Shown: positions 1 to 64,000 of the stretch, in pieces
Layout: each line of letters begins with the position of its first letter
Numbering within the stretch: position 1 is the stretch's first letter
Virus record (IMG/VR): IMGVR_UViG_3300033066_002242
Location: 1 to 64,000 of that record
DNA length: 64,000 nucleotides
Origin: a virus
Taxonomy: Duplodnaviria; Caudoviricetes
Reading direction: 5' to 3' (one strand)
Made by a program: the position numbers and the translations under genes
Notes under the pieces: model-generated
Told to the model about the DNA's origin: nothing
Databases searched by the model: none
The model's input: the letters and a program-made list of their open reading frames with translations, nothing else

Positions 1-396
1 TTCGTGTCTCCGGTAGGCGTTGACGCCTGCACCGATGCCGACCCCAATAGCCGCGCCAATCAAGGCGCCGACGGCCGATCTGGCAGGGGCTTTGGCTCGA
101 CTGGCAGCGGCCAAGTCTGCCCGAACGGCTGCGGACACACGCTCTCCGTGGTCTACGATCCCGGAAACGTCAGCACCCGTTGTACCTAAGAGCCCAAGTA
201 TCTTGAGGTTCTTTCTCCAAGAACTCTGCGGAGTGAAGAACGGAGCTATTGCATGGGCGTCAGCCTTCTCCAGGATGTGAGGAGCGTACCACGCCCCCCC
301 TGCCGCGCCCGCAGCAGCCAAGGGCATCGTTATTCCCAACCCACTGCCTGCCTGGTCCGAGGCCAGCTTGGTCATTTCGTCAAAAAAGGGGTTCAT
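1..396 (-). CDS. Leader-family putative internal virion protein with two Gly-zipper segments (3' truncated; absent from ORF track)
   Basis: Manual translation from ATG at 396: MNPFFDEMTKLAS...PLAAAGAAGGAWY...AVGALIGAAIGVGIGAGVNAYRRHE, open to the window edge; AGGAG RBS upstream. Confidence 0.85.
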   Translation of the reverse strand, partial: MNPFFDEMTKLASDQAGSGLGITMPLAAAGAAGGAWYAPHILEKADAHAIAPFFTPQSSWRKNLKILGLLGTTGADVSGIVDHGERVSAAVRADLAAASRAKAPARSAVGALIGAAIGVGIGAGVNAYRRHE

Positions 397-399
397 GGC

Positions 400-882
400 C
401 TACTCCTGTCCGGAAAAGCGCCGACCTATGGCCGCGCCAACAACGTGACCAGTGTACGCGCCGCCAAGGGCGCCTGCAAATCCAAGAGCAGTCGCAACGC
501 CGGATGCGTGGGGCATGAGCGCCGCCGTAAACACTGGGGATATCTTGGCAGCTTCATAGAAACCTTTGCGCATCACCTCGCCCGCCTGACGACCCTCGGC
601 GTACGTGCCTTTCGCAGCTGCTTCCCGGAAGCCCGCCCGCATCTTCGCGAGAACCTCCTCCTTGGGCTTGGGCTTTTTCATGCCCATCAGAAAACGCTCC
701 GTCTTGGAGGCGTTGTCATACGCCAGGTTGTCGCGGTACAGACCGTCACGTGCTAGCACCTCGCTCACCAACCGGGGGTTGCCCAAGGCGTAGTGCGCGC
801 CGTACATGCCCGCAGACGCTCCGGCCACAGACCCCATCAGCCCGCCCATCTGTTCGTGGGCGCCACGACGTGAATCGCTCAT
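400..882 (-). CDS. Gly-zipper membrane-type protein, putative virion cargo
   Basis: GGLMGSVAGASAGMYGA and ALGFAGALGGAYTGHVVGAAIG segments; tightly packed in operon. Confidence 0.75.
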   Translation of the reverse strand: MSDSRRGAHEQMGGLMGSVAGASAGMYGAHYALGNPRLVSEVLARDGLYRDNLAYDNASKTERFLMGMKKPKPKEEVLAKMRAGFREAAAKGTYAEGRQAGEVMRKGFYEAAKISPVFTAALMPHASGVATALGFAGALGGAYTGHVVGAAIGRRFSGQE

Positions 883-885
883 GGT

Positions 886-1743
886 TCAAATCCTCGAAAG
901 CAACAGAGTTTGTTGGGGCAGCGGCAGGCTTTCCAGCACCGCCTTGGCTTCTGCCGGGTGACCGTTCACGGCCTTGCCGATATCTTCCCCAAGCATGCGG
1001 TCGATAGGCAGCGCGAGGATGGATTCGATCGGCACTTCACGGCCGGCCAGGCGGATCATCAGGCTGGAGGCCAGCGCTTGCTTGGTAATCCAGGCGTCGT
1101 GGTAGAAATCCCAACCCTGGAAGCGCAGGCCTGAAGCCTCGTCCAGCTTGCGCACCGTCTCGGAGACATTGCACGCTTGGGCGGAGGTGATGCCGGCGGT
1201 CTTCTCCAGGGCATCGCCGATATCCCCGTAGCCGAAGCCGGGGCACAGCACTTCACGCTGGTACAGGGCGGCGCGAGCGTAGTCATCGTGGAATTCGTCA
1301 CCGCCGCCAAGACGGCGCACCGTGGCGGACTTCACCAGGTCGCCGTAGCGTGCCACCAGGTTGCGGGCCGCCGCAGAGGCCGCATCGAGGTTCGGGGCCA
1401 AACCGCACAGGGAGTCTTCGATCAGGTGCTCGGCCTGCTTGACCATGCTCTCGTCGGAGGAGGCCTGCTTGGTAAGCACTTCGGTGTTGGACAGCATCTG
1501 GTCAGCCGCAGCCTTGACCATGTCTCCGGCGTGGTGCAGGGCGACGGCCATCTGGATGCGGGCGTAGTCTTCCTGGTGCATGGGCTGGTGGGCGATCTTG
1601 AGCAGGTACTCTGCTTTCAGCGCAGAAACCACGGCGTCATCGCGGGTGTACACCGGGAAGGATTCTTCCAGGGAGGCCTGCTTGACCAGGGGTGCGATCT
1701 CAGGCACCAGCAGCAACACGTTGCGAAGGATGGAAGGTGTCAT
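886..1743 (-). CDS. KxA-rich putative head/core protein
   Basis: Eight hydrophobic-x-K-x-A motifs; GAGG RBS before ATG 1743. Confidence 0.7.
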   Translation of the reverse strand: MTPSILRNVLLLVPEIAPLVKQASLEESFPVYTRDDAVVSALKAEYLLKIAHQPMHQEDYARIQMAVALHHAGDMVKAAADQMLSNTEVLTKQASSDESMVKQAEHLIEDSLCGLAPNLDAASAAARNLVARYGDLVKSATVRRLGGGDEFHDDYARAALYQREVLCPGFGYGDIGDALEKTAGITSAQACNVSETVRKLDEASGLRFQGWDFYHDAWITKQALASSLMIRLAGREVPIESILALPIDRMLGEDIGKAVNGHPAEAKAVLESLPLPQQTLLLSRI

Positions 1744-1751
1744 GGATAACC

Positions 1752-2684
1752 TCAACGACTCATCATGGGCAGGAACATCGGGCCGTACTTCAGGGCAGAG
1801 TCCATGGACTGGACGCCGAGGGTGCGGTTGTGGGAGCGCTGCTCCTGCAGGTGGTTTTTGGACAGGATCATGCTGACGGCGGCTGCCTCCGGATCCGGGC
1901 CATTGGCAATGTCGTCCAGAGCGCGGTTAGCGGCTTGGCGCGCCTTCTCGGCCTTGTACGCGGACTGGGCCGCCAGCGCACCGCTGCCGAGGGCGCCGAA
2001 CAGGGCGAAGTTGCGGGCAGGAGCCGACATGCCGCGCATGTACTTCAGCACCGGCTTCTCGAAGGCCTCGACAGGCGCGCTGTGAATCATTTTGTCGCCA
2101 GCGGCAAGGCCCAGCTCCGGGATATCTGCCGGGGTATGCAGGTGGCCTCCGCCAGGCAGGTATGCGTAGTAGTGCAGCGGGCGGGGGTCCGGAGTACGAC
2201 CACCAACCCACCTGCCTTCGTGGAACAGCTTGCCAACCCCTTCACGCAGTCCATGGTTGAACAGCTTTTTCGTAACACCGGGCTTGATGCGGATGGACAG
2301 CGAGCGTGCCTGGTTGGCGGTCAGGGGGGCAACGCCTAAAGCGTTGCGGGCAGTGTCGCTGATCGACGGGTGGGCGGCGATATCGGCGTTCAGCCTGGCC
2401 AGCAACTCTCCCTGGTGCTGCGGAGAGGTGCCGAGCATGGAGCCGACGGTGAACCCCATGCCAGCGCCCATGGCCGCGTTGGAGATCACGCCGCCCGACC
2501 GCTCCCCGAGGGATTTCTTCTTGAGACGGGAATCCGGGTCCGCTGCGTACCCCTTCAGGAAGTTCACCTTGTCACGCATCGACACCTGGTCGAAGGCGGG
2601 GTTGGTAATCACGTCCAGCACGTCGCCGTGGCCATAGTCTTGAGCGTGGCGTTGGCCTCGGAGCAGCAGGTCGGAATCGGTCAT
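1752..2684 (-). CDS. Gly-zipper-containing putative virion protein
   Basis: AAMGAGMGFTVGSMLG and FALFGALGSGALAA segments; first gene of leftward unit. Confidence 0.7.
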   Translation of the reverse strand: MTDSDLLLRGQRHAQDYGHGDVLDVITNPAFDQVSMRDKVNFLKGYAADPDSRLKKKSLGERSGGVISNAAMGAGMGFTVGSMLGTSPQHQGELLARLNADIAAHPSISDTARNALGVAPLTANQARSLSIRIKPGVTKKLFNHGLREGVGKLFHEGRWVGGRTPDPRPLHYYAYLPGGGHLHTPADIPELGLAAGDKMIHSAPVEAFEKPVLKYMRGMSAPARNFALFGALGSGALAAQSAYKAEKARQAANRALDDIANGPDPEAAAVSMILSKNHLQEQRSHNRTLGVQSMDSALKYGPMFLPMMSR

Positions 2685-2723
2685 GGACAGCAGTCCTGAA
2701 ATGGGGTTGGAGATATCGGCTCT

Positions 2724-2731
2724 AGTTTAGC
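2724..2731 (-). promoter_or_regulatory. Candidate late promoter -10 element (GCTAAACT)
   Basis: 40 nt upstream of ATG 2684; TAAA[AC]T recurs upstream of other minus-strand genes. Confidence 0.5.
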
Positions 2732-2854
2732 CCAGCCACGCCGGGTCGGGTAGGGATTTGCGGCTGCGCTCCCATCTACGGTTGCCGGGAGGAAGGGTGA
2801 CCACGATCAGGCTCCGAAAAGCTCTGGATGCCGCTTTTCCTGGCCGGAGAGGGC

Positions 2855-3205
2855 CTGCTACAAGAACTACAAAAAAACCATCAACTACTACAAAAAAAAG
2901 TAGCAGCTGAAATCGTTGCAGCACAAGGGCTGGGAGCGGATAAATACTCTCTTACTACTACTACTATTACTTTTATTTAAATATATATATAAGAAAGAAT
3001 AACCTACCATTTTACAAGGTCTTTTAATGCGAATGATTCTCATTTAGAGGGGAGGGGAAAAACGTGTATCTTATATAGTGTTTAATTTTTTTTTGTAGTT
3101 CCTGTAGTTCTAGTAGCAAATCGTCTGCAGCCCTTGCGCTGCAACGGTTTCAGGTACTATTTTTTTGGTTTTGGAAATGTAGCAGAACTACAAAAATGTA
3201 GCACC
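2855..3205. other. Putative replication origin: AT-rich core bracketed by 26-bp inverted repeats, with ACTAC/GTAG iterons
   Basis: 2907-2932 and 3128-3153 are reverse complements at 24/26 positions; many ACTAC(A)/(T)GTAG units in both orientations; very AT-rich 2940-3100. Confidence 0.6.
3026..3044. promoter_or_regulatory. Fur-box-like 9-1-9 palindrome
   Basis: AATGCGAAT-G-ATTCTCATT, one mismatch from a perfect AATGAGAATnATTCTCATT. Confidence 0.5.
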
Positions 3206-3303
3206 CACCCACCAACTCCTAAAAGGACCCCGAAATGGCTGATCATTTTCTGAGCATTTGATTTGGCTATTTTTTAGGCTAAAACCGATTCCCTTCTCTA
3301 TAT

Positions 3304-3429
3304 CGCGTGCGCGCGCCCGCATTGGTATCTTTTCGCGATGATTTAGCTGCCCGGAAAACTCACCCCTTCACAGCGTGCGATACCTGTGATAACCGCGCGC
3401 GCGCCCGCCCGCATTGGTATCTTTCCGCG
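3304..3429. repeat. Two 23-bp direct repeats, each preceded by a (CG)n tract
   Basis: GCCCGCATTGGTATCTTTYCGCG at 3315-3337 and 3407-3429. Confidence 0.85.
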
Positions 3430-3456
3430 TTGAACATTTTTTGACCAGGCGCTCCG

Positions 3457-3742
3457 TGTCCGAAAATCACAATTCCCACACAGACTGTGCGGTCTATTTG
3501 TCCGAAAATCACAATTGTTGACTAATTCACTCAACTACTCCGTGTCCGAAAATCACAATTCCCACACAGCGCGTGTGGTCTACTTGCTCACAAAGTGTGC
3601 TGCACGTCTCGCCCGAAGCCGTGGGAATGATTCTCATCCGCATTGACGTGGCGTGGTCATGTCCGAAAATCACAACTCCCACATGCTTTGTGTGGTCAAT
3701 ATGTCCGAAAATCACAATTTCCTACCAAATCACTCAACTACT
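3457..3742. repeat. Five 16-bp iteron-like direct repeats TGTCCGAAAATCACAA
   Basis: Exact copies start at 3457, 3499, 3543, 3660 and 3702. Confidence 0.9.
3620..3638. promoter_or_regulatory. Second Fur-box-like site
   Basis: Shares the core GAATGATTCTCAT with the 3026 site. Confidence 0.4.
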
Positions 3743-3804
3743 GCGCCATAGCCGACTTGGCCCTTTGCTCAGCATCTCCATAGCTTTTAGCTATGGCGGA
3801 CTCC

Positions 3805-3861
3805 TCAATTCCGACCCCGCGAATGGGTATAAGTTTTACAGAGAAGAACCATACCGGTTCT
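3805..3861 (+). promoter_or_regulatory. Early promoter repeat copy 1 with leader hairpin
   Basis: TCAATT-N15-GGTATAAG, then AGAACC-atacc-GGTTCT. Confidence 0.85.
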
Positions 3862-3879
3862 GACTTTTGGAGGTGTGCC

Positions 3880-4140
3880 ATGGGCACTCGGTACCTAGTG
3901 TCCCGAAAGGACATCGAGGAAAATCTCCGCCTCACCGTCGAGAAGACGGGAGTGGAGTACTACGGCTACGACGAGGAGGGAGAAGTCGTAGGCATTGAGG
4001 CCTTGAACGGATTCAAGGTCGCCATTGACGGGTGGCTGTTTGAGAGCCACTTCGGGATGTGGTTCATGGGCCCAGAGGTCGGCAAGCCCGACCTCGACGC
4101 CTTTTTGAAAGCCCACGGCGTCAAGCCGGACTGGTGCTAA
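3880..4140 (+). CDS. Hypothetical early protein (acidic)
   Basis: GGAGG RBS before ATG 3880; lies between promoter and terminator. Confidence 0.85.
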   Translation: MGTRYLVSRKDIEENLRLTVEKTGVEYYGYDEEGEVVGIEALNGFKVAIDGWLFESHFGMWFMGPEVGKPDLDAFLKAHGVKPDWC

Positions 4141-4145
4141 ACCAC

Positions 4146-4169
4146 GGCCCATGGATGGGCCTTTTCTTT
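4146..4169 (+). terminator. Intrinsic terminator
   Basis: GGCCCA-tgga-TGGGCC followed by T tract. Confidence 0.8.
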
Positions 4170-4181
4170 ACCCCGAAATCT

Positions 4182-4236
4182 TCAATTCCACCCCTGCGAA
4201 TCGGTATAAGTTTTATAGAGAAGGGCAATAACGCCC
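4182..4236 (+). promoter_or_regulatory. Early promoter repeat copy 2
   Basis: TCAATT-N15-GGTATAAG, then GGGC-aataac-GCCC. Confidence 0.85.
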
Positions 4237-4258
4237 ATACATACTCGGAGAAATTCTC

Positions 4259-4750
4259 ATGAACACACTGACAAGCTTCAAGCATGAAGGCGTGCGTTTT
4301 ACCCGTACCAGCGAGGGAACCTTCGCGGACGGCGTCCTCATTCGCGCCGATATGGGCATGGATTCGGACAACGATACCTGGCGGCGCTGGGCCAAGCGGG
4401 CCTACCGCCATGACCAGTGGAAAAAAAGCATGGACGCTGGCAAGGCGGCCGCCCTGCAGCAACTCGCAGACCGCGAGAACGCCAAGTGGGCGAGCCTGGA
4501 TGAGGAGGAGAAGGGCATCATGGTCAAGGCTGCTGCCATCCAGCGCAAGCTGGACGCTTGGGAGGAGTCCCGCGCGGTGGGTCTGGTGTCATCTCTGCCT
4601 CTGACCGTTCGCACTCATAATGCGCTGACCAAGGCTGGCATCTTGGAGATCAGCGACCTGGCGGCAAAGACGGACCTGGAGCTGCTGAAGCTCCCTGACA
4701 TGGGTCGCAAGTCCCTGCTGGAGGTCCGGGACGCCATCGCCGCGCTTTGA
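4259..4750 (+). CDS. Protein with C-terminal RNA polymerase alpha-CTD-like domain
   Basis: LPLTVRTHNAL...ISDL...ELLKLPDMGRKSLLEVRD aligns with RpoA LELTVRSANCL...IGDL...ELLKTPNLGKKSLTEIKD. Confidence 0.85.
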   Translation: MNTLTSFKHEGVRFTRTSEGTFADGVLIRADMGMDSDNDTWRRWAKRAYRHDQWKKSMDAGKAAALQQLADRENAKWASLDEEEKGIMVKAAAIQRKLDAWEESRAVGLVSSLPLTVRTHNALTKAGILEISDLAAKTDLELLKLPDMGRKSLLEVRDAIAAL

Positions 4751-4756
4751 AGAACT

Positions 4757-4780
4757 GGCCCCTGGATGGGCCTTTTCTTT
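4757..4780 (+). terminator. Intrinsic terminator
   Basis: Near-identical to the 4146 hairpin plus T tract. Confidence 0.75.
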
Positions 4781-4792
4781 ACCCCGAAATCC

Positions 4793-4850
4793 TCAATTCC
4801 ACCCCTCCGAATGGGTATAAGTTTTACAGAGAAGAACCCTATCGGTTCTT
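4793..4850 (+). promoter_or_regulatory. Early promoter repeat copy 3
   Basis: TCAATT-N15-GGTATAAG, then AAGAACC-ctatc-GGTTCTT. Confidence 0.85.
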
Positions 4851-4868
4851 GCGTTGAGGAGCCAGGTC

Positions 4869-5513
4869 ATGAACCCGGAGCTTGCTTTTGATGTAGCCCG
4901 GGAAGCCATGCTGGCTCTCGGGTTTGAGGTGGTGGACAAGGGAATGCCTACCTTCGCTATTCATGAGTCCCTGCGCGGTGGCGGTTCAGGGGTGTATAAC
5001 CGTATTGAGCACAGCGTTAAAGTCGCTGCTCAGTACTTCAAGGGAGCCGATGGCTGGTCTACGTTGGTACACGAAATGTGCCACGCCCAACAGTCAGAGG
5101 CAGTCCTCGACCATGGCCCCTGCTACTACCTGCAGGACGGGTCAATGGACTACCGCTTGTACTGCGAGTCCTTGGCTGAATGCCAGGCGCGCGCCGTACA
5201 GGCGACACTGGACCACGGGGTGGACCTGGTCCGTGATGTCATCGACATGGCGGGTGGAGTGCAGGCCGCCGACGTGCTGTGGACTGGCATCCGCGCGCTG
5301 AAAAAGGCGTACGGTGACCAGGCCATGGACGTCCTGATGGACCTCGTCCAGGTCACGGGCGCCCGCGGCAAGGCACTGTGGTATTGGTGCATGTGGGCCC
5401 ACGACGCCAAGCGCGACGGCTTGTCCAAAGCGGGCAAGCCTGAGCACCTGGCGGTGTCGGTCCGCAAAGGCCTCAACGCCAGGATGGCGGGGGCGTACGG
5501 GGTACGGAAGTAA
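4869..5513 (+). CDS. Zincin-like (HExxH) metallopeptidase-fold protein
   Basis: GVY...STLVHEMCHAQQ with a downstream E(CQA); GAGGAG RBS. Confidence 0.65.
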   Translation: MNPELAFDVAREAMLALGFEVVDKGMPTFAIHESLRGGGSGVYNRIEHSVKVAAQYFKGADGWSTLVHEMCHAQQSEAVLDHGPCYYLQDGSMDYRLYCESLAECQARAVQATLDHGVDLVRDVIDMAGGVQAADVLWTGIRALKKAYGDQAMDVLMDLVQVTGARGKALWYWCMWAHDAKRDGLSKAGKPEHLAVSVRKGLNARMAGAYGVRK

Positions 5514-5519
5514 CAACAC

Positions 5520-5540
5520 AGGCCCTTCGGGGCCTTTTTT
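5520..5540 (+). terminator. Intrinsic terminator
   Basis: AGGCCC-TTCG-GGGCCT-TTTTT. Confidence 0.9.
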
Positions 5541-5544
5541 ACAG

Positions 5545-5599
5545 TCAATTCCGACCCCCCGAATCGGTATAAGTTTTATAGAGAAGGGCACTATCGCCC
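5545..5599 (+). promoter_or_regulatory. Early promoter repeat copy 4
   Basis: TCAATT-N15-GGTATAAG, then GGGC-actatc-GCCC. Confidence 0.85.
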
Positions 5600-5619
5600 A
5601 TACCAATTGGAGAATTCTC

Positions 5620-5985
5620 ATGAAGCTCGAACAACTCCATTACGACGGCGTCAAAGCCGTCATCGAAGGCATCCACGCCGGCAACGGCATGGCCCCTGAA
5701 AAGGCCATTGAACTGGCGGAGAAGGTGCGCCGCTTGGCGCGCCACCAGATGCTAATGAACACCGTGGACGCCGATGCGGCCATGAGTGCCCAGCGTGACG
5801 CATCCTTCGCTCTTAACCAGGCAAAGGACTTCATGGAAGACTACGACCGCGGCCCCCGCTCTCAAGAGGAGTATGAGGAGTGGGCTGCTATCCCCAAGCA
5901 CGTCCTCTGGTCGTGCGTCCGCTCCATCTACGCATCCCTGCGGTCCGCCCCGGAAGGCGAAGTCATCTTCGCCACCCTGTTCTAA
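5620..5985 (+). CDS. Hypothetical early protein
   Basis: GGAG RBS; flanked by promoter and terminator. Confidence 0.85.
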   Translation: MKLEQLHYDGVKAVIEGIHAGNGMAPEKAIELAEKVRRLARHQMLMNTVDADAAMSAQRDASFALNQAKDFMEDYDRGPRSQEEYEEWAAIPKHVLWSCVRSIYASLRSAPEGEVIFATLF

Positions 5986-5991
5986 CCCCCC

Positions 5992-6012
5992 GCCCCCTCG
6001 GGGGCATTTTTT
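5992..6012 (+). terminator. Intrinsic terminator
   Basis: GCCCC-ctcg-GGGGC followed by T tract. Confidence 0.75.
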
Positions 6013-6052
6013 AGCCTGAAACAAGGTACAAGCCTTTGTGGAAAAACCCACA
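6010..6052 (+). promoter_or_regulatory. Variant early promoter (TTTAGC-N9-GGTACAAG) with leader hairpin
   Basis: Same spacing as the 18431 site; TGTGG-aaaaac-CCACA hairpin follows. Confidence 0.55.
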
Positions 6053-6072
6053 CACCAATTGAGGAATAAAAC

Positions 6073-6642
6073 ATGAACGTAGTCACCTTCACCCCCGCTT
6101 CAATCTCCACCCGCAGCCCCTGGTTCACCGTATTCCCGGAACTGGACCGCCTCAAGGCCGACATCGGTCACCTGTTCCCATTCACTCCTGTCCCGGTGGC
6201 GTCCATCGTCCCCGAGTACGGGGCCCTGACCGCCATCTGGACCCTCCGGGCCTCGGAGGCAGATCCTGCCAAGGTGCTCCACAGCCTGCTGGACGCAGGG
6301 TGGGGCTACCTGCTGACCAAGGACTGCCTCATCGGCACCCAGGCGCAAGTCCTCATACAGTCCCTGTACGGGGTTGGCGGCCTGCAGCGGACTGAAGGGC
6401 TGTATGAGAAGGTCCGTGCAGAGTACGAATCGTTGGGCCCTATGCAACGGAAGGACCCGGAGAAGTACGAGTTGCTGGCCAAGTTCTACAGGGCTTGCCT
6501 GGAGGCGTGCCGTGCGCACCCTTCCAGGAGCTATGCAGGGCCTGACAGCAACGCCATGACTTGGGACGGCGTGTACAACGCCGCCTTCGAGATCAACCGT
6601 CTGCACGACGGACTGATCTCCAGGGTTCTGGAATCCCGGTAG
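6073..6642 (+). CDS. Hypothetical protein
   Basis: GAGG RBS; terminator follows. Confidence 0.85.
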   Translation: MNVVTFTPASISTRSPWFTVFPELDRLKADIGHLFPFTPVPVASIVPEYGALTAIWTLRASEADPAKVLHSLLDAGWGYLLTKDCLIGTQAQVLIQSLYGVGGLQRTEGLYEKVRAEYESLGPMQRKDPEKYELLAKFYRACLEACRAHPSRSYAGPDSNAMTWDGVYNAAFEINRLHDGLISRVLESR

Positions 6643-6647
6643 CCCCC

Positions 6648-6676
6648 GCCCCGCCGAGTGGCGGGGCTTTCTTTTT
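6648..6676 (+). terminator. Intrinsic terminator
   Basis: GCCCCGCC-gagt-GGCGGGGC followed by T tract. Confidence 0.85.
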
Positions 6677-6688
6677 ACGGAGAAAACC

Positions 6689-6973
6689 ATGCCCAACTCT
6701 TTCCGTGGCAACTCGGAATCCGTGCTGCTGGCACAGCTGACCCTGCTGCACATCCTTACCGAACAGGAGGACTACCTCACCACTTCCAAGCTGGTGAAGG
6801 CCATGGAAGACAGAGGGGTCCCGGTCTCCCTGCGCCGTATCCAGCGCTACATGAACACCTTCGTCTTTATGGGTCTGGCACGTGTCCTGCCGGGAGATGC
6901 CCGTACCAACTACGGCGGCCGACGATATGTGAAGTCCGGCAAGCTGGCCTTGATCTGGGAGCCTGAGTCATGA
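6689..6973 (+). CDS. Stand-alone winged-helix DNA-binding protein resembling the N-terminal HTH of WYL regulators
   Basis: QLTLLHIL...LTTSKLVKAMEDRGVPVSLRRIQRYM. Confidence 0.65.
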   Translation: MPNSFRGNSESVLLAQLTLLHILTEQEDYLTTSKLVKAMEDRGVPVSLRRIQRYMNTFVFMGLARVLPGDARTNYGGRRYVKSGKLALIWEPES

Positions 6974-7428
6974 GCCACACCAGTTTTCCTGCCTGGATGG
7001 AGCCTTGCTTGACGGTGCGCAAGGGCGACGTTGCACTGGTCAACCTGTCTCCGGAAGCACTGGCGAAGGCAAGGACACTGGCCAACGTTGACCAGGAGCC
7101 CCGCAACCGGCTGTCCCGCAAGAACGTGCGGCGCAGCGTCATGCACTACTGGAACGCCATCCCCTACGCCTGCCTGACAGGCCCCTACGACCCGGACCGT
7201 CGGGACGTCTACTGGAAGAAGCGCAGCGACCGCCTGACCTTGCAACCGCGACTATGGCCTAACCGCCACGGTATCCGCGCGGTGGCCAAGCCCTTGGGAT
7301 GGAACTGGGCCAAGGTGCGCGCCAACATCGAGTTCAACCTGGAATACGAACGCCGCCACTCCCCTGAAACCCCCTTTCAACGCCTGGACCGCATCCAGGC
7401 ATCACTTGCCTCGGTAGAAACCCCATGA
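6970..7428 (+). CDS. Hypothetical protein
   Basis: ATGA-coupled on both sides. Confidence 0.75.
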   Translation: MSHTSFPAWMEPCLTVRKGDVALVNLSPEALAKARTLANVDQEPRNRLSRKNVRRSVMHYWNAIPYACLTGPYDPDRRDVYWKKRSDRLTLQPRLWPNRHGIRAVAKPLGWNWAKVRANIEFNLEYERRHSPETPFQRLDRIQASLASVETP

Positions 7429-7826
7429 AAGATTGCTACTCCACCGACAACGAAGAGTTCCACACCGGCGATCTTCACGATGCCATCCGCAACCTCGGCC
7501 TCCAGGCAGGGGACACGGTGTGGATGGGAGAGAGTCACCAAGCAAAGGCTTCCGGATGGGTGGACGCCGATGACGTCCTGGAAACGCTCCAGGAACGGGC
7601 AGATGCCGACTTCGGGCAGATGGTCGGAGACGACTACCCGGAAGTCAGCGATGAGGCCAAGGAGGAACTGAACACCTTCCTGGCCAACTGGCTGGACACT
7701 CACTGCACTCCTCCGTTTTACCACGTCCGCAACTCGGAAGAACGCACCATCACCCAAGAGGAGATCGACTATGCCATACGCCCTGCCCGCCCAGAAGTTC
7801 TCCCACACCGTCATGATGCGGGGTGA
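7425..7826 (+). CDS. Acidic hypothetical phage protein
   Basis: ATGA overlap; D/E-rich. Confidence 0.8.
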   Translation: MKDCYSTDNEEFHTGDLHDAIRNLGLQAGDTVWMGESHQAKASGWVDADDVLETLQERADADFGQMVGDDYPEVSDEAKEELNTFLANWLDTHCTPPFYHVRNSEERTITQEEIDYAIRPARPEVLPHRHDAG

Positions 7827-8022
7827 GGACTTGAAGGTAGGTCAAACCATCAACTACTGGATCAATGAGGGTCGGGGCGTCGAAATCTACGGCTTCAGCG
7901 CCTATACCGGGACGCTGCTCAGCCCGGCACGGACCGCCTTGGTTCGCTATGTGAAAAACGGGGACAACCGCGCCACGGAGATCGTGGTGCAGGACGAAGA
8001 GCATTACGAGGTGATGTCATGA
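7813..8022 (+). CDS. Hypothetical protein
   Basis: Fills the gap; stop overlaps next ATG. Confidence 0.65.
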   Translation: MMRGEDLKVGQTINYWINEGRGVEIYGFSAYTGTLLSPARTALVRYVKNGDNRATEIVVQDEEHYEVMS

Positions 8023-8591
8023 AAGACTTGAACATTGATTGGCCGCTGTTCCACCGGCAAAAAGCCATGCTGGTGGCCATGGCAAACGACGAGGACCGTT
8101 TGACGTCAGAGGTGGAAGTCCTCGACGGCGTCATCAACTTGATGGACGGCATTCAGGATGCGCTGGAGCCTGAGAAACCAGACGGCGGAGGCATGGTCAA
8201 GCTGGAGGTGTCCACACTGGAAGGAGCGGCCCTGGACTGGGTGGTGGGCTCCATCGAGGGAGAGACGGACAACCGGCTAACGGTGTTTCGCCGAGAGGAC
8301 CACGTAGGCAAGCCTGTAGAGCGGGAGACCGAGGCCGGAAGCTACCAGTACGAGTGGTGGTCGCCGTCACGAATCTGGGCGCAGGGCGGGGTGATCCTGG
8401 AGAGGGAAGGACTGCAGATGACAACTTCTCGTGGGTCCTGGGTCTCCAGCAGTCCTCAGTCTGTGGAGAGGGACGGCTGCCGAAGCTACTACTTTGCGGA
8501 AGGCCCTACTCCCCTAGTGGCGGCCATGCGCTGTTTCGTGGCGTTTAAGCTAGGCTACACCGTCGAAGTTCCCGAGGAACTCCTGTCATGA
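8019..8591 (+). CDS. Small helical domain fused to a DUF2591/NinX-like domain
   Basis: LEGAALDWVV...WSPSRIWAQGG...GPTPLVAAMRCFVAFKLG; internal GGAGG-C-ATG at 8193. Confidence 0.75.
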   Translation: MKDLNIDWPLFHRQKAMLVAMANDEDRLTSEVEVLDGVINLMDGIQDALEPEKPDGGGMVKLEVSTLEGAALDWVVGSIEGETDNRLTVFRREDHVGKPVERETEAGSYQYEWWSPSRIWAQGGVILEREGLQMTTSRGSWVSSSPQSVERDGCRSYYFAEGPTPLVAAMRCFVAFKLGYTVEVPEELLS

Positions 8592-8863
8592 AAAACACCG
8601 CAACCCCTGTTCCTCCCTTGACCCTGCACCGCATGGAAGCAGTCCCATCCTCCCCTGCCTTTTACTACCTGACGGACGCCGGTGGTGACTGCGTAGCTAT
8701 CCGAGGCTTGCTGGGGCTTGTGTCTGTGACCGGCAACCGCGCCAGAATACTGGCCATCAAGGCTGCCCTGGAATCTCGCAGCCTCTGCGGGACCGTCTGG
8801 AAAAACGGCGAACTCGTGGACATCCATCCTCACATTGACCTTATGACACCGGAGCAACTATGA
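8588..8863 (+). CDS. Hypothetical protein
   Basis: ATGA overlaps. Confidence 0.7.
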   Translation: MKNTATPVPPLTLHRMEAVPSSPAFYYLTDAGGDCVAIRGLLGLVSVTGNRARILAIKAALESRSLCGTVWKNGELVDIHPHIDLMTPEQL

Positions 8864-9273
8864 ACACAGTTAACCTTGAAGTCGCGGAATTGACGGGCGC
8901 TGCCCTGGACTGGGCTGTTGCCGGGTGCATCCCGGACGGCGCCCGGGTCATCTACTTTGACGAGGACACCGGTGAGCCTCTCTACTACGACGACTGTGCG
9001 GGTAACCAGCAGTTTTCCCCTACCACCGACTGGGGTCAGGCGGGGCCGCTTCTTGTTCAGCACGAGATTGGGGTGCAGCCGGTGTACCAGGACGGGGTAT
9101 TCCACTGCTGGAACGCCAGGGTACGCAGCCTAGAGTACGACGAGTGCGGGGAGGCTGTAGAGGGGTCTGACGCCGACTCCTACGGTCCTACCTACCTTGT
9201 CGCTGCCATGCGGTGCCTGGTCAGGTTGAAGATGGGTCCTGCCCTGGACATTCCAGGGGCATTGGCAACATGA
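8860..9273 (+). CDS. DUF2591/NinX-like protein
   Basis: ELTGAALDWAVA...FSPTTDWGQAGP...GPTYLVAAMRC. Confidence 0.8.
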   Translation: MNTVNLEVAELTGAALDWAVAGCIPDGARVIYFDEDTGEPLYYDDCAGNQQFSPTTDWGQAGPLLVQHEIGVQPVYQDGVFHCWNARVRSLEYDECGEAVEGSDADSYGPTYLVAAMRCLVRLKMGPALDIPGALAT

Positions 9274-9716
9274 AAACCATCCCCGTTGCAGAACTGTCCG
9301 GCCGCGCCCTGGACTGGGCCGTGGCCATGGCCCAAGGCTACAAGCCCGCCCGCTGGGTAAAGCGGGAGTACGGCCGGGAGCTTGTCATCGCTCCTGAGCG
9401 CACGTTCAGCGCCATGCTGATGACCGAAGACGGCCGAAGCCTGACTTGGCGTTGCTTCAGTCCTACCCAGGACTGGGCGCAGGGCGGGGTGCTGCTGGAC
9501 CACTACAATATCAACCTGCGTCAGGAGACCCTGGCGTACCGCACGGAAAGCGGCAAGAAAGGGACGCAGCACCTGGGGTGGGTGGCATACAAGACCCCGC
9601 ACCACTACTACCTGCAGCCTGTCCTGTACCGCGGCAGCAGCAAGTTGGAGGCGGTCATGCGTTGCCTGGTGGGGAGCACTTTGGGAGAAAGCGTGGAGGT
9701 GCCGGATGGAATATGA
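9270..9716 (+). CDS. DUF2591/NinX-like protein
   Basis: ELSGRALDWAVA...FSPTQDWAQGG...AVMRC. Confidence 0.8.
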   Translation: MKTIPVAELSGRALDWAVAMAQGYKPARWVKREYGRELVIAPERTFSAMLMTEDGRSLTWRCFSPTQDWAQGGVLLDHYNINLRQETLAYRTESGKKGTQHLGWVAYKTPHHYYLQPVLYRGSSKLEAVMRCLVGSTLGESVEVPDGI

Positions 9717-9984
9717 CGACCGCCCCTTCCTCATCATGTTCCGCACCACGATCGAGGTGAACACCGACCCCCAGCGCCGCTGCTACAACGGCTGTCACTA
9801 CTCCTCGGAGCTTAGAAAGACAGCCTGGGCGGTGCTGAACCGCTGCGAGACCCGGGAAAAGGCGGAAGCCAGTTTAAAGTTCTGGACCGAACTCAACGAC
9901 TACGCCGTGAGCCAGCGTGGGGAGAGTGCACGTAGAGATCACAAGATTGTGGAGGGAGGGGATGACGATGATCAGTCGCTCTGA
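9706..9984 (+). CDS. Hypothetical phage protein
   Basis: GGAGG RBS; DPQRRCYNGC motif. Confidence 0.75.
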   Translation: MEYDDRPFLIMFRTTIEVNTDPQRRCYNGCHYSSELRKTAWAVLNRCETREKAEASLKFWTELNDYAVSQRGESARRDHKIVEGGDDDDQSL

Positions 9985-10330
9985 AATGATAAAACGTGAC
10001 CCGGACCTGTTTGAGGCGTACTACGAGCAGTTTTCGGAGTACCCGATGCAGTGCCTGCGCACCTCTCCTGCCTGGAAGGCCGTTCTGGAGAAGGCGCGCA
10101 AGTCTCAAGACAAGAACTTCAACGATATTCCGCTGGAGGAGTGGTACGCGCTGCAGGCGCCCGCCTTTCCGAGGCCATTGCTGCGGCTTTTAGAGGACTG
10201 CGGCGATTACATGACAGATGCCGGGTGGGTTTGCATCGTCAAAGTCGCCATCCGTAGACAAATTCGTGAGGAGAAGACCAATGACAGCGCTGATTGCAGG
10301 GGAGGTAGTGGACTGGGCGGGGTTTGTTGA
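9962..10330 (+). CDS. Hypothetical protein
   Basis: GGAGG RBS. Confidence 0.7.
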   Translation: MTMISRSEMIKRDPDLFEAYYEQFSEYPMQCLRTSPAWKAVLEKARKSQDKNFNDIPLEEWYALQAPAFPRPLLRLLEDCGDYMTDAGWVCIVKVAIRRQIREEKTNDSADCRGGSGLGGVC

Positions 10331-10601
10331 CCTGCTGAAGGAGCTTCATGAAAAGGACATTCGGGGCCTGGAGTTTCAAGACTGGGCTGACCGGTTGGCG
10401 GCAGCGTGGCTGGTGAAGCGGGAGTACGCCAGCTTCACGGCCGACGAGTGGCAGCGGGTGCTGCTGGACGGGTACGAAGGCATCGAAGGAGACGAACATG
10501 ACCTCCGGGCGCCGATCCGTATCAAGGAACGTTTTGAAGACGCCGGTCAGGTGTTCGCCGCTTACTTCATAGAGTTTGCCAAAAAGGAGATTGTGGTATG
10601 A
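10281..10601 (+). CDS. Hypothetical protein
   Basis: GAGGAG RBS before ATG 10281. Confidence 0.75.
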   Translation: MTALIAGEVVDWAGFVDLLKELHEKDIRGLEFQDWADRLAAAWLVKREYASFTADEWQRVLLDGYEGIEGDEHDLRAPIRIKERFEDAGQVFAAYFIEFAKKEIVV

Positions 10602-10813
10602 ACCTTACGCCTTTTGAGATGACGTACCTGGCAGTGACCTTTGTGCTGTTAGTTGCTGCGGGAACCCGGTATACGGGGAAGGCAGCCGATGATGGTACGT
10701 TTGTTTTTTGGTCGGTCTTTGCAGTGCTGTGGCCCGTACTTACCCCTCTGGTACTGCCGATGCACCTGGGTATGTACCTGCGTCGCTGGTGGAGCAAGAA
10801 GCCATGGGCATGA
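10598..10813 (+). CDS. Small two-TM membrane protein
   Basis: Two hydrophobic stretches and a basic tail. Confidence 0.75.
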   Translation: MNLTPFEMTYLAVTFVLLVAAGTRYTGKAADDGTFVFWSVFAVLWPVLTPLVLPMHLGMYLRRWWSKKPWA

Positions 10814-11064
10814 AACGAATCTGGGACGGTGAATACCTGCCTCCCATCGGCTGTGAAGTCCAGGTCCACCTGAGCAGCTGCAACGCTTGGGTGCGCCACG
10901 TGGTGGCGTCGATGAGCCTGCGCGGTGACCTGGGGGGTGACCCGGCGGTACACCGAATAGGCATCAACGTCACCGGCAGTGACGACCCTCGTTCGTCCAC
11001 CAACAGCCGCTTGTTGATGGACGTTCGCCCTTTAGACTGGAGAGAACCATGCAAGACGCGATAG
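10810..11064 (+). CDS. Hypothetical protein (WDGExLPPIG motif)
   Basis: ATGA overlap. Confidence 0.7.
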   Translation: MKRIWDGEYLPPIGCEVQVHLSSCNAWVRHVVASMSLRGDLGGDPAVHRIGINVTGSDDPRSSTNSRLLMDVRPLDWREPCKTR

Positions 11065-11621
11065 CCTGGCGCTGGTCGGAAGACCCGGAGCAAAAACGTT
11101 GGATGGACTGGAGGACAGACTGGACGCACCACGACAAGGCCAAGGACATGGGCTTTCCGGTGGAGTACGCGGTGGCGCAGTCTGCCCTCAACGAGCCGGG
11201 CAAGGTCTACTATGCCATGTTGCGGGGAGAAATCCCCAAGCTGACCTGGCGGCAGATGGTACACCTGTCCGGGCCGGTACCCAACACGGCAGACGAGGCG
11301 CTGGCGGAGATTGCCCGGTTGCGCGAGGAACTGAAGGCAGCCAAACAGCAGCAGAAAGAAGACAAAGTCTTGCCAAATGTGCCTGTGTACCTGCTGGAGC
11401 GGCAAGAAAACGGATTGTCTTGGTACATAGGTGCTGCCACCGGCCGCGGAAACGCCTGGCACTGGACTGCCGATGTCAACTCTGCCATCAGGTTCAGCCG
11501 GAAGGAGGATGCTGCGGCGTGCTGGAGCATCCTGATACGGAACCATGTCGGGGCAGGAGGATTTGGTACCACAGAAACCGCGCCAACGCAGCACCTATTT
11601 GAAGACACCGCTGCCCTGTAG
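11049..11621 (+). CDS. Mosaic hypothetical protein
   Basis: Several short domains joined by a coiled coil. Confidence 0.7.
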   Translation: MQDAIAWRWSEDPEQKRWMDWRTDWTHHDKAKDMGFPVEYAVAQSALNEPGKVYYAMLRGEIPKLTWRQMVHLSGPVPNTADEALAEIARLREELKAAKQQQKEDKVLPNVPVYLLERQENGLSWYIGAATGRGNAWHWTADVNSAIRFSRKEDAAACWSILIRNHVGAGGFGTTETAPTQHLFEDTAAL

Positions 11622-11637
11622 CCGAGGTACAAAAACG

Positions 11638-12252
11638 ATGAATGAAACAAACCTGCTGCCTTGCCCCTTTTGCGGGGCACAAGCAGCCCTGGAAACCCAG
11701 GTACACAGCGACGTCCGCGCCCTGCACTTGCACTGGCACGCCAAGGTAAGCTGCGTCTCCTGTTTTGCCAGTACGGGGTGGGTGATCGTGTCGGATCGCC
11801 TGCCGGGAGAGGACTACTACGTTTCTCAGGACGACATCTCCAAAGACCGGGTGCAGGACGTGGTAGAGACATGGAACACTCGCGTCCCCGGCCTTCGCTG
11901 CCCACCAGCCAAGGTGTACATGGCACACAATCGTACCTCCAGCCTGCTGTTTGCGTCAAAGGAGGATGCAGAGGAATACGCTGCTGCTTGCGGGCCGACA
12001 GCGGGGGTACACGTAACGGAGTGCTTGGGGACCGGAGCAACACTGGAGAGTACGACCGTCCCCGAGGAGTGGCGTCAAACCGTCCAAGCCTATATGGACA
12101 GCTACGATGCAGCGTGGAATGAGACCATCACCACGCTGTTTAACAAAGGCATCACTGAGGTCTCCCTCAGCGACCTCCAGGTCGACCACCTTAACAAGCT
12201 GCAGGGTCTTCGTGATCTGCTGACCAACCGAAGGAGTGCTTCAAATGGCTGA
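11638..12252 (+). CDS. Lar-family (restriction alleviation) Zn-ribbon protein with C-terminal extension
   Basis: LLPCPFCG...VSCVSC...WNTR signature. Confidence 0.7.
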   Translation: MNETNLLPCPFCGAQAALETQVHSDVRALHLHWHAKVSCVSCFASTGWVIVSDRLPGEDYYVSQDDISKDRVQDVVETWNTRVPGLRCPPAKVYMAHNRTSSLLFASKEDAEEYAAACGPTAGVHVTECLGTGATLESTTVPEEWRQTVQAYMDSYDAAWNETITTLFNKGITEVSLSDLQVDHLNKLQGLRDLLTNRRSASNG

Positions 12253-13339
12253 TACCAACCAGGTTCGCCAGAGCATGATTGTCGAAAGAGGCGTGGACGC
12301 AGAGGCTGCAAATCGTATTGCGCTGGCCGTCCATGACTATAACAACGGGATCAACCCTGAGCCGCTGCTCTACGTGATCAACCGCATCTTGAGCACGGAG
12401 ATCCACCCGCTCACTGGAGAGGGTCAACGCGCTTTGCTGCCCCCTATACAAGACGCTGCCTTGGAGGCCATGGCGCATAAACACGGCATCTGCCTGGACT
12501 GCGGAGAACTGTACGAACACCACTACACCGAGCCTTTTGCCAGCTGCAATTGCCACTGCTCGGAATGGCACGAGATGACGCCTCACATGGAAGCGGTGAA
12601 GAAGGCGATGGAGGACAACCTCAAGCCACCGTCCCCTGTGCGCCATCCCGGCGAATTTCACACCGTCCAGACCCCCGAGGAACTGGAAGCGTACTTCCTG
12701 TCGCGCCTGCCCTTTATCCGGGAAGCTGCTCGGCAATGCGGGTACGCCATCGGGCTGCATGGATCGCTGCGCCGTGACATGGATTTGATCGCAGTACCGT
12801 GGCGTGAAGACTGTGCGGACAAGGATCTCCTGGCCCAGTGCATTTCCACGTCCGCGACGGGGTGCGCGCGGTCGGGCCCGTACGCCTGGGAGGAGAAGCC
12901 GTCTGGAAGGCAGGCCACCAACATTCCCTGCTGCTGGACGCCGTGGCACGAAGTTCCAGGCATGGGCAATATTGACTTGTCCGTGGTGTCCGGCCTGGCG
13001 GCAGAGCCGACGCCGGCCGAGTACGACCTGCGCAAGGAAGACGTGTCGGAAGGGCTTTCACTCTGCCGCATGACAGACCTCATCGTCAAGGACCCCAAGA
13101 TGAGCCGGGAAGACGAACTGCTGCTGGTGCCGCGCGGGGCCCTGAGCGCGGTATGGAACGCCCTGTGCGCTGCCAGGAAGAAAGACCTGGCGGAATGCGT
13201 CGACCACCACCTGAAGACCTCGGCCGTGTTCCCGCCTGATTGGCGGCCCATGGCCATGAGTGCCTTAGCCAACTGGGAGAAGGGCTTTTCCGCCAATGAC
13301 ATGGCCAACGCCCTCCGCCTTTTCCTGAACAAACCTTGA
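12245..13339 (+). CDS. Multidomain protein: Zn-ribbon plus Pol-beta-superfamily nucleotidyltransferase-like domain
   Basis: CLDC..CNC; YAIGLHGSLRRDMDLIAVPW (GS...DxD) and a later NIDLS aspartate. Confidence 0.6.
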   Translation: MADTNQVRQSMIVERGVDAEAANRIALAVHDYNNGINPEPLLYVINRILSTEIHPLTGEGQRALLPPIQDAALEAMAHKHGICLDCGELYEHHYTEPFASCNCHCSEWHEMTPHMEAVKKAMEDNLKPPSPVRHPGEFHTVQTPEELEAYFLSRLPFIREAARQCGYAIGLHGSLRRDMDLIAVPWREDCADKDLLAQCISTSATGCARSGPYAWEEKPSGRQATNIPCCWTPWHEVPGMGNIDLSVVSGLAAEPTPAEYDLRKEDVSEGLSLCRMTDLIVKDPKMSREDELLLVPRGALSAVWNALCAARKKDLAECVDHHLKTSAVFPPDWRPMAMSALANWEKGFSANDMANALRLFLNKP

Positions 13340-13353
13340 GGGAGACAAAGACA

Positions 13354-14025
13354 ATGCGTGATTACTACCGAGGCAACGGCAAGATGGAATCGGGCGGAGA
13401 ACTGTACCCGGCAACCCTGGAGCAGATGATCAAGGTGGCCGATGCACTGGACTCCCACGTGATGCAGCTGCAGAAAGAGTCCAGCGACACCTTCCGGGAG
13501 TACATGAAGGTGAAGGCCCAGTTGGACGCCCGGCAACTGTACCCCTGGTCAGAGAGCCTGCCGGTGCAACTCCCGCCGTCCCGTACCCGCCGCATCTACA
13601 TCGCCGGCCCCATGTCCGGCATCGAGGACCATAACTTTCCGGCATTCAACGCGCAGGCGGAGATCTTGCGCAAGGAAGGCTGGACCGTGCTCAACCCGGC
13701 AGACCACGGGGTGGTGGAAGGGGCAGAGTGGGGGGACTACCTGCGCCACGACCTGGCCGGCCTGGTCACCTGTGAAGCCATCTACCTGTTGCCGGGGTGG
13801 GAAGGCTCCAAAGGCGCCCGGCTGGAAGTCGTGGTGGCCGAGCAGCTGGGGCTGACGATCCTGAGCGCTGAGCCTTATGAAACACTGGCTGGCTCCTCGA
13901 ATATCGTTGCATGGCACTACGTAGACTCCTGGGGATCGCACGTCACTGAGGACTTCAACGAGATACAGGACTCGTGTGGTATTGAGGAGTGGACGGCGCT
14001 GACGCCTGTCAGGATACGGCCATGA
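13354..14025 (+). CDS. DUF4406 domain protein (deoxyribosyltransferase-like fold)
   Basis: RIYIAGPMSG...NFPAF...VLNPA...LPGWEGSKGARLE. Confidence 0.8.
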   Translation: MRDYYRGNGKMESGGELYPATLEQMIKVADALDSHVMQLQKESSDTFREYMKVKAQLDARQLYPWSESLPVQLPPSRTRRIYIAGPMSGIEDHNFPAFNAQAEILRKEGWTVLNPADHGVVEGAEWGDYLRHDLAGLVTCEAIYLLPGWEGSKGARLEVVVAEQLGLTILSAEPYETLAGSSNIVAWHYVDSWGSHVTEDFNEIQDSCGIEEWTALTPVRIRP

Positions 14026-14297
14026 GGCCGGTACCGCCGGGGTGGACAGTCAGGACCGTCCTCGTCCGCCCCAACGGAGTGCCTGACATCAGCAACGCCA
14101 TGAAGGCGGCGTGCATCGGGGAGTTCTCGTTCAAGCGGGAGATTGTTTGCACCCACGAGGACTCGAAGTTTCCGGAGGAGTGCCCGTGGTGTGGCGGGAG
14201 CGGTACGATCACGGAGGAGATACAGGTTCCGTGGACGACCTGCAAAGACATCTACAAAGCCATGGTGATGAAGGCTTCTTACGAAGTATTCGCCTGA
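14022..14297 (+). CDS. Zn-finger hypothetical protein
   Basis: CPWCGGSG; KAACIGEF and VPWTTCKDIY motifs. Confidence 0.7.
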   Translation: MRPVPPGWTVRTVLVRPNGVPDISNAMKAACIGEFSFKREIVCTHEDSKFPEECPWCGGSGTITEEIQVPWTTCKDIYKAMVMKASYEVFA

Positions 14298-14310
14298 AGA
14301 GGAGCAAGCA

Positions 14311-14910
14311 ATGCCAACCTACAAAACCCGAAACCCCGACATCATAGCGGCGTACCAGAAGTACCACGACGACCAAAAGGTCATGGCGGCGTACTTTGAC
14401 GAGCAAGCGACCACTTTCCCCGGCATGACCGGGGGTGTCGTCACCCATATTCCGTTTGACCGCACCTGGTTTGCCGGGCTCTCATCGGATAACGACGCTG
14501 CTGTTAACAAGGACATCTGGAGGGATGCCGCCTCCAAGCATCATCCCGCCCGCTGGTGGATCCGCAGCGGCGTTCCCCGAGGGCGCAGTACCCCGGCTAC
14601 CCTGAAGTTGCTGCGGGACACCAAGGCACAGTGGGATCGGATGCTCAAGGGAGGGCCTGTGGCAGACCCTTTAACAGCAGAGGGGTATCTGTCCGCCATG
14701 GGGTTCGGCAACTGGCTGTGTTTCCTTGTCCACCGTCCGGTGCAACTGTTCCTGTGGAAGGACGTCATGTACCTCAGTCTGGGCAGTACCCCTGAGAAGT
14801 GGGACAAGGACCGCGCTGGGTGGGAGGAGATCCTGGGCAGCGAGTACAACGTGGCGCTGAAGGAACTGGAACTCAACAACGCGGAGAAACGCCACCATGG
14901 CCAAGATTGA
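14311..14910 (+). CDS. Eac-like phage protein
   Basis: N-terminal YKT..PD and C-terminal EILGSEY; similar to 23948-24484. Confidence 0.5.
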   Translation: MPTYKTRNPDIIAAYQKYHDDQKVMAAYFDEQATTFPGMTGGVVTHIPFDRTWFAGLSSDNDAAVNKDIWRDAASKHHPARWWIRSGVPRGRSTPATLKLLRDTKAQWDRMLKGGPVADPLTAEGYLSAMGFGNWLCFLVHRPVQLFLWKDVMYLSLGSTPEKWDKDRAGWEEILGSEYNVALKELELNNAEKRHHGQD

Positions 14911-15163
14911 CCTCGACAAAGCTGTACTTTACGCCGGCCCGTTGACCGGTACCATCTATCTGGCGTCGGGAGGCCCGCGCGCTCTGGACAAGCGCGATGT
15001 ATCCAACGAAGCCAAGGCCGCCGTCATTGACCATATGCTTCACGGCATGCCGGAGGGCAGCAAGGGCATGAAGGAGGTGTTCGGCATCAACGGCAAGTAC
15101 TACGAAATCCAGGTAAAAGTCCTGGGTGAGAAACCACTGACTGAAGAGGAGCAAGCAACATGA
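14897..15163 (+). CDS. Hypothetical phage protein
   Basis: PLTGTIY...KRDVSNEA; GGAG RBS. Confidence 0.75.
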   Translation: MAKIDLDKAVLYAGPLTGTIYLASGGPRALDKRDVSNEAKAAVIDHMLHGMPEGSKGMKEVFGINGKYYEIQVKVLGEKPLTEEEQAT

Positions 15164-15615
15164 AAACGTGGACCATACTGTACTTCCCCGACTACTTGGG
15201 TACGGGGACGCCGCGGGCGTTCTCCTGCGAGGTGGTGACGGAAGATGAAGCCGAGGGCAAGTGCGAAGACGCCTTCCCGGGGTGTAACTGCGTATGGGCC
15301 GATGTGCTGCCGCGCGGCGTGGACGCCGGGGAAGCCATTGCGGACTACCTGGAGTCCGGCAAGCCGTCGGCCGTGCTGGTCAAGGACGCGGGAGAAAGTG
15401 ACTCCGCCCTGTACCTGCGTGGAAGACTGGCGCAGGAAGAGGACGCGGAAGAGGACGACCGCCGACTGAACAGTTTCTACGAATCTCTGGAGGCTACGGG
15501 AGTGTTCTCCTGCAAGCGGCTGCGCCTGGATAAATGGCTGTACGGAGAGCTCGACGGCAGGTGGCCGGAGTACTTGCATGAACTTACCGAGGAGAAGGAA
15601 GATGAGCCCTCTTGA
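15160..15615 (+). CDS. Acidic hypothetical protein
   Basis: ATGA overlap; RBS. Confidence 0.75.
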   Translation: MKTWTILYFPDYLGTGTPRAFSCEVVTEDEAEGKCEDAFPGCNCVWADVLPRGVDAGEAIADYLESGKPSAVLVKDAGESDSALYLRGRLAQEEDAEEDDRRLNSFYESLEATGVFSCKRLRLDKWLYGELDGRWPEYLHELTEEKEDEPS

Positions 15616-15892
15616 TGCTTCCAGGGTAAGCATCGCCCTGTACCGGGCGCTGTGCCAGGACTTTGAGGACATGACGCTGCACCAGCTGGACGCCTTCCTC
15701 AAGGAGTTCCTCAAGGACAAGAGTTGGGAAGCACTGGAGATGAGGGCCAAGCTGGTGGGGCCCAAGTTCTGTACCCTGGATGTGGCCAAGCCCTCCAGCG
15801 ACGAGGTACAGTTCGTCGTAGGTGACAGCCTGGGCGTCGTCATTCCAGACCTCGACCACCCCGGGTCCTACGCTTTCTTCCGGACGCAGTAG
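15602..15892 (+). CDS. Hypothetical protein
   Basis: RBS; N-terminus (IALYRAL) resembles 17181-17471 (IRLYRSL). Confidence 0.7.
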   Translation: MSPLDASRVSIALYRALCQDFEDMTLHQLDAFLKEFLKDKSWEALEMRAKLVGPKFCTLDVAKPSSDEVQFVVGDSLGVVIPDLDHPGSYAFFRTQ

Positions 15893-15894
15893 CC

Positions 15895-16263
15895 ATGACC
15901 CGTCTCTACGACCACGACGCCACGTCACCGCGTAACGGCATCCGGTTCGGAGTCTTGCTCTGCCCGGTCAGCTTCCAGAACATCCGTGACTGGCTGTGCT
16001 GGATGGATACCGTCTACGAGCAGGTGGACGCCGAACTGAACTCTGACAAGGAAGCCCATGCCGCCTGGAACGCCGGCATCAAGGAATTCCGCCGCTACGC
16101 CCGCCGCGCCATCAAGGCCAAGTACAAGGAACTGAATGGGCCGGAAACCGTCATCTCCAACCTGCAGGTGTCCCAGGGTGTGTTTGAAAACTCCTGGCCC
16201 TGGGTGCTGGAGTTCCTGATTTCTAAAAACTGGGAGGACAACCATGGCACGAGTAGCCGTTGA
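15895..16263 (+). CDS. Hypothetical protein
   Basis: Tight packing. Confidence 0.7.
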   Translation: MTRLYDHDATSPRNGIRFGVLLCPVSFQNIRDWLCWMDTVYEQVDAELNSDKEAHAAWNAGIKEFRRYARRAIKAKYKELNGPETVISNLQVSQGVFENSWPWVLEFLISKNWEDNHGTSSR

Positions 16264-16522
16264 CCGCGAGTTGCTGACGGAGGTGCTGGACTACCTGGAA
16301 ACGGCCAGCGAGACTGCCAAGCACGATGATAGCGACCCTTGCCACGAACTGCTGCGCCGCCTGAGCGCAGACTCTGGCAAGAATATGACACACTGGGGCT
16401 GGACGTGGCAGGATCCCTTCGGCCGCGCCCAAATATCTGCCTATAAGGGCAAACCTTCAGGGCAGGCCGTGGAGAACGCCAAGCCTTCTGTACCTGTCTA
16501 TCTCTACCATTTCCCGGAGTAA
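16244..16522 (+). CDS. Hypothetical protein
   Basis: GGAGG RBS. Confidence 0.75.
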   Translation: MARVAVDRELLTEVLDYLETASETAKHDDSDPCHELLRRLSADSGKNMTHWGWTWQDPFGRAQISAYKGKPSGQAVENAKPSVPVYLYHFPE

Positions 16523-16525
16523 CTC

Positions 16526-16855
16526 ATGGGCCAATACCATAAGCTGTACAACCTCGACAAGCGAGAATACGTCCACCCCCACCGTATCGACAACGGCCTC
16601 AAGCTCATGGAGCAGGTGGGTCACGAGAAGTCCACCGCGAGCGCGCTGTTCCTGATGCTGGCCAACAGCAACGGTCGTGGCGGCGGAGACGCCGAGGAGC
16701 ACCACATGATCGGGCGCTGGGCCGGTGACCGGGTACTGGTGCAGGGCGACTACGCCGAGCCAACAGACGCCGCCTTCCTGTCCGAAGAAGACCTGGCGTC
16801 CTTCGTGGATATTTCGGCCGATGTGTCTACCATGCTCGACGTGGTGTTCTCATGA
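16526..16855 (+). CDS. Conserved-type phage protein (MGQY...GRWAGD...GDY)
   Basis: Recognisable motif set; GGAG RBS. Confidence 0.75.
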   Translation: MGQYHKLYNLDKREYVHPHRIDNGLKLMEQVGHEKSTASALFLMLANSNGRGGGDAEEHHMIGRWAGDRVLVQGDYAEPTDAAFLSEEDLASFVDISADVSTMLDVVFS

Positions 16856-17190
16856 TCCTGGTGCCGGTGAAGACCGCCGAGCTGACCGGCCGCGCCTTGA
16901 ATTGGGCGACGGCTTTCTGCGATAACTACGATGAGGGTTGGCTGAAGCGTCACCTGCACTTGGTGGACAGCTACGCCTACTCCACGGACTGGAGCTTGCT
17001 GGGCGATGCCCTCCAGCGGTACGGCGTTGAATTGCGCTGCTCGGAGGACAAGGTCACCTGGTGGGCGGATACCCGTAACGACAGTGGCGCCGGGGTAGGG
17101 CCGACGCCGGGAATCGCCATCTGCCGCTGCATCATCTCCATCACCCACCCCGACTTCATCGACATCCCCGGAGAACTGCTATGCAACTGA
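16852..17190 (+). CDS. DUF2591/NinX-like protein
   Basis: ELTGRALNWA...YSTDW...GPTPGIAICRC. Confidence 0.75.
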   Translation: MILVPVKTAELTGRALNWATAFCDNYDEGWLKRHLHLVDSYAYSTDWSLLGDALQRYGVELRCSEDKVTWWADTRNDSGAGVGPTPGIAICRCIISITHPDFIDIPGELLCN

Positions 17191-17471
17191 ACCGATGCGC
17201 CGCCATCCGCCTGTACCGCAGCTTGTCGAACCTGGAAGACGGCCTGGGCCTCTCCGCACTGGAGCGGTTCATGGTTGCTCTCGGCGACGACGCCTCCGAG
17301 AAGGCGGAGAAGGCCAAGCACTGGCTGAACCTGCCCTTTGAGTCCGCCGGCGTCTCGGTGCGCTCCCAGGCCATAAGCCGCGGCAGTTTCGGGTTTTCCC
17401 TGGTCGTCGCCAACGAAGTTACCTTCCGGGTGGAAGACGTGTTCCACCCCGAGAAGTACCAAATACTGTGA
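17181..17471 (+). CDS. Hypothetical protein
   Basis: GGAG RBS. Confidence 0.7.
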   Translation: MQLNRCAAIRLYRSLSNLEDGLGLSALERFMVALGDDASEKAEKAKHWLNLPFESAGVSVRSQAISRGSFGFSLVVANEVTFRVEDVFHPEKYQIL

Positions 17472-17478
17472 GGCAGGC

Positions 17479-17682
17479 ATGAAGTACACAGTCTTGTGCG
17501 TCCGCAAAGATGGGCAGGTATGCACCGTATTACCTGACGATCAAGGTTGGTCACAGCCGTTCGACAGCAGGGAGGACGCTGAGGCCGTCAGAACTGCCAT
17601 GGAAGAACTGCACGGCAAGGCGGGGTACCGGTACTTGCTGGTGGAGGTGCCTGTTCAATTGTCAGCCTCCGAAACGGTATAA
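17479..17682 (+). CDS. Hypothetical protein
   Basis: GAGG RBS; stop lies inside promoter copy 5. Confidence 0.7.
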   Translation: MKYTVLCVRKDGQVCTVLPDDQGWSQPFDSREDAEAVRTAMEELHGKAGYRYLLVEVPVQLSASETV

Positions 17683-17711
17683 GTTCTCTAGAGAAGAACC
17701 ATACCGGTTCT
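17655..17711 (+). promoter_or_regulatory. Early promoter repeat copy 5
   Basis: TCAATT-N15-GGTATAAG; leader and RBS nearly identical to copy 1. Confidence 0.85.
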
Positions 17712-17728
17712 GACCTTTGGAGGGTGCC

Positions 17729-17917
17729 ATGAAGCATCCAGAATCTGTTGCAGAGGTTCGAGGACTGAACCTGGTGCCGGCAGTGATCGACCATCTGGTC
17801 GAGGAACTGCCGGAGCTCGGCGGCACATGGACGTGCTGCTGGTGCGGGTGTTCACAGCACATCCCGGAGGATTACCGGGGGCTGTGGATGGTCTGTGACT
17901 CCTGCGGCAGCGCGTAA
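17729..17917 (+). CDS. Small Zn-ribbon protein
   Basis: CCWC/CDSC motifs; own promoter and terminator. Confidence 0.75.
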   Translation: MKHPESVAEVRGLNLVPAVIDHLVEELPELGGTWTCCWCGCSQHIPEDYRGLWMVCDSCGSA

Positions 17918-17934
17918 GGCTGCGGGAGTCAACG

Positions 17935-17952
17935 GCCCCTGCGGGGGCTTTT
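17935..17952 (+). terminator. Intrinsic terminator
   Basis: GCCCC-tgcg-GGGGC-TTTT. Confidence 0.7.
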
Positions 17953-17979
17953 CCTATTTTCTCAATTTGAGGTGAAAAA

Positions 17980-18399
17980 ATGAAACATCGCATCGAAGTA
18001 CCCGAGGACCTGGACGTCCTGATCCGGGAATTGAAGGCCCTTTCCTGGGAAGTCGACGGGATTGGGGACGCCCTGCTGGGCGTCAAGGAGTTCGACCTCC
18101 AGGCAGAGTACTTGGCAGGAGGCCTGGTCAAGGTCACCTGCCAAGTGGTCGTATTTCCTAGGGACTTCGTGGGCAGCACGTCCACGACCTGGGTGGACAG
18201 CCTGACCCCATCCGAGCTGATACGGGGCGTCTTCGGAATCCTGACCGGCAAGAACACGGACGAGGGGACAGACCTCGACCCGCCGTTCAACCAGGTGACC
18301 GAGGTGCGCTACCTGCGCGCCCCGGACACCGATGAGGCGATCTCGCGATTCGTCACGGGTCACCTCATCCCGCTCCTGGAGCGGGCGGCGTCCCTGTAA
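17980..18399 (+). CDS. Hypothetical protein
   Basis: GAGGTG RBS. Confidence 0.8.
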   Translation: MKHRIEVPEDLDVLIRELKALSWEVDGIGDALLGVKEFDLQAEYLAGGLVKVTCQVVVFPRDFVGSTSTTWVDSLTPSELIRGVFGILTGKNTDEGTDLDPPFNQVTEVRYLRAPDTDEAISRFVTGHLIPLLERAASL

Positions 18400-18406
18400 C
18401 CCTTAC

Positions 18407-18433
18407 GACCGGGCATTGCGCCCGGTCTCTTTT
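18407..18433 (+). terminator. Intrinsic terminator
   Basis: GACCGGGC-attgc-GCCCGGTC-TCTTTT. Confidence 0.75.
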
Positions 18434-18459
18434 AGCCCCAATGCAGGTATAAGGCATTG
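18431..18459 (+). promoter_or_regulatory. Variant early promoter TTTAGC-N9-GGTATAAG
   Basis: Core octamer flanked by the inverted repeat CAATGC/GCATTG. Confidence 0.65.
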
Positions 18460-18472
18460 CAGGAGAAACACG

Positions 18473-18580
18473 ATGCAAGCCATCGACTCTGCGACTCTGG
18501 ACGTAGGCGACTACGAACCGGAAATGACACCGAAAGACGACGATCCACATTTCGTGGATTGGTACGAGCATGACTATTAA
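18473..18580 (+). CDS. 35-aa highly acidic peptide
   Basis: AGGAG RBS; MQAIDSATLDVGDYEPEMTPKDDDPHFVDWYEHDY. Confidence 0.7.
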   Translation: MQAIDSATLDVGDYEPEMTPKDDDPHFVDWYEHDY

Positions 18581-18591
18581 CGGAGAAAACC

Positions 18592-19671
18592 ATGTCCCAC
18601 TTTGTCTGCCTGGTGGTAGGAGATGACCACGAAGCCCTGTTGTCCCCCTTCCACGAGTTTGAGTGCACCGGCGTGGATGACGAATACGTCCAGGATATCG
18701 ACGTCACGGAAGAGCGTCTGGAAGAATACCTGAACGAGACCCGGACTTTCGTCGTCTTTCCGGATCGGTCGCGGTTCAGCGAATACGAGGAGCGCTTCTG
18801 GCAGACTCCTAGTGAGGCTGAAGAAGACATCTTCCGCCGGAAGGTCTTTGTGCAACCGGAGGGGACGACGCTGGAAGAACTCAAGGTCTGCAATGAGATG
18901 TCCTTCCTGGAGTGGCTGGAACGGGACCCCAAGGAACTGGTCACCCAAGACGTTCTCGACCTCTTCAAAGGCAAGTACCCGGAGCGCCTGAAGTACGGCT
19001 TCGTTGTGACCCGCGACACCTGGGACAACGAAGACCCGCAAGGCCGGGTGGCCAAGGTCATTCTCCGCACCAACCCCAACGCTCACTGGGACTGGTACGT
19101 CGTTGGCGGTCGCTGGAAAGGCTGGCTCAAAGCCAAGGAAGGGGCTCTGGTCGGCCACGGCGCTCCGGGTACATTCGGTGGCGGGCGTCAAGACGGCGAG
19201 CCGGGTCATTGCGACCAGGCCCGCAAGCGCGACATTGACTTCGACGGCATGCGCGCCGTGGCCGAAGCCGATGCCGCAGAGCGCTACGACAAGGTGCACA
19301 GCATCGTGGGCGACCTGCGCTGGAAGCCGTGGGAGGAAGTCCGGGAGGCTCACGCTAACAGGGAAGACGCCCTCAAGGAGTACGATGAGCAGGAAGTCAT
19401 GGTCAAGCTGCGCGAAGGAGCCGGGGAATATATCTGGGGAGTCGACGACTTCCTGGCCCCCCGGGAGCAGTACCTGGCTGACGCCCGGCGCGATGCCTGC
19501 GTTCCCTACGCAGTGGTTGTCGACGGGCAATGGCACGAAAAGGGCCAGATGGGCTGGTGGGGCGTATCTTCCGGGGACATGTCCGATGAGGCATGGGCCG
19601 AAGAAGTCAACAAGCTGCTGGACGGCCTGGAAGACGATGAGCTTATCACCGTGGTGGACTGCCACATTTAA
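18592..19671 (+). CDS. Conserved-type phage protein (MSHF...WDWY..GGRW...MGWWG...VDCH)
   Basis: Recognisable motif set; RBS. Confidence 0.8.
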   Translation: MSHFVCLVVGDDHEALLSPFHEFECTGVDDEYVQDIDVTEERLEEYLNETRTFVVFPDRSRFSEYEERFWQTPSEAEEDIFRRKVFVQPEGTTLEELKVCNEMSFLEWLERDPKELVTQDVLDLFKGKYPERLKYGFVVTRDTWDNEDPQGRVAKVILRTNPNAHWDWYVVGGRWKGWLKAKEGALVGHGAPGTFGGGRQDGEPGHCDQARKRDIDFDGMRAVAEADAAERYDKVHSIVGDLRWKPWEEVREAHANREDALKEYDEQEVMVKLREGAGEYIWGVDDFLAPREQYLADARRDACVPYAVVVDGQWHEKGQMGWWGVSSGDMSDEAWAEEVNKLLDGLEDDELITVVDCHI

Positions 19672-19682
19672 GGAGCAAAGCA

Positions 19683-19949
19683 ATGCAACTTCCTGAAGAC
19701 ATCAAGACCTTGATCCATGAGTTGCGGACTCAGGACAACCGCGCCACCCACGCCCCGCAATATCAGGTGCGGCGGGATGACACGGACAAGATTATCAGCG
19801 GTGGAGTGTTTTTTACCAACAAGGCTGCGCAGAAGTTCAAGGAAGAACGCAGCTACGACCACCCGGAAGGGCTGCACATCTACGTCGCTTCCGGGTGGCG
19901 CAATGAGGAGTGGGAAGATATCCGTAACTTCCTGCTGTCGCTGACGTGA
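19683..19949 (+). CDS. Hypothetical phage protein (TQDNR.T motif)
   Basis: AAGGAG RBS. Confidence 0.75.
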   Translation: MQLPEDIKTLIHELRTQDNRATHAPQYQVRRDDTDKIISGGVFFTNKAAQKFKEERSYDHPEGLHIYVASGWRNEEWEDIRNFLLSLT

Positions 19950-20410
19950 CCGCCGCCATCAAACTCCAGAGTATCAAGGAACGTACACTGAGCATGCTGA
20001 AGCGCAGGTCCGATATCCTGGACGCGCACTTGAAGATGTACCAAAAAGTGCCTGCAGGCAAAGGAGACCTTTTGGCCTGCTTCTTGACCAGCGATGACTC
20101 CCAGGGGGCGTTGAAGGCTGCTTGGGAGTCGTACTACCTGGAGGAGGTGCTGAGGGTGACCAGCCTGGGAGAGCACTGCAACCTGACGGAGTTACACGCC
20201 CGTCTCCGCAACGAAGTGATGTGCCTGGCGGCCTCACCCTGCACTCATGGTGTAGGCGTTTGGCAGGGCATACGCGATGATAGCCGGAGGCAAGCGGCTG
20301 TTGAAGTACTGAACTGGCTTAGCGCCCTGCTTCCCATGCCCTTGGAGTCCCCATACCATGCAATACCTGAAACGCGAACCGCTGCTGGAAATTGTCAACC
20401 GCAAAATTAA
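19946..20410 (+). CDS. Helical hypothetical protein
   Basis: GTGA overlap. Confidence 0.7.
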   Translation: MTAAIKLQSIKERTLSMLKRRSDILDAHLKMYQKVPAGKGDLLACFLTSDDSQGALKAAWESYYLEEVLRVTSLGEHCNLTELHARLRNEVMCLAASPCTHGVGVWQGIRDDSRRQAAVEVLNWLSALLPMPLESPYHAIPETRTAAGNCQPQN

Positions 20411-20773
20411 GGCCCAGGAACACCAGATGATGTCCCTGGTCAAACACCTGCAGGAAAGCCCTGAGCACTTCTCCCTGTACTTGAGTCGCCATATGCAACT
20501 GTCCTGGCGGCGCACTTCGAGTGGATGTCGCTGCTCAGGCTGCGGGACGCTCTGGAGGCCACGGAGACGGACAAGGAAGGCATGGAGATGCTCCTCTACG
20601 TCCTGGAGTCCAGCGTCGACACTGCTCGGCACATGAACCGTCGGACGCCGGGATCCCCCAACGCGGTGGCCAACCTGGTGGAAGACGAGGAGCGCATAGC
20701 AGCCAACAAGTTCGTAGACTGGTTGGACGCTATGCGCAAGCATCATGGATACAACATTGAGGAGGTCACATGA
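20358..20773 (+). pseudogene. Probable single gene split by a 1-nt frameshift near 20495
   Basis: Overlapping ORFs 20358-20636 and 20525-20773; adding one G gives ...HMATVLAAHFEWMSLL... Confidence 0.5.
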
Positions 20774-21219
20774 CCGTTAACCCCCCCTGTATCCGCCGCG
20801 AAGCTTTCGCGGCGGACCTTAGCACTCGCATCGAGGCATCGGAACGCATCCTGCGCCGGTACCTGGACGACGTGAGAGACGACGGCTTATCCGTCTCCTT
20901 GCCGGGCCTTCCACTGGCGCTGCGAGAAGAGGAACGCTGTAACCTGCTGAAGCCTTTGCTCCGCAAGCTGCATGAGGGAGTGACAGATGCACAAGCCATG
21001 GACAGGACGATGGATGCCTTACGGGATATTCGCAAGGCGGTGGACTGGATGGCTACGCAAACCGGTGACAGTGACTCTGTCACTATCCTCGGATTCAACA
21101 GCTACCGGGTCGCCAAGGGCCAAGTCCTGGCCGTGCTGGAAGAGGCGCTGTTTGCCTACGGCTATTTCCCGGCGGAGACGCCGATCGGCCCCTACACCAT
21201 GGCGGAGGAACAGCCATGA
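20770..21219 (+). CDS. Helical hypothetical protein
   Basis: GGAGG RBS; ATGA overlap. Confidence 0.75.
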   Translation: MTVNPPCIRREAFAADLSTRIEASERILRRYLDDVRDDGLSVSLPGLPLALREEERCNLLKPLLRKLHEGVTDAQAMDRTMDALRDIRKAVDWMATQTGDSDSVTILGFNSYRVAKGQVLAVLEEALFAYGYFPAETPIGPYTMAEEQP

Positions 21220-21626
21220 GAACGCGCAAGGTAACGGTAGATGACGTGAAAAGCGGGCGCATCACCAAGGACTCCGTGCTCTATACTCAGGATCCTGGTG
21301 GAGAGCCTGAACTGGTGAAGCCTGACATACTGGAAGTGGTGCGCGATCGCATCTTCCTGGTGGAGTACGAGTATGCTGCAGGAAATCAGGGCCTGCTTTG
21401 TTTCGACGCGCAGGGGGAGAGCATCTATACAAATATGGAGCTAAGGACTGAATCTCCATATCGCCTGGTCATCCTCCGGTTTGAAGACAACGCCCTGTTC
21501 CGCGTATCTGATCACTCTGTTCTTTCTGAGGCGGATAGCGCCCTGCGGTCACTGCGAGCAACGGATGGGTCGAGTACCTACCACCTGATTGATGCTGACG
21601 ACCCTGATTGGAGACCTTCATGCTGA
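21216..21626 (+). CDS. Hypothetical protein
   Basis: GGAGG RBS; ATGA overlap. Confidence 0.75.
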   Translation: MRTRKVTVDDVKSGRITKDSVLYTQDPGGEPELVKPDILEVVRDRIFLVEYEYAAGNQGLLCFDAQGESIYTNMELRTESPYRLVILRFEDNALFRVSDHSVLSEADSALRSLRATDGSSTYHLIDADDPDWRPSC

Positions 21627-22009
21627 TTCACGACAAACAAATGGCGCTGGCGCTGTGCAACCTGCAGTGCAGCCTGGCCATGCTGCTCAAGCTGGATGTT
21701 GCATTTCCGGTTGCTTGCAGCTTTCTGGTCATGGAGTACCTGATCGAAGCGGAGCACGAGGAAGTACGCGACCTGATGTCTTCCATGGAGGACCGGTACC
21801 TGGAGTCCTATGGGGCCGTCTCTCTGGAGGACGAAAACGGCAGTGTCGCGACTATCGGCTTCCGCAGCATGCTCTCTCCCTTGGATGTCTGGAAGCTGTC
21901 CTTCAAGACGCACAGCAACCCCGCAGGGCCCTGCTTTAAACTTACCCACCATATAGAAGACCGCATCGATGGCACACAAACCGCAAGCGCTGGCGTTCAA
22001 GCGCAGTGA
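21620..22009 (+). CDS. Hypothetical protein
   Basis: GGAG RBS. Confidence 0.65.
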   Translation: MLIHDKQMALALCNLQCSLAMLLKLDVAFPVACSFLVMEYLIEAEHEEVRDLMSSMEDRYLESYGAVSLEDENGSVATIGFRSMLSPLDVWKLSFKTHSNPAGPCFKLTHHIEDRIDGTQTASAGVQAQ

Positions 22010-22679
22010 CGTCAACTTCCTGCTGGAAGACATCCGGCATCTGATGCTGCCCGGCGGCGTGTATGTGCTGGACTTTGAAGGCAAGGAAGCCTTCGCCAAG
22101 TGGTGCGACGTCAACGAGTTGCTGGCCTGGTTCGGCCCGCGGTCGCACATCGAGGGCGATGCCAACTTCTTGCAGGTCATCCCCTACGGCGTTATCCGCG
22201 ACCCTTGGTGCAACATCTTGGGATACAACCGGGCGGCTGGGGCCGGTGAGCAGCGTCTGGCCGGTCGCTTCTCCATCGGCTTTGGCGGCCACGTCGAGAT
22301 CAAGGATTGGCGTCCGGACCTGACGCTGCCCAACGCCTTGGCGCTGACGCTGGAGCGGGAGATCGCGGAGGAAGTGTCCCTGGTGTGGGAGGCAGACGGA
22401 GGCAGAGGAACCTACCACCCGGATATTGCCATCCTCGACTCTCCGATCGCCATCGTCCTCGACCCCACCACGGAAGTGGGCCGCTGTCACCTGGGCGTGG
22501 TCTATCAGATCGACACCCCCCGCTCTCACTGGGGAGACAACGCAATCCTGGTCGCGGAAAGCAACGAACCTGACCAGGTTGTGGCGCCTCGCTGGCTGAC
22601 GCCGGACGATGCCATGGAAGAAGCAAGACCGGAGGACTGGACCCGCCTCCTGCTGCAGCACCACCTCATTTTTACCTGA
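21969..22679 (+). CDS. Nudix hydrolase (YmaB-like)
   Basis: QVIPY...GEQRL.G..SIGFGGHVE...LEREIAEEV...VGRCHLG. Confidence 0.8.
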   Translation: MAHKPQALAFKRSDVNFLLEDIRHLMLPGGVYVLDFEGKEAFAKWCDVNELLAWFGPRSHIEGDANFLQVIPYGVIRDPWCNILGYNRAAGAGEQRLAGRFSIGFGGHVEIKDWRPDLTLPNALALTLEREIAEEVSLVWEADGGRGTYHPDIAILDSPIAIVLDPTTEVGRCHLGVVYQIDTPRSHWGDNAILVAESNEPDQVVAPRWLTPDDAMEEARPEDWTRLLLQHHLIFT

Positions 22680-22786
22680 GAGAAAACTGCTATAAAGCGT
22701 ATCCGTGAACTGGAGCAGGAGTTGCGCCAGCTGAAGTAATCCAGGAGGGCCCGCTTTGGGCTCTCTTCTTTTTAAGGGGGAACACC

Positions 22787-23062
22787 GTGACCAAGTTTCC
22801 ATCCGGCGTGATCTGCACGACGCCCGGCATCAATGACCTGATTCAGAAACGCAACATCAACATCCACGACTACCTCCGACGCCACCTGAGCGGTGACTGG
22901 GGCGATTGCAGCGCGACGGACAAAAAGTCCAACGACGCCGCCCTGGAAGACGGCGACCGCTTGTTCTCGGTGTATGGCCTGGCCCCGGCTGCGGACCGTA
23001 TCTGGATCATCACTGAAGCTGACCGCAGCGCCACGACGGTGCTATTGCCCGAGGAGTACTGA
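22787..23062 (+). CDS. Conserved plasmid/phage small protein
   Basis: TPG...RH.SGDWGD...N..A...RLFSVY...IWIITEADRS.TT.LLP.EY. Confidence 0.8.
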   Translation: MTKFPSGVICTTPGINDLIQKRNINIHDYLRRHLSGDWGDCSATDKKSNDAALEDGDRLFSVYGLAPAADRIWIITEADRSATTVLLPEEY

Positions 23063-23063
23063 T

Positions 23064-23354
23064 ATGGCGGTTATCAAAGAAGGGTTCCTGCTGCGCATGG
23101 CGGATGGCCTATTCCTCGGCGTCGAAGTCATGCAGAAAAGCGACCTTAGTATCAGGTTCGCCTACCCTGGGAATACCCCGGACTGGAAATCCGTCGACCC
23201 TGTCACCTTCCCAAGAGTGGGAGAGATCATGGCTGACCTCAAGGCTCGTGGCAGGGAGCTGCCGGTAGAGGTGGCCTGGGTGCAGTACACGATGGAAGTC
23301 GAGTACCGCGCCATGCACCTTGAAGACTTTTTACCGAAGGAGGTGCAGTCGTGA
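23064..23354 (+). CDS. Hypothetical protein
   Basis: GAGGAG RBS. Confidence 0.75.
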   Translation: MAVIKEGFLLRMADGLFLGVEVMQKSDLSIRFAYPGNTPDWKSVDPVTFPRVGEIMADLKARGRELPVEVAWVQYTMEVEYRAMHLEDFLPKEVQS

Positions 23355-23674
23355 TCCTGCCCGATGATGTCACCTCTGCGGAACTCCGCGCCTTGAAAGC
23401 CATCCGCCTTTGCCCGAATCGAACCGGGGACGTGCCCCGCATCCTCCGGGCTGCAGGGCTGGATGCCTACTACAAGATGAGCGTCGGCAAGACCCTGCAC
23501 TCCATGGAACGGAAAGGCATGGTTGCGTCGCGCGCCACCGGCAACACACGGTTTTCTACCAAGTCCTGGCACCTGACCAACCTGGGCAACGCAGTCCACG
23601 ATCACCTGGAACTCGGCTGCCCAATAACGGAGGAGATGGAACGTGAATTCTTCGCAAAAAGAGATGGCGGCTGA
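23351..23674 (+). CDS. Winged-helix DNA-binding protein
   Basis: SVGKTLHSMERKGMV...WHLTNLG. Confidence 0.6.
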   Translation: MILPDDVTSAELRALKAIRLCPNRTGDVPRILRAAGLDAYYKMSVGKTLHSMERKGMVASRATGNTRFSTKSWHLTNLGNAVHDHLELGCPITEEMEREFFAKRDGG

Positions 23675-23948
23675 CGTCGTCGACAAGCTGCGTCAAGCGT
23701 CTTCCCGCTACACCACCCTGTTGGACGACATCCGCACCGCAGCGTCTCGGCGGGAGGTCATCCTCAAGGACATGGAAGAGGTAGCCAAAAGCCACCCCAG
23801 TGCCAATCTGATGATAGGCGGACACGCGCTCTGCTCCATAGGACGATCAGATGTCGTCTCCTTGCTGCAGACGAGTCTGCAGCAGGAAGACAACAAGCTG
23901 GCGGCCCTGATTTCCAAGGCGGAAGCTGTGCTCCAGGAGGGCAGCTAA
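23664..23948 (+). CDS. Coiled-coil hypothetical protein
   Basis: Tight packing. Confidence 0.65.
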   Translation: MAADVVDKLRQASSRYTTLLDDIRTAASRREVILKDMEEVAKSHPSANLMIGGHALCSIGRSDVVSLLQTSLQQEDNKLAALISKAEAVLQEGS

Positions 23949-24484
23949 TGAACCTGCACTATTACGCAACGAGCGACCCGGACACGATTCGTGGCATGGA
24001 GGAGTTCCGGGCCAGGATCAAGGCGGCGCGCCAGCTGATTGCGGAGAAATTCCGCGAACGGCTGGGTGTCAAGGACGTGGTGCTGATGCAGAACCGGGAC
24101 GCCGGCGCCATGATCGCCGGTGCTGTGTTTGAAGAAGGCCAGCGTGACAACAACTTGTGGATAAGCTGCGGCTACTCCAAGTTTGAGTCATACCGCCCCC
24201 GTCACCGGCCGCTGAAGGTGATCCCTGGGTCAGCGCAGGACCTCAAAGCGCTGCGGGGTATCTGGAAGGAGATGCTGGACGCTGTGCCTACCATCCCGGC
24301 AACCCTGTGGACGGACCCCCTGGGATTGGCCAAGACCGACATATGGAACAACAGCCTGGTGGTGAACCTGGTACTGGACAAGGCCGTCATTCGCACATCT
24401 GCCGTCCTGCAGGGCGACAAGTTTCAGGAGATCACAGCCTCGGAGTATGAAGGTCTGATGCTGGCAGAGGGGAGGGTGCCATGA
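23948..24484 (+). CDS. Eac-like phage protein
   Basis: YATSDPD...EITASEY; similar to 14311-14910. Confidence 0.5.
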   Translation: MNLHYYATSDPDTIRGMEEFRARIKAARQLIAEKFRERLGVKDVVLMQNRDAGAMIAGAVFEEGQRDNNLWISCGYSKFESYRPRHRPLKVIPGSAQDLKALRGIWKEMLDAVPTIPATLWTDPLGLAKTDIWNNSLVVNLVLDKAVIRTSAVLQGDKFQEITASEYEGLMLAEGRVP

Positions 24485-25005
24485 CTTTCCACGTCTCGGA
24501 GATTGTCAAGCTGCGCCTTCCCAACTTCGTGCGTCGTGTAGGGTACTCCGTGATTCCCTCTGAGATACAGGAGGAGATCGAGGTCAACGCGGAGGTGGAT
24601 GCCGCTTTTCGCGCCCTAGTGCCTGGCGGCGGTGCACGCGCCAAACAGATGTTCTGCCAGGGACTGGCTAGGGCACGTGCCAACGCATCCGGGTACGGAG
24701 GAGACAAGCGCAGCATTCACTACTGGGCGGCAGGCCCGTGGCAAGATAGCTGGAAGGGTTCCCGGGTCATGCTCATGGACCGCAAAGTAGCGTATACCGG
24801 TACCTATGATGGCAGGGATCCTCCCGAGCTTCTCAACCGCAAGGCGGTAGTCCTGTGGCAGGTGTGGCCCTGCTCCTTCCCTCGGAATATGCCTTGGGAT
24901 CCTGGAAACTCCGCTCACCTCAAAACCCTGCAGGCAGACTACGACACCGACTATATGAAACACGCCTTGTGGGTGGAGGCATCTTCCCTGGAGAAAATAT
25001 CGTGA
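24481..25005 (+). CDS. Hypothetical protein
   Basis: ATGA overlap; RBS. Confidence 0.7.
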   Translation: MTFHVSEIVKLRLPNFVRRVGYSVIPSEIQEEIEVNAEVDAAFRALVPGGGARAKQMFCQGLARARANASGYGGDKRSIHYWAAGPWQDSWKGSRVMLMDRKVAYTGTYDGRDPPELLNRKAVVLWQVWPCSFPRNMPWDPGNSAHLKTLQADYDTDYMKHALWVEASSLEKIS

Positions 25006-25379
25006 ATGTGAACAGCGCCATGAGCCAAGTCGCCGCCGCCGTCAAGGCGTTTCAAGGGCAGACCAAGGGCAAGGAATTCCAGGTGACCAGCGTCAAGGCT
25101 AGTCAAGATGATACGGTACTGGAGGTGACCGTAAAGTGCGTCAGACGGCCTACCATGGTAGCCGAGGTAGCCGACAGGATACTAGCGGTGCGTACCAAGA
25201 ACGTACCCATTACAGCCTTGGTGTTCAGCAAGAGCAGCTTTGACAGGCTGAAGCAGGAGTTGCAAGACGTGACCTCCGCGTCCCTTGGCGTTAGGACGCC
25301 GTACCATACTACCTACCTGGGCTATCGTGTCCTGATAGACCCGAGCACCCTTCGTGACGATCATCTCGAAGCCTTATAA
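25002..25379 (+). CDS. Hypothetical protein
   Basis: GTGA overlap; GGAG RBS. Confidence 0.65.
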   Translation: MNVNSAMSQVAAAVKAFQGQTKGKEFQVTSVKASQDDTVLEVTVKCVRRPTMVAEVADRILAVRTKNVPITALVFSKSSFDRLKQELQDVTSASLGVRTPYHTTYLGYRVLIDPSTLRDDHLEAL

Positions 25380-25536
25380 ATCCAGGCGCCGGGGCAAGAC
25401 CCGGTACGTGTGTGTTGGCGACCCGTTCTCGGGTCACATCCTGTACTTTCCAGCAGACCAGGTGTCTGCCTGGTTCCGGGCGGGATCCTGGGGTGTAGGC
25501 AGGTACGAGTCAGGACATTGGAAAGTCAGGGTATAA
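25354..25536 (+). CDS. Small basic hypothetical protein
   Basis: Fills the gap; stop lies within GGTATAAG. Confidence 0.5.
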   Translation: MTIISKPYKSRRRGKTRYVCVGDPFSGHILYFPADQVSAWFRAGSWGVGRYESGHWKVRV

Positions 25537-25561
25537 GATCTTTGGAGGCGTCCTTGCCTCC
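25530..25561 (+). promoter_or_regulatory. GGTATAAG promoter core with leader hairpin
   Basis: GGAGGC-gtcctt-GCCTCC follows the core. Confidence 0.6.
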
Positions 25562-25579
25562 TTTCATGGAGAAAAGACT

Positions 25580-25675
25580 ATGTTGCGCAAGTTCCACATT
25601 GGCCATTTCATGGCTGCTTTGAAAATCGCCGCCGTGTTTCTGGTACGCTGGGCCTTGCCCCGGTTTGCCCGGTAA
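25580..25675 (+). CDS. 31-aa cationic hydrophobic peptide (absent from ORF track)
   Basis: GGAG RBS; MLRKFHIGHFMAALKIAAVFLVRWALPRFAR. Confidence 0.7.
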   Translation: MLRKFHIGHFMAALKIAAVFLVRWALPRFAR

Positions 25676-25688
25676 CGACTGCACTATT

Positions 25689-25718
25689 CCACCCCCGCTC
25701 GGGGGTGGTTTCTTTTTT
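25689..25718 (+). terminator. Intrinsic terminator
   Basis: CCACCCCC-gctc-GGGGGTGG followed by T tract. Confidence 0.85.
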
Positions 25719-25731
25719 AGAGGAGAAAGGT

Positions 25732-26187
25732 ATGAGTGGAGGACACTATGGATACGTCGACCGTAACTTCGGGTACTTTGCAGAGAAGCTGGAGAAAGAC
25801 GTCGAGGCGGAGGAGGACATCAACATCCGGGAGCGCATGGACCTTATCCTGCGTCTGGCAAATCTCACCGGGGATTTGGCTCATGAACTGGATCTCATGA
25901 TGTCGAGCGATACCGGGCCGGAGACCTTCCGGGAGCGCACATTTGACATTCTGAAGTACAGCGGGTTGGAGGTGTACGCAGTGACTTACCTGCCTCCAGA
26001 CACGTCAGCCTTGATGCCCATCGAGGACTTCCGCGACCACGTCATCAACGGCGCCATCATTGATGAAGATGGCGAAGGATTCTTCTCGTACCCTCAAGGT
26101 ACTGACCGGTCAACGCCGGTTAAGCTGGCTGGCAAGAAAACATTCTACCCCCCTGAAGCAACCCACGTGGAGTGGTATAACCGATGA
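25732..26187 (+). CDS. Two-domain hypothetical protein
   Basis: [12 protein letters not shown] domain fused to an [15 protein letters not shown] domain. Confidence 0.75.
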
Positions 26188-27107
26188 AACAGTATCTCGA
26201 TTTTCTGTGGGAGGTCCTCAACCACGGCACTCATAAAAGCGACCGCACCGGCACCGGCACGACGTCAATGTTTGGTCACCAGATGCGCTTCGACCTGAGC
26301 GACGGCTTTCCGCTGCTGACCACCAAGAAGGTGCACCTGAAGTCCATCATCCATGAACTGCTGTGGTTCCTCTCCGGCAGCACCAACATCCAGTACTTGC
26401 GGGAGAACGGCGTAAAAATCTGGGACGACTGGGCGTCCGACGAGGGGTACCTTGGTCCTGTGTACGGGGCACAGTGGCGGCGGTGGGAGAAGACGGACGG
26501 CAGACACGTAGACCAGATAGCCGAGGTCGTGCGCCAGCTGAAGGAAGACCCAGACTCCCGCCGTATCATCGTCTCTGCCTGGAACGTCGGGGACCTGGAC
26601 AAGATGGCCCTGCCCCCTTGTCATGCCTTCTTCCAGTTTTGGACACGTGAGATTTCTCATGCAGAACGCTTCAGCGTGTTCGCTACGAAGTACCTTGGCA
26701 GCGGTTTGACGGCCAGGGATATACCGGATCCTAACGTCGAGGCGCAGAAGGCCCTCTTCGACAAGATGGGCGTCCCTACCCGCAAGCTTTCCTGCCAACT
26801 GTACCAGCGCAGCGCTGATGTATTCCTCGGCGTCCCCTTCAACATTGCCAGCTACTCGCTGCTGACAATGATGCTGGCGCAAGTGTGCGGCATGGAGCCA
26901 GGCGAGTTCGTATGGGCAGGGGGCGACTGCCACGTCTACGACAACCACCAGGAACAAGTGGCGCTGCAGATGACTCGCCGACCGCACCGCCTGCCGACCA
27001 TGCACCTGAACCCGGAAGTGAAAGATATCTTCTCCTTCTCCTACGAGGACTTTACACTTCAGGGATACGTCTGCGATCCGGCTATACCGGCCCCTGTCGC
27101 CGTATAG
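26184..27107 (+). CDS. thyA: Thymidylate synthase
   Basis: [57 protein letters not shown]. Confidence 0.97.
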
Positions 27108-27116
27108 GGAGGAAGT

Positions 27117-27248
27117 ATGGGAAAGGTACGTCGCGTGGTGTTCGGCCTGCTGTTCATGGCCTTGGTGTTCCTGGTAGCCCTGATTGCCTGGGTGCTCGGT
27201 ATCAACCCCTTTGAGGGAGAGGATGATGTTGACTCCGACCCAGATTGA
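27117..27248 (+). CDS. 43-aa single-TM peptide (absent from ORF track)
   Basis: GGAGG RBS; MGKVRRVVFGLLFMALVFLVALIAWVLGINPFEGEDDVDSDPD. Confidence 0.7.
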   Translation: MGKVRRVVFGLLFMALVFLVALIAWVLGINPFEGEDDVDSDPD

Positions 27249-27462
27249 AGCGACGTACCCGCCTGAAGTTGTGGATGCGTGGTGGTGGCTGGACATTCAC
27301 TGCCGCCACTACGCCACCCTGCACGCTGCCCAGCAGACCCTGAGCACCCTGACGGACGAGGAACGTCCGATAGCGGAGGCTCACCTGGAGACCCTGCGCA
27401 ATGCGGGGCTCCTGCGACAGGGGTCGTTCTACAAGGGGAATTTCATCAAGGAAAAGCTCTGA
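27223..27462 (+). CDS. Hypothetical protein
   Basis: RBS before ATG 27223. Confidence 0.65.
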   Translation: MMLTPTQIEATYPPEVVDAWWWLDIHCRHYATLHAAQQTLSTLTDEERPIAEAHLETLRNAGLLRQGSFYKGNFIKEKL

Positions 27463-27466
27463 AGTT

Positions 27467-27495
27467 TCAATAATTTACACCTTTTTGGGTATAAG
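27467..27495 (+). promoter_or_regulatory. Early promoter TCAATA-N15-GGTATAAG
   Basis: Same spacing as the five repeat copies but a different spacer sequence. Confidence 0.75.
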
Positions 27496-27560
27496 AATAG
27501 TGTGGAAGAGACATACGTCATTTCTACATTTCCTTAATCTCTTGCAAGAGGTGTTTCACT

Positions 27561-27785
27561 ATGGCTACTCAGCCCCAAGTTGTAGATTTCGCACAAGCCC
27601 AGCAACAGCAGCAAGCAGCCCAGCCGGGCTGGTATACCCGCAACAAGTCGTGGGCGGTGCCGACCGCCACGTTTGCCGGCGGCGTTGCCGTTGGCGTCGC
27701 AGGCGTTAAAGCCTACGACTGGCTCACGTCGGAAGACGAAGCCGACGTCGTCTCCCAGGCTCCGGCCTCCCGCAAGACCCCCTAA
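27561..27785 (+). CDS. Small single-TM Gly-rich protein
   Basis: FAGGVAVGVAGV; GAGGTG RBS; own promoter and terminator. Confidence 0.8.
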   Translation: MATQPQVVDFAQAQQQQQAAQPGWYTRNKSWAVPTATFAGGVAVGVAGVKAYDWLTSEDEADVVSQAPASRKTP

Positions 27786-27794
27786 CGGGGGGTG

Positions 27795-27823
27795 ACCCCG
27801 CGCTTCGGCGCGGGGTTTTCTTT
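27795..27823 (+). terminator. Intrinsic terminator
   Basis: ACCCCGCGC-TTCG-GCGCGGGGT-TTT. Confidence 0.9.
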
Positions 27824-27858
27824 ACTGCAAAAACATCAATCATCAAAGAGGTTTCATC

Positions 27859-28251
27859 ATGCAAACTCAAAAAGCTGTTTCCATCTCCAAGCTGATCGCC
27901 ACCCTGCACGAGAAGGTGACGGCGGACTCCTCATCGACGGCGCACGTCGACCGCGCCATCGCGCTGTTGAACCGCACGGCCAAGGTGCTGGACAGCGGCT
28001 CTGATGAAGAAGGCGATAAGTTGATCGCTGACCTCGAAGCGCTGCACCGCGATATGGACGACGCGGCTGAAGACCTGCCTCGCAAGCGGTCCATGGTCGG
28101 CGCCGTCATGGCTGTCGGCGGGCTGCTGGCTGCCTACGGCGGTGCGCTGGCCGGTAAGAAGGAGGTCGCCCTTGTCGGGGCGGTCGTGATGTACATCGGC
28201 GCTATCGTGGTTGCCCTCGGCAACCTGAAGGAGAAGACGGCCGAGGTCTAA
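27859..28251 (+). CDS. Protein with two C-terminal TM helices
   Basis: GAGG RBS; hydrophobic hairpin. Confidence 0.8.
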   Translation: MQTQKAVSISKLIATLHEKVTADSSSTAHVDRAIALLNRTAKVLDSGSDEEGDKLIADLEALHRDMDDAAEDLPRKRSMVGAVMAVGGLLAAYGGALAGKKEVALVGAVVMYIGAIVVALGNLKEKTAEV

Positions 28252-28262
28252 CCTCCAAAAAG

Positions 28263-28289
28263 AAAACCCGGACATGTCCGGGTTTTTTT
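28263..28289. terminator. Bidirectional terminator at the early/late convergence
   Basis: Perfect palindrome AAAACCCGGACATGTCCGGGTTTT. Confidence 0.85.
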
Positions 28290-28298
28290 AGCCTGAAA

Positions 28299-29396
28299 TC
28301 AAGGACCGTCCTTAGGCCCGCCCGAGTCGCTGCTGCCAGCAAACACCCCGCCGTGCTTGTGAGACGCCAGGTGGATCAACTCGGTCGTCCCGTCATAGAC
28401 GATGAAGTCGGTGGCGCGCAGTGGCTTGTTGGAAGTCAGATGGTCCTTGGAGAGCGTGTACACCGCGTCATCCAGGGTCACGGTCACCGCTCCGTTGACG
28501 ATGTTCAGGGAAGTGGGGGTCACATCCCCGGCAACTTCTACGGTCACCGAGGTGCCGTTCGTGGTGACAGTCACATCCCCGGCAACTTCTACGGTCACCG
28601 AGGTGCCGTTCGTGGTGACAGTCACGTTGCCGGTGTGGACGACTTCCTCGCCACCGGCAGAGATAGTGCGCTGGAAAGACGTTGGGCGGCCCGTAGAGGC
28701 GTGTGTCGCCTGCTGGACGTACACTATGGGGTCTTCGTCCTCAACCGCTGCCGTAGCGCCCTGCCACGCAGCCTGGAGTGCCAGTGCAGAGTTGGTGGCG
28801 CCCGTAGCCTCTACATATGCAGGCTGGTTGGCCCGCTGGTCTGCCAGGGAAGCGTAGACCTCCTCGTAGCGGTAGGTGGCGTTGCCGACGTTGGCATGCA
28901 CTTCGGTGGAGGCGTCAGTAAGCAGTTCGTGGCGCCGGGAGGTGATGCGCACCAGGGCCGCCAGGCGGGACAGGAAGATGCTGCTCAGGGCATGGGCCTT
29001 GAGCATGATGCCGCCGCCCAGCATGGCCACGATCAGGCCGCGCAAGCCGCCGCCCAAGGTATGGTCGCCGGGGACGGAGTCAGAAGGGGAGCGGTTGCTG
29101 CCAGTGGTGCCTGCCTGGGTGCCGCCTGATGTCACTGACGGCATGGCAGTGCCGGAGCCCATCGACATGGCAGGCTGGGAGGCGTTGGCAGTGATTTGGG
29201 AGTCTAGTTCAAAAAGCAGGTAAGGAATGCCGCCGACAAAGGTCAGTGCGGCTCGACTCTTCGACGCCGGGACTCCGTTAGCGCCAAAGGCTTGGCACCA
29301 ACGGGCATCCACGATGCACATGTTGTCCGATTCCCGAAAGCACTTCGCCGTCTTGGTCTTCTCGTCTACCGACTCGACTCGGACAATGATGAACAT
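28299..29396 (-). CDS. Baseplate central spike (gpV-like)
   Basis: N-terminal OB-like domain, beta-helix repeats and C-terminal SHKHGGV..G...SGGP apex motif. Confidence 0.8.
   Translation of the reverse strand: MFIIVRVESVDEKTKTAKCFRESDNMCIVDARWCQAFGANGVPASKSRAALTFVGGIPYLLFELDSQITANASQPAMSMGSGTAMPSVTSGGTQAGTTGSNRSPSDSVPGDHTLGGGLRGLIVAMLGGGIMLKAHALSSIFLSRLAALVRITSRRHELLTDASTEVHANVGNATYRYEEVYASLADQRANQPAYVEATGATNSALALQAAWQGATAAVEDEDPIVYVQQATHASTGRPTSFQRTISAGGEEVVHTGNVTVTTNGTSVTVEVAGDVTVTTNGTSVTVEVAGDVTPTSLNIVNGAVTVTLDDAVYTLSKDHLTSNKPLRATDFIVYDGTTELIHLASHKHGGVFAGSSDSGGPKDGP
28519..28625. repeat. Exact 51-bp tandem duplication in the spike gene
   Basis: Encodes VTVTTNGTSVTVEVAGD twice. Confidence 0.9.
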
Positions 29397-29399
29397 GGC

Positions 29400-30110
29400 T
29401 TAGCTGATATCGACAGGGACAACCCGGTCAAACGCGGCCGACACACCTTGCATCATGGTCGGCTGAGTGGAGGCGAAGGAAAAGTCCAGGCCCCCGATCA
29501 TCACGTTCTCCAGATACACAGCTGCCAACACGCGCCCATTACTGGCATCCGCAGCGCCATGGCCCCGGGTCTTGAACAGCAGCAGCATGCCGAAGGGCAC
29601 GTTGGTCAGTTCAGAGTCCAGGTTAAGCCAGACATTGCCGTTGCCACCAGCTGCCGCCGTGGTCAGGTCGTTGTTGCCGTTGACGCCGTAGACGTCGAGG
29701 CCGACCTTGCTCATTTGCCGGCGGCTGATTTGGGTCAGCACGTTCAGCAGGGTCGGGACGTCAGCCAGCATCTGCTGCAGGCCCAGGGAGCATCCCGTCT
29801 TGCCGCGGGTGAAGAACGACCGGTTGGAGCCGATTTCGTACAACTGCGCCAGCTGGCCGTTCTGGCTGACCGAGATGTTCTCGATCAGGCCCACCGGCAC
29901 CAAGTCAGCGTGCGCCCCGTAGCCCTGGAACCGGGGAGGTCCGGCCAGGATAGCGGTGGAGTCCGGAGTGGCGCTGAGAAGGTTGAATCGCTCTACGCCG
30001 AATTCCGTGCCCCCGGAGCCGAGGCCGGAAACGTAGCTGTTCTTCCAATCCCAACCGGGGTCATACAGGTTGCTGCCGGTACCCAGCAGGGTTTCATCGT
30101 TAGCGGCCAT
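29400..30110 (-). CDS. Tail tube-like protein
   Basis: VGLIENISVSQ...LYEIGS; follows the sheath gene. Confidence 0.65.
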   Translation of the reverse strand: MAANDETLLGTGSNLYDPGWDWKNSYVSGLGSGGTEFGVERFNLLSATPDSTAILAGPPRFQGYGAHADLVPVGLIENISVSQNGQLAQLYEIGSNRSFFTRGKTGCSLGLQQMLADVPTLLNVLTQISRRQMSKVGLDVYGVNGNNDLTTAAAGGNGNVWLNLDSELTNVPFGMLLLFKTRGHGAADASNGRVLAAVYLENVMIGGLDFSFASTQPTMMQGVSAAFDRVVPVDIS

Positions 30111-30113
30111 GGA

Positions 30114-33100
30114 TCAGACCTCCAGAGTGATGTCGATGTAGTTGGTGGGGTCCACGATAGCACAGGACAGCACTACGATCATGCGATCCGGATTTTCCGT
30201 GCTCTGTTCCATCGTCTTGATCTTGAAACCCAGCAGAGGCGGGCCAATGATGGTATCCGTTTGTCCCATCAGCAGCTTGGCCTTGCCCTGCAGCACGGTG
30301 CGAGCCGTGGTGTACAGACCGGCGGTCTGGTTCCACTTGCCGACGAAGGGATCCATGACGTCCAGGAAGGTGTAGGCCAGGAAGTCGAGGTTCCGGGTCT
30401 TCATCTGCTCCTGGTAGAACAGCGCCGTGGTGTCCGTGGTCAAGGCGTGGGAGACGTAAGGTACGCCTTCCGGAACCTTCTGCACCATGAAGCAGATACC
30501 GGCGCTGGCCAGGTCACGCATCTGGGTGCGGCTGAAGTAGAAGTTGCTGTGGGCAATGTCGCTGATGCCGACCGTCGCCATCCGGGTGAAGTTCTGCTGT
30601 GGACGGGCCGCGGCGCAGACACCGACGTGCTCGGCCACCAGGTACATGCCGCTGACCTGGGTGGGAGTGCCGCCGATCTCGATGGTGGCTTCGTCTGGCT
30701 GGATGTGCCACATCCGACGGTCCTTCAGTGTCGTGCTGAACGCCTTCAGGTACTGGATCTGGTAGTCCTTGGAGGCCTGGCGGTAGATCGAGTACGGCAC
30801 AAAGGCGGTGCTGCTGGTTGGCACGGCCCCGGTCGGGCGGTTCGCCAGGTTGCCCGTGTAGGACGACGGGTACGTTGTGCCGCCGAACGGAGCGATCTTG
30901 AGCGTATGGGCGTCGATGACTTCCGCCACCTGCCACAGTCCGATGAAGCTGGATGCAGAAGTGCCGGACGGCAAGGCGCTGCCATCGGGTATGGCGAAGT
31001 TCGGAATCTCCACGATGTCATTCGGAGAAATGGCCTTGCTCAGGAAGTCCACGTTCTGGTCGACAATGCGGGTGGTGTAGCTGGTCGAGTTGTACTGCGG
31101 CAGGCCCACCAGGTTGTTGGACACCACCTGGTACACAAAACCGGCTTCCAGCTCGTCGGTGATGTCGCCACCGGCCAGGTACTGCTTGGTCGGGTACGCG
31201 ATGTTGACCACCGCCAAGCGCCAGGAGTTTTCCGAAGGCGTGGACATGCCATCCACGTGCGCCTTGTAGACGGTGGCAATGGCAGGGCTGCGGTTCATTA
31301 CCCCAAAGCAATGCACATCACGGCGGGTGGCCAGGTAGTCCATCGCGCCGACGTGGCCTTCCATGTCATCAGAAGCCACTGCGTAGCCGTAGATGGGCAC
31401 GCCGGTACCGCCGGTAGCGGTGTAAGCCACTTGTGCAGCCAGACCTAACGGGTTTTCCTCGCCGATGTAGCCAAACTGCGCATCGATAGCGGTCAAGGTA
31501 TTCCAGGACAGCAAGCGGTTGGACAGGTCGGTACGCAGCGCCCGGTAGCCCAGGTACACGGCATCGGCGTAGCGCAAGATGGACAGCGCCCAGGCCGAAG
31601 GCTCCGGTACATCACTGATCAGGCCGTATAAGGTGTTGACCCCGTCAGCATTGGCGCGACCCACAGAGTGGAAGTTGTAGGGAATGGTCACGAACCCGGA
31701 TGTCGTGGCGTCTTCGGTGTTCAGGTAGTTGGACGAGTAGATCAGCTTGGCCTGGCCGTCGTTGGGGTTGGTGGTCTTGTCCACCGCTTGCACGAAGCCG
31801 TTGCTGTCTTTGGTCAGGATCCACGGCGTAGCCTCGGCAGACGGAATCTGGTCCAGGGGAACGGTCAAGGTCGGCAGGACGCGGTACACGTCCATCGTAA
31901 CGTCGTCGTTCTCCAGGGCGTTGGCGGAGCCGTCGGTCAGCGCGGTGCGGACCACGTAGGTGGTCGTGGTGACAACGGTGTGAGGGACCAGGGCGGCAGA
32001 GGCGTACACCGTCCAGTCTGCACCGTCTGTGGTGCTGGCGCTGTTCACGTTGGCTACCAGTACCGACCCTTCGCCTACTGTCTTCTGGTGGGTAGTGCCT
32101 ACGGTGTAGGTACCGGTATCTACCTCTACCACCCAATACTGTCCAGCAGCAGTGCTGACAGGAAGGGTGGCGGAGTTGGCAGCGAGTACCAATGTGCCTT
32201 GGCTGGACACGGAGTCCACAGACACCGGGGTAAGCAGGGTGTCTTGTTCGACGGCTGCTCCTGCCAGAACCTTGCTGGAGGACCGGATGTACCAGTCGCT
32301 GCCGACCTTCTTGGTATCGCGAATAGACGCCGTGTAAGTGACCGGGGCAGAATCCAGCACCGGAGTCACTGCATCGCCAATGGCAGACACGCCCAAAGAC
32401 TGCGGAGAAGCTGTTCCCAGACCCAGGTACTCTGTAGTCGTATCAACTTCCATATGGTAGGAGCCGTACCACACCGAGTACTTGATGAGGTCGCCTTCCA
32501 GAGTGCTGGCAGCGCCGTCGTACGCATTGGCGTCAGGAGCGTACGCACCGCCGGTGCCTGTGCCATCCGGGTTGAAGACGGTGCCTGCCAGTTTGACCCA
32601 AGTGTCATCAAACGGCAGAGGCTGTCCACTGGCAGACAGTCGAATACGCTGTGCAATGTCCTTGGCATCCGCCAGGGTGTCCTTCAAAACAAACCCTGCG
32701 TTGGAAGTTGGAAAGTCACCGCCCGTCAACGCAACAAGGTACTTGCCGGAAGACCCAACCCATGGACCTGCTCCCGGGTTTGTACCTCCGATCAGCCAGT
32801 AGTCACCGCTCAACACGGCGCCGTTGAAGCCGCTACCAGCTATAGGCAGTACCGGAGAAGATGCGTTGATGGTGCCAGGCATGGCGTGGTGAATGCCATT
32901 GGCGGTGTTGCCTTCGATGCCTTCCAGGTACGCCTGGCGGACACTGTCCAGCAGCAGCACGTTCTGGCGGACCTGGGCGTTCTTGAACACCAGTTCAAAG
33001 CTGCCGGCCGAAACTTTCTGCCCAGCGATAGCCGCAGGCAGCGCCATCTGGAAATGACCGGCAGGCGGGTCGTTCCAACCCGAGCCAACGCCGGCGGCTC

Positions 33101-33335
33101 CCGGGGACACGTGATCGTTGAAGGTGTAGCCGGAAGCCGACGACTGGTACACGACCGGGTCATTGGGGTTGGCAATGGCGGCAATTTGGGCGACCTGGGA
33201 TTGCGCCGTACCCGCCTGCACGACGTTGTAGGCGGCGCCGATGACCACGCTGTTCAGGGACGCTGTAGTGCTGCTGGCGCCACCGGGATTGAGAATCTTC
33301 TGCGTGACATTGGCTGAAGGTTCGACGTAAGACAT
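30114..33335 (-). CDS. Tail sheath protein with large insertions
   Basis: C-terminal sheath domain (HALTTD...RNLDF...FVGKWN...PDR...PTNYIDITL). Confidence 0.85.
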   Translation of the reverse strand: MSYVEPSANVTQKILNPGGASSTTASLNSVVIGAAYNVVQAGTAQSQVAQIAAIANPNDPVVYQSSASGYTFNDHVSPGAAGVGSGWNDPPAGHFQMALPAAIAGQKVSAGSFELVFKNAQVRQNVLLLDSVRQAYLEGIEGNTANGIHHAMPGTINASSPVLPIAGSGFNGAVLSGDYWLIGGTNPGAGPWVGSSGKYLVALTGGDFPTSNAGFVLKDTLADAKDIAQRIRLSASGQPLPFDDTWVKLAGTVFNPDGTGTGGAYAPDANAYDGAASTLEGDLIKYSVWYGSYHMEVDTTTEYLGLGTASPQSLGVSAIGDAVTPVLDSAPVTYTASIRDTKKVGSDWYIRSSSKVLAGAAVEQDTLLTPVSVDSVSSQGTLVLAANSATLPVSTAAGQYWVVEVDTGTYTVGTTHQKTVGEGSVLVANVNSASTTDGADWTVYASAALVPHTVVTTTTYVVRTALTDGSANALENDDVTMDVYRVLPTLTVPLDQIPSAEATPWILTKDSNGFVQAVDKTTNPNDGQAKLIYSSNYLNTEDATTSGFVTIPYNFHSVGRANADGVNTLYGLISDVPEPSAWALSILRYADAVYLGYRALRTDLSNRLLSWNTLTAIDAQFGYIGEENPLGLAAQVAYTATGGTGVPIYGYAVASDDMEGHVGAMDYLATRRDVHCFGVMNRSPAIATVYKAHVDGMSTPSENSWRLAVVNIAYPTKQYLAGGDITDELEAGFVYQVVSNNLVGLPQYNSTSYTTRIVDQNVDFLSKAISPNDIVEIPNFAIPDGSALPSGTSASSFIGLWQVAEVIDAHTLKIAPFGGTTYPSSYTGNLANRPTGAVPTSSTAFVPYSIYRQASKDYQIQYLKAFSTTLKDRRMWHIQPDEATIEIGGTPTQVSGMYLVAEHVGVCAAARPQQNFTRMATVGISDIAHSNFYFSRTQMRDLASAGICFMVQKVPEGVPYVSHALTTDTTALFYQEQMKTRNLDFLAYTFLDVMDPFVGKWNQTAGLYTTARTVLQGKAKLLMGQTDTIIGPPLLGFKIKTMEQSTENPDRMIVVLSCAIVDPTNYIDITLEV

Positions 33336-33345
33336 TGTCTGCTCC

Positions 33346-34014
33346 TCACTGTGACTGTTCCACCAAGCTGGTCAGGATACCCTTCAGCTGTGGTCCGATG
33401 TTTTGTGCCACCCACTTCATCTCCAGCGTATAAGGCTGCTGAAGGTCGATGACCCACTTGTCTTTTTCATCCTTGTCCCGCAACGGGCGGGACACCATCA
33501 ACGGCCCCAGGTTCTTGAACCCCTGGCTGTTGCAGATATAGGGCTTGGAGGCCGTCAGGTACTTCATGACCAGGTTGCCGAGCAACTCACAAGTCCCGAA
33601 GTTCCAGGTGATGATTCGGATGCTGACCGCGCCATTCACCATGGACAGGTACATGGTACGGTCCTGCTGCCCGTGTTCAGACACTCCAAACGACGCCGCA
33701 TTGTCTGTCAGGGATACCGGTGACACCTGGTAGTCCCCTCTTCCGATCAGGATGACAGGCTTGGCTCCGGGTGCATGATCCGGTGCCTGGTCGTCCGTAA
33801 CGCGAATGTCAATGTGGCTGCTGCCATGTTCTTCCGAGTATTTTACGCTATCCGGTGCAGAAGTCCGGAAAAGATAACGCAGAATGTCCCGGAATGTCGG
33901 GGCGATGGAGGATGGGTTGAAGGTGGTGAAGAACTTCAGGGCCGGATCAACGTGATCCGGTGTCGTCAGGAGAGGCCCTTCAGGCTCTCGGACGCGCGGC
34001 ACCAAAGGTGTCAT
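33346..34014 (-). CDS. Putative tail terminator/completion protein
   Basis: Position upstream of sheath; ATGA overlap at 34014. Confidence 0.5.
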   Translation of the reverse strand: MTPLVPRVREPEGPLLTTPDHVDPALKFFTTFNPSSIAPTFRDILRYLFRTSAPDSVKYSEEHGSSHIDIRVTDDQAPDHAPGAKPVILIGRGDYQVSPVSLTDNAASFGVSEHGQQDRTMYLSMVNGAVSIRIITWNFGTCELLGNLVMKYLTASKPYICNSQGFKNLGPLMVSRPLRDKDEKDKWVIDLQQPYTLEMKWVAQNIGPQLKGILTSLVEQSQ

Positions 34015-34940
34015 TGGTCTATTACTCCTTCCCTTATTACTCCTTCTCTTTCCAGCAGGAGGTACTCCACACAGCTGGGAGGCAGCTGCACCATGACGAG
34101 CAATTGCCGAACGGTCACGGTCTGCAGGACGGTGTTTTGCACCCGTTCTACCCGGTACACACGGCGCTCCGGAAGATGAATGACCAGGTCGTTGGTGTTG
34201 ATGTTGGGGTACGCCACCGTCCATGCCTGCAACGTCGCCGGTTCTGTCCTGCCCTCGTCGGTAGGGGAGTCAGTCTCCGTCACCGAGTCGTAGTTGAGCA
34301 GGGTGTCGATGCCTCGGTAGTACCCGCCTTGGTAGGTGGTGCCAAAGCATACCGGGCAGAAGTCGTCGACTGACATGCGCCGTACGGCATCCCAGCAGCG
34401 AGTGCAACGATATCCGTATTTGCCTTGCTGCACCTTCTTCAGTATCAGGCTGCGCACTCCGTTATAGCGGCTGAGCAGGATCCACTCCCGGCGATTGATC
34501 TCCTTCTTGCGGAGGTAGTGCCATGGCGATAGGACGTTCTCATGTGTAATGGGCGCGGAGTACCCTAACGACACGTCCCCCTGCCACACCTGGATGACAT
34601 AGTAGTCGTGCTGGTATTTGGATGCCAACAGCGTCGTCTCGTCCCGGTAGCTGGGGTCGGACAAAGGGGCAGCGTTGAGCTTGACGAAGGGGCCTTCCGG
34701 AGATTCTGACCGGTACACGTCGAATACGGGCGACGGCCAGGCCGGGTCCGGGAACCAGATCAGGTTGGCCGAGGAGAACCAACTGGGGAATAGCTTGCCG
34801 GTGAAGCCCGGGATGACCGAGGTACTGACTGGCAGGCGTATCTTGTTGCCTTGGCGCGGCTGCTCCTTGTCCGCAGGCAAGTCAACCTGATGCCCTGGCG
34901 TGTAGAGCAGATGCAAGGTATCCAGGGTTGAAGTCAGCAT
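34011..34940 (-). CDS. Putative neck/head-closure protein with Ig/Fn3-like N-terminus and Zn finger
   Basis: FDVYRSESPEGPF; CTRC..CPVCFGT..GGY; RVYRV. Confidence 0.55.
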   Translation of the reverse strand: MLTSTLDTLHLLYTPGHQVDLPADKEQPRQGNKIRLPVSTSVIPGFTGKLFPSWFSSANLIWFPDPAWPSPVFDVYRSESPEGPFVKLNAAPLSDPSYRDETTLLASKYQHDYYVIQVWQGDVSLGYSAPITHENVLSPWHYLRKKEINRREWILLSRYNGVRSLILKKVQQGKYGYRCTRCWDAVRRMSVDDFCPVCFGTTYQGGYYRGIDTLLNYDSVTETDSPTDEGRTEPATLQAWTVAYPNINTNDLVIHLPERRVYRVERVQNTVLQTVTVRQLLVMVQLPPSCVEYLLLEREGVIREGVIDQ

Positions 34941-34943
34941 GGG

Positions 34944-35384
34944 TCACCAGGTCGGGAAGTTGCGGTAGTCGGAACCCACCGAACCCCACCCGCTTTCGAT
35001 GTTCATCTGGATCTTGATCTGGCGCGCCAAGTCCGTTGCCATGCGCCCGAACAGGTTGGCCAGGCTCAGAAACATCTCGTAGCGCTCTTCGATTGGTATT
35101 TGCAGACCACCGTCGGAGTAGTTCATCTGGTTGCGCGCCGCCATGGCAGCCTGCCCTTCATACAGGGTCTGGGCGGTCAGGTAGTACAGCACCTTGATGT
35201 AGTTCTGAGGGAACGATACCAGCGTGTACTGGGTGATCGGCTGCATCCCGTTGAAGGAAGATATCGCCAAGCCGATGGCCAGGTTGACGCGGGAGTCCGA
35301 AAACTCCAACCCGTCAATCAACAGGTTGTTCTCAGGGCTGTCTGCCAGGAACTGCCGGATCTCATCAGGGGTTAACGTGGCCAC
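34944..35384 (-). CDS. Putative head-tail adaptor
   Basis: AGGAGG RBS with GTG start; IRQFL.D...RNQMNYSDGG. Confidence 0.55.
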   Translation of the reverse strand: MATLTPDEIRQFLADSPENNLLIDGLEFSDSRVNLAIGLAISSFNGMQPITQYTLVSFPQNYIKVLYYLTAQTLYEGQAAMAARNQMNYSDGGLQIPIEERYEMFLSLANLFGRMATDLARQIKIQMNIESGWGSVGSDYRNFPTW

Positions 35385-35760
35385 GGAGCTCCTCCTGCAT
35401 GCGCAGTAGACGAGGCAGGACACAGTGAACCGTGGTGACGTCCTTTTCGGTGCCCACCACGCCTATTACCTCCCCTCTATCCTCGATAGGCCTGCACTCC
35501 AGGCGGACCCATTTTCTGCACCCCTGGCCGTCCTCCTTTTCGACGTCCAGAGAGGCATTGAAGTCCTTGCCTGAGACGCACTTGTCAAGGTAGGCGTTGA
35601 CCAGGTCCAGGTTACGGGTGCGCAGAAAAGAGCGGCACCAGTCCGTATAGGAGGTCCCCTTGTTGTGCCACAGGTGCTTGTGGTCGGCGCTGAGCATCCA
35701 CACGTCCTGGTCGATCATGGCCAAGACGGTGCTCAGGGCTTGAGGCTGAGGAGTAAGCAT
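35365..35760 (-). CDS. Stand-alone PAS/PAC domain protein
   Basis: WVRLECRPIEDRGEVIGVVGTEKDVT is a canonical PAC motif. Confidence 0.7.
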   Translation of the reverse strand: MLTPQPQALSTVLAMIDQDVWMLSADHKHLWHNKGTSYTDWCRSFLRTRNLDLVNAYLDKCVSGKDFNASLDVEKEDGQGCRKWVRLECRPIEDRGEVIGVVGTEKDVTTVHCVLPRLLRMQEELRGHVNP

Positions 35761-35774
35761 AGTTGCCTCCGAAC

Positions 35775-36197
35775 TTAGCTGCGTCCGCCGGATGTGGCAG
35801 CCAGGGCCAATCCTGCTGCCCCTGCCCCCGCCCCAATGCGGTAATTGGTTTGGTGGCGCAGGGACTGTTCGTACCCGGTGTGGTCAATACCCTTGGACTT
35901 CAGGTACATCAGCTTGCCTTCGCCGGTCATGCCCTCCATAGCCTTCATGTGGGCATCTACCTGGTTCTCCATCCCGGCAGCCCGGGTCAGTTTGCCTTTG
36001 GTGGCCTGTACGTGCTGTACGATCGTATGCTGGAGACGAGCATCCGCGTTTTCACCGGTGAGGTGCCCCAGAAACCCGGAGTGGTTGGCAGCGAGGGCGG
36101 TGTCTCCGGCTTTTCCTCCAAAGGTACTCAAAAGAGCCTTGCCGGGCAGTGCAGCGGCCACCTTGACCATGGCGTCCAGGTAAGCGTTATCGGTCAT
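35775..36197 (-). CDS. Leader-family virion cargo with C-terminal anchor
   Basis: MTDNAYLDAMVKVAA...IGAGAGAAGLALAAT. Confidence 0.8.
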   Translation of the reverse strand: MTDNAYLDAMVKVAAALPGKALLSTFGGKAGDTALAANHSGFLGHLTGENADARLQHTIVQHVQATKGKLTRAAGMENQVDAHMKAMEGMTGEGKLMYLKSKGIDHTGYEQSLRHQTNYRIGAGAGAAGLALAATSGGRS

Positions 36198-36205
36198 GGT
36201 GCACC

Positions 36206-37393
36206 TCAAGAGTTGTTGGAAGAAGGACGAGTGGCCAGGGCCGTGATTCCGGCCGCAGTAGCCACTCCGCCACCCACTGCCAGACGGGAGTGACCACGGG
36301 CGCGGATGGAGTTCTCCAGGGGTGCAGTATCGGCGTGGATGCCGCGCAGGTACTGGACCTGCCCCTGCTCGTCCAGACTGCCCAAAGCCTTCATGTGATC
36401 ATTATAGGCCAGTTTGTCATTGCCCGACGCCTTGGCGACCGTGTGCCGCAGCACAGAATCAGTGTTGGCCCCGGTAAAGGACGCCAGGTGACCCGACTCG
36501 ATGGCGGGAGTGTCGATACGTTCCCGAGGAGCCGGAGGGGCAACAGGCGTCGGAATTTCGGCGGGAGCCGCGTCCTCGATAGCCTTGCTGACCTTGTCCT
36601 TGGCGTAGCGGTGCAAACTTTCTTCCGGGGACAAGCGGGTAGGCATGAAACCTTTTATGACCACGTGGCCCTTGAATTGCCCCTTTTGCCAGTCATCATG
36701 CAGGTTGCCAAACGCCTTGATGTGCTTGCCTTCTACGCCGGCTTGCTGCATGACGTCCTTGATGCGCCCGTCCACCTCCAATGCACCCGGCGTCGAGGAG
36801 TCCAGGTTTATCCACTTACGACCGACGTTGTTCTGCAGGTAGTTGAGGCGCTCCAGCGGGGCGTTGGGGTTCTTGCCGGACTGCAGCACGCCACGCAGGT
36901 GGTCGATGATGTTGTCAGCCGTGTTGACAATCGCGTGCTCACCCACCTTACCGGCCGGCAATTTCAACGACACGGACCCCGTCTTAGAGCCTGGGTTGAT
37001 GTGCGCCTTGGCAACCCGAGTGAAGTCGGACACCATATCGTTGGTGGCGCCAGCTTCTTTCAGCGTGCGGCGCAGGCCTTCTGCTACTGCCCTGGTGGTT
37101 TCCAGATGCTGCGCATGGGAGACGGTACCCTGCTTCAGGCCATTCATGGAGTCCGACAGCACTCCCCGGAAATGGGAGATACGGTCATCCGGGTCCATCG
37201 CCCGGAACTTCTGCTCATCCATCCAGCCCGTCACCTCTCCACGAAGCTTGCCTGGTACACTGGCTACGGCTCCTTTGATCTTGCTCGCCCCTGCCCGGAG
37301 GCCGGGGGAGTTGGCGAAGTTACGGGCAGCCTGGACAGAGTTCTGGAAGATACCCGCTTGTTTGGACATTTCGTCCATGTACCGATTGGTCAT
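36206..37393 (-). CDS. Leader-family virion cargo with C-terminal anchor
   Basis: MTNRYMDEMSKQAG...LAVGGGVATAAGITALAT. Confidence 0.8.
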   Translation of the reverse strand: MTNRYMDEMSKQAGIFQNSVQAARNFANSPGLRAGASKIKGAVASVPGKLRGEVTGWMDEQKFRAMDPDDRISHFRGVLSDSMNGLKQGTVSHAQHLETTRAVAEGLRRTLKEAGATNDMVSDFTRVAKAHINPGSKTGSVSLKLPAGKVGEHAIVNTADNIIDHLRGVLQSGKNPNAPLERLNYLQNNVGRKWINLDSSTPGALEVDGRIKDVMQQAGVEGKHIKAFGNLHDDWQKGQFKGHVVIKGFMPTRLSPEESLHRYAKDKVSKAIEDAAPAEIPTPVAPPAPRERIDTPAIESGHLASFTGANTDSVLRHTVAKASGNDKLAYNDHMKALGSLDEQGQVQYLRGIHADTAPLENSIRARGHSRLAVGGGVATAAGITALATRPSSNNS

Positions 37394-38046
37394 GATTCTC
37401 TCCGATGAAACATCGCATACCCCAAGAATGGAGCACCAATGGCGCCACCTACGATTGCTGCTGTGGAGTGGAGTCTAGCGTGCTCCGCCCCGGTAGCGTA
37501 GATGGCCGACTTTAGCCTGGCTGCTTTGGCGGCTTCTTGCGCAAGCACTGCTCTACGACTCAAGAGGTGTGCCACACCTGCCGCCACACCTGCAGAGGCC
37601 AGTACTGCTCCACCCGCAATGGAGGCCCCGCGTCTGCCCGATGATCTTTTGGCGGCGGATACCACCGCGTCCTCCCCAGGCCCTGCCAACAAAGACTCTA
37701 CGTGCTCAGCAGAAGGTGCGTAGGACGTGCGTACCGGAGAAGACGGATGGGCAGAATTCCACACTTCGCCAAGCCTGGCTTTATGCTCAGGACCTCCATG
37801 CTGCATAATGGCAAGTCTGGCTTCATGGATGCTTGCATTCCCTGACGACAGATGAGAATGCAGCAGCTGTAAAGGATGCTCGGGGTTGGTGAGTATGTCT
37901 GGGAGAGGAGTACCGGCAGGAGGGTACAGGGTCCCATGAGTTGCCAGTACGTGGCTTTCAGCGTCATCTATTGCATTTGACAGCTTGGTCTTGACGGCAT
38001 CCACTGCCAGCAGCCGCGTCTGCTCCTTCTCTGTTGTATGTGGCAT
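37390..38046 (-). CDS. His-rich protein with two Gly/Ala hydrophobic segments
   Basis: GGAG RBS before ATG 38046; IAGGAVLASAGVAAGV and AIVGGAIGAPFLG. Confidence 0.75.
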   Translation of the reverse strand: MPHTTEKEQTRLLAVDAVKTKLSNAIDDAESHVLATHGTLYPPAGTPLPDILTNPEHPLQLLHSHLSSGNASIHEARLAIMQHGGPEHKARLGEVWNSAHPSSPVRTSYAPSAEHVESLLAGPGEDAVVSAAKRSSGRRGASIAGGAVLASAGVAAGVAHLLSRRAVLAQEAAKAARLKSAIYATGAEHARLHSTAAIVGGAIGAPFLGYAMFHRRES

Positions 38047-38062
38047 GACTCTCTCTCCATTA

Positions 38063-38965
38063 TCAGTTGCTAAGGGCGCGGCCGGCGACAATGCCGCCCA
38101 CGACGCCGCCGCCTACGAGCATGCCTTTCTGGGCAGTGGTCATCTTGGCGGCCTCTTTCCCAGCCTCCAAGCCCGCAGCGTGACCGGCTTCGTGGCCAGC
38201 GGTTCTGCCGGCGTTATACAGCATTTTGCCTGCCACCCCTGCGGCGCCTGCACCGGCAGCTACCTTGGCTGCGCCTTTCCGGGTGAATCTTGGCGTCTGC
38301 AAAGCTGACGTTGCAGCCTGCTGTGGGCTGGTGTTTTGCAATCTCACGTTGGTCGGCACGGAGGGAGGTGCCAGAGGAGCTCCGTGGGCGTGAGTGGCGG
38401 ACGTGCTGGCCGTGGAGTACGGCGTACTGCTGCCGGGTGCCGCGGCCTGTGGCGTTGCCGGAGCTTGGGGCTGTGCCTTGGGCGTTGCCGGAGCTTGGGG
38501 CTGTGCCTTGGGCGTTGCCGGAGCTTGGGGCTGTGCCTTGGGCGTTGCCGGAGGCTGCTGAACGTGCGTGCTGGAAGTGGCCGCAGGAGGAGCCAGCGGT
38601 GCCCCGCCAGCATGGGTTGCGGTCGCAGTGTTGGCTGCTGGAGTTTGTCGCTTGAGGTCGGCGTACCTTGCACCTGGAGCGTGGGCGTACCCAGGGTACC
38701 GCTGCTCCATGATCCGGTTCATCGCAGCGTGGTCCCTGGGGCCCCCGTGCCAGCTTATCGTACGCTTTATCGCCTCATCGTCGATGTGGTCTTTGGTTAG
38801 TACCTGCGACATGTCAGACGTTAAAGGTTTTCCAGTGGAGTGTGCCACTGCTGCCCCGTAGTCCGACGACGTGACGCGGTGCATAATGTGACGAAGTTCC
38901 TTCTCGCCGACGTCTGTCAGTGCCCCTGCCACTTTGACCATGGCGTATAGGTACCGGTTGCTCAT
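38063..38965 (-). CDS. Leader-family virion cargo with PAT-rich repeats
   Basis: MSNRYLYAMVKVAG...LVGGGVVGGIVAGRALSN. Confidence 0.8.
   Translation of the reverse strand: MSNRYLYAMVKVAGALTDVGEKELRHIMHRVTSSDYGAAVAHSTGKPLTSDMSQVLTKDHIDDEAIKRTISWHGGPRDHAAMNRIMEQRYPGYAHAPGARYADLKRQTPAANTATATHAGGAPLAPPAATSSTHVQQPPATPKAQPQAPATPKAQPQAPATPKAQPQAPATPQAAAPGSSTPYSTASTSATHAHGAPLAPPSVPTNVRLQNTSPQQAATSALQTPRFTRKGAAKVAAGAGAAGVAGKMLYNAGRTAGHEAGHAAGLEAGKEAAKMTTAQKGMLVGGGVVGGIVAGRALSN
38451..38553. repeat. 30-bp tandem repeat x3.4 (PATPKAQPQA)
   Basis: Identical units at 38451, 38481 and 38511. Confidence 0.95.
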
Positions 38966-38979
38966 ACTTCTCTCCACTA

Positions 38980-39921
38980 TCAGTTGCTAAGGGCGCGGCT
39001 GGCGACAACGCCGCCCAAGACGCCGCCGCCTACGAGCATGCCTTTCTGGGCGGTAGTCATCTTGGCAGATTCTACCCCGGCGGCAAGGCCAGCGGCATGA
39101 CCGGCTTCGTGGCCAGCGGTTCTGCCAGCGTTGTACAGCATCTTTCCCGCCACCCCCGCAGCGCCTACGCCAGCAGCTGCCTTGGCTGCGCCTTTGCGAG
39201 TGAACTTAGGGGACTGCAAGGCAGACGTTGCAGCCTGCTGCACAGAAGGAGAGCCCTGTTGGAAGGATACGTTGTAGGAGGTTCCAGGATGACCCAATGG
39301 AGCCCCATGCGCGTGAGATGCCGACGTGTTGCCGCCACCAAGAAGGGGAACATCATCCGCCATGGTGTACGGGCCACTGGTATGAGTGGCAGCAGCGGCA
39401 GGAGCCTTAGGCGCAAGATGATCAGCAGCTACGGGAACATCATCCGCCATGGTGTACGGGCCACTGGTACGAGTGGCAGCAGCGGCAGGAGCCTTAGGCG
39501 CAAGATGATCAGCAGCTACGGGAACATCATCCGCCATGGTGTACGGGCCACTGGTACGAGTGGCAGCAGCGGCAGGAGCCTTAGGCGCTGCACTGCGCAC
39601 CGCTCCTTTCCCTGCCAAGGCGGATTGCGCGGCTTGAGGCAGAGATGGCGTAGAACGCATGCCCGCCAGCATGCGCTCTTGATGAAGTGCTCTGCTCTCC
39701 AGACGTTGTCCGTGCTCTACTACGGCCTGCTGGAGAGTACTAAGAGCTGGCGCAGCGGCAGCATGAGCAGCAGGAGTCGCAGCGGCTTGAGGCAGAGATG
39801 GCGTAGAACGCATGCCCGCCAGCATGCGCTCTTGATGAAGTGCTCTGCTCTCCAGGCGCGCAGCAGTGCTTGAGAGCAAGCCAGCCACTTTTACCATGCC
39901 CGACAGGTACACGTTGTTCAT
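38980..39921 (-). CDS. Leader-family virion cargo, paralogue of 38063-38965
   Basis: MNNVYLSGMVKVAG; shared C-terminal ~100 aa. Confidence 0.8.
   Translation of the reverse strand: MNNVYLSGMVKVAGLLSSTAARLESRALHQERMLAGMRSTPSLPQAAATPAAHAAAAPALSTLQQAVVEHGQRLESRALHQERMLAGMRSTPSLPQAAQSALAGKGAVRSAAPKAPAAAATRTSGPYTMADDVPVAADHLAPKAPAAAATRTSGPYTMADDVPVAADHLAPKAPAAAATHTSGPYTMADDVPLLGGGNTSASHAHGAPLGHPGTSYNVSFQQGSPSVQQAATSALQSPKFTRKGAAKAAAGVGAAGVAGKMLYNAGRTAGHEAGHAAGLAAGVESAKMTTAQKGMLVGGGVLGGVVASRALSN
39346..39588. repeat. 87-bp tandem repeat x2.8 (29 aa)
   Basis: Units at 39346, 39433 and 39520. Confidence 0.95.
39629..39855. repeat. 74-bp exact direct repeat pair
   Basis: 39629-39702 equals 39782-39855. 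Confidence 0.9.
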
Positions 39922-40403
39922 TGGTACTGCTCCTGGTTGCGAGAGGACAAAGCACTGGTAGCGCCAACAGCGGCCGCAGCGGCGGTCCCTGCCCGGGATG
40001 TCGCTCGCAGGTTCATGGCCGCCTGCGCGTCTTTGACAGCGGCAGGTCCGAGATTGTCATGTGCGTATTGTAGCTTCTCAGCGTCGGTCATGCCGCGCAA
40101 GCCTTTTTCAAATTTAAGTGTCAGGCTTGGGTTGTTGTACTTGAGACTGGCGTGGGCCATCAGCACCTTGTTCACGCCGCCACCGGCCAACGTGGTCACG
40201 GCGTTGCCCACGCCTTGCGCCGCCCCTTTTACGGAGCGTACTCCTGCATCGAGAACGCTGCCCATCACGCCGGGGTTCTCCACGCTGCCCGCGACGGGAA
40301 GCACAGGCTCGGCGGCAGTGGCGCGCTCCAGCAGCCCACCCGTCCAGCGTCCTACGGAGAACTTGACAGCCAGCTTGGTCATCTCATCGTGGTAGCGATT
40401 CAT
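39918..40403 (-). CDS. Leader-family virion cargo
   Basis: MNRYHDEMTKLAV...AGTAAAAAVGATSAL. Confidence 0.8.
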   Translation of the reverse strand: MNRYHDEMTKLAVKFSVGRWTGGLLERATAAEPVLPVAGSVENPGVMGSVLDAGVRSVKGAAQGVGNAVTTLAGGGVNKVLMAHASLKYNNPSLTLKFEKGLRGMTDAEKLQYAHDNLGPAAVKDAQAAMNLRATSRAGTAAAAAVGATSALSSRNQEQYQ

Positions 40404-40404
40404 G

Positions 40405-40815
40405 TCAACCCCCGTAAGAGGCCATTCCGTACAGCGCCCCCAGGGCAGCGGCAGCGGCAGGGATGCCTACGCGCATGTGCCGGGACAGGCGGGTAGCTTC
40501 CGGAACCAAGGTGCGGCTGAGGTCGGCCTCGATGGCGCCGACACGGGCGAAGTGAGCACGCTCATGCTCCCGCAGTGCAGTCATCGAAAGGTTCTTGCTG
40601 GCGGCGTCCTGGAACTTGGCGGCGGACTCGGCCTGCAGGGACTCCGACATGGAGCGCAGGTACAGGTTCTGAGCCGCTGCCTGGACGTTGCGTTCCGGAA
40701 TGCGTGCCTCATGGACGCGCACCCCAAAGTGGCCCAGAGCCCCGCCCACGATAGCGCCGGTGGTCAGGTACGGGATAGCGGACGGACGACCGTCGTGGAA
40801 GGTAGGTTCAGTCAT
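40405..40815 (-). CDS. Two-Gly-zipper protein
   Basis: TGAIVGGALG and GIPAAAAALGALYG. Confidence 0.75.
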   Translation of the reverse strand: MTEPTFHDGRPSAIPYLTTGAIVGGALGHFGVRVHEARIPERNVQAAAQNLYLRSMSESLQAESAAKFQDAASKNLSMTALREHERAHFARVGAIEADLSRTLVPEATRLSRHMRVGIPAAAAALGALYGMASYGG

Positions 40816-41363
40816 GAGTATTGCTTCCGATTATGCCGGTTGGCGTGGAAAACGTCGGTGTAGAGGGACTCTGCCAGAAGATCGGCCGCAGCGATGTAGC
40901 CACCGTGGTACGCAGCGTACTTCCAGGGATGAAGAGGTAGCTCACTGGCCTGCTTGTACATGCTGTGGAGGGCGTAGGCTCCAGCAGCGCCAGCGGCCAA
41001 GGTCGCGCCGTAGCCTATGGTGGCGGGTCGCTCTGCCAGGAACTTGCCGATGCTGTTGCGGATGGTGCCTTCGGTGTTGCTGGAGAGAAGGTCATGCCCC
41101 ATGTCGGAGACAACCTTGGTCAGCCCGGCTTCTTTGGTATGGAACATTGCGGCTCCTGCTCCGTAGGCGGTAGCGCCAATGCCGAGGACTTCCGCCGTGC
41201 GGATGGCATCCGGGTGCCGCTGGGCAAAGGTGCCGATGCTGGTGGCCACCAGCTTGCCGGTAGGTCCCATGTCTTGCGCATGCTCTACCAGAATGGATCC
41301 CTTACGGGCTATTTCTGCCGGCTCATTGCGGAGACCAGCTTCTATCATGCTGCCGAGTGACAT
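40812..41363 (-). CDS. Putative polyprotein of tail-anchor modules
   Basis: GGAGG RBS; two hydrophobic segments each followed by KEAG or KQAS. Confidence 0.75.
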   Translation of the reverse strand: MSLGSMIEAGLRNEPAEIARKGSILVEHAQDMGPTGKLVATSIGTFAQRHPDAIRTAEVLGIGATAYGAGAAMFHTKEAGLTKVVSDMGHDLLSSNTEGTIRNSIGKFLAERPATIGYGATLAAGAAGAYALHSMYKQASELPLHPWKYAAYHGGYIAAADLLAESLYTDVFHANRHNRKQYS

Positions 41364-41384
41364 GTGTACCTCCACGTTCACCCT

Positions 41385-41393
41385 AGTTTAGCA
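41385..41393 (-). promoter_or_regulatory. Candidate late promoter (TGCTAAACT)
   Basis: Just after a terminator, 22 nt before ATG 41363. Confidence 0.55.
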
Positions 41394-41412
41394 TTGGCGG
41401 TTTGACGCAAGC

Positions 41413-41441
41413 AAAAAAGGCGGGCACTAAGCCCGCCTTTT
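41413..41441. terminator. Terminator after the capsid operon
   Basis: AAAAGGCGGGC-actaa-GCCCGCCTTTT. Confidence 0.85.
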
Positions 41442-41459
41442 CAGTACCGCCAGATGCCG

Positions 41460-42518
41460 TTACCGAGCGCGCGCCATGGCACGAGCCAGGGCTTCTGCCT
41501 TGGTCGATACCGGAGTGGCAAAACCGGTGTCAGCTTCCGATGCCTGCTTGTGATGGTAGGCGTACGCGCCGCCGGCAGCCAAGCCGATGCCGCCGGTCAG
41601 GGCAGCAGCGACAAAGGCACGCGGGTGAGTTTCAATCACGTGGCGAACACCTTCCACACCGCTCTGCATGGCCTGGTTGGCGTGTTCCAGAATCGAGAAC
41701 GATTCACGGGACATGCCTTCCGGAGCTACTGCAGGAGCAGACCAGGCGTGCAGACGGTTGAGACCGTTGGACGCTGCGTTCAGCGTGTTTTCAACGCCGG
41801 AGTTGACCGCACCGTAGGCAGCAGAAGCGCCTTGACGAACGCTGCTGCTAACGCGACCGGGCAGTTCACCAGCCCACGCCTTGCCGCTGGCAACATGGCC
41901 GCTGACTGCAGCCGCATTGGCGCGCGCTGCGTCGATGCGATTACCCATAATCCGGCCCGGGATGTGGAAAGGGGCGGCCATGAAGTCGGTGATCACACCG
42001 GCCTGCTTGGTGTGCGAGTACACGCCATAGCCGATGCCGCCGATACCGCCAGCCGCCACCGCAGCCGTCACTGCCAGGGCAGACTTCGGGTTCTGGTGGA
42101 TGAAGGCCGCGAGAGTGCCCATCGCATGCTCCACATGGGTTGCCAGCGGGGCGTGAACCCCGGCAGCTTCCGCTTCGTGGATGCTGTGGTGCACCAGCTT
42201 ACCTGTAACTCCGTGCAAGGCGTCCAGGGCGTGAGCCTTGGCGGTGTTAGCGTGGCCAACCACGGTGTCACGTACGCCACCGGCGTAGCCGCTGACTGCG
42301 CTGCCGACAGCATGAGCGCGGGCACTGACCGCGGAGCCCACCGAGTGGGCGGCTCCGCTGACAGCATTGCCCACGCGCTCCAAGCCATAAGGCTTGGGCG
42401 CTGTCGGAGCAGGACCAAAGCGACCTACGGCATTGCCAAAGCTATGGCCGTATCCTTCCAGTCCGGAGACAACGCGCTGGATCAGCCCGTCATCCGCGAT
42501 CTTGGTCATGTCGTTCAT
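41460..42518 (-). CDS. Putative polyprotein virion cargo directly after the MCP
   Basis: MNDMTKIA; two modules ending in a Gly-rich TM segment plus KQA. Confidence 0.8.
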   Translation of the reverse strand: MNDMTKIADDGLIQRVVSGLEGYGHSFGNAVGRFGPAPTAPKPYGLERVGNAVSGAAHSVGSAVSARAHAVGSAVSGYAGGVRDTVVGHANTAKAHALDALHGVTGKLVHHSIHEAEAAGVHAPLATHVEHAMGTLAAFIHQNPKSALAVTAAVAAGGIGGIGYGVYSHTKQAGVITDFMAAPFHIPGRIMGNRIDAARANAAAVSGHVASGKAWAGELPGRVSSSVRQGASAAYGAVNSGVENTLNAASNGLNRLHAWSAPAVAPEGMSRESFSILEHANQAMQSGVEGVRHVIETHPRAFVAAALTGGIGLAAGGAYAYHHKQASEADTGFATPVSTKAEALARAMARAR

Positions 42519-42535
42519 ACCTGCTCTCCTGGGAA

Positions 42536-43633
42536 TCAGACGTCGCCGTCGGCTTCAATGTCAAACGCAGCCAGGCGGAAGCCTTGCACGTTACCGTAGC
42601 CGATACCGACCGATTCGTACACGTAGAACTCGACCATGTCGGCCTCGTTCTTCAGGAACACCGTCGGCTCTTGCAGGCTGTAGAACTGGCCCAGATAGCC
42701 TTCGGGGGCGAAGATCGCCACCAGGTCACCGATATAGCCAGCATCAAGGTGTTCGCTCAGACCAGAGGTCATGATGTCCAGCTTGATGGTCGGAATGAAG
42801 GTGTAGCCATACATTCCGTTCATTTCCTCGCCACGGAAGTGGGAGTCAGCCAACAGCGAACCCACCACCGAGCTCGGACGAGACAGCAGCACGTTGTACA
42901 GGGTGTACGGCAGCAGGATCTTCGCCGGCTTTTGACGCGCGCCAACCAACTGGTTGATGGCACGGATCATGGTCTTCACGCCGAAGCCAGGACCCTTGTG
43001 GCTGGTGCCGGTGTCGTACCCAGGAGAGTAGATGCCGGTCTGCGAGGCCAGGCCGCCTGCACCGAGGTTCACCTTGTATGCGTAGTTGGCGTCAACTGCG
43101 TAGGCAGGGTTAACCACGACAGCACCGGCAACCAGCATGGTGCCGTGGTTGGCTGCAGCGATCTGCTTCAAGCCTACCATGTGGTTCACGTCTTCCTGTT
43201 CGTGAATATCCTTGACGCTGTTACCCTGGATGACCTGACGGATATCCGTGGCGTAGGTGGCCAGTTCGTACTTGGACTTCTTGAAGACCTTGGAAACGAT
43301 CTTCTCGAAAGTCACCTCGTACCGTGCGCCCTTGAAGTAGCGCACTTCGCTGGTGCCCAGCAGGGAGATCGTGGCAGCAGTGGAGTCAGGCTCCTTCTCC
43401 ACGATCTTGCGCGGCTGGTCGGTATCAACGTCGCGGTCCAGGTCCGCCGAGGTCAGCAGCTGCGGGGTGTAAATCTGACGGGTCGTGCCGTCTTCACGCA
43501 GCTTCTGGCGAACAAAGGCGGTCATGGACGTTTCGGCCGCCTTGGTCATTTGAGGGTCACCGCTATTCAGGCGGTCCACGAAAGCCGTATTGAAGAGACG
43601 GACATTGGTGGTTTCGATTCCATATTCAGCCAT
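42536..43633 (-). CDS. Major capsid protein
   Basis: Size and position after protease, scaffold and decoration genes; strongly biased codons; N-terminal MTKAA site. Confidence 0.75.
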   Translation of the reverse strand: MAEYGIETTNVRLFNTAFVDRLNSGDPQMTKAAETSMTAFVRQKLREDGTTRQIYTPQLLTSADLDRDVDTDQPRKIVEKEPDSTAATISLLGTSEVRYFKGARYEVTFEKIVSKVFKKSKYELATYATDIRQVIQGNSVKDIHEQEDVNHMVGLKQIAAANHGTMLVAGAVVVNPAYAVDANYAYKVNLGAGGLASQTGIYSPGYDTGTSHKGPGFGVKTMIRAINQLVGARQKPAKILLPYTLYNVLLSRPSSVVGSLLADSHFRGEEMNGMYGYTFIPTIKLDIMTSGLSEHLDAGYIGDLVAIFAPEGYLGQFYSLQEPTVFLKNEADMVEFYVYESVGIGYGNVQGFRLAAFDIEADGDV

Positions 43634-43645
43634 GTCAGCTCTCCG

Positions 43646-44113
43646 TTACTTGACTTCGATGACGGCAGACGACGGTTGACCGCCGGTGCCAGGGATGATC
43701 TGCAACACAGTGCCAGCATAGGCATCCGTAAGGACAGCAGCTTTTTTGAACACCCCGGGTGCGCCTCCTGCCAGAGCAGTGGCCACCACGTGGTCGCCAA
43801 CAGCCAGCAGCGGGTCGAACTTGGTCGTACGTACCAGGTAGTTACCCCACAGCACGATTGGACGCTGAGTCTTGGCGACCGACTTGTCGTCGCTGGTGCC
43901 TCTCACCACGATGCCGAAGCTGGCGTACAGAGTGCCGTTGGTAGGCTTGACCAGTTCACTGGACGAGTTCAGCACCACCAGGTCGCCGTTAGCGCAAGTA
44001 ACGCCGGCAGCCATTTTGAAACGGTTGGATTCGCGGTTACCGGAATCCGGGGAAGTAGGCCAGCCGCGCAGGAACTCAGCGGGGTAGTCCATGATATTCA
44101 GGTCAAAAGCCAT
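43646..44113 (-). CDS. Head decoration/cement protein
   Basis: Beta-rich, GDLVVL...FGIV...GDHV pattern; precedes the MCP. Confidence 0.55.
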   Translation of the reverse strand: MAFDLNIMDYPAEFLRGWPTSPDSGNRESNRFKMAAGVTCANGDLVVLNSSSELVKPTNGTLYASFGIVVRGTSDDKSVAKTQRPIVLWGNYLVRTTKFDPLLAVGDHVVATALAGGAPGVFKKAAVLTDAYAGTVLQIIPGTGGQPSSAVIEVK

Positions 44114-44139
44114 TTCAGTGTCTCCTGAAAGGTGAGTCG

Positions 44140-44502
44140 TTAATTGAGACCAAAAGCGAAAGCTTCCATCGGGTCGACGTCTTGCCCAGCCTGGGAAGCC
44201 GCTTTGCCCATTTCCCAGCCTTCCTGGGGATTCCGCATGGTGTTCGCCACTTTGCGCAGCAGGTCTGCCGGCAAGGTATCGACCATCATCTGGGCTTCAC
44301 TCGGAGTCAACCCGGAAGACGCGAGGTCTTCAGAGGCGTCCTGCAAAGAAGCCTGCTTTACGGTCTCCAGGGTCCCTTCCAATGCCATGAGTTTAGCTTG
44401 CAGGTCCTCGATCGTGCGATCTTTTTCCGTCAGAAGCTCTGCGGATTTTTCAAGGATGCCTGCCAGCCGCATCTTTTCAGTTACGGATACAGTTTCGGTC
44501 AC
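44140..44502 (-). CDS. Scaffold-like KxA-rich coiled-coil protein
   Basis: GTGA overlap; four KxA sites; C-terminal DPMEAFAF. Confidence 0.6.
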   Translation of the reverse strand: MTETVSVTEKMRLAGILEKSAELLTEKDRTIEDLQAKLMALEGTLETVKQASLQDASEDLASSGLTPSEAQMMVDTLPADLLRKVANTMRNPQEGWEMGKAASQAGQDVDPMEAFAFGLN

Positions 44503-45299
44503 GAGATTTCTCCCATCTGGTCCAGCGCAGATAACGCCTGACTGGCAGCATCCGCGCTGATTTCTCCGCGTACCAGACGCAGACAAATGTCTTCTGAGGC
44601 CAGCTTGTTAAGGCTGGTGGAGCCGATGGCGTTGTCGATGACAGCGTCCGGAACGCGGCTGACTTCGTTCTCACGAAGCGCACGCATCCGTGCCACGGCC
44701 GCCTCTCCTTCCGGGCTGGACATGGCGCGGTCAGCAAACAGCTGGGAATCAGGCAGGTGACTTTCCTTGGTGGCGTGTTGCACGGCTCGGGAAAGGGCAA
44801 ACCCTCCCATGGTGCCGGCAATGCCAGCCAGCGACAGCGCGCCTTTAGGGGTGCTGGGGTGGACGTGGCGAAGCACCTCATGCGCCGCGCCGCCAGCCAC
44901 CATACCGGTGACCAGCTGTGCAACGTGCGCCGGGATGCTGTTGGTGTAGGAGGCTTGGTGGCCTCTCACCAGCTGGCTGTGTGCATCCTTGCGTGCCATT
45001 TGATCCGCCATGTACTCCCGGAATTGCTCCCGGTCTTTTTCCCCGTACCCAGCCGACTTCCGCATGCCTTCCACTGTTTGCACAATTTCAGCCACGTCGT
45101 CGACTTCCCAGATATCAGCCGCCTTCACCAGAAAGGATTCGGACACCTGATCCGCCAGGTCAGTGACGCCTGCGTCTGCCGCTGCTTTTTCAAGCAACTG
45201 CACTGCGCAGTGACCAAGCACGCAAAGCTGGCCGACTTCTTCCTCGGCTTGCTTGCGAAGCTCTTCAGCTTGCTTGCGCAACAGTGTGACAATGTCCAT
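44499..45299 (-). CDS. KxA-rich head protein with an internal Gly-zipper module
   Basis: Six KxA sites; hydrophobic pair between MRKSAG and LNKLAS. Confidence 0.65.
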   Translation of the reverse strand: MDIVTLLRKQAEELRKQAEEEVGQLCVLGHCAVQLLEKAAADAGVTDLADQVSESFLVKAADIWEVDDVAEIVQTVEGMRKSAGYGEKDREQFREYMADQMARKDAHSQLVRGHQASYTNSIPAHVAQLVTGMVAGGAAHEVLRHVHPSTPKGALSLAGIAGTMGGFALSRAVQHATKESHLPDSQLFADRAMSSPEGEAAVARMRALRENEVSRVPDAVIDNAIGSTSLNKLASEDICLRLVRGEISADAASQALSALDQMGEIS

Positions 45300-45320
45300 G
45301 CCGACCCCGGTCAGAAGCAA

Positions 45321-45965
45321 TCAGGAATAGAGAATCTGTGCAGCGCTGGCTTCCACGGCCTGGAGGGCGGTGTAGGCGTCGCAGCCCTGGGCAACCAGGT
45401 CATTCACGGCAGCTGCCTTGGCCATCTCGATGACCTGATTGGCTTCTGCTTCCTCAGCTTGCTTGATGTGCTCCACGGCATCGCTGACGGTAAAACCTTG
45501 ACGCACCAGCTCAGTTACCTGAGCAGCCTTATACATGTTCTCGTCTTCACGAGCCATGTTGTCTTCGGCCTGCTTCAGCAGGGAGAAGGCTTCGTCAACG
45601 GTGTAGCCTTCATCCACGAAAGCAGTGATGGCGGCGCACTTCATCTGTTCCGGGCTTTGACCGACAGAGCCCATGGCAGAGCCATTAGGGGCAGCGGGAT
45701 ACTGGCCGGCACCGCCTTCAGCCAGTTCTTCTTCAGCGATTTGCTGGTGGGCGCCATTGGCGATACCTTGCAGAATCAGCTGTTCCAGAGTCTGGGTAAC
45801 GGAAGCACCAGCACGCGGAGTAGCCGGCTGGTTGGCCATTTGCTCAGCGATCATCTGGTCGCTACCGGCGATGGTGGCGTTGGCAACCTTGTTCATACCG
45901 CCATTGGCCAGGTTGGCCAGCAACTGATCGGTCAGAGCGCGGGCCTTGGCTTGAGATTCATTCAT
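45321..45965 (-). CDS. Scaffolding/core protein with three helical repeats
   Basis: KxAA...LV..G.....A repeats; acidic. Confidence 0.6.
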   Translation of the reverse strand: MNESQAKARALTDQLLANLANGGMNKVANATIAGSDQMIAEQMANQPATPRAGASVTQTLEQLILQGIANGAHQQIAEEELAEGGAGQYPAAPNGSAMGSVGQSPEQMKCAAITAFVDEGYTVDEAFSLLKQAEDNMAREDENMYKAAQVTELVRQGFTVSDAVEHIKQAEEAEANQVIEMAKAAAVNDLVAQGCDAYTALQAVEASAAQILYS

Positions 45966-45978
45966 TGCAATGTCCTCG

Positions 45979-47463
45979 TTAGAGTGCAGGTTTCAGCCGG
46001 GAGAGGTCCCTACGCAGGGATGCCTCAAGCAGCTTGTTTGTGATTGGACTATCGCTGGCCTGCTTGACCTGATAGCTGCCGTACCCTGATTTTAGCCGAC
46101 TTTTATCGGCTACCAAGGAATGTAGCAAAAATCGGGCAACAATGGCACCCCCTGCCAACGCCAACAAATGGTCCATCAAAGTGGGGGAAATAGCGGGCTC
46201 CGCTGGAGAAGACGGACCGCCTCCGTAAAGCGATCCCAGGGGGGGTACGTATCCCCAAGGAACATCCTGTGGGAAGTATGCACGCTTTTCCACACAAGTG
46301 GGTAGCGCCGAACACTGATCTTGATATCCTGCCAGTTCCTTTAGCAGCCAGTGATTCGTTTGTTCCGGGTAGACGTCAGGCACCAAGGTGGCAGACTGTA
46401 CCGGCAGGGCGGATAGCGGAAGGTTAGGCAGCAGTCTCCCTACCAGTTCGCCAATGCCTTCTCCAGGAATTCCCTGGACCTTGGCGATCATCTCCGCCAG
46501 GAACTCCAGGGAGGGAATCATGCGAAGATCCGCCAGCGCGTTCATGACCTGGTTGAAGCCTCCCATGTGCAGTAGGGGGCCTGCCAAGCTGGACGATACC
46601 GGAGACACGGACTTCAACAAATCCTGCAAGGACTTGTCTGCGGCCATGACGCTGCCACCGGGCACTTCCTTGATGAGGTCCGCCATCTTGCGGAAAGCCG
46701 CTTGCTTGATAGCCTCTGCCGGCCGCACTTCTCCGGGCTCTTCCAGAGACAAGCCTGCTTCTTCCCCCAATACCGCGCTGGGGACAACGTGGGCATTGGC
46801 GACCTTGCGCAGCACGGAAGACGTGACGTCTGCCGGTCGCAAGACCATGCTCATGTCGAAAAAGGTCAGCTTGGCCAGGTTCAGCGCCATGACACGGCGA
46901 CCGTCTGCATACAGGCGGTTCATTTCCTTGCGCAGGTGTTCGCAGTACGCCTTGACGCTGCGCGCCTGGTTGCCACAGATGGAGCACTGGTCCCACGGAG
47001 TCTTACACGCCATGGAGGTCGATGGGTAGTCACCGCGGGCAATACGTTCCACAACGTCCTTCGCCTTGTCGGTGAAGATTTCCTCGACGACTTCCACCCG
47101 GTGCATGTCGTAGTTGTAAATGGCAAACAGGACCCGGCCAATTGCGGTGGCAGGATCCGTGTTGACGTGGTGGCGGTACACGTAGCCGTGTTCTTCAAAG
47201 GTCTTGTGGTACAGGATCAGCTGTTCTTCCGGGAACCAGTCGCCGTTCTTGTTGCTGCCGTAGTACTCTCCTGCGCCCATGGCGTTGACATGCAGGTATA
47301 TCTTGCCGGGCTCGGGGTTGAGGCGGGAGGTCACGTAGTCGTCAATGTCCTTCTGTGCGGCACTCTTGACCAGCCCTTCTACCGGGCGGCCGGGAGTAAT
47401 GATTCGCATCGGGATGTCATCCTCCCGATAAAACGACCCGATATCCACCAGCTTATGGAGCAT
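45979..47463 (-). CDS. Prohead maturation protease with Zn-finger insertion
   Basis: NKNGDWF, YRHH, IGRV, TSMAC, CSICGN..CEH, FFDMSMVLRPAD (HK97/assemblin-like). Confidence 0.8.
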   Translation of the reverse strand: MLHKLVDIGSFYREDDIPMRIITPGRPVEGLVKSAAQKDIDDYVTSRLNPEPGKIYLHVNAMGAGEYYGSNKNGDWFPEEQLILYHKTFEEHGYVYRHHVNTDPATAIGRVLFAIYNYDMHRVEVVEEIFTDKAKDVVERIARGDYPSTSMACKTPWDQCSICGNQARSVKAYCEHLRKEMNRLYADGRRVMALNLAKLTFFDMSMVLRPADVTSSVLRKVANAHVVPSAVLGEEAGLSLEEPGEVRPAEAIKQAAFRKMADLIKEVPGGSVMAADKSLQDLLKSVSPVSSSLAGPLLHMGGFNQVMNALADLRMIPSLEFLAEMIAKVQGIPGEGIGELVGRLLPNLPLSALPVQSATLVPDVYPEQTNHWLLKELAGYQDQCSALPTCVEKRAYFPQDVPWGYVPPLGSLYGGGPSSPAEPAISPTLMDHLLALAGGAIVARFLLHSLVADKSRLKSGYGSYQVKQASDSPITNKLLEASLRRDLSRLKPAL

Positions 47464-47473
47464 GTCGATCCCC

Positions 47474-48055
47474 TTACTTGAAGGCGTAGTCCTTCATCTG
47501 CTGCTTGTTGGTCTGCTTCATCCGGCCTTCCAGGTTCGTCAGCATGTCGATGGTCTTCATGTCGATGCCACCGGCTTCCAGGGAAGTCAGCAAGGTGCTG
47601 GCCAGCAGGTTGGCGTCTGCCGCGGCAGAGGGGGCGTACTTGAAGATCGTGGAGGCCAGGGCGTTGATCTGCATCGGGTCGGCACGCTGGAGCATGGGCT
47701 CACGCTGTATGGCCTGGTGCAGTGCCTGGCGGAAAGCGTTGGCTTGAGCCGGGTTGCTGATCGCCGCCCGGTTAAGGTTGGCCAGGCCCAGCAGCGCCCC
47801 GCCTACCAGGGTAGCGCCCATGATGCCTGCGCCGACCTTGCCCAGGTTGCTTGCCATGTCGGAAGCAACAGAGTGCGCCATGGAAGGGCCGTCTCCAAAG
47901 AAAGCCGCCGTCTTTTCCATCGGCAACGCCTTGAACGCCACGATGACTTCGTCTGCCAGGTCCGTAGCACCGCGGTGGGTATGCCCCTGTTTGCGAAGCT
48001 CCTGTACGCAGGCGCGCTTGAGGTAGTACTCAAAAGGTAAGGTCGTCATGGTCAT
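47474..48055 (-). CDS. Head-associated protein with KxA site and hydrophobic segment
   Basis: MEKTAA; AGIMGATLVGGALLG. Confidence 0.7.
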   Translation of the reverse strand: MTMTTLPFEYYLKRACVQELRKQGHTHRGATDLADEVIVAFKALPMEKTAAFFGDGPSMAHSVASDMASNLGKVGAGIMGATLVGGALLGLANLNRAAISNPAQANAFRQALHQAIQREPMLQRADPMQINALASTIFKYAPSAAADANLLASTLLTSLEAGGIDMKTIDMLTNLEGRMKQTNKQQMKDYAFK

Positions 48056-49215
48056 GCCTCGGGGGTCTTGTGGAGAGCGTCCCAGACGCTGTGCTCCTTC
48101 TGGATCATCTGTGCGCCGAACCCGACGTCCATGGCCGTCATCGCCTTGGCGCCGATACTGGTAGCTGCGCCGGGGAACTTCTTCAAGTGCTCATTCGACG
48201 GCGACCCGGTAAGCAGGCCTGCCAGGGAGTCCCGGTAGTTGCTGGCCAGGTTCTTCAGGTTGCCAGATGGGGTACGGAAGTTCTCGGCACTCTTGCGCAG
48301 CGGTTGCGCCCGGCCTTCTGTGGCAACCGGTCCGATCTTGATGCCTGCCTCCGGACTGCCCTTGGCTCCCATATAGCTCTGACGAACCGAGTTACGAACC
48401 TGCGCACCGGCATTGCGGGTGGGGACAGAGTGAACGGCAACGTGGGCGTGCTCGAAAGGAGTCTTCAGAAGGGACATGCGCAAGTCGACGCCGGCAATCT
48501 TCTTCAGCTCTTCCTGGAGGAAGGTGTGGCGGCCCAGCATGTCAGAGGCCTGCTTGAGCATGGCGCCGACCTTGCGGACCTGCTTCATCTCCACGGAGGA
48601 GAACATGCCGGAGGGCAGGGTGGACGCCTTCTTGCTCATGCCGTCCGGCAGCAGGCCTTCCATCAGGTCAGCGCCGGGGCCGGTGTACTCATTCATCTTT
48701 TCCTGGACCCAAGGATCCTGCACCAGCATTCTGGCTTCCTTCTGCAGCTGCTCTCCCAGTGACATCATCTGGATGGACAGCGACTCGGACTCGGCTTCGC
48801 AGCGAACCTTGGCGTCCATTAGCTGACGTGCACTTTGGTGGGCAGAAGCTTCCTTGACCAGGTCTGCCGCCTCTGGCTCTGCCAGGGAGGCTGACTTAAC
48901 CATGGGATTCGGATTCAGCATTGCTATGGTATCGTCCAGCAGGGACGAATACTCCGGAAAGTCGGGGATGATGGAGGCCACCTTGACCATCTTGGAGTCC
49001 GCCAGTGGGAACGTAAAGGTACGGTCCTGGGCAGACTCCTGGAGCTTGAGGTAGGTCACCTGGTTGGACAGTTCCACCAAACGCTTGACCTGCTCATCGT
49101 TGAGGTCACGTGCCATGGCAATCTTGGTGATAGAGTCGTTCAGCGGAATTCCGCCGGAGATAAAGCTGTTGACCGCTTCCGCAGCCATCGTCTTGAGCAG
49201 TTCGGCATCAAACAT
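48052..49215 (-). CDS. KxA-rich head/core protein
   Basis: AGGAG RBS; nine KxA sites. Confidence 0.7.
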   Translation of the reverse strand: MFDAELLKTMAAEAVNSFISGGIPLNDSITKIAMARDLNDEQVKRLVELSNQVTYLKLQESAQDRTFTFPLADSKMVKVASIIPDFPEYSSLLDDTIAMLNPNPMVKSASLAEPEAADLVKEASAHQSARQLMDAKVRCEAESESLSIQMMSLGEQLQKEARMLVQDPWVQEKMNEYTGPGADLMEGLLPDGMSKKASTLPSGMFSSVEMKQVRKVGAMLKQASDMLGRHTFLQEELKKIAGVDLRMSLLKTPFEHAHVAVHSVPTRNAGAQVRNSVRQSYMGAKGSPEAGIKIGPVATEGRAQPLRKSAENFRTPSGNLKNLASNYRDSLAGLLTGSPSNEHLKKFPGAATSIGAKAMTAMDVGFGAQMIQKEHSVWDALHKTPEA

Positions 49216-49244
49216 GGAGATGCTCCTGGAATCATGCAAGTAGT

Positions 49245-50006
49245 TTACATCAAATCCCAATCGGGTTCCTTTTTCTGCTCAGGCCACATCGCTTTAGCGG
49301 CCGGATGCTGCGCTACCCGGGTATTGACGGATAGCGCTTCGTTCAAGGCTTCTGCATTGGACATGTTGCTGGCATCCTGGAGCAGTTCCGGGTCGTCGTC
49401 CACGTCTTCCAGATTGGGTATCTCGACTTCCTTGGCGTCGATTCCTTCCAGCGCCAGTTCCAATTCGTCCAGCATGCCTTTCTTGTCCGTGACCCACCCC
49501 TTGACCTGGCGACCCAATGCCATGGCGACCATGGTCCACTTACGGGCCTCGCCGTCGTCAATCGTGCCGCTGGACTCAAAGAACGCCTGCTTGGCTTTAT
49601 AGATGCAGTCTGGCAGCAGCATCTGCATGCCCTCTACCGGAGATAAATCTACCGGAAGCCCCAGTCGCCACTTGACCCATTCCAGGCCTTGCGTCAGTGC
49701 CCATAGCTTCAAGGTGCGCTCTTCCTGGGACTCTACCCTATGGATAAGTTCCAGCTTGCGCATCTTGGTGAACCGGCTGACGGGGAAGTGCTTGTCCTCG
49801 TACACCTCGATAGCGGGTACCGGAAGCCCCAGTACTTCGGAGATAGCGTCAAAGTCCGGGGTCGCCAGCAGACAGGCCTCCAGGTACATTCTCTGGAAAG
49901 CACTTTGTCGGACCTCCATGACCAGACTGAAAACCTCCAAGTCCGCTTCATCGTTCATGCCATGCGCCTTTATGCTCACCGGGGTAGTCCGGTGAGTGTA
50001 TGACAT
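49245..50006 (-). CDS. Hypothetical protein (HTH-like N-terminus, acidic tail)
   Basis: FDAISEVLGLPVPAIEVY; start uncertain. Confidence 0.65.
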   Translation of the reverse strand: MSYTHRTTPVSIKAHGMNDEADLEVFSLVMEVRQSAFQRMYLEACLLATPDFDAISEVLGLPVPAIEVYEDKHFPVSRFTKMRKLELIHRVESQEERTLKLWALTQGLEWVKWRLGLPVDLSPVEGMQMLLPDCIYKAKQAFFESSGTIDDGEARKWTMVAMALGRQVKGWVTDKKGMLDELELALEGIDAKEVEIPNLEDVDDDPELLQDASNMSNAEALNEALSVNTRVAQHPAAKAMWPEQKKEPDWDLM

Positions 50007-50020
50007 TACAGAAGCGGCAG

Positions 50021-50485
50021 CTACCGGGAGACGCCGTACGGGTTCCGCGACGTCTTCAATGCCCCTTCTACTGCATCCGGTCGAACACCTGTAACGGGCG
50101 CTCCTGCATTTTTGTACTGTGTGGACGGGGAAATACCCAATGCCTTGTGGTACTGCTCTGTGTGATCGCGCAGTCCTTGGTTGTGGGCGTCCATTTGAGA
50201 CTTTGTGTATGTCAGCTTCTTCTGCACGTCCTGCAGGTCTTGTATCCGCTCCGGAGTGGTGCCTTTGCGGTACATATTGGAGGCAATACTTCTCGCCTCC
50301 TCGGTCTGCCAGTGGTGGATGTCTGCCAGACCATCCAAGTGAGTAGAGTGCTCGTGCGCGAGCCCTAGATGATACGCAGCTTTATCTGCAGCTTCCCCAG
50401 ACGCACGGGACATGGTGCGCAGAGTGCTTACTGGCGGAAATATAGCCGCCGCCTTGATCATGCCATCGAGATACGGGTTGCTCAT
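50021..50485 (-). CDS. Leader-family virion cargo without TM anchor
   Basis: MSNPYLDGMIKAAA; GAGG RBS. Confidence 0.75.
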   Translation of the reverse strand: MSNPYLDGMIKAAAIFPPVSTLRTMSRASGEAADKAAYHLGLAHEHSTHLDGLADIHHWQTEEARSIASNMYRKGTTPERIQDLQDVQKKLTYTKSQMDAHNQGLRDHTEQYHKALGISPSTQYKNAGAPVTGVRPDAVEGALKTSRNPYGVSR

Positions 50486-50495
50486 GCTTTCGCCC

Positions 50496-52445
50496 TCAAA
50501 TACGGTTCTGCGACGGAATGCCATCGCTAATGTACGAGTTCACCATCTGTTCCAGCTTCAGCACGCTGTCACCGACCTGGTTATAGGTATTCCGCAGCGC
50601 CATCGTAACGCCAGATGTCTGGTCAGGGGCGATGGTGTCAGAGTGCAGGCGAAGCAGCAGCAAGGTGCGGCCGATGCGATCCACGCAGTCCTTCATCAGC
50701 GGCAGGTATCCGCCAATCGTGGAGTACATGGAAGGATCCTGCAGGAACTGGATCATGATGGCGCCTTCCACGATATCCGGGTACTGGGTGTTGACGGCAT
50801 CGTTAAGGGCGTTGAGGTTGAAGTTGGTCAACTCCTCCTGCGGAGGTACCTGGCCATACTCCGGGATTTCACCCACCGGAGTAGCGCCCATGTCGACGGC
50901 CTTCTTCTGCATCATCACCGTGATCTTGCCCTTTTCCTTGGCGGACTTGATGAAGCCAAGGGAGGCTTGCTTGCCAAGGCCGTGGCCTACGATCAGCAGT
51001 TCCGCCAGTTCAGGCTCGGAGAGCTGCCGGCCGCCCATGCTAAAGAAGCCGTGGCCGTGGCTGGAAATATCCAGAGGGTCGCACAGCTCACCGCGAACAC
51101 GAAGTTCCATGCGGTTACGGGCGGAGGACAGACTATGCTCCAGGGCTTCGTCTTCACGGTGCCCGAGGACAATGGCGCTGCGGTGCGGGCTGGTCAGGAT
51201 GCGTCCAGGCTCAGCGAAGTAATCGCCAGAGTAGCCAGTAGACACCGTGATCACTACCTCCCCATTCTGCATCATGCTGGTGTAGTGACTGGAGCCGTAG
51301 GGCTGGCAGGCACGGATGATGATCATGGAGTCGGTATGGGTGACCAGACGCGCGGTGAACGGACCGAGAGCCCCTTTGTGGGTCAGCATGACGAAGGTAT
51401 CGCCATTGCAGACGGACTGCATGTCGCGCACCTTGCCCTGGGCATACATCTCTTTGGCCACATCCGACAACTCGATCGGCTGGCTGTGCAGCACGACGTC
51501 CCCATCTGGGCACCAACCACCGTACTCGGTGATCAGCAAGTACTTGCCGTCATCTGCCTTTTCAGCCTTGCCGTCTCCGGTCATGAACCCGCCACGAAGG
51601 CTGGTCTTACGCATCGGCAGGTCGATGCCGTAAATGCGAGGGGCGCGCTTGAGGATCATGGCGTTGACGGAGGAGCCGTCGAGACGCAGGGCGCGGTACG
51701 CCATGCCCTCTACTGCGCCGTCCACCTGGATCAGGCCTTCGTGCCCGCTGGCCATTTCCACGGCAGGCCGTGGCTCCTGGATATCACCCTTGATGTGATA
51801 GCCGCAGTCCAGGATATCCTTGATGACGGATATCTCTGCCGGGTTGATGTCGTTGGCCGAGGTCAGGATTTGCACCCCAGGTTCCGAGACTTCCGTCATC
51901 AAGCGGTTGACGCGGGGCAGCGGACGGTCCAGGGCGCTGGTCAGGTCGATGACTTCGTTCATGCGCGCCGTGATGCCCTTGTTCTCCATCAGCGTGGCGC
52001 GGAAACGATCAAACAGGCCTTGAGGGACCTGGGCCAGGAAGTCTTCCAGACCGGCCGACGCATAGGCGTACTTGCCGGTGCGCGGCGGCACGATCATGTT
52101 ATAGATGCTGGGGTTGACGTTGACGTACGACGGGATACGCTGAGGAGTCCCTATCCGCGTTCCCTGCATCGTGGTAATGACCTGGATGTAGGAAGGGGTC
52201 AACGGCTTGAATTTGTCCTCTGTGGTGTCGTAGACAGAGTCCAGCGGGAACACGATATCGTCGCGCGCCACTACCGGAATCAGGAATGCCCCTGCCGGCA
52301 GCGCCAGTACGAATACTCCGACGAAGACATTCTTCACCTGGGTGAAGCCTTGGGACAAGTCCTGAAACCGCAAGACGCCGCCCATCAGGGAGGGAGCCGT
52401 GATGCTCAGCTTGTTCATGGCCTCTTGCTGGAAGTCCTGGATCAT
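50496..52445 (-). CDS. Large virion-module protein of unknown function
   Basis: 649-aa ORF in the head operon. Confidence 0.7.
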   Translation of the reverse strand: MIQDFQQEAMNKLSITAPSLMGGVLRFQDLSQGFTQVKNVFVGVFVLALPAGAFLIPVVARDDIVFPLDSVYDTTEDKFKPLTPSYIQVITTMQGTRIGTPQRIPSYVNVNPSIYNMIVPPRTGKYAYASAGLEDFLAQVPQGLFDRFRATLMENKGITARMNEVIDLTSALDRPLPRVNRLMTEVSEPGVQILTSANDINPAEISVIKDILDCGYHIKGDIQEPRPAVEMASGHEGLIQVDGAVEGMAYRALRLDGSSVNAMILKRAPRIYGIDLPMRKTSLRGGFMTGDGKAEKADDGKYLLITEYGGWCPDGDVVLHSQPIELSDVAKEMYAQGKVRDMQSVCNGDTFVMLTHKGALGPFTARLVTHTDSMIIIRACQPYGSSHYTSMMQNGEVVITVSTGYSGDYFAEPGRILTSPHRSAIVLGHREDEALEHSLSSARNRMELRVRGELCDPLDISSHGHGFFSMGGRQLSEPELAELLIVGHGLGKQASLGFIKSAKEKGKITVMMQKKAVDMGATPVGEIPEYGQVPPQEELTNFNLNALNDAVNTQYPDIVEGAIMIQFLQDPSMYSTIGGYLPLMKDCVDRIGRTLLLLRLHSDTIAPDQTSGVTMALRNTYNQVGDSVLKLEQMVNSYISDGIPSQNRI

Positions 52446-52447
52446 GG

Positions 52448-54277
52448 TCAGTACCTGCCGTTTTCGCCTTCACCGAAGGCCTTGCCGAGAATGTAGGGAG
52501 TAATAGGGTCAGTGGACCGAGTCGGAGACTCATGCGCCATGGCCGCTGCTTCTATGATACTTGATTTTAGGTTAGACGACGCCAAACGGGATATCCAATT
52601 GGGGTCCAGCAGCTTGGATTGCTTCACGCCCGTGGCTATCGGGTCGACGATCATGCCGCTTTCGCTGATCGGAACCTCCGTAACACCTTTCTTATTCAGG
52701 TCCAGGATGTGGTACGCATCCAGCCGGGTGCCTGGCATGAGCTCCCCGATACGCCGGGACAGCACCTTACCGGCGGCGCGCTCGATGGGCACCATACGGT
52801 GGTCAGCATCCAGGATGTGCTGGATCTGGTTGACGTTGACCACGTCTCCCGGCAGGTAATCGCTGTCGCCGGGGTCGCGGATGGTCACGTACTTGGCCAT
52901 GTTCTTGGCGATGACGTCGAAGTGCCGGGGGTCGTACCCTTGACCGTACACTTCCCGCATCTTCTCGGCCAGGTACTTGCGACCGGCGCCATGGCCGCGA
53001 AGCTCGACCAGGTGCTTGGGATTGGGGGTGCCTTCCGCCAGCTGCTGGCCAGCGTAGACCTCGTCTCCGTGCTTGACCAGGACGCCCTGGTGACGATCAA
53101 CGAAGTGGCTGTGGTTGCCAATCCAGATATGAGAGTCGCCCAGGGCGGTCTTCTCGATCTTGGTGACCTTGCCTGGTACAGACGCCAAAGTGGCTTCATC
53201 CAGGAAGTTCTCCGGGATGGTCAGGATGTTACGGGCGGACTCCAAGGTGCCGGCCGTGCGCTTGACGCCGGAACCTGCCGTACCGCCTTGGTGCTTGGAG
53301 CCGATAACCGCCTGCGTCAGGCCTTCCGATATGGACTGGACACCGATGACGCCCACGTTCTCGCCGATAGGAGGGAATTCTCCGCGGGAGTCATGGCCGT
53401 AGCACTTCTGACAAATGCCTTCCGGGGCCTCACAGGTCTGCGGGTTGCGCACGACGACCATCTTCTTGCCGCTGTCCACCGCGTCCTTGTACTTGGCGTC
53501 GGTAAACACGGAGTCCGTGCCTGCTTCCACCATGCCGATGATCCGCTTCTTGTCAGAGATGGGGACATCGATGCCGTGGTGGGTCTTGCAGTCGTGGATC
53601 GTGATCACCTCATGAAATGCCGCCGGGATGATCTTCTTGAACAGCGCCCCTGGCTCCGAGGTGGCCATCTGTGTCTTGATGGTCGCCGCCCGGCCGCCGT
53701 AGGACATGGCCATGTGCTCTGCCGGGGATAGGCCCTCGGCAAAGGAGTGGCGAATCGGCAGAGGGATGGGAGTGCCCTCAATGTCGATCGACATCATGGG
53801 GCTGAACGTACCCTGACCGAGTTGCATGGGGTTGCCGCGCGCGCCGGTCATCGCCATAAGTCCCGCAGTGGACCCCTTGCCAACCATGTGCTTGAGGTTG
53901 ATCTTCTGGGAGGTCGACACGTAGGAGGAGGCCACGTCTTCCACCATGGCGTTCCGCTGCGACTTGGAAAGCTTGGGGTTGTTGGAGACCTCATTGATCT
54001 TGTCCGCGAACTCTGCCAGCAGCACATGGCGTTCAGGAGAGTCGTTCTCGTAGTCCGTCAGCGGCGTGGAGAACCCGTTAACCGTGGCGGTGTGGAAGAA
54101 CAAGTTGGACAACGCCTGGATGGACTCGTGCGCCTTGTCGCCGCCGTGCTTGATGCACAGGGACATGAGGTGCGCTACGCCAGGCTTGTCCAGCAGCATA
54201 TTCGGGTCGTAGTACTTCTGCGCCTCTTCGGGCAACAGGCTTTTGACCAACAAGCTACCGGCAGTGGACATGTACAC
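52448..54277 (-). CDS. Phage multisubunit RNA polymerase beta-prime subunit, C-terminal part
   Basis: GARGN, SFAEGL, bridge helix, DC.T..G, C...GICQKCYG Zn site, GENVGVI..QSISE..TQ......H.GG trigger loop, jaw, RHFDVI, switch regions. Confidence 0.93.
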   Translation of the reverse strand: MYMSTAGSLLVKSLLPEEAQKYYDPNMLLDKPGVAHLMSLCIKHGGDKAHESIQALSNLFFHTATVNGFSTPLTDYENDSPERHVLLAEFADKINEVSNNPKLSKSQRNAMVEDVASSYVSTSQKINLKHMVGKGSTAGLMAMTGARGNPMQLGQGTFSPMMSIDIEGTPIPLPIRHSFAEGLSPAEHMAMSYGGRAATIKTQMATSEPGALFKKIIPAAFHEVITIHDCKTHHGIDVPISDKKRIIGMVEAGTDSVFTDAKYKDAVDSGKKMVVVRNPQTCEAPEGICQKCYGHDSRGEFPPIGENVGVIGVQSISEGLTQAVIGSKHQGGTAGSGVKRTAGTLESARNILTIPENFLDEATLASVPGKVTKIEKTALGDSHIWIGNHSHFVDRHQGVLVKHGDEVYAGQQLAEGTPNPKHLVELRGHGAGRKYLAEKMREVYGQGYDPRHFDVIAKNMAKYVTIRDPGDSDYLPGDVVNVNQIQHILDADHRMVPIERAAGKVLSRRIGELMPGTRLDAYHILDLNKKGVTEVPISESGMIVDPIATGVKQSKLLDPNWISRLASSNLKSSIIEAAAMAHESPTRSTDPITPYILGKAFGEGENGRY

Positions 54278-54280
54278 CTC

Positions 54281-54829
54281 TCAGCGCAGGAAGCCGCGGG
54301 AGAAGATGCCCTTGGCGCTTCCCAGGAAGTCACGGCCGCTCTGGGCGGTCTCCTGGAGGACCTGTTTCAGTCCTTCCGCGGTCTGGATGTGAGCGTGCAA
54401 CGGGTCGGCCGGGTTGCTGCGAATCTGGTTCAGACGGTTGATCAAGGCATACTCGTGCTTGGGTGTCAGGCGCAGCGCTTTGGATGCTGCAACCGGATCG
54501 CCGTGAACCAAGTGGTGCAGTGCGCCGCCCACATCGGCACGGCTGTAGCCACCGTAGAACATACCCGCCGTGTCGAGGGCGTTCTCCACGCTCTTCATGG
54601 CGCCCAGACCCTTGTTGGCCACGTCGGATACCGCGGTGTGGGCGCTTTGCAAGCCAGCCAAGGTTTTTTCAGCCAAGGTAGGGGCAGGGATGGCAGACAG
54701 CTTGTACTTGTCCAGCGCACCGGCAGCCAGCATGCCGCCTCCTACGGCTCCCGTGGCTCCTATGGCTACGTTCCGGGCAGTGTTGTCGGCTGCGATCTTG
54801 CGCATACCGCTTTCGTAGATGTTGTCCAT
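54281..54829 (-). CDS. Leader-family virion cargo with N-proximal Gly-zipper
   Basis: MDNIYESGMRKIAA...VAIGATGAVGGGMLAAG. Confidence 0.75.
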   Translation of the reverse strand: MDNIYESGMRKIAADNTARNVAIGATGAVGGGMLAAGALDKYKLSAIPAPTLAEKTLAGLQSAHTAVSDVANKGLGAMKSVENALDTAGMFYGGYSRADVGGALHHLVHGDPVAASKALRLTPKHEYALINRLNQIRSNPADPLHAHIQTAEGLKQVLQETAQSGRDFLGSAKGIFSRGFLR

Positions 54830-54856
54830 CGCTATGCTCTCAAGAGTAGGTGGTAT

Positions 54857-55366
54857 TCAAGGAGTGTACCGCAAACCGTGGCTGGCCAGTACCGGATACG
54901 GGAACTTCCAGAGGTCCGGAGGGGTGACCCGATGCTTATAGTAATCACGGAACAGCTTGGGGCCACCATGCTCCAGGCTCCAGGCGGTGTGCTCACTGCA
55001 CCACCAATCTGAGGTGTCCTGCCAATCCCTGTGCAAGCTGACTCCGAACACTCCCTGCAGGTCATACTTCTTGCCTTCTTGGGATACTGCCGCTTCCTTG
55101 ACAATCTCGGCGCTATACACCGGAAAGGCAACAATGGCCCAAGCGTTGCTGCGGGCCAGCAGCTCTGACAGCGGACTCTTGTGGACACCTTTCATCAAGG
55201 TGGCCTCTATGACCGTGTCCTCATCGAGCATCAGCGCCGTGTGGCTGCACCACCCCCAGGTGGCCGCCTTGATGGCCGTGGAGAAGGGGCCGCGTGTGTC
55301 CGCGAATACTACGTTGACGGTCTCCAGCGGCGGGAGAAGAAGCTTCAAGTCAGATGTGGAAAACAT
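54857..55366 (-). CDS. Permuted papain-like NlpC/P60 amidase (YiiX/YaeF-like)
   Basis: SHTALM...VIEA...GKKYD...WWCSE...VTP.DL. Confidence 0.85.
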   Translation of the reverse strand: MFSTSDLKLLLPPLETVNVVFADTRGPFSTAIKAATWGWCSHTALMLDEDTVIEATLMKGVHKSPLSELLARSNAWAIVAFPVYSAEIVKEAAVSQEGKKYDLQGVFGVSLHRDWQDTSDWWCSEHTAWSLEHGGPKLFRDYYKHRVTPPDLWKFPYPVLASHGLRYTP

Positions 55367-55390
55367 AGGTGTCTCCTACTGCGTAATTGG

Positions 55391-55984
55391 CTACTCTCCG
55401 AAAATAGGAGGCCACCCGGTGGTGAAATCGTAGGCTGCTGGATCATAAGATGCCTCCATCAACACCCGGTGTTCTTCTGCCGTATCAAAGTTGGCCGACC
55501 GGCGGGCCATAGCGGATCCAAAGATCTGCTGAACCAAGGTGGGGGTCAACGTAACCTTGGAGCCGTCCATCAGCTTCCATTTCTTCCCTACAGGTAGTGC
55601 TCCCATCATGGTCGCGGAAGTCAGCCCCAGCTGATCAATCTTGGAAGGGGCATCCGAGTGAAACCAGTAAGGGCCTACCGGGAATCCTCCGTTGTTACGG
55701 ACGTCATCCCGGTAGGCTTTGATCTCAGCCCACTTGGTCGCCCGCAGTTGAGCCAGAAGTTCCTGATTCGGCACCCATCGGCCCTCCACCAAGTGGTACG
55801 TCCAGTGAGGTTGACGGTCAGGCGTATACTGCAGGGTGACGCCGTCCTCCAGCAGTCGGTAGTTATAGGGTTGGAACTTGATATCTTCAAGTTCAGGGTG
55901 GGACGATACGTCCAGCAGACCCTCTGAGGGAAAGGCGTAGACATGGTTTCCCTGCGTCCCCTGAAACCCAAGATAGGCTGACAT
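55391..55984 (-). CDS. DUF4376-like tail fibre-associated protein
   Basis: KWAEIKAYRD...GGF...WFHSD..S...WKLMD...GWP. Confidence 0.75.
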   Translation of the reverse strand: MSAYLGFQGTQGNHVYAFPSEGLLDVSSHPELEDIKFQPYNYRLLEDGVTLQYTPDRQPHWTYHLVEGRWVPNQELLAQLRATKWAEIKAYRDDVRNNGGFPVGPYWFHSDAPSKIDQLGLTSATMMGALPVGKKWKLMDGSKVTLTPTLVQQIFGSAMARRSANFDTAEEHRVLMEASYDPAAYDFTTGWPPIFGE

Positions 55985-55987
55985 GCC

Positions 55988-57409
55988 TTACTCCCAGCTG
56001 GCGTCGACGAAAACTCCGCCCCGAATGGTGGGGTAGGTAGCGGCTGCGCCAGCTGGAATACGTAGGATAATGTGGAAGTATTCCATCGGATGCACGGGCA
56101 GGGGCTGATCAAAGGTCTGGGAAATCCTACGAAGTTCCGCACCGACTACTGCCGTTGTTGGTACTGATTGAATACCGAGAAAACCACGGCGGGCTACCTT
56201 ACCCGTCCCTGCCTCGATTGTAGCCAGAGATACTGCAGTACACCCCACTGCAAATCCCCAGTGCAAAACGGTGGCTACCGTGGGGATCCCTGCAGCTACT
56301 GAGACAAACGCATCAATCGATATCCCCCGAACAATAAGCGTCCGGCCCATGTTAGTCAGGGAGGGAGTGGGTACTTGATATGCGAAGAGTGCGTAGTCTG
56401 TTTCCGCTGCTGCCAAGCCCACAAACAGGAAATTACCGCCCAGAGTAGTATACCCCGCCGCAGTATTGCTGAGGGACGCTGTAGCTGGGACTGCACTGTT
56501 TGCCCAGTTAGCTGTCATGCCCCCGGACCCGACACCTATGACATGTTGAATCCCGACATCCCCCTGCAGGGCTGCGATATGCCGGACGTCTGAGTTGCGG
56601 TGGGCGCCCATCGTGGCCGATGTATACTTGGCTACGTACACCTTCTGTGCAGTACTCAGCAGTGCGGTATTGTAAATGCGGAAAGCTATGGGAAAACTTT
56701 CCGAGGCGGCGGGACCGCTGGCATCGACAGGTGTAGCCAGTGAGGCAACAGGAATCTCGTCAATGAAGAAGGTAATAGCGCCTCTCCCGACCACGATGAC
56801 GTAGTCATGGAAGTCCTGAGGCGTACTCATGGGGATTACTGAAGTGACATTTTCAGCACCACCTTGGCTAATACTTACTCCACGCAGGGCACCGTCCGTA
56901 CCGTACCGGAAGAACACACCCATGGTCGGTGCTGCTACAGCAGCTGATAGGAAAGCCCCTAGCTCCACCACGTTGTTAGTAATAGGAGCCTGATCCAGCT
57001 TGGCCCGAATGCCAAATATACGGTCGCACCCCTTCTCGACCTTAAAGTACCGGCTTGTACGGCACACAAGGTACGAACCGGAAGTCGTGTTACCCGCCCC
57101 ATTCATAACCATGATATTAGCTGCTACGGTTTGGGCTGCCATGCCAGATGACATGTATCCCAAGTCGGAGGAACATGTCGAAGACGCCGCAAAGTTCTTG
57201 TCGAAGTCAATTACGACATTAGCCATACCCAGCAACCCTTGGCTGGAACCTGTAATACTCCCAGTATTAGATGGGCTGCTGAGATCCGACTTTCCCACCA
57301 GGAACATGGCGCCGGCGTTGGTGCCGTCTGTGGGCGGCTGGACCTTCAACCGACCATTGGCATCGACATCTGCAATATGCGTTCCACCAGCATCCGTAAG
57401 AAGAGCCAT
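55988..57409 (-). CDS. Virion appendage protein with lectin-like beta-sandwich
   Basis: Beta-rich; FHDYVI...ITFFIDE pattern. Confidence 0.5.
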   Translation of the reverse strand: MALLTDAGGTHIADVDANGRLKVQPPTDGTNAGAMFLVGKSDLSSPSNTGSITGSSQGLLGMANVVIDFDKNFAASSTCSSDLGYMSSGMAAQTVAANIMVMNGAGNTTSGSYLVCRTSRYFKVEKGCDRIFGIRAKLDQAPITNNVVELGAFLSAAVAAPTMGVFFRYGTDGALRGVSISQGGAENVTSVIPMSTPQDFHDYVIVVGRGAITFFIDEIPVASLATPVDASGPAASESFPIAFRIYNTALLSTAQKVYVAKYTSATMGAHRNSDVRHIAALQGDVGIQHVIGVGSGGMTANWANSAVPATASLSNTAAGYTTLGGNFLFVGLAAAETDYALFAYQVPTPSLTNMGRTLIVRGISIDAFVSVAAGIPTVATVLHWGFAVGCTAVSLATIEAGTGKVARRGFLGIQSVPTTAVVGAELRRISQTFDQPLPVHPMEYFHIILRIPAGAAATYPTIRGGVFVDASWE

Positions 57410-57412
57410 GAT

Positions 57413-57742
57413 TTACCCCAGGGTGTAAGCGACCCGGAACTTACCGGATACAAAGTTAGGAAAAGCTGTAACGTAGAGGGTGAACTCCCCCGAACCAGGA
57501 GCAGCGCGGCATAGGAGAGTGTCCATTTCATTCTCATCCTGAGCACGACCCGTAGCTGCCTTTGCACTGTGCCCTACCAGGATGATAGAGGCGCCAGTAA
57601 CGTCGACGTCTGTGATCGTGAAGGTCTTCTGCCGGGTTGCAGAGGCTCCAAAGTCAATCTCGACTTCTTTTACAGAGCCTCCTCCGACTTCAACCTCGAC
57701 CAAAGACCCTGATACGGGATTCCGGCTAATGGCCTTGGTCAC
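57413..57742 (-). CDS. Small beta-rich structural protein
   Basis: GGAG RBS; context. Confidence 0.6.
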   Translation of the reverse strand: MTKAISRNPVSGSLVEVEVGGGSVKEVEIDFGASATRQKTFTITDVDVTGASIILVGHSAKAATGRAQDENEMDTLLCRAAPGSGEFTLYVTAFPNFVSGKFRVAYTLG

Positions 57743-57754
57743 TGGGTCTCTCCG

Positions 57755-58264
57755 TTACGCCAGCAGAATGCTGTCATCCGCTTCAAAGGACAGGGATGTA
57801 GCAGTGATAGCGCGGCCAATGAACTGGTGACGCTTGCCCGTACCGGTGACAGGAGTGGCCGTGATACCGCCAGGGGCGCTGGCAGACAGGAAGTACCTGG
57901 AATCCGGGGTCAAACCTGCCAAAGCTGTGCAGCGACCTTCGAAGTACACCAGCGCAGGCTGCCCTGACGACACGCTGTCCTGCACGAAGCCCACGGCGTC
58001 GTGGCCGGCAGCAGCAGCACTGGCCTTGGATACTTCCCCGGTAGCTCCGATATACACCATGTCTCCGGCAGTCAGTGCTTCCGAAGCGTTGCCGGTGTAG
58101 GTATCGGGGCCAACACCAGTAGGCATGACCGTCAGGTTCAGCTTGCCGTCCGTGTCCAGGGCAACGATTTTACCGGCATCACCGGCGCCTGCGCTGGATA
58201 CTTGTCCAACGACTTCTTTAACGACGCCCGTGGCAGAGTCACGAGCAATATACTTGTCAACCAT
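57755..58264 (-). CDS. DUF2190/cement-like fibre protein
   Basis: ASEALTAGDMVYI...AVGFV...YFEG. Confidence 0.6.
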   Translation of the reverse strand: MVDKYIARDSATGVVKEVVGQVSSAGAGDAGKIVALDTDGKLNLTVMPTGVGPDTYTGNASEALTAGDMVYIGATGEVSKASAAAAGHDAVGFVQDSVSSGQPALVYFEGRCTALAGLTPDSRYFLSASAPGGITATPVTGTGKRHQFIGRAITATSLSFEADDSILLA

Positions 58265-58273
58265 GATGATTCC

Positions 58274-58891
58274 TCACGCGAGATATATGGGCAGGGAGAT
58301 GTCTACGTGGATTTTAGCCGAAAGAGACACCTTACCCAGAGTTTGTTGAAACACGGCAGGCACAGGCGATGCTTCCACCTGGCCTGCCCCTAAAAACAAC
58401 GTAGTACCGATAGGCAGTACGATGCCCGGCAGGTATGCCATGCCGGACGTGACCACCTTGATGTTCTCCCCGATCAGCGCCGAAGTCACTGCCAGCCCCA
58501 CGGCTTCCCGCCCCGCCGCACTGCTATCCGCCAGGATAAAGGCCCCCAGAACGTTGCGGGCCACTGGCTGACCAGCGGTTATGTTCTGCGCCGCCGGACC
58601 CTCCGTCGTGATGTTGTCCCGGTTCTCGACGACGGTGCGGATGCCGATGTCCAAAGGGGCCGGCGTCGTCCACCCAAAACCGTGTTTTACCGAGTAAAAC
58701 AGGGGGGAGACGACATTCACCCAGTACTCTAATACGCCTTCATCATCCGTGGCGGTCGGCGAAGGCAGAGGGTCGCCGTGCTCGTCGAAGACCAGGCCAG
58801 GAGTCGTACCGTCGGGAAGCAGAATGACCACGTCGCTGTTACGTGCCAACCAGCCGTTGGCGTGGCGCAGCTGCTGACTGAATCGGTACAT
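58274..58891 (-). CDS. DUF2190/cement-like fibre protein
   Basis: AAQNITAGQPV...AVGLA...VVTSG. Confidence 0.55.
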   Translation of the reverse strand: MYRFSQQLRHANGWLARNSDVVILLPDGTTPGLVFDEHGDPLPSPTATDDEGVLEYWVNVVSPLFYSVKHGFGWTTPAPLDIGIRTVVENRDNITTEGPAAQNITAGQPVARNVLGAFILADSSAAGREAVGLAVTSALIGENIKVVTSGMAYLPGIVLPIGTTLFLGAGQVEASPVPAVFQQTLGKVSLSAKIHVDISLPIYLA

Positions 58892-59027
58892 GGCCTACCT
58901 CGGGAATACTTGCCCTATAACAGGCCAGTTTACATTCAAACTGAGGGTAGTGATATCCACCCAGTTCATTCTATAGCTGAGGGGCGCAATAGGCCCTGTG
59001 TCGTACTGTACCCACACCATACTCACC

Positions 59028-59906
59028 TCACATCCAGATCATAGCCATTGACGAATAAGTCTGGGCTGCGGAGTCGCATCGCGTCACGCCGATGCCCAGG
59101 CCGAGGTAGTCATTTCCGGAAAACATAGCAGTGACAACCTGGCCAACCCCAAGATTTGCCTGCGCAACGCCAACCGCGCATTTTGGAATCCACGAAACTC
59201 CGTCCGGGTTTATGACTGTCCCTGTGAAAAAAGGGCTGTTTGTCCCGAACGCAACTGAGACGTTTGATGACAAGTTAAATGGAATAAAAAACATTCCGTT
59301 TGGCAGCGTTGTCAGTGTCGCATTCGTGTAGCTAGCAACTTTGCAGACAGACGGGTTTGCGGCAATTGGGTTGTACTGCACTACAAAACCAGCGCCTGTT
59401 GCATTCCCCGCACCATCTCGTGATCGCTCAACAACCAGTACAGACGCCTTGCTGTATGAGTCCGCCGAGGCAGGTGCAAGAGCTAAGCATATCGCAGAGT
59501 TATCCGGACCAGAGGACGCATAGCTTGTTGTAGTTGTGGCTATCGTATTGCTCCACGCGACGATAGCCGTTCGTGGAAATATTACTCCACCTACGTTGCC
59601 GCTGCCGTCTACGGTTTTACCTACCGTCAGGTACATCCCCGGATAAGATGCTGAACCACTCGCGCCGTATTCAAATTTAAGGAACAGTGGATACGTTGCG
59701 TGCAGAGCGTCAGTAAATCGGTAGACCTCAAACCCCATTGCCACTGATGCTCCAATCGGTCTTAGTACTGTTGACCAGTTAATCTCACCGGACTGGGTAA
59801 CTTTTGTCATCAGGGCGGAAAACACCCCAGAAATCGTGCTGCCCCACGCACGAAACTCGGCATCAGTTGTCGATGACAGGACTGCCGAAAAAGTTTGCTT
59901 GGCCAT
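59028..59906 (-). CDS. Putative virion structural protein
   Basis: S/T/G/A-rich; follows the fibre gene; visibly more AT-rich. Confidence 0.65.
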   Translation of the reverse strand: MAKQTFSAVLSSTTDAEFRAWGSTISGVFSALMTKVTQSGEINWSTVLRPIGASVAMGFEVYRFTDALHATYPLFLKFEYGASGSASYPGMYLTVGKTVDGSGNVGGVIFPRTAIVAWSNTIATTTTSYASSGPDNSAICLALAPASADSYSKASVLVVERSRDGAGNATGAGFVVQYNPIAANPSVCKVASYTNATLTTLPNGMFFIPFNLSSNVSVAFGTNSPFFTGTVINPDGVSWIPKCAVGVAQANLGVGQVVTAMFSGNDYLGLGIGVTRCDSAAQTYSSMAMIWM

Positions 59907-59912
59907 GGAAGG

Positions 59913-62900
59913 TTACTCCGTTGTGAACTCCGTTGCGAGATAGTTCAGGGTGACAGTGATGGCAGCAGTGGCAACGCCAAGGTTGGTGACGCTGCAAGGA
60001 ATAGCGGAAGTCGGCACCGTCTCAAAGTTGGTGCCGTCAACTTGCGGAGTCAAGAACAAGCTGAGGGACCCTGCCCCAAGGATGGCCTCTAAGTACATCC
60101 CGTGGTCCCCCGTAGCCGCCACTCCGATAGGACGTGCTGCATCTGATGCTTGATGAGCCGCGGTTGCGTAGAGACGTACGCGGGCGGCGCCATCTGCCTC
60201 TACTTTCAACACACGGTAGGACTTGGCCAGGGTTACGGTGACTTGTTCCGTCGTGCCTACCGCAATGCTGGAAGTCGTCACAGAAGCTGTCGCCCTCCCT
60301 GCAAGAGCGCCGACAGAGGCTGAATGAGGCTTTAGCCATGCCCAAACCAGATCATTGGTAAAAGTGATGTGGGGATCCGAAACGGCGTTCACCTCACGCA
60401 CTGCCAGAAACTCAAAGGTATCTGTTTCAGCGTACGCAACATCCACGGGCAGGGCGCTGAGCGTACTTGCTTCCAGGCCCTGCACCGCTGCGCCGCCCAT
60501 GGTAGTAGCCGTCGACCACACCTTGGCATCCGCATTGAGCGGGGCGGCAAAACGCACCACCAAGCGCTGCCCCTGGCGCACCGGTTTGGGCAGTATGATC
60601 TGGTACTCATCCCTCAAGCTGTGAGAGTTGTAGCCGTGGTATGGCGCAATAACGTAGTTCAGCGCCTCCATGTGAGGCTTATCTGCGTGCACCGCTGACG
60701 GGGCTACCTGTCCATCCGGAGCCCCTGTTTGGTAGGAATACGATACGGAGTCATTGCCATCGCGGCGGGTGATCAGGTGCCCGAGTTCTCCGTTGACAGC
60801 CGAAACATCCGACTCTGCCAGCGGAAAGAACTCATAGTCAAAAATCATCGCTTTCTGGTCACGGGAGTACTCATAGTCCGCGTAAAGACAGGTGACATCC
60901 GACACTGGAGATGGCCTGGAAATATCCGCTGCACGGTATACGTACTCCGCGATAGGAGTAGAAGTTCCAGCATCTGTTCCGCGCACTCTCGATACGTGAA
61001 TGGGGCAGTCGGTGGCCATCAGGCTTGACGCCTTGGGGAATATGACCACCCTCCCTCTGCGAGTAGCTGCAAAAGGAGGGGTAGTGCGAGTGGCCCCTAC
61101 CAGTGATACGGGAATCTCGTTGGGAGTCCGGAGGCGCACATTGACCCCGGACACGTAGCTCACCGTGGTGAAGTCCACGACGGCTACTACCGTCTCATCC
61201 TCCCCAACTGCGATATCCAGCGGGTCGGTACCTGTCACCAGGTACCACACTACCCGCTCAGCCATCCTGGCGTTAGGCAGCTCCAGAACTGACCACCCAT
61301 GCAGCCTATACATGTCTCCTTTAAGGGGAAGGTTGGAGAACACGACGTCATTGAACCCTGTAGCGCTGTTGCCGGCTTCACGCTCTACGGCTCCTGCCCA
61401 AGCTCCCGCGTTGGCCGCTCCTGCAATCATGGGGTTGGACAGAGCTCCTGCGTAATGCCTCCAGGACTCCGTACCGGATGCCGACAGGGTGTACTCACAC
61501 CGAATCTTGCCTACCATCTTTATAGGCAACGCTGCGACATCCGACACCCAACTGCCATACTTGTACTCATCCCCGTGTACAGGGGTGAAGAAGTTCCAAC
61601 CCACCTCCTTCCTTACGGCCACCTGGCCCGGTAATGCCCCTTGAGAAAGGAAGTACCCGGCAACCTCTAGCAAAGATCCTACCTCGTTGTAGGGCGTGAC
61701 GATGACCGCCTCACCCACATTGGCCCGCGTCCCGTCCCAGTCTGCCCCGGAGCGGCTGAAACCTACCACCATCTCTCCGCTGTCCAGGAATCTCTCTCGG
61801 ACAGTGCGTTGCCCTGACTGCAGGGATATGATGTCAGACTGCGCGGTACCCATGTCAGTCTGGAGAGTGCCCACATCCGTCTGCAGAGTGGCCACTGAGG
61901 ACTGCAAAGTACCTACGTCGGATACAACTGCCGCCAAGGCATCTGCGCGTACTACGGTACTCGCCAGCGGGTATGTAAATATGCTGGTAGGCGACAGGAA
62001 CTCTACAATGTCTCCGGTCTCAGCAGCCGTGCCGTGAAAGACACCGCCGTACTGAACGAGGAACCTGTTGCTGATCTCCGTACCTGACGGTGCGACGGGT
62101 GGCGTCACTACTTCCTGATAGGTACCCCACGCTGAGAACGCCGCCAATGGGCTGGTTTCAGAGATGTCGGCCAGGGTGATGCTGTGGCGTACGCTGGAGG
62201 TCTTCCCGATGATGGGGTCTCCCGCCTCAATGTCGCTGTATGAGCACTGCTTAAAAATGCCTACGTGGGAAACAGTTGCCGGCACGACCATAGGGTTGCC
62301 GGCGTGTAGGTACCAGCCCAAGTCCACGTCGTTAACGATCAGGCCAACTTGACGGGTATCAGCGTCAAAGTACAGCACCGCCCTGGTAGGGCCGGTCAAC
62401 GGAAACGTCAGGTCATCCGTCTTCATCACGCTGTTGTACGGCGTACCAGAGAGCGTGGTGGTCAAGATTGAGTACAGGGACGCCCCTGTAGGCAGCGCTC
62501 CGCTGACTTGCTGGTAGACAACCTGCACCATGATATCCATGTGGTCCAGGCCGCCAAGACTGTTGCCTTTGACATACACCGTGTCTATCACCGCAGGGAT
62601 GACAGGGTTCGGGACGGTACGCTGCGGCAACGTGACAGCAGTAGTGTCAAACTCCAGCAGCAAAGGCTTCACGGTAGATGGCTCTGTGGGGATCGGCAAG
62701 TCCCCGTCAGGGTTGCCAAAGAACAGCCCCTGCAGCGTCTTGTTGCTTAGCGCTGCGTACCCCTGCACCGCCGCCGTACTTCCCTCCGCGATGTCGTACC
62801 CATGGATGCTTCCAGCCCCGCTGATATGTGGAAAGGTGAGCGCACCTGCCCCTGATACGTCAACGTCCAGATCCGGGTAGACCACGACATCGGTGTGATC

Positions 62901-63587
62901 TACGGTGGTGACATCCCGCATGTCCCATGTGCCTTTAACGGGGATATCCAGGTTGGAACGCGCAGCCGCTGGCGCAACGGACACCCACGCCCCAGCCGTG
63001 TATACCCATGTGTGCTTTTCCAGGGGTGTCGCTGACGCCATGTCCGAGATGTTGGACGGCATGCCCAGAATACCTGACCAATTTACCGCTGCCGCGATGC
63101 CTGCCGTGAACTGGTTGTAGCCGGCTGCGTTGCCCAGCTGGGCGTCGTCCACGACCTTGTACATGATCTCTGTGTCGTCTTGCTGGACGATGTCTCCGTT
63201 CTGAACGCTAGCGGTAGTCAGCAGGAAACGGGCAGCTTCATCCGCTACGTGCACTAGCCGCTCCAGAGCCGCAGCCGGAATGACTGTCAAAGGAAGAGTG
63301 CCGGTCGTGATATTGGAGGCATTGGTACAGTCCACATCCGGGACGCTGGATAGCCCAATATGCGTCTTGTCCAGGACCACATCTCCTACCAGCCCGTTTA
63401 CGGACGTCACTTCCGGCGCCGGGAACGACCCCAGAGCCACTCCGTACCCCTCGCCTGTGGTCACCAAGGGGCTGCCAGGAGAAACAGACCACGCCGAAGG
63501 AGCCAGGGACGTGTACACCTTGGTGCCCAGGTTGGCGTTGACGAAGTTTATAAACGGCTGGATGTCTTCAAGCGCCAAAGTCGTCAT
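59913..63587 (-). CDS. Long tail fibre/appendage protein
   Basis: VTSVNG..GDVVL, VADEAARF.L...GD.V.Q.D, heptad LQTDVGT coiled coil, mosaic domains. Confidence 0.75.
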   Translation of the reverse strand: MTTLALEDIQPFINFVNANLGTKVYTSLAPSAWSVSPGSPLVTTGEGYGVALGSFPAPEVTSVNGLVGDVVLDKTHIGLSSVPDVDCTNASNITTGTLPLTVIPAAALERLVHVADEAARFLLTTASVQNGDIVQQDDTEIMYKVVDDAQLGNAAGYNQFTAGIAAAVNWSGILGMPSNISDMASATPLEKHTWVYTAGAWVSVAPAAARSNLDIPVKGTWDMRDVTTVDHTDVVVYPDLDVDVSGAGALTFPHISGAGSIHGYDIAEGSTAAVQGYAALSNKTLQGLFFGNPDGDLPIPTEPSTVKPLLLEFDTTAVTLPQRTVPNPVIPAVIDTVYVKGNSLGGLDHMDIMVQVVYQQVSGALPTGASLYSILTTTLSGTPYNSVMKTDDLTFPLTGPTRAVLYFDADTRQVGLIVNDVDLGWYLHAGNPMVVPATVSHVGIFKQCSYSDIEAGDPIIGKTSSVRHSITLADISETSPLAAFSAWGTYQEVVTPPVAPSGTEISNRFLVQYGGVFHGTAAETGDIVEFLSPTSIFTYPLASTVVRADALAAVVSDVGTLQSSVATLQTDVGTLQTDMGTAQSDIISLQSGQRTVRERFLDSGEMVVGFSRSGADWDGTRANVGEAVIVTPYNEVGSLLEVAGYFLSQGALPGQVAVRKEVGWNFFTPVHGDEYKYGSWVSDVAALPIKMVGKIRCEYTLSASGTESWRHYAGALSNPMIAGAANAGAWAGAVEREAGNSATGFNDVVFSNLPLKGDMYRLHGWSVLELPNARMAERVVWYLVTGTDPLDIAVGEDETVVAVVDFTTVSYVSGVNVRLRTPNEIPVSLVGATRTTPPFAATRRGRVVIFPKASSLMATDCPIHVSRVRGTDAGTSTPIAEYVYRAADISRPSPVSDVTCLYADYEYSRDQKAMIFDYEFFPLAESDVSAVNGELGHLITRRDGNDSVSYSYQTGAPDGQVAPSAVHADKPHMEALNYVIAPYHGYNSHSLRDEYQIILPKPVRQGQRLVVRFAAPLNADAKVWSTATTMGGAAVQGLEASTLSALPVDVAYAETDTFEFLAVREVNAVSDPHITFTNDLVWAWLKPHSASVGALAGRATASVTTSSIAVGTTEQVTVTLAKSYRVLKVEADGAARVRLYATAAHQASDAARPIGVAATGDHGMYLEAILGAGSLSLFLTPQVDGTNFETVPTSAIPCSVTNLGVATAAITVTLNYLATEFTTE

Positions 63588-64000
63588 TACACCGTCTCCT
63601 CGATCTCGAATTCCGCAGGGAACGCTTCTGCATTGTTGCCATTGGCGTTCAGTGAGTCATTATTATACAGGTACGACCCTGTCGGGCTGGGAACGTCTGC
63701 CCCATTCACCACAGAGTACGTGAAAGGCCCGTACAGAGGGTCATCAACCCGTGAGGCAGAGTAGGATACGTTATGCGACCCGGCATTGCCCTTGGACAGG
63801 TTGGTAGCCAGCAGCTTGGCGGTGTTCGTCACGGAAGTGCCTATGGGTGCCCGGAACTTGGACACGGAAGGCAGGAACTGCACCACCCGCTTCACGAACC
63901 CTCCTACCACGTAGTTCTCTGTCCCTGCTTCCAGGCCTGCCACGGGAATGCCTGCCAAATTGAGAGCAGACAGACCGGAGAATACCGCAGGACCCTTGGC
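63587..64000 (-). CDS. Virion structural protein (5' truncated)
   Basis: Frame open to the window edge. Confidence 0.65.
   Translation of the reverse strand, partial: AKGPAVFSGLSALNLAGIPVAGLEAGTENYVVGGFVKRVVQFLPSVSKFRAPIGTSVTNTAKLLATNLSKGNAGSHNVSYSASRVDDPLYGPFTYSVVNGADVPSPTGSYLYNNDSLNANGNNAEAFPAEFEIEETV

Follow-up and report, generated by a model that had tools for sequence, protein, structure and literature searches.

The gene at positions 4259 to 4750 (+) encodes a 163-residue protein, P0001, whose tail is a genuine RNA polymerase (RNAP) α-subunit C-terminal domain (α-CTD), with a match far beyond chance, attached to a β-plus-helical module unrelated to RpoA. We tentatively favor, as one possible reading, that P0001 would be a free α-CTD-type binder of AT-rich DNA competing with the host α-CTD at UP elements. 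The window analyzed covers the initial 64 kb of a 95,555-bp IMG/VR virus contig (G000), for which CheckV estimated a completeness of 66%. The reading frame starts with ATG, has protein-level homologues (P0014, P0022, and the product of L008:7914-8279), and shows a GC3 of 0.78, as is usual for coding regions in G000. It is preceded by a ribosome-binding site, GGAG (4247 to 4250, +), located 8 nt before the ATG, and an equivalent GGAG is found in L002, L003, and L008.

The α-CTD, a domain of the helix-hairpin-helix (HhH) type, covers residues 108 to 163 (4580 to 4747, +) and was identified by Pfam, phmmer against the PDB, Foldseek, and VIA. Residues 110 to 160 matched Pfam RNA_pol_A_CTD (PF03118) with an E value of 1.8e-13 and 50.4 bits, the gathering cutoff of this family being 23.8 bits, and in a genome-level PF03118 search of G000 the gene scored 51.9 bits. 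When P0001 was compared with all PDB chains by phmmer, about 45 α subunits were listed, and residues 110 to 162 aligned to residues 257 to 309 of Escherichia coli α with an E value of about 1e-8 and 47% identity. HHH_5 (PF14520) reached 16.8 bits against a cutoff of 27; this subthreshold score reflects nothing beyond the general HhH likeness of the α-CTD segment. Besides the α-CTD, P0001 had no Pfam, PHROG, or NCBIfam match.

Homology to RpoA was confined to the CTD by hhalign, and the full-length RpoA model TIGR02027 scored 41.8 bits against a cutoff of 227.8. No α N-terminal domain (α-NTD; PF01000/PF01193) was detected by Pfam in P0001, in the 95.5-kb contig, or in the complete sister genome G001, in agreement with the preliminary description, which had proposed that the domain is fused to an unrelated N-terminal part and that an α-NTD is absent. 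NCBIfam rpoA models reach further N-terminally in P0014 and in the L008 homologue, which raised the idea that the helical region corresponds to the linker of RpoA or to the final helix of its NTD; the CTD-only hhalign result ruled this out. P0001 therefore shares family and fold with the α-CTD of RpoA (PF03118; PDB 1LB2, 3N4M, 3N97, and 3K4G) and differs from RpoA in having no NTD, no linker homology, and no residues past α position 310, where its chain terminates.

The HMMER alignment sets an offset of +147 between P0001 and E. coli α numbering. At this offset, all five DNA-contact residues claimed beforehand are present: R118, N121, G149, K151, and S152 of P0001 correspond to R265, N268, G296, K298, and S299 of α. 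The equivalent of N294 is Asp147 in P0001 and Asn in all three homologues. Residues D259 and E261 of α form the "261 determinant," which contacts σ region 4; in P0001 these positions are occupied by Ser112 and Pro114, and they are unconserved among the homologues as well. The segment equivalent to E. coli residues 285 to 291 (TEVELLK) reads TDLELLK and is acidic in all four family members, as would suit a protein-partner decoy, in which the free CTD titrates class I activators, NusA AR2, or Spx-like factors. We regard such a decoy as quite improbable, because no RpoA is closer than about 45 to 47% identity, far under what would be expected for mimicry of a specific host surface, and because the σ-contact residues are lost. 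Moreover, residues 315 to 318 of α belong to the CAP-contact patch, and the P0001 chain ends ahead of them.

An AlphaFold2 (AF2) model of P0001, built on an 18-row alignment (A2), had a mean pLDDT of 91.3, with values of about 93 to 96 for the CTD and 91 to 97 for two long helices. The CTD was modeled as a compact domain of four helices, which Foldseek superposed on 8y5t, 1lb2, 3n4m, 3n97, and 3k4g with an rmsd of 0.5 to 0.9 Å over 54 to 56 residues; the DNA-bound E. coli α-CTD structures (1lb2, 3n4m, and 3n97) are among these. In VIA alignments, α-CTDs gave Z scores of 10.2 to 11.4 and other HhH/SAM-like domains scored lower. Structure prediction had been suggested as a check on the fold, and both searches returned α-CTD structures on top; together with the PF03118 match, this substantiates the α-CTD fold claimed for the C-terminal ~55 residues.

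The N-terminal module starts with a β-meander at residues 1 to 35 (4259 to 4363, +; strands at residues 5 to 9, 12 to 17, 20 to 23, and 26 to 30), as seen in the AF2 model and the alignment. According to the alignment, the meander is shared with P0014 and missing from P0022 and the G001 homologue. It is followed by two long helices at residues 38 to 79 and 82 to 106 (4370 to 4576, +), identified from the AF2 model and from the invariant columns of alignment A1. An Arg/Lys/Trp-rich stretch lies within the long helices at residues 40 to 57, and residues 78 to 100 carry the family signature A-x-L-(T/D)-E-E-E-(K/R)-x-I...A..I...L.A, an LxEEE helix hairpin. The preliminary description had the domain fused via a coiled coil; the prediction of two long amphipathic helices partly supports this, and these might pair within one chain or between chains. 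Pfam, PHROGs, and the ESM Atlas (queried with residues 1 to 108) revealed no family or fold relative of the N-terminal part; in the ESM Atlas there was no usable feature match, and the structural neighbors were weak (TM ≤0.51). Full-length Foldseek and VIA lists of P0001 were filled by the CTD and so reflect that domain rather than the N-terminal module. A homodimer prediction with two copies of P0001 on alignment A2 scored 0.36, the mark being 0.42. The N-terminal module is probably an oligomerization or docking part.

To collect homologues, 1.8 billion representatives were searched exhaustively with HMMER, and 885 matches were obtained at an E value of ≤1e-3. The top ranks are held by long proteins with up to 11 to 12 tandem α-CTD repeats (P0002, P0003, P0004, and others), whose scores are summed across repeats. 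Only P0014 and P0022 align beyond the CTD. P0014 (170 residues) is 37% identical over residues 6 to 163 and has the same architecture as P0001, while the alignment of P0022 (124 residues), which has no β-meander, starts at residue 39. A pattern scan of IMG/VR added the 121-residue homologue of G001 (L008:7914-8279), giving a family of four members that is confined to one lineage of phages carrying their own RNAP. The equivalents of R265, G296, and K298 are invariant in these four proteins and nearly invariant across 18 phage α-CTD proteins, whereas those of N268 and S299 vary among the homologues; the Arg/Lys-rich N-terminal helix is kept in all four. The best RpoA CTD identity to P0001, in the PDB and among the 1.8 billion representatives, was about 45 to 47%, which is an interphylum distance and leaves a recent capture of the domain from a host rpoA unsupported. 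Megablast of positions 3000 to 9000 against GenBank phages gave no match, tblastn of P0001 against phages retrieved only bacterial rpoA in contaminated or mislabeled records, a word-index homologue search returned only P0001 itself, and PHROGs held no family for either P0001 or the G001 homologue.

The IMG/VR scan also disclosed about 14 to 15 other viral loci encoding small proteins with one α-CTD, usually C-terminal. Most of these proteins are 66 to 255 residues long, with varied N-terminal parts, and their genes lie in nonstructural regions. In addition, BFVD contains several phage proteins to which UniProt gives the name "RNA polymerase alpha subunit C-terminal domain," from uncultured Caudovirales (A0A6J5M7I6 and others), Mycobacterium phage Mithril, and Rhodococcus phage Finch; these names are automatic, and the proteins, like those of the IMG/VR loci, resemble P0001 in being small, at about 105 to 255 residues, with one α-CTD and a variable N-terminal fusion. 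The N-terminal modules of other phage α-CTD proteins are unrelated to that of P0001 (some match phrog_2201/20565), and their CTDs are 33 to 52% identical to its CTD. Bacterial multi-α-CTD proteins (P0002, P0004, and others) likewise use the α-CTD as a module outside RpoA, with per-domain identities of 35 to 45%, but they are long, repetitive, and cellular and have no N-terminal module in common with P0001. As a side observation, cellular proteins with 8 to 12 tandem α-CTD repeats (P0002, P0003, P0004, and others), one of them on a 3-Mb contig, dominate α-CTD searches. A functional study of any phage α-CTD homologue was not found in the searchable literature. Phage α-CTD proteins thus appear to be visible in databases yet unexplored, and the P0001 family appears to be a new architectural variant among them.

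The phage that carries P0001, which is large and uncultured, has a transcription apparatus of its own. Two open reading frames of G000, one of 1,594 codons (70001 to 74785, −) and one of 609 codons (52448 to 54277, −), match phage "RNA polymerase beta subunit" PHROGs and divide one β-subunit profile between them; on these matches, they are predicted to encode a bacterial-type polymerase composed of a β-β′ fusion and a β′-C subunit. The nearest named phages are Salmonella phage Arash, whose fusion protein is 47% identical over 95%, and Vibrio phages D69, D148, and D181. In the Arash virion, mass spectrometry showed β and β′ to be among the most abundant proteins and revealed a σ factor as well (PMC10585845). 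In G000, a 307-residue σ70-family protein of the RpoS/RpoD type, with regions 2 and 4, is encoded beyond the window at 83527 to 84450 (−), and its gene is co-oriented with the structural genes. The sister genome G001 (144,252 bp, with terminal repeats, rated 100% complete) has an RNAP fusion 72% identical to that of G000, one clear σ, and one α-CTD gene. Since the fusion and σ were found and an α-NTD is absent from both genomes, the lineage has a bacterial-type polymerase without a recognizable α, and the α-CTD gene is the sole α-related sequence in G000 and in G001.

This arrangement raises the question of whether P0001 serves the phage enzyme itself, as a trans-acting α-CTD whose N-terminal module would dock on the α-less polymerase while the CTD anchors upstream DNA or meets activators. 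Such a role fits a bacterial-type RNAP and σ70-family factor that have no α even in the complete G001, with the α-CTD gene as the only α-related sequence, and a conserved T-tract/ACCCCGAA block found between −37 and −59 in the strongest promoter copies could be read in its favor. Nevertheless, we consider it rather unlikely. Arash and Vibrio phage D69 share this RNAP layout but gave no PF03118 match even at an E value of ≤1, the residues equivalent to the σ region 4 contacts D259/E261 are lost, and the N-terminal module is variable, with the β-meander present or absent. Furthermore, four other phages with α-CTD fusions, all four of the genomes tested among the other IMG/VR loci, are devoid of a multisubunit RNAP and hence of an enzyme of the G000 type. 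A stricter form, in which P0001 would be a dissociable stand-alone α-CTD "subunit" docked on the enzyme or on σ, is in our estimate unlikely; we know of no RNAP for which such a split-α architecture has been described.

The absence of the gene from Arash marks it as accessory. Most of its neighbors in G000 belong to a block of small genes without homologues in G001, and the gene itself lies about 9 kb into the nonstructural arm in G001 versus about 1.5 kb in G000. A kept gene in an otherwise hypervariable block is therefore a member of the accessory block and not a core polymerase component, and placement in a hypervariable small-gene block is typical of host-takeover genes.

The α-CTD gene forms a self-contained monocistronic unit consisting of a promoter-like element, a 5′ stem-loop, the ribosome-binding site, the coding sequence, and its own terminator. 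The terminator scan placed the intrinsic terminator of the preceding gene at 4146 to 4169 (+; stem-loop at 4146 to 4161 plus TTTTCTTT), that is, at about −59 to −37 relative to the promoter of the α-CTD gene; in L003 and L008/G001 the homologous promoters are likewise preceded by the block CCTTTTCTTTACCCCGAA. The putative phage-specific promoter (4181 to 4210, +) comprises TTCAAT (4181 to 4186), a spacer of about 16 to 18 nt, and GGTATAAG (4203 to 4210), and was recognized from near-identical copies at G000 positions 3826, 4203, 4814, 5566, 17676, and 67817. Directly after it comes the transcribed 5′ stem-loop GGGC-AATAAC-GCCC (4223 to 4236, +), to which hairpins in L003, in L008, and at other G000/G001 promoters are related. 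The intrinsic terminator of the α-CTD gene, also found by the scan, lies at 4757 to 4780 (+; stem-loop at 4757 to 4772 plus TTTTCTTT), and the next promoter copy, with GGTATAAG at 4814, follows immediately. Four such promoter-gene-terminator units are arranged in tandem at 3826 to 6000, and all four family genes have the shared promoter type with a 5′ hairpin ahead and a terminator after.

The + strand of G000 carries 14 copies of the octamer GGTATAAG and the − strand none, with 0.9 expected per strand, and in G001 its distribution between strands is 24:1. In the window, the sites are at 3826, 4203, 4814, 5566, 17676, 18446, 25530, and 27488 (+); beyond it, they are at 66827, 67817, 78686, 83427, 90582, and 93446 (+) of G000. 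All 14 copies lie upstream of + strand nonstructural genes. The consensus of 38 sites is ttcAatt-N-GGTATAAG-N-tAGAGA, and about 16 of the sites have TCAAT or TCAAC 16 to 17 nt upstream together with the conserved tAGAGA just downstream. A canonical σ70 scan left the GGTATAAG sites uncalled because the −10-like hexamer (TATAAG) ends in G rather than in the near-invariant T (−7). Owing to the same missing T, both the host holoenzyme and the phage polymerase with its own σ are candidates for recognizing these sites. The α-CTD gene carries the promoter class of the nonstructural arm, and in G001 it lies about 9 kb into that arm; the label "immediate-early," given to it beforehand, is at best presumptive.

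Other genes were also noted. The next monocistronic early unit (4854 to 5513, +) encodes a protein of about 214 to 219 residues in which an HEMCH (HExxH) motif is present; DUF6782, a putative metallopeptidase family, matched it weakly and below threshold (E = 0.003). Three P22 NinX-like paralogues are located at 8019 to 8591, 8860 to 9273, and 9213 to 9716 (+); two match PF10765 (E = 1.8e-17 and 4.6e-13), and the third, at 9213 to 9716, is seen only by tblastn to 8019 to 8591 (31% identity, E = 2e-9). On L003, which is part of the genome of a related phage, the α-CTD homologue is directly followed by a gene (L003:680-898) that encodes a 72-residue stand-alone piece of a family A DNA polymerase (PF00476, E = 9e-17, profile positions 151 to 222 of 381). 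Its product would thus be another small early protein corresponding to part of a cellular-type enzyme.

Short stem-loops right after promoters are found in the window at 3847 to 3863, 4223 to 4236, 4835 to 4851, and 5586 to 5599, with equivalents in L003 and L008, and take the form GGGC-(6 nt, A..AxC)-GCCC or GAACC-(5 nt)-GGTTC. Stabilization of mRNA 5′ ends or the binding of a protein are conceivable roles. In a further reading, P0001 would be an RNA-directed factor, with its Arg-rich helix acting on the 5′ stem-loops like a λ N-type arginine-rich motif and its CTD acting on the transcription machinery in an antitermination-like manner. The helix is conserved in all four homologues, and every early unit has a short stem-loop at its start and a terminator at its end; nonetheless, this reading is highly improbable, given that residues 40 to 57 resemble λ N-type antiterminators in composition only, that the 5′ hairpins present in the phage transcripts resemble copies of one another and not covarying sites, that 5′ stem-loops are common mRNA stabilizers, and that a nut-like organization was not seen.

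Across the 38 phage promoters there was no AT enrichment at −40 to −60, a result that rules out UP elements as a general feature of these promoters and speaks against the docking of P0001 on the phage enzyme. The T-tracts at some promoter copies are parts of upstream terminators. AT-rich DNA is concentrated elsewhere. A noncoding region of 1.2 kb at 2690 to 3880 of the window is 63% AT, compared with 41% for the genome, and contains the repeats TGTCCGAAAATCACAATT (five copies at 3457 to 3720) and CGCGCGCCCGCATTGGTATCTTT (two copies). The A/T tracts of G000, a genome of 59% GC, are concentrated at 2870 to 3440 and 90270 to 90550, both noncoding and the former 0.4 to 1.4 kb upstream of the α-CTD gene; a 136-bp block at 3055 to 3190 recurs with 90% identity at G000 90414 to 90549, just upstream of another GGTATAAG promoter. 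The AT-rich elements at 2690 to 3880 and at G000 90200 to 90600 may be origins or control regions.

These regions supply candidate sites for a serious, if less probable, alternative in which P0001 would regulate the phage's own DNA by binding AT-rich control regions or GGTATAAG promoters without competing with host α, so as to shut off early genes, turn on a later class, or function at an origin. The α-CTD might then be joined in DNA binding by the basic helix that is kept beside it in the family. Consistent with such a regulator, the A/T tracts occupy two noncoding regions that share sequence, and α-CTD fusion genes elsewhere occupy typical regulator positions, for example, directly before terS/terL in L009 and among recombination or replication genes, beside RecE/RecT in L022 and between SSB/exonuclease and an uncharacterized gene in L020. 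The α-CTD, however, is a low-specificity minor-groove reader, and no operator repeat was identified that would be both linked to the gene and shared by G000 and G001; the motif GTAGCA showed no genome-wide enrichment and was ruled out as such an operator.

Competition with the host α-CTD for UP-element DNA is made plausible by the invariance of the R265, G296, and K298 equivalents in the family, and P0001 probably binds AT-rich promoter DNA, judging by these residues. As we envisage it, the gene would be a monocistronic accessory gene in the nonstructural (early-class) arm of an Arash-like phage of about 144 kb, and its product would be a small nucleic-acid-binding protein in which a lineage-specific N-terminal module (optional β-meander, basic helix, and acidic-turn helical hairpin) bears one free α-CTD. 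Through its kept minor-groove contact residues, the domain would bind AT-rich DNA as the α-CTD does on UP elements; on AT-rich sites upstream of host promoters, P0001 would compete with the α-CTDs of the host polymerase, and UP-dependent host transcription, for example, of rRNA, would fall. Phage transcription would be exempt because the phage has its own ββ′/σ polymerase without α and promoters without a general UP element.

Known phage strategies converge on the same contact. R265 is needed for UP-element and CRP contact and is the target of ADP-ribosylation by T4 Alt/ModA (PMC2988021), and gp67 of Staphylococcus phage G1 inhibits rRNA promoters by blocking the contact between α-CTD and the UP element (PMC3694059); the α-CTD/UP pathway is therefore an established phage target. 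Moreover, the existence of α-CTD fusions in phages without an RNAP of this kind points to a target on the host side or the DNA side. On the other hand, several points count against competition at UP elements. A single α-CTD binds DNA weakly. The Asp at the N294 position and the variable N268 and S299 equivalents among the homologues would weaken the case, as would the interphylum distance of the domain from every RpoA found and the finding that Arash and Vibrio phage D69 have such a polymerase and lack the gene. In addition, the α-CTD is common in non-RpoA bacterial proteins, including tandem arrays, and hence it may be no more than a generic DNA-binding module whose target lies elsewhere.

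If P0001 does compete for UP-element DNA, the target that we propose it shares with Alt/ModA and gp67 would be early host transcription dependent on UP elements and α-CTD. Alt/ModA and gp67 show no apparent relation to P0001 in sequence or fold, and the likeness would be one of function only: they modify the host enzyme covalently or bind its σ, whereas P0001 would place a copy of the domain on the DNA site. No study of a mimicry-type free α-CTD phage protein was found in the searchable literature; a free domain copy would, if the reading is true, represent a third, mimicry-based phage route against the α-CTD/UP contact, beside the chemical (Alt/ModA) and steric (gp67) ones. P0001 also bears on how an α-less bacterial-type RNAP handles upstream promoter DNA. 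Because small α-CTD fusions are widespread in viral metagenomes, elucidating a single one would provide an annotation for an entire class of phage "dark matter" genes.

Follow-up and report, generated by a model that had tools for sequence, protein, structure and literature searches.

In phage T4, the internal proteins IPI, IPII and IPIII and the protein Alt share a short N-terminal peptide on otherwise diverse bodies, and the set of cargo proteins differs among related phages (PMC9026906, PMC3012670). This tag is composed of two parts: the upstream residues, including aromatics, are responsible for targeting (residues 4 and 7), while the last residues (8 and 10) direct processing (PMC9026906). 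It ends in the motif of gp21, the protease that also processes the capsid, the scaffold and itself. In phiKZ/SPN3US (gp175/gp245) the protease is self-cleaving, the virion carries many ejection proteins as well as a multisubunit RNA polymerase, and a transmembrane helix is predicted in gp47, one of the processed ejection proteins; the paralogous SPN3US head proteins gp53 and gp54 are identical over their N-terminal 15 residues, within which the protease motif is located (PMC5694885). In phage P1, a 30-residue N-terminal signal of DarB suffices to send a reporter into the capsid; this signal is described for DarB alone, not for many proteins, and is not known to be tied to a protease motif (PMC9024508).

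The uncultured large phage considered here is not T4-like; it belongs to the Arash-like clade and possesses its own bacterial-type RNA polymerase. About ten of its small head-region proteins open with a common 11-residue N-terminal peptide, called the leader in the following, which, judging from sequence, is probably a protease-clipped propeptide and a head-targeting tag. The nine leader N-termini reported in an earlier note on this DNA were all recovered, on the minus strand, in the window (the whole stretch of DNA analysed, 64,000 nt):

1..396, minus strand: leader gene, 132 aa shown (MNPFFDEMTKLA...), running off the contig start, with a Gly/Ala-rich segment near the C-terminal end
35775..36197, minus strand: leader gene, 140 aa (MTDNAYLDAMVKVA...), with a Gly/Ala tail
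36206..37393, minus strand: leader gene, 395 aa (MTNRYMDEMSKQA...), with a C-terminal module and a Gly/Ala tail
38063..38965, minus strand: leader gene, 300 aa (MSNRYLYAMVKVA...), with Pro/Ala tandem repeats and a Gly-rich tail
38980..39921, minus strand: leader gene, 313 aa (MNNVYLSGMVKVA...), with internal repeats, paralogue of the 300-aa protein
39918..40403, minus strand: leader gene, 161 aa (MNRYHDEMTKLA...), with a leader-bearing orthologue in the relative L001
41460..42518, minus strand: short-form leader gene, 352 aa (MNDMTKIA...), with two Gly-rich hydrophobic segments and H-x-K-Q-A after each
50021..50485, minus strand: leader gene, 154 aa (MSNPYLDGMIKAA...), without a hydrophobic segment
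54281..54829, minus strand: leader gene, 182 aa (MDNIYESGMRKIA...), with an N-proximal Gly-rich segment

Beyond the window, a leader variant, MNPYLENMRQMQKSA, opens a 461-aa ORF (genome position 68633, plus strand). The short form of the 352-aa protein presents M-x-K-x-A from residue 1 onward. The strict leader pattern, N.[YF]...M.K.A, has eight matches in about 130 proteins (31,165 aa), every one of them at residues 2-4 counted from the preferred start, against a chance expectation of 0.0085 in the whole proteome and 0.0002 at N-termini; none of the plus-strand early genes has a leader-type start, and the shared N-terminus described in the earlier note is borne out. An SD-like GGAG/GAGG lies 6-11 nt upstream of each leader ATG. 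This Shine-Dalgarno sequence is all that the leader genes have in common upstream, the DNA being otherwise dissimilar, and the codons of the conserved residues vary (AAG/AAA, GCC/GCG/GCA/GCT, TAC/TAT, AAC/AAT); the leader is therefore conserved as a peptide.

The carriers of the leader are small, fast-evolving, low-complexity proteins. None of the leader proteins had a match in PHROGs or Pfam (E up to 1), and the ESM Atlas gave nothing usable with the 395-aa protein as query. Their assignment to a phiKZ-like head ejection protein family was rejected on account of this lack of PHROG/Pfam matches and of a different motif. Their bodies had been described as mostly unrelated and the leader as a portable tag. 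In fact, at least five carriers (132, 161, 182, 352 and 461 aa) have no similarity to other carriers beyond the leader, but two paralogue groups are detected by BLASTP. One unites the 140-aa and 154-aa proteins with the C-terminus of the 395-aa protein (1e-7 and 9e-6), and the other the 300- and 313-aa proteins, which have their C-terminal third in common (72-79% identical). Since some carriers are paralogues, the portability of the tag is weakened as a claim, and wide use of the leader is limited to this phage and one close relative. The 182-aa gene lies immediately upstream of the RNA polymerase beta'-C gene; the RNA polymerase subunits, which are the clearest cargo, lack the leader, and no gene for another enzyme is found alongside the leader genes.

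The last five residues of the leader, hydrophobic-x-K-x-A, recur across the head module. In the form [MLIVFT]-x-K-x-A, the motif is found 62 times in head-module proteins against 14.0 expected, a count reached by 0 of 500 shuffles. Elsewhere, observed and expected numbers are 6 and 9.6 in the early genes, 4 and 5.0 in the tail genes, and 10 and 12.0 beyond 70 kb, with no enrichment in any gene set outside the head module. The residue that follows the Ala is Ser, Ala or Gly at 32 of 61 sites. Proteins of note in the window that lack the leader are the following:

886..1755, minus strand: second scaffold-like protein, 289 aa, with 8 sites; homologue of Arash gp242, adjoining the leader gene at 1-396
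37390..38046, minus strand: 218-aa protein without leader, with two Gly/Ala-rich segments, amid the leader genes
40405..41363, minus strand: 136-aa and 183-aa proteins without leader, with Gly/Ala-rich segments
42536..43633, minus strand: major capsid protein, 365 aa, with M-T-K-A-A at residues 29-33
44140..45965, minus strand: scaffold-like proteins of 214, 273 and 148 aa, three in all, carrying 4, 7 and 4 sites, respectively
45979..47463, minus strand: prohead protease, 494 aa, the N-domain having the T4 gp21/herpesvirus-protease fold
47474..48055, minus strand: conserved head-module protein, 193 aa, with K-x-A at 48-50 nearly invariant in the family
48052..49260, minus strand: scaffold-like protein, 402 aa, with 9 hydrophobic-x-K-x-A sites; homologue of Arash gp220

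The K-x-A of the capsid protein, at residues ~26-33, is kept in 78 of the 78 full-length relatives found. In the 183-aa protein, M-Y-K-Q-A is placed immediately C-terminal to the Gly/Ala-rich segment. Distant relatives of the 193-aa protein begin directly with a leader (MSRFDETVAKIA...). The AlphaFold model of this protein (pLDDT 78) consists of two helical domains with a Gly-rich linker below 50, and Foldseek found nothing significant for it in the PDB (best E 2.6, some ECF sigma factors included). A Pfam search with the head proteins gave no matches.

The N-domain of the prohead protease was modelled by AlphaFold with a core pLDDT of 85-94, and its best Foldseek match is T4 gp21 (5JBL, E 6e-4, probability 1.0), followed by herpesvirus proteases. 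At the sequence level, the protease has a weak match to head maturation protease in PHROGs, and a PDB sequence search returned nothing. The head module thus holds a prohead protease of the gp21/assemblin fold, as a targeting system of the T4 type would. Herpesvirus assemblin, a precursor of protease and scaffold with release and maturation cut sites, is related in fold. As there, an extension with sites of the self-cleavage type comes after the protease domain, and the site at the domain end, K220-V221-A222, is unchanged in 20 sequences (the phage and 19 relatives). An additional x-K-x-A is located near residues 31-35, with K-x-A near residue ~30 in most of the 20 sequences, and further K-x-A sites are present in the C-terminal extension. 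Assemblin cleaves between Ala and Ser in [VLI]-x-A|S. The spacing of the presumed cut motif is the same here as in T4 [LI]-x-E, in phiKZ [SAG]-x-E and in the herpesvirus motif, but in this phage the second position before the Ala of the presumed cut is taken by Lys and not by a hydrophobic residue. The motif that closes the leader appears to be what the phage's own prohead protease, of the gp21 fold, recognises. The earlier description of the leader as ending in a protease site stands as regards the motif, shared by the capsid, protease and scaffold-like proteins, at which cleavage would be expected.

We consider it somewhat more probable than not that the leader is a short two-part propeptide, which would target proteins to the head and then be clipped by the protease, as in T4. 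Its last five residues, hydrophobic-x-K-x-A, would be recognised by the prohead protease and cut after the Ala, with K at P3, A at P1 and a small residue at P1'. The upstream N-x-[YF] would dock to the assembling prohead, at its scaffolding core or its protease, and so place the leader protein inside the shell, and during maturation removal of the leader by the protease would free the protein. As a sequence pattern, the putative targeting residues are separable from the putative processing ones: N-x-[YF] is confined to leaders, N at -6 being found in 8/10 leaders vs 3/52 internal sites and an aromatic at -4 in 8/10 vs 4/52. What the analysis establishes are the motif statistics, their conservation in the clade and the fold of the protease; cleavage, cut position, targeting, packaging and any later role in the infected cell are all steps that we infer. 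The short forms (MNDMTKIA and, in Vibrio phage D69, MDKVAK and MFKSAS) leave hardly any room for a separate targeting element. The internal leader of L001, the paralogous carriers, the leaderless RNA polymerase and the lack of Arash homologues for any leader protein were likewise counted against the targeting-tag reading.

By analogy, the leader system most likely works like the "load into head, then clip" tag of T4: the tag is likewise a short N-terminal peptide in two parts, on diverse proteins that vary between relatives, and the arrangement of protease fold and motif would correspond to that of gp21. The tags themselves have no sequence similarity, and membership in the T4 [LI]-x-E leader family was rejected, since the leader ends in K-x-A and has no Glu motif; it is an analogue. 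While T4 cargo is small, basic and soluble, the carriers here have Gly/Ala-rich hydrophobic tails and low-complexity repeats, and the function proposed here is putative. phiKZ and SPN3US differ in their [SAG]-x-E motif, and the genome is much smaller here.

In the cultured relative Salmonella phage Arash, with a major capsid protein 46% identical, the K-x-A motif occurs 29 times in the head module (6.3 expected) and 79 times in the remaining genome (77.1 expected). An unbiased scan of Arash for the motif has gp220 (9 vs 0.9 expected), gp223 (8 vs 0.9), gp242 (8 vs 1.2) and the protease gp222 (6 vs 1.1) at the top, all orthologues of the phage's head proteins, and the enrichment pattern of D69 is like that of Arash. 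No homologues of the leader proteins were found in Arash by tblastn, and a loose leader pattern gave mostly noise there, with no clear long-form leaders. The RNA polymerase is present in Arash virions, along with many small proteins of the head module (PMC10585845), so that the Arash-like clade loads many proteins into its heads. The mass spectrometry was tryptic, with ~100% coverage for several head proteins (PMC10585845); because trypsin itself cuts after Lys, this proteome is uninformative on processing. Leader-type N-termini, [YF]-x-x-x-hydrophobic-x-K-x-[AS], occur in the head modules of relatives whose capsid identity is as low as 33%, the aromatic being present in 20/20 aligned leaders of distant relatives, which bear the leader on only about two proteins. 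Orthologues retain the leader, with the residues after it diverged: the L001 orthologue of the 161-aa protein has kept its leader as well as the C-terminal 120 aa (42% identity), with an unalignable stretch between them, and the leader of the 182-aa protein is retained in a 60%-identical orthologue. In L001, moreover, a leader is found inside a 400-aa ORF, immediately after a KQA site, the 154-aa leader gene is missing at the corresponding position, and three leader genes lie downstream of the capsid gene vs six in this phage.

The leader could also serve processing only, as a propeptide with a protease site and no targeting, entry into the head depending on other contacts, such as those of the Gly/Ala segments with similar segments of the protease and the conserved core proteins, and clipping only releasing or activating the protein. 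The K-x-A sites throughout the head module, the short forms with M-x-K-x-A at residue 1, the internal leader of the L001 ORF and the presence of Gly-rich hydrophobic segments also in the conserved 193-aa and 273-aa proteins and in the protease C-terminal extension would agree with this. However, N at -6 and the aromatic at -4 correspond to P11 and P9, far beyond the usual protease subsites; both are conserved in leaders and rare at internal sites, and the aromatic persists in the aligned leaders of distant relatives. Processing alone seems rather unlikely to us. A leader bound by another recogniser (a chaperone, a modifying enzyme or a membrane-insertion factor), or carried by assembly or lysis factors that are anchored in the membrane and stay outside the capsid throughout, is highly improbable. 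The C-terminal Gly/Ala segments with their short polar or basic end do resemble tail anchors, but they are poor transmembrane candidates, the leader has no signal-peptide features and shares its final motif with the capsid, protease and scaffold-like proteins, and its genes are without an accompanying enzyme gene of another kind.

A different question is that of origin. The leader genes could have arisen by duplication and divergence from one or two ancestral head genes, with the N-terminus as the best-kept remnant and not a tag that has moved. The two paralogue groups, the clustering of the leader genes, the differing gene number in L001, expected from duplication and loss, and the few leader proteins of distant relatives speak for such a descent, which we nonetheless judge improbable, at least five carriers being dissimilar beyond the leader; furthermore, selective retention of the leader under duplication would still indicate function, and descent bears on the origin and not on the mechanism. 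As to a nucleic-acid element (a promoter, translation-initiation region or recombination repeat) that encodes the peptide by chance, the repetition itself is all that suggests it, and its probability is negligible: this reading is refuted by synonymous codon variation at every conserved residue and by upstream DNA unrelated except for the Shine-Dalgarno sequence.

The Gly/Ala-rich segments that had been noted in all carriers but the 154-aa protein are indeed there, but their interpretation as membrane anchors was not upheld. Their best 17-residue Kyte-Doolittle mean is 1.4-1.8 (below 1.3 in two carriers), and on a translocon-insertion scale their values are +1.9 to +7.4 kcal/mol vs -0.9 and +0.9 for clear membrane proteins of the same genome. 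The Gly-rich stretch of the 193-aa protein, with its pLDDT below 50, also counters the anchor claim. As the tails are weakly hydrophobic, membrane anchoring and ejection are still speculation. An ElaB/YqjD-type (DUF883) C-tail-anchored or Gly-zipper family was rejected for want of a Pfam match (E up to 1) and, according to the insertion scores, of a clearly hydrophobic C-terminal helix. We give only a small chance to a bolder reading, in which a contractile-tailed phage would use the leader to load its capsid with tail-anchored membrane proteins of the glycine-zipper kind, the set of which changes; once ejected, they would insert in the host inner membrane and build either a conduit through which, or a compartment within which, the co-injected phage RNA polymerase and DNA start infection. 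If true, this would be a tailed phage delivering its own membrane proteins.

The two-part propeptide, if confirmed, would represent a second, sequence-unrelated capsid-targeting tag together with a new prohead-protease specificity (K-x-A), in a large and almost unstudied clade that packages its own bacterial-type RNA polymerase. It would make the ends of the mature proteins (capsid, protease, scaffold and cargo) predictable across the clade, provide a list of candidate injected proteins, and possibly offer a protein-packaging tag for hosts beyond the range of T4 and P1, for which the principle of such tags is already established. The cultured members of the clade are Salmonella phage Arash and Vibrio phages D69, D181 and D148.

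The 649-aa protein encoded after the RNA polymerase gene was considered as the portal and rejected, since it matches Arash gp218. The portal annotated in Arash is gp204 (579 aa), and a 579-aa ORF at genome positions 75143-76882 is, by length and gene order only, its likely counterpart.

As judged from the sequence, the N-terminal tag on the small head-region proteins is real and statistically overwhelming. The strict pattern N-x-[YF]-x-x-x-M-x-K-x-A matches 8 times in the whole proteome against 0.0085 expected, and these matches always lie 2-4 residues past a start codon served by a good ribosome-binding site. The nine N-termini from which the earlier note had proposed a capsid-targeting leader were all found where it had placed them. 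The 352-aa protein carries a short form, MNDMTKIA, and a tenth leader, with a three-residue insertion, opens an ORF of 461 aa at position 68633 of the genome (plus strand), outside the window. No leader-type start was found among the early genes. Since the conserved residues are encoded by differing codons and the DNA upstream of the leader genes is unrelated, it is the leader peptide that is under selection.

The window represents the first 64 kb of one viral contig of 95,555 bp, and the ORF at 1-396 is interrupted by the contig end. A close relative, with a 77% identical capsid protein, has a complete genome of 144 kb with direct terminal repeats, so the contig (95.5 kb) is probably a fragment covering about two thirds of the genome. 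Structural genes occupy the minus strand (28.3-64 kb and 1-2.7 kb) and small early-type genes the plus strand (3.8-28.3 kb). The cultured relatives, by capsid protein identity, are Salmonella phage Arash (46%) and Vibrio phages D69, D181, and D148 (44%), while a search of IMG/VR based on the major capsid protein gave 79 related loci, mostly at 32-37% capsid identity. Arash is a myovirus whose purified particles contain 116 proteins in total, including the beta and beta' subunits of an RNA polymerase encoded by the phage itself (PMC10585845). Along the direction of transcription (minus strand), the gene order is as follows.

Gene order of the head region, along the direction of transcription
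182-aa leader gene
54277-52448, minus strand, RNA polymerase beta'-C
50496-52445, minus strand, 649-aa structural protein, homologue of Arash gp218
154-aa leader gene
253-, 402-, and 193-aa proteins
45979-47463, minus strand, 494-aa protease
214-, 273-, 148-, and 155-aa proteins
43633-42536, minus strand, major capsid protein
42518-35365, minus strand, block of ten small genes, six with the leader and three others with only Gly/Ala-rich segments

The 649-aa gene that follows RNA polymerase beta'-C was considered as the portal and rejected, as its match in Arash is gp218, a protein of the virion. The annotated portal of Arash is gp204 (579 aa), and its counterpart is likely, by length and gene order, a 579-aa ORF outside the window (genome 75143-76882, minus strand), which has a single I-R-K-Q-A site at residue 56. 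A second small module (window 886-2684 and 1-882, minus strand) comprises a 310-aa protein, a 289-aa homologue of Arash gp242 rich in K-x-A, a 160-aa protein that is Gly-rich, and a leader gene; in the close relative the order is identical, and more leader ORFs follow (31.3-33.3 kb of its genome, G001).

The last five residues of the leader, hydrophobic-x-K-x-A (the K-x-A site), recur throughout the head proteins. The form [MLIVFT]-x-K-x-A is present 62 times in 27 head-module proteins, a set selected partly for containing leaders, against 14.0 expected from shuffled sequences (62 was attained in 0 of 500 shuffles), and most of the excess comes from leaderless proteins. No excess was found in the early genes (6 vs. 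9.6), in the tail genes (4 vs. 5.0) or beyond 70 kb (10 vs. 12.0). Among the leaderless proteins, those of 402, 289, and 273 aa hold 9, 8, and 7 sites, and the 214-aa and 148-aa proteins and the protease hold 4 each. When the complete Arash genome was scanned without preselection, enrichment was highest in four ORFs, the protease gp222 and the orthologues gp220, gp223, and gp242. The Arash head module has 29 sites (6.3 expected) and the remaining genome 79 (77.1 expected); three scaffold-like ORFs of D69 hold 10, 9, and 11 sites by a slightly wider pattern. The capsid protein has a K-x-A at approximately residues 26-33 in 78/78 full-length relatives and at about residue 25 in Arash and D69, and K48 and A50 are almost invariant in the 193-aa protein family.

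Structure modeling identifies the 494-aa protein as the prohead protease. The AlphaFold model of its N-domain, built from a 20-sequence alignment (mean pLDDT 72.9, core 85-94), has T4 gp21, the prohead protease of T4, as best match (5JBL; Foldseek E 6e-4, probability 1.0, TM 0.64 on target), and the next matches are herpesvirus proteases. In the alignment with 19 relatives, H98, H99, and S150 are invariant, as is the K-V-A at residues 220-222, just past the protease domain, and most sequences have a further K-x-A around residue 30. Just past the conserved Ser, C153, C160, C163, and C174 are invariant and H176 almost so (residues 153-176, C-x-x-C ... C-x-H); this cluster looks like a zinc-binding insert, and we know of none of this kind in T4 gp21. 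In T4, phiKZ, and SPN3US, motif enrichment is confined to head proteins, with sites in the capsid protein and flanking the protease domain (PMC9026906, PMC5694885), and because the head-only enrichment and the capsid and protease-flanking sites found here match this pattern, hydrophobic-x-K-x-A is taken to be the recognition motif of the 494-aa protease. The enzyme probably cuts after the Ala. The two fixed residues are spaced as in T4 [LI]-x-E and phiKZ [SAG]-x-E, and the residue after Ala is Ser, Ala or Gly in 32/61 sites, which resembles the herpesvirus protease motif [VLI]-x-A|S.

Of the known systems, the T4 capsid targeting sequence comes closest. In T-even phages this tag is the sole feature common to diverse internal proteins (PMC3012670), and its targeting function needs residues 4 and 7 while processing needs residues 8 and 10 (PMC9026906). 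On every point that sequence comparison can address the leader appears to work like the T4 tag, although by sequence it falls outside that family and differs in motif, phage clade, and cargo type. Related cases are SPN3US gp53/gp54, in which the first 15 N-terminal residues are identical (PMC5694885), and phage P1, whose DarB protein has an N-terminal signal (PMC9024508).

The leader is probably a propeptide that the prohead protease cuts; that it is a capsid-targeting signal as well is possible, with the balance tilting slightly against it. The main argument for docking, beyond the provision of a cut site, comes from the residues upstream. Leaders have Met at the hydrophobic position in 10/10 cases vs. 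15/52 internal sites, an aromatic residue four positions ahead of it in 8/10 vs. 4/52, and Asn six positions ahead in 8/10 vs. 3/52. With a cut after Ala, the aromatic would be P9 and the Asn P11, outside the normal protease subsites, and the hydrophobic positions -4, 0, +3, and +4 would fall on a single helix face; the leader would be split, similarly to the T4 tag, into an upstream part and a processing end. Five points nevertheless weaken the targeting function: the short forms have M-x-K-x-A at residue 1, which leaves no space for a separate docking element; a 400-aa ORF of the close relative carries two in-frame leader units; some carriers are paralogous (the 140-aa protein, the C-terminus of the 395-aa protein and the 154-aa protein, and also the 300- and 313-aa proteins); the polymerase subunits, the clearest cargo of Arash, are without a leader; and the Arash proteome, a tryptic one with coverage of ~100% for several head proteins, gives no evidence of processing (PMC10585845).

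Leader-type N-termini of the form [YF]-x-x-x-hydrophobic-x-K-x-[AS] are found in the head modules of distant relatives (e.g., MSRFDETVAKIA, MNYDALMQKLA, and MSDNFFDKFIADLVKGA), and 20 aligned leaders are in register, with Tyr/Phe in 20/20. A leader profile search of five complete relatives gave 7 matches in the close 144-kb relative and 3, 2, 1, and 0 in the four distant ones, where the 193-aa family and its neighbour account for most of them. This distribution indicates that the tag is old and that only in this phage and its close relative is it spread across many proteins. The contig here has 6 leader genes downstream of the capsid gene, against 3 in the close relative, which lacks the 154-aa gene at its position; orthologues retain the leader, and the 25-40 residues that follow it do not align. 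In the 400-aa ORF of the close relative (locus L001, 13688-14890, plus strand), a homologue of the 395-aa gene and one of the 140-aa gene, each a leader unit, are joined. A Gly-rich tail and a QQKQA site immediately precede its second leader (NPYLHSMCKAAG), and because of this position behind KQA the ORF would either encode a polyprotein that the protease cuts or contain an internal GTG start. In Vibrio phage D69 (L087), three small proteins that lack annotation have a K-x-A leader, either short or long, and Gly/Ala-rich segments occur in two of them.

Small proteins of Vibrio phage D69 with a K-x-A leader
L087 9766-9945, 59 aa, starts MDKVAK, Gly-rich segment, position as the 182-aa gene here
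L087 18649-18957, 102 aa, starts MFKSAS
L087 23220-23675, 151 aa, starts MDNVDTLLEKIAA

The earlier note had also read membrane anchors in the carriers. Gly/Ala-rich segments of ~17-20 residues do exist, C-terminal in most carriers, where a short polar or basic stretch comes after them, but they are weakly hydrophobic. Their Kyte-Doolittle means are 1.3-1.8, and they score +1.9 to +7.4 kcal/mol on an insertion free-energy scale, on which the two clear membrane proteins of the genome score -0.9 and +0.9 kcal/mol. The carriers gave no match to Pfam membrane families. The protease, in its C-terminal extension, and two other conserved head proteins, of 193 and 273 aa, also carry such segments, and that of the 193-aa protein has an AlphaFold pLDDT <50. 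The segments could be weak tail anchors, and could equally be glycine-zipper contacts holding the scaffolding core together. Delivery of the leader proteins to the host membrane is speculation that we consider improbable; a precedent exists in SPN3US gp47, an ejection protein that is processed and for which a transmembrane helix is predicted (PMC5694885).

The AlphaFold model of the 193-aa protein (47474-48055, minus strand) has two helical domains with the Gly-rich stretch between them; its top rows against the PDB include ECF sigma factors at E ~3, which is not significant. In-frame tandem repeats occur in the 300- and 313-aa leader proteins (38063-39921, minus strand), with three copies of PATPKAQPQA, three of a 29-residue unit, and two of a 26-residue unit, and an (APKTEAPAAE)-like unit is present in ~8 copies in the orthologue of the 395-aa protein from L001; we interpret all of these repeats as fast-changing spacer regions.

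Follow-up and report, generated by a model that had tools for sequence, protein, structure and literature searches.

A phage-encoded C-terminal half of a bacterial-type RNA polymerase beta-prime subunit, its fused partner subunit, and a possible role in the virion

The beta-prime locus and its neighbours

The window, i.e. the whole 64,000-nt stretch of DNA analysed here, comprises positions 1–64,000 of the virus record IMGVR_UViG_3300033066_002242 (Caudoviricetes). The record itself is 95.5 kb long, is about 66% complete and has the same numbering as the window. Among cultured phages the nearest relative is Salmonella phage Arash (OQ632216), whose host is Salmonella Typhimurium ATCC 14028. The gene loci of interest are:

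42536–43633 (-): major capsid protein, the anchor of the structural block; 46% identical to the Arash major capsid protein gp226
50496–52445 (-): homologue of Arash gp218, directly downstream of the beta-prime gene (tblastn, 27% identity over 669 aa, E = 1e-51)
52448–54271 (-): beta-prime C-terminal half (beta-prime C), 607 aa, with funnel, bridge helix, Zn site, trigger loop and region H
54281–54829 (-): 182-aa protein with the leader MDNIYESGMRKIA, directly upstream of beta-prime C; not a part of the polymerase
70001–74785 (-): partner subunit, a whole beta fused to the beta-prime N-terminal half, 1594 aa; same record, outside the window
75143–76882 (-): portal gene, upstream of the partner, outside the window (PHROG E = 7e-10; 43% to Arash gp204)
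83527–84450 (-): sigma70-family factor of 307 aa with r2 and r4, outside the window (PHROG E = 2e-29)

The open reading frame at 52448–54271 is the C-terminal half of a bacterial-type RNA polymerase (RNAP) beta-prime subunit. Its start on record is the ATG at 54271, and a GTG at 54277 is an alternative only. The amino acid sequence has about 24%–30% identity to bacterial beta-prime and 53% identity to Arash gp216. The RNA_pol_Rpb1_5 domain (PF04998) is found at residues 182–472 with E = 8e-19 and 68.5 bits, compared with a Pfam gathering cut-off of 28.5. A phmmer search of the PDB gives a best bacterial beta-prime match with E = 7e-42, and the sequence aligns to positions 1020–1124 and 1179–1397 of Thermus beta-prime, which hold the bridge helix and the trigger loop. 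The AF2 model, when searched with Foldseek, resembles the beta-prime subunits of Thermus, Clostridioides and Staphylococcus (E about 1e-27, about 625 columns). The original prediction had read the funnel, bridge helix, Zn site and trigger loop from the sequence, and Pfam, PDB, family alignment and fold all agree with this.

The protein is a member of a family of at least 120 protein clusters, 605–610 aa in chain length and with 48%–83% identity. Complete genomes of this family are 175–185 kb. Arash and five complete relatives of this size each carry one beta-prime C gene; a second RNAP set in the genome was searched for and none was found.

The residues expected at functional sites are largely present. 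The four Cys residues of the Zn site (C228, C280, C287 and C290, equivalent to C814, C888, C895 and C898 of E. coli) are invariant in 28/28 family members. In the trigger loop, Q320, K326 and the catalytic His, H327, are invariant in the family alignment. As had been predicted, the loop of this protein keeps Q320 and H327 and displays I-G-S-K in place of the cellular M-R-T-F, so that other residues stand at the positions equivalent to M932, R933 and F935; in the family as a whole the consensus is [LI]-[GSA]-[ST]-K-H. The SI3 insertion is absent, and the alignment with the SI3-less Thermus beta-prime runs unbroken over the trigger loop (Thermus positions 1179–1397).

The gene order is portal, a 129-aa open reading frame and the partner fusion gene, then, after about 16 kb of tail-fibre-type genes, beta-prime C, head genes and the major capsid protein. 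The order is the same in Arash. The earlier placement of beta-prime C inside a head gene block holds for its downstream side, where homologues of Arash gp218–gp226, including the major capsid protein, are found, but not for its upstream side, which has tail-fibre-type and amidase genes. Arash shares with this phage the RNAP orthologues, the portal-to-capsid order, the GGTATAAG motif discussed below and sigma-like genes. It differs in that its RNAP genes are only about 5 kb apart and in having an SNF2 helicase gene (gp217) directly after beta-prime C, where this phage has none.

The 182-aa neighbour at 54281–54829 begins with N-x-[YF]-x-x-x-M-x-K-x-A, in agreement with the prediction that a leader-family gene precedes beta-prime C. 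A regular expression search finds eight such N-termini in the genome and none in 200 shuffles; a BLASTP paralogue search did not detect the family, because the leader is too short. Among 43 related loci no leader gene was found near beta-prime C, except for one match in the closest relative (L017). The neighbour is a local feature of the sub-lineage, and its candidacy as a conserved companion of the RNAP gene is rejected.

The split point and the partner subunit

The original prediction placed the start of the protein near the break between cyanobacterial RpoC1 and RpoC2. This is correct to within about 20 residues: residue 26 of beta-prime C aligns to residues 5–12 of the cyanobacterial RpoC2 chains 8gzg_Z, 8h3v_B and 8syi_Z. 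Beta-prime C was also said to lack NADFDGD, and there is no DFDGD in the open reading frame; it is the partner that carries the catalytic motif, which reads AADFDGD (residue 1433).

A search for genes encoding beta and the N-terminal part of beta-prime found both, in the form of one fused gene beside the portal gene. The 1594-aa product is 47% identical to Arash gp206. It aligns with PDB beta sequences over residues 85–1015 and with beta-prime 153–560 over residues 1143–1528, and it displays the Pfam domains Rpb2_3, Rpb2_6, Rpb1_1 and Rpb1_2 as well as a GNKG motif at residue 805. Beta is thus intact and is joined to the beta-prime N-terminal half, with no free-standing gamma (RpoC1). Residue 549 of the cyanobacterial gamma, which is 624 aa long, has its aligned counterpart about 75–79 residues before the end of the partner, i.e. 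the two C-termini agree within about 5 residues. The beta-prime Zn ribbon is absent from the partner, which holds a single Cys. Relatives distribute the two large subunits over one, two or three chains, and in those with three pieces the first ~110 aa of beta-prime stay attached to beta. In some relatives the enzyme is fused to an M23 peptidase domain.

Across the family the catalytic motif of the partner is A[AG]D[FY]DGD. The N is never present, and the first A is changed to S in two loci. The active site therefore departs from the cellular consensus at the N of NADFDGD (N458-equivalent), which is A, and in the trigger loop at R (G/S) and F (K). In the rifampicin pocket, every aligned family sequence has N for E. 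coli H526 and T for S531, and this phage also has S for D516. Judged from these residues, the polymerase of this phage is probably insensitive to rifampicin.

Genes for alpha and omega (PF01000, PF01193, PF01192) were found neither in this record nor in the complete Arash genome (controls, 14/14). The number of sigma70-family genes is two in Arash and one or two in each of five complete relatives.

The promoter element and a probable association with the virion

GGTATAAG is the core of a promoter of the form TCAATT-17 nt-TATAAG, with an extended -10-like sequence and a G at -7. The family logo, tTGGTATAAG, resembles the extended -10 sequence TGnTATAAT. Host sigma70 promoters nearly always carry T at -7 of the -10 element. 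Occurrences in the window include:

3826–3833 (+): GGTATAAG promoter core (TCAATT, 17 nt, TATAAG)
4203–4210 (+): GGTATAAG promoter core, upstream of the alpha-CTD gene at 4259–4750
4814–4821 (+): GGTATAAG promoter core
5566–5573 (+): GGTATAAG promoter core
17676–17683 (+): GGTATAAG promoter core
18446–18453 (+): GGTATAAG promoter core
25530–25537 (+): GGTATAAG promoter core
27488–27495 (+): GGTATAAG promoter core

The element is strand-biased and common to the family, which upholds the earlier reading of it as a promoter. This genome has 14 copies on the plus strand and 0 on the minus strand. In Arash there are 30 and 1 by strand (control, 2 and 3), and in the 43 related loci, which span 38%–60% GC, 106 lie on the strand opposite beta-prime C and 8 on the same strand (control, 7 and 11). 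TGnTAAACT, which lies ahead of operons on the structural strand, was considered as another promoter class; its counts of 8 versus 4 are too weak for such a claim. An alpha-CTD-like protein is encoded by an early gene of this phage.

Mass spectrometry of Arash virions (PMC10585845) detected gp206, the orthologue of the partner, with 128 unique peptides and 3516 spectra. It is the top protein by both measures, above the capsid protein. The beta-prime C orthologue gp216 is fifth by spectra (40 peptides, 1210 spectra); gp218 gave 1149 spectra, and the sigma-like gp10 24 peptides. The preparation contained 116 proteins in all, including ribonucleotide reductases and ligases, and with such metabolic enzymes present a carry-over of abundant cytoplasmic proteins is possible, as the authors of that study agree. 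Both the paper and the GenBank record name gp206 and gp216 simply beta and beta-prime. No published mention was found in the literature of the gp206 fusion, of gp216 as a C-terminal half only, or of the promoter, and beyond the Arash paper and general reviews of jumbo phages a literature search for this architecture yielded nothing.

The explanation that appears to fit best, with a probability of roughly 0.6 as a whole, is a two-chain phage RNAP that is packaged in the virion and reads GGTATAAG with a phage sigma factor. The catalytic core would consist of two polypeptides, beta::beta-prime-N (1594 aa) and beta-prime C (607 aa), and would lack alpha and omega. Both are probably made late, since their genes are on the structural-gene strand. 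The enzyme would then be loaded into the capsid and enter the host cell along with the phage DNA, and together with a phage sigma70-family factor it may start transcription at the TCAATT-17 nt-TATAAG promoters, which would drive the opposite-strand, non-structural genes. Packaging in this phage is probable by analogy with the Arash orthologue at 53% identity; we infer the sigma dependence and the choice of GGTATAAG promoters. The M23 peptidase fusions in relatives fit a virion or ejection context. The original prediction of a virion-packaged RNAP that reads these promoters is thus supported in part: each of its components that computation could address was borne out.

Several points weigh against this explanation. 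The Arash gp10-type, virion-associated sigma gives only an insignificant match (E = 0.01) in the 95.5-kb record, which is about 66% complete. With its altered active site (N to A; R to G/S; F to K) the polymerase is a predicted enzyme, and a single RNAP set leaves transcription of the structural strand unaccounted for.

A less likely explanation, though one of some weight, is that the polymerase is real and acts only within the cell, e.g. on middle or late genes, and that host core enzyme with host sigma70 or a phage sigma reads GGTATAAG. Many large phages encode sigma factors that redirect the host core enzyme (PMC7824862), and such a factor could equally direct it to GGTATAAG. The promoter has the bipartite layout of the sigma70 type with a 17-nt spacer, and the early alpha-CTD-like protein hints at a polymerase with alpha-dependent contacts. 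Contamination of the Arash preparation is plausible, given its many metabolic enzymes. The top rank of gp206 in that preparation, however, weighs against a purely intracellular enzyme, as does the position of both RNAP genes within the structural module next to the portal. The M23 fusions also speak against it. The G found uniformly at -7 disfavours host sigma70, and the motif is identical in phages whose GC content ranges so widely.

A more general proposal goes beyond the virion-packaged enzyme in this phage: that Arash-type phages inject a sigma-dependent, alpha-less two-chain RNAP with a co-packaged sigma, which uses the G-at-(-7) promoter for host-independent early transcription. This proposal is tentative, and we hold it to be somewhat short of an even chance.

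To our knowledge, work on multisubunit RNAPs of phages has centred almost exclusively on the very divergent phiKZ/AR9 group. The family described here resembles the bacterial enzyme far more closely, so that the structures and genetics of bacteria can be applied to it directly. Alpha, omega and the beta-prime Zn ribbon are all missing from it, and the genomes that encode it also carry sigma factors and a single, sharply defined promoter. If the more general proposal is correct, the Arash-type enzyme would, as far as we know, be the first RNAP of virions to work with a sigma70-family factor, and it would offer a minimal natural system in which to study the assembly of a bacterial-type core in the absence of alpha. 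Since members of the family are frequent in metagenomes and one of them, Arash, is in culture, questions of core assembly in the absence of alpha, of sigma use by a viral enzyme, of delivery in the virion and of early transcription independent of the host can be addressed now.

Comparison with known RNA polymerases

The phiKZ/AR9-type RNAPs of jumbo phages also consist of phage-encoded beta and beta-prime without alpha or omega. Beta-prime of phiKZ-type enzymes is split at the same site (PMC7598289), and one form is packaged in virions (PMC7598289, PMC7824862), as appears to be the case in Arash. Infection by phiKZ and PBS2 is rifampicin-resistant, but that by the related jumbo phages RSL2 and RSF1 is not (PMC7598289, PMC7824862). 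These likenesses might suggest that the polymerase is the virion set of such a system, yet this is very improbable. The phiKZ/AR9 enzymes are far more divergent from cellular RNAP. The profile of the present family gives 100–230 bits on cellular beta-prime and has no match to phiKZ gp123 even at E = 10. The phiKZ-like PHROG families match beta-prime C with E = 2e-15 and 2e-9, compared with 7e-43 for phrog_25354. In addition, phiKZ/AR9-type genomes have beta in 2–3 pieces and two paralogous sets, and these phages have no sigma and recognise promoters by a phage-specific subunit; here beta is intact and fused, there is one set, and sigma genes are present. Membership in the phiKZ group is therefore rejected.

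In a phylogenetic tree the family forms a 100%-supported clade inside a viral clade, next to viral beta::beta-prime single-chain fusions of about 2000 aa. Support by SH-aLRT is 99% for the viral side (45 rows) as well as for the cellular clade (23 rows), within a limited cellular sampling that has no cyanobacteria and no archaea. The absence of recent host capture, argued originally from the missing SI3, is sustained by the separation of the family from all 23 sampled cellular beta-prime sequences. That beta-prime C is a recently captured or contaminating piece of host rpoC, or a decaying pseudogene, might be suggested by its similarity to bacterial beta-prime and its cyanobacteria-like split point, but it can be dismissed almost entirely in view of the tree, the synteny kept with Arash, the size of the family, the invariant functional residues, the lack of SI3 and a C-terminal segment of 70 aa that is found, besides this family, only in viral fusions.

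The multi-subunit RNAP-encoding Caudovirales (mReC) of Weinheimer and Aylward (2020, PMC7481178) resemble this family in forming a viral beta/beta-prime clade distinct from cellular sequences, on large metagenomic phage contigs. Inclusion in that study was based on NADxDGD and on COG0086 matches of at least 800 aa. The present family displays A[AG]D[FY]DGD and a beta-prime C of 607 aa, and probably would have been filtered out because of this motif and the split beta-prime. Six metagenome numbers of the related loci have no match among the mReC contigs in the accessible part of the listing. The paper is silent on fusion or splitting of the mReC enzymes, sigma, virions and promoters (PMC7481178).

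In cyanobacteria and plastids, beta-prime is divided into RpoC1 (gamma) and RpoC2 at a position that agrees to within about 20 residues with the break seen here. Cyanobacterial RpoC2, however, has a large SI3 in the trigger loop and a length of about 1300 aa, whereas beta-prime C has no SI3 and 607 aa. Gamma stands alone, whereas the beta-prime N-terminal half here is fused to beta, in an enzyme without alpha or omega. In the PDB, beta-prime C scores less well against cyanobacterial chains (E = 1e-33 to 1e-29) than against those of Thermus or Clostridia (E = 1e-42 to 1e-39).

A fusion of the two large subunits is also present in Helicobacter and Wolbachia, where rpoB-rpoC encodes beta and beta-prime head-to-tail in one polypeptide. 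That fusion is cellular and full-length, and the enzyme keeps alpha and omega; the fusion in this phage, in contrast, ends half-way through beta-prime.

A two-chain catalytic core

The open reading frame at 52448–54277(-), termed beta-prime C, displays a Pfam RNA_pol_Rpb1_5 domain (E 8e-19). It aligns with bacterial beta-prime chains in the PDB (Thermus, E 7e-42; also Clostridioides, Bacillus and others), and a Foldseek search with its AlphaFold2 model (pLDDT 74.5) yielded the same chains (E ~1e-27, ~625 columns). It is a genuine gene, despite the many spurious open reading frames in this window of ~60% GC. The database copy begins at the ATG at 54271, two codons in, and has 607 aa.

In PDB alignments the bridge-helix region corresponds to Thermus 1020–1124, and the Zn site and trigger loop correspond to Thermus 1179–1397 without a large gap; thus there is no SI3. 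Conserved region H is covered by a weak match. Residue 26 aligns with residues 5–12 of RpoC2 in three cyanobacterial structures, and the start of beta-prime C therefore coincides with the cyanobacterial rpoC1/rpoC2 split. The DFDGD motif is absent from the open reading frame. The trigger loop of cellular enzymes reads Q-L-T-[ML]-R-T-F-H, that of this phage Q-A-V-I-G-S-K-H, and that of the family of Arash-type RNAPs (after Salmonella phage Arash) Q-x-x-[LI]-[GSA]-[ST]-K-H. C228, C280, C287, C290, Q320, K326 and H327 are invariant in 28 family members. The original prediction, of a bacterial-like beta-prime that starts near the cyanobacterial split, lacks NADFDGD and SI3, and retains the trigger-loop Q and H with I-G-S-K in place of M-R-T-F, is confirmed in each of these features.

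A search of the full 95,555-bp IMG/VR record (window, bases 1–64000; record estimated 66% complete) for the beta and N-terminal beta-prime genes, which the prediction needed as partners, found them as one fused open reading frame:

70001–74785 of the record, - strand: partner, 1594 aa, Pfam Rpb2_3, Rpb2_6, Rpb1_1 and Rpb1_2

Partner residues 85–1015 align with a nearly full-length beta and residues 1143–1528 with beta-prime 153–560 (PDB alignments); it ends at approximately the same point as cyanobacterial gamma. GNKG is at residue 805 and AADFDGD at residue 1433. The partner has a single Cys, thus the N-terminal Zn ribbon of beta-prime is missing. From this domain and alignment content, the catalytic core consists of two chains, beta::beta-prime-N and beta-prime C. 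The identity of beta-prime C and its partner can be regarded as settled (probability about 0.97).

The Asn of NADFDGD contacts the ribose of the incoming NTP. It is never present in family loci L018–L065, where the motif is A[AG]D[FY]DGD (S replaces the first A in two loci). Relatives with full fusions have N or G at this position.

Some family loci have the beta::beta-prime-N fusion, as in this phage. Others have three open reading frames: beta extended by ~110 aa from the start of beta-prime, a catalytic middle piece of ~385 aa, and beta-prime C; in family locus L031 these are contiguous and follow a portal-sized gene. The next-nearest relatives (24%–31% identity) are single chains of ~2000–2100 aa that contain beta and beta-prime complete; their viral contigs reach ~200 kb, and inteins or an M23 peptidase domain occur in some of them. 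The M23 domain is found in the distant relatives P0128, P0130, P0164, P0174 and P0178 (full fusions or beta-prime); such a fusion of cell-wall hydrolase and polymerase is what one would expect of a virion protein that is ejected. Hint/LAGLIDADG inteins interrupt beta-prime C homologues of 1130–2250 aa (P0133, P0135, P0139, P0140, P0143, P0144, P0150, P0151, P0158), with one or two insertion sites that lie close to family positions ~200 and ~330. In family locus L055 (1470–6946) the beta part is in two pieces ~0.9 kb apart (query 7–518 and 520–1523); beta here is either split once more or interrupted by an inserted element.

Promoters, sigma genes and the rifampicin pocket

The promoter core GGTATAAG is found almost entirely on the strand opposite to the structural genes and beta-prime C.

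Occurrences of GGTATAAG relative to the structural/beta-prime C strand
This window: 8 opposite, 0 same; 0.6 expected
Whole 95.5-kb record: 14 opposite, 0 same
Arash: 30 opposite, 1 same; controls 2 and 3
43 family loci (GC 38%–60%): 106 opposite, 8 same; controls 7 and 11

In this genome TCAATT is separated by 17 nt from TATAAG, and positions -14 and -13 are both G. Downstream come a conserved start region and, at ~45–55 nt, an RBS and ATG; a terminator hairpin often lies upstream. The family logo, tTGGTATAAG, corresponds to an extended -10 (TGnTATAAT) in which position -7 is G. T at -7 is nearly universal in host sigma70 promoters, and the GGTATAAG motif is unchanged across phages of widely differing GC; given both, a phage-encoded specificity factor would be the simplest reader, and it may work with either the phage core or the host core. 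The motif is absent from 11 of 13 full-fusion loci. That this RNAP, originally proposed to read the promoters, does so with a phage sigma is plausible, at roughly even odds.

A sigma gene lies in the record:

83527–84450 of the record, - strand: sigma70-family gene, gp196 type

Arash has two sigma-like genes (gp10, gp196). Five complete genomes of 175–185 kb, three with terminal repeats, each encode a single beta-prime C together with one or two sigma70-family factors. Domain searches found no alpha or omega in this record or in Arash. A 163-aa early protein at window 4259–4750(+), behind a GGTATAAG promoter (4203), matches the RNAP alpha C-terminal domain (PF03118, E 2e-13), in a phage without the alpha N-terminal domain.

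One GGTATAAG promoter, at record 83427–83434(+), directly follows the helicase operon and is aimed at the 3′ end of the sigma gene; an open reading frame of only ~30–40 aa lies behind it, so it may give an antisense transcript. A second promoter class, TG-n-TAAACT, is possible upstream of some structural-strand operons (window 2729, 41390, 49247 and 58932, all -); the 8 TAAACT on the - strand versus 4 on the + strand are not significant by themselves.

In cluster I (alignment to Clostridioides beta), the equivalents of E. coli F514, D516, H526, R529 and S531 are A, S, N, K and T; the N and T at the H526 and S531 positions are conserved in all aligned family sequences. Bacteria become resistant to rifampicin through substitutions at these positions, and the RNAP is thus predicted to be insensitive.

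Virion association and gene neighbourhood

The best cultured match is Arash (gp216, the beta-prime C orthologue, 53% identity; gp206, the partner orthologue, 47%); Vibrio phages D181, D148 and D69 show 48%. Across the interval between the portal and major capsid protein genes, gene order agrees with that of Arash. Here the portal gene is followed by one small open reading frame and then the partner gene, and the two RNAP genes lie ~16 kb apart, with tail-fibre-type, DUF4376 and amidase genes between them.

Among 116 Arash virion proteins detected by mass spectrometry, gp206 headed the list, with 128 unique peptides and 3516 spectra; gp216 ranked fifth by spectral count (1210 spectra, 40 peptides), and sigma-like gp10 was detected with 24 peptides. 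The authors noted possible carry-over of abundant enzymes (PMC10585845). Because of these orthologue data and the gene position, packaging of the RNAP in the virion of this phage, part of the original prediction, is likely.

Unlike in this phage, an SNF2-family helicase directly follows beta-prime C in Arash (gp217; 13803–15221 of the Arash locus, L001), with 1148 virion spectra, an abundance as for beta-prime C (PMC10585845). SNF2 and ResIII helicases are found here at record 79928–83423(+), adjoining the sigma gene.

The gene directly before beta-prime C, as originally noted, is of the leader family:

54281–54829, - strand: N-terminus with N-x-[YF]-x-x-x-M-x-K-x-A
Leader N-termini, - strand: window 393, 36188, 37387, 38959, 39915, 40400, 50479, 54823

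The leader (N-x-[YFH]-x-x-x-M-x-K-x-A) occurs at 8 N-termini in this genome versus 0 in 200 shuffles. Near beta-prime C it is absent from 43 related loci, except that the closest relative, L017, has one copy. Its position next to beta-prime C is thus a local feature, and the leader is specific to the sub-lineage to which this phage belongs.

Phylogeny and comparison with known systems

The family comprises at least 120 protein-database clusters (605–610 aa, 48%–83% identity, contigs up to 182 kb) and 62 IMG/VR loci. An unrooted tree of the beta-prime C region (74 sequences; IQ-TREE, LG+G4, quick search, SH-aLRT) shows it as a clade (100%). With 27 full fusions it forms a viral side (99%), apart from cellular RNAPs; all 23 cellular sequences fall in one clade (99%) in a modest sample of Actinomycetota, Planctomycetota, Bacillota, Pseudomonadota and a few others, without cyanobacteria and archaea. 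The C-terminal ~70 residues score 25–40 bits in full fusions versus ~0–4 bits in cellular beta-prime. For the phiKZ comparison suggested originally, gp123 gave no match to the family profile at E 10.

Beta-prime-like proteins, unsplit (~1100 aa) or split (~490–500 aa), are also found in cultured phages of 110–207 kb: Cobetia phage Carin-5 (L013), where the gene adjoins an annotated sigma factor, Rhizobium phage RHph_TM3_3_6 (L010), and Ralstonia phage RP13 (L011) and Escherichia phage IME392 (L012), whose trigger loops likewise end in K-H. They cluster separately from both the Arash-type and the cellular clades.

The searched literature yielded no description of the beta::beta-prime-N plus beta-prime C architecture and its variants, or of the sigma association, altered active site and family-wide promoter of this RNAP. 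Phage-encoded multisubunit RNAPs in virions are already known as a kind, and the Arash orthologue is published. The mReC study likewise found viral RNAPs to form a clade distinct from cellular ones, with filters of NADxDGD and at least 800 aa (PMC7481178); unlike its members, the Arash-type family would fail those filters, because its motif is A[AG]D[FY]DGD.
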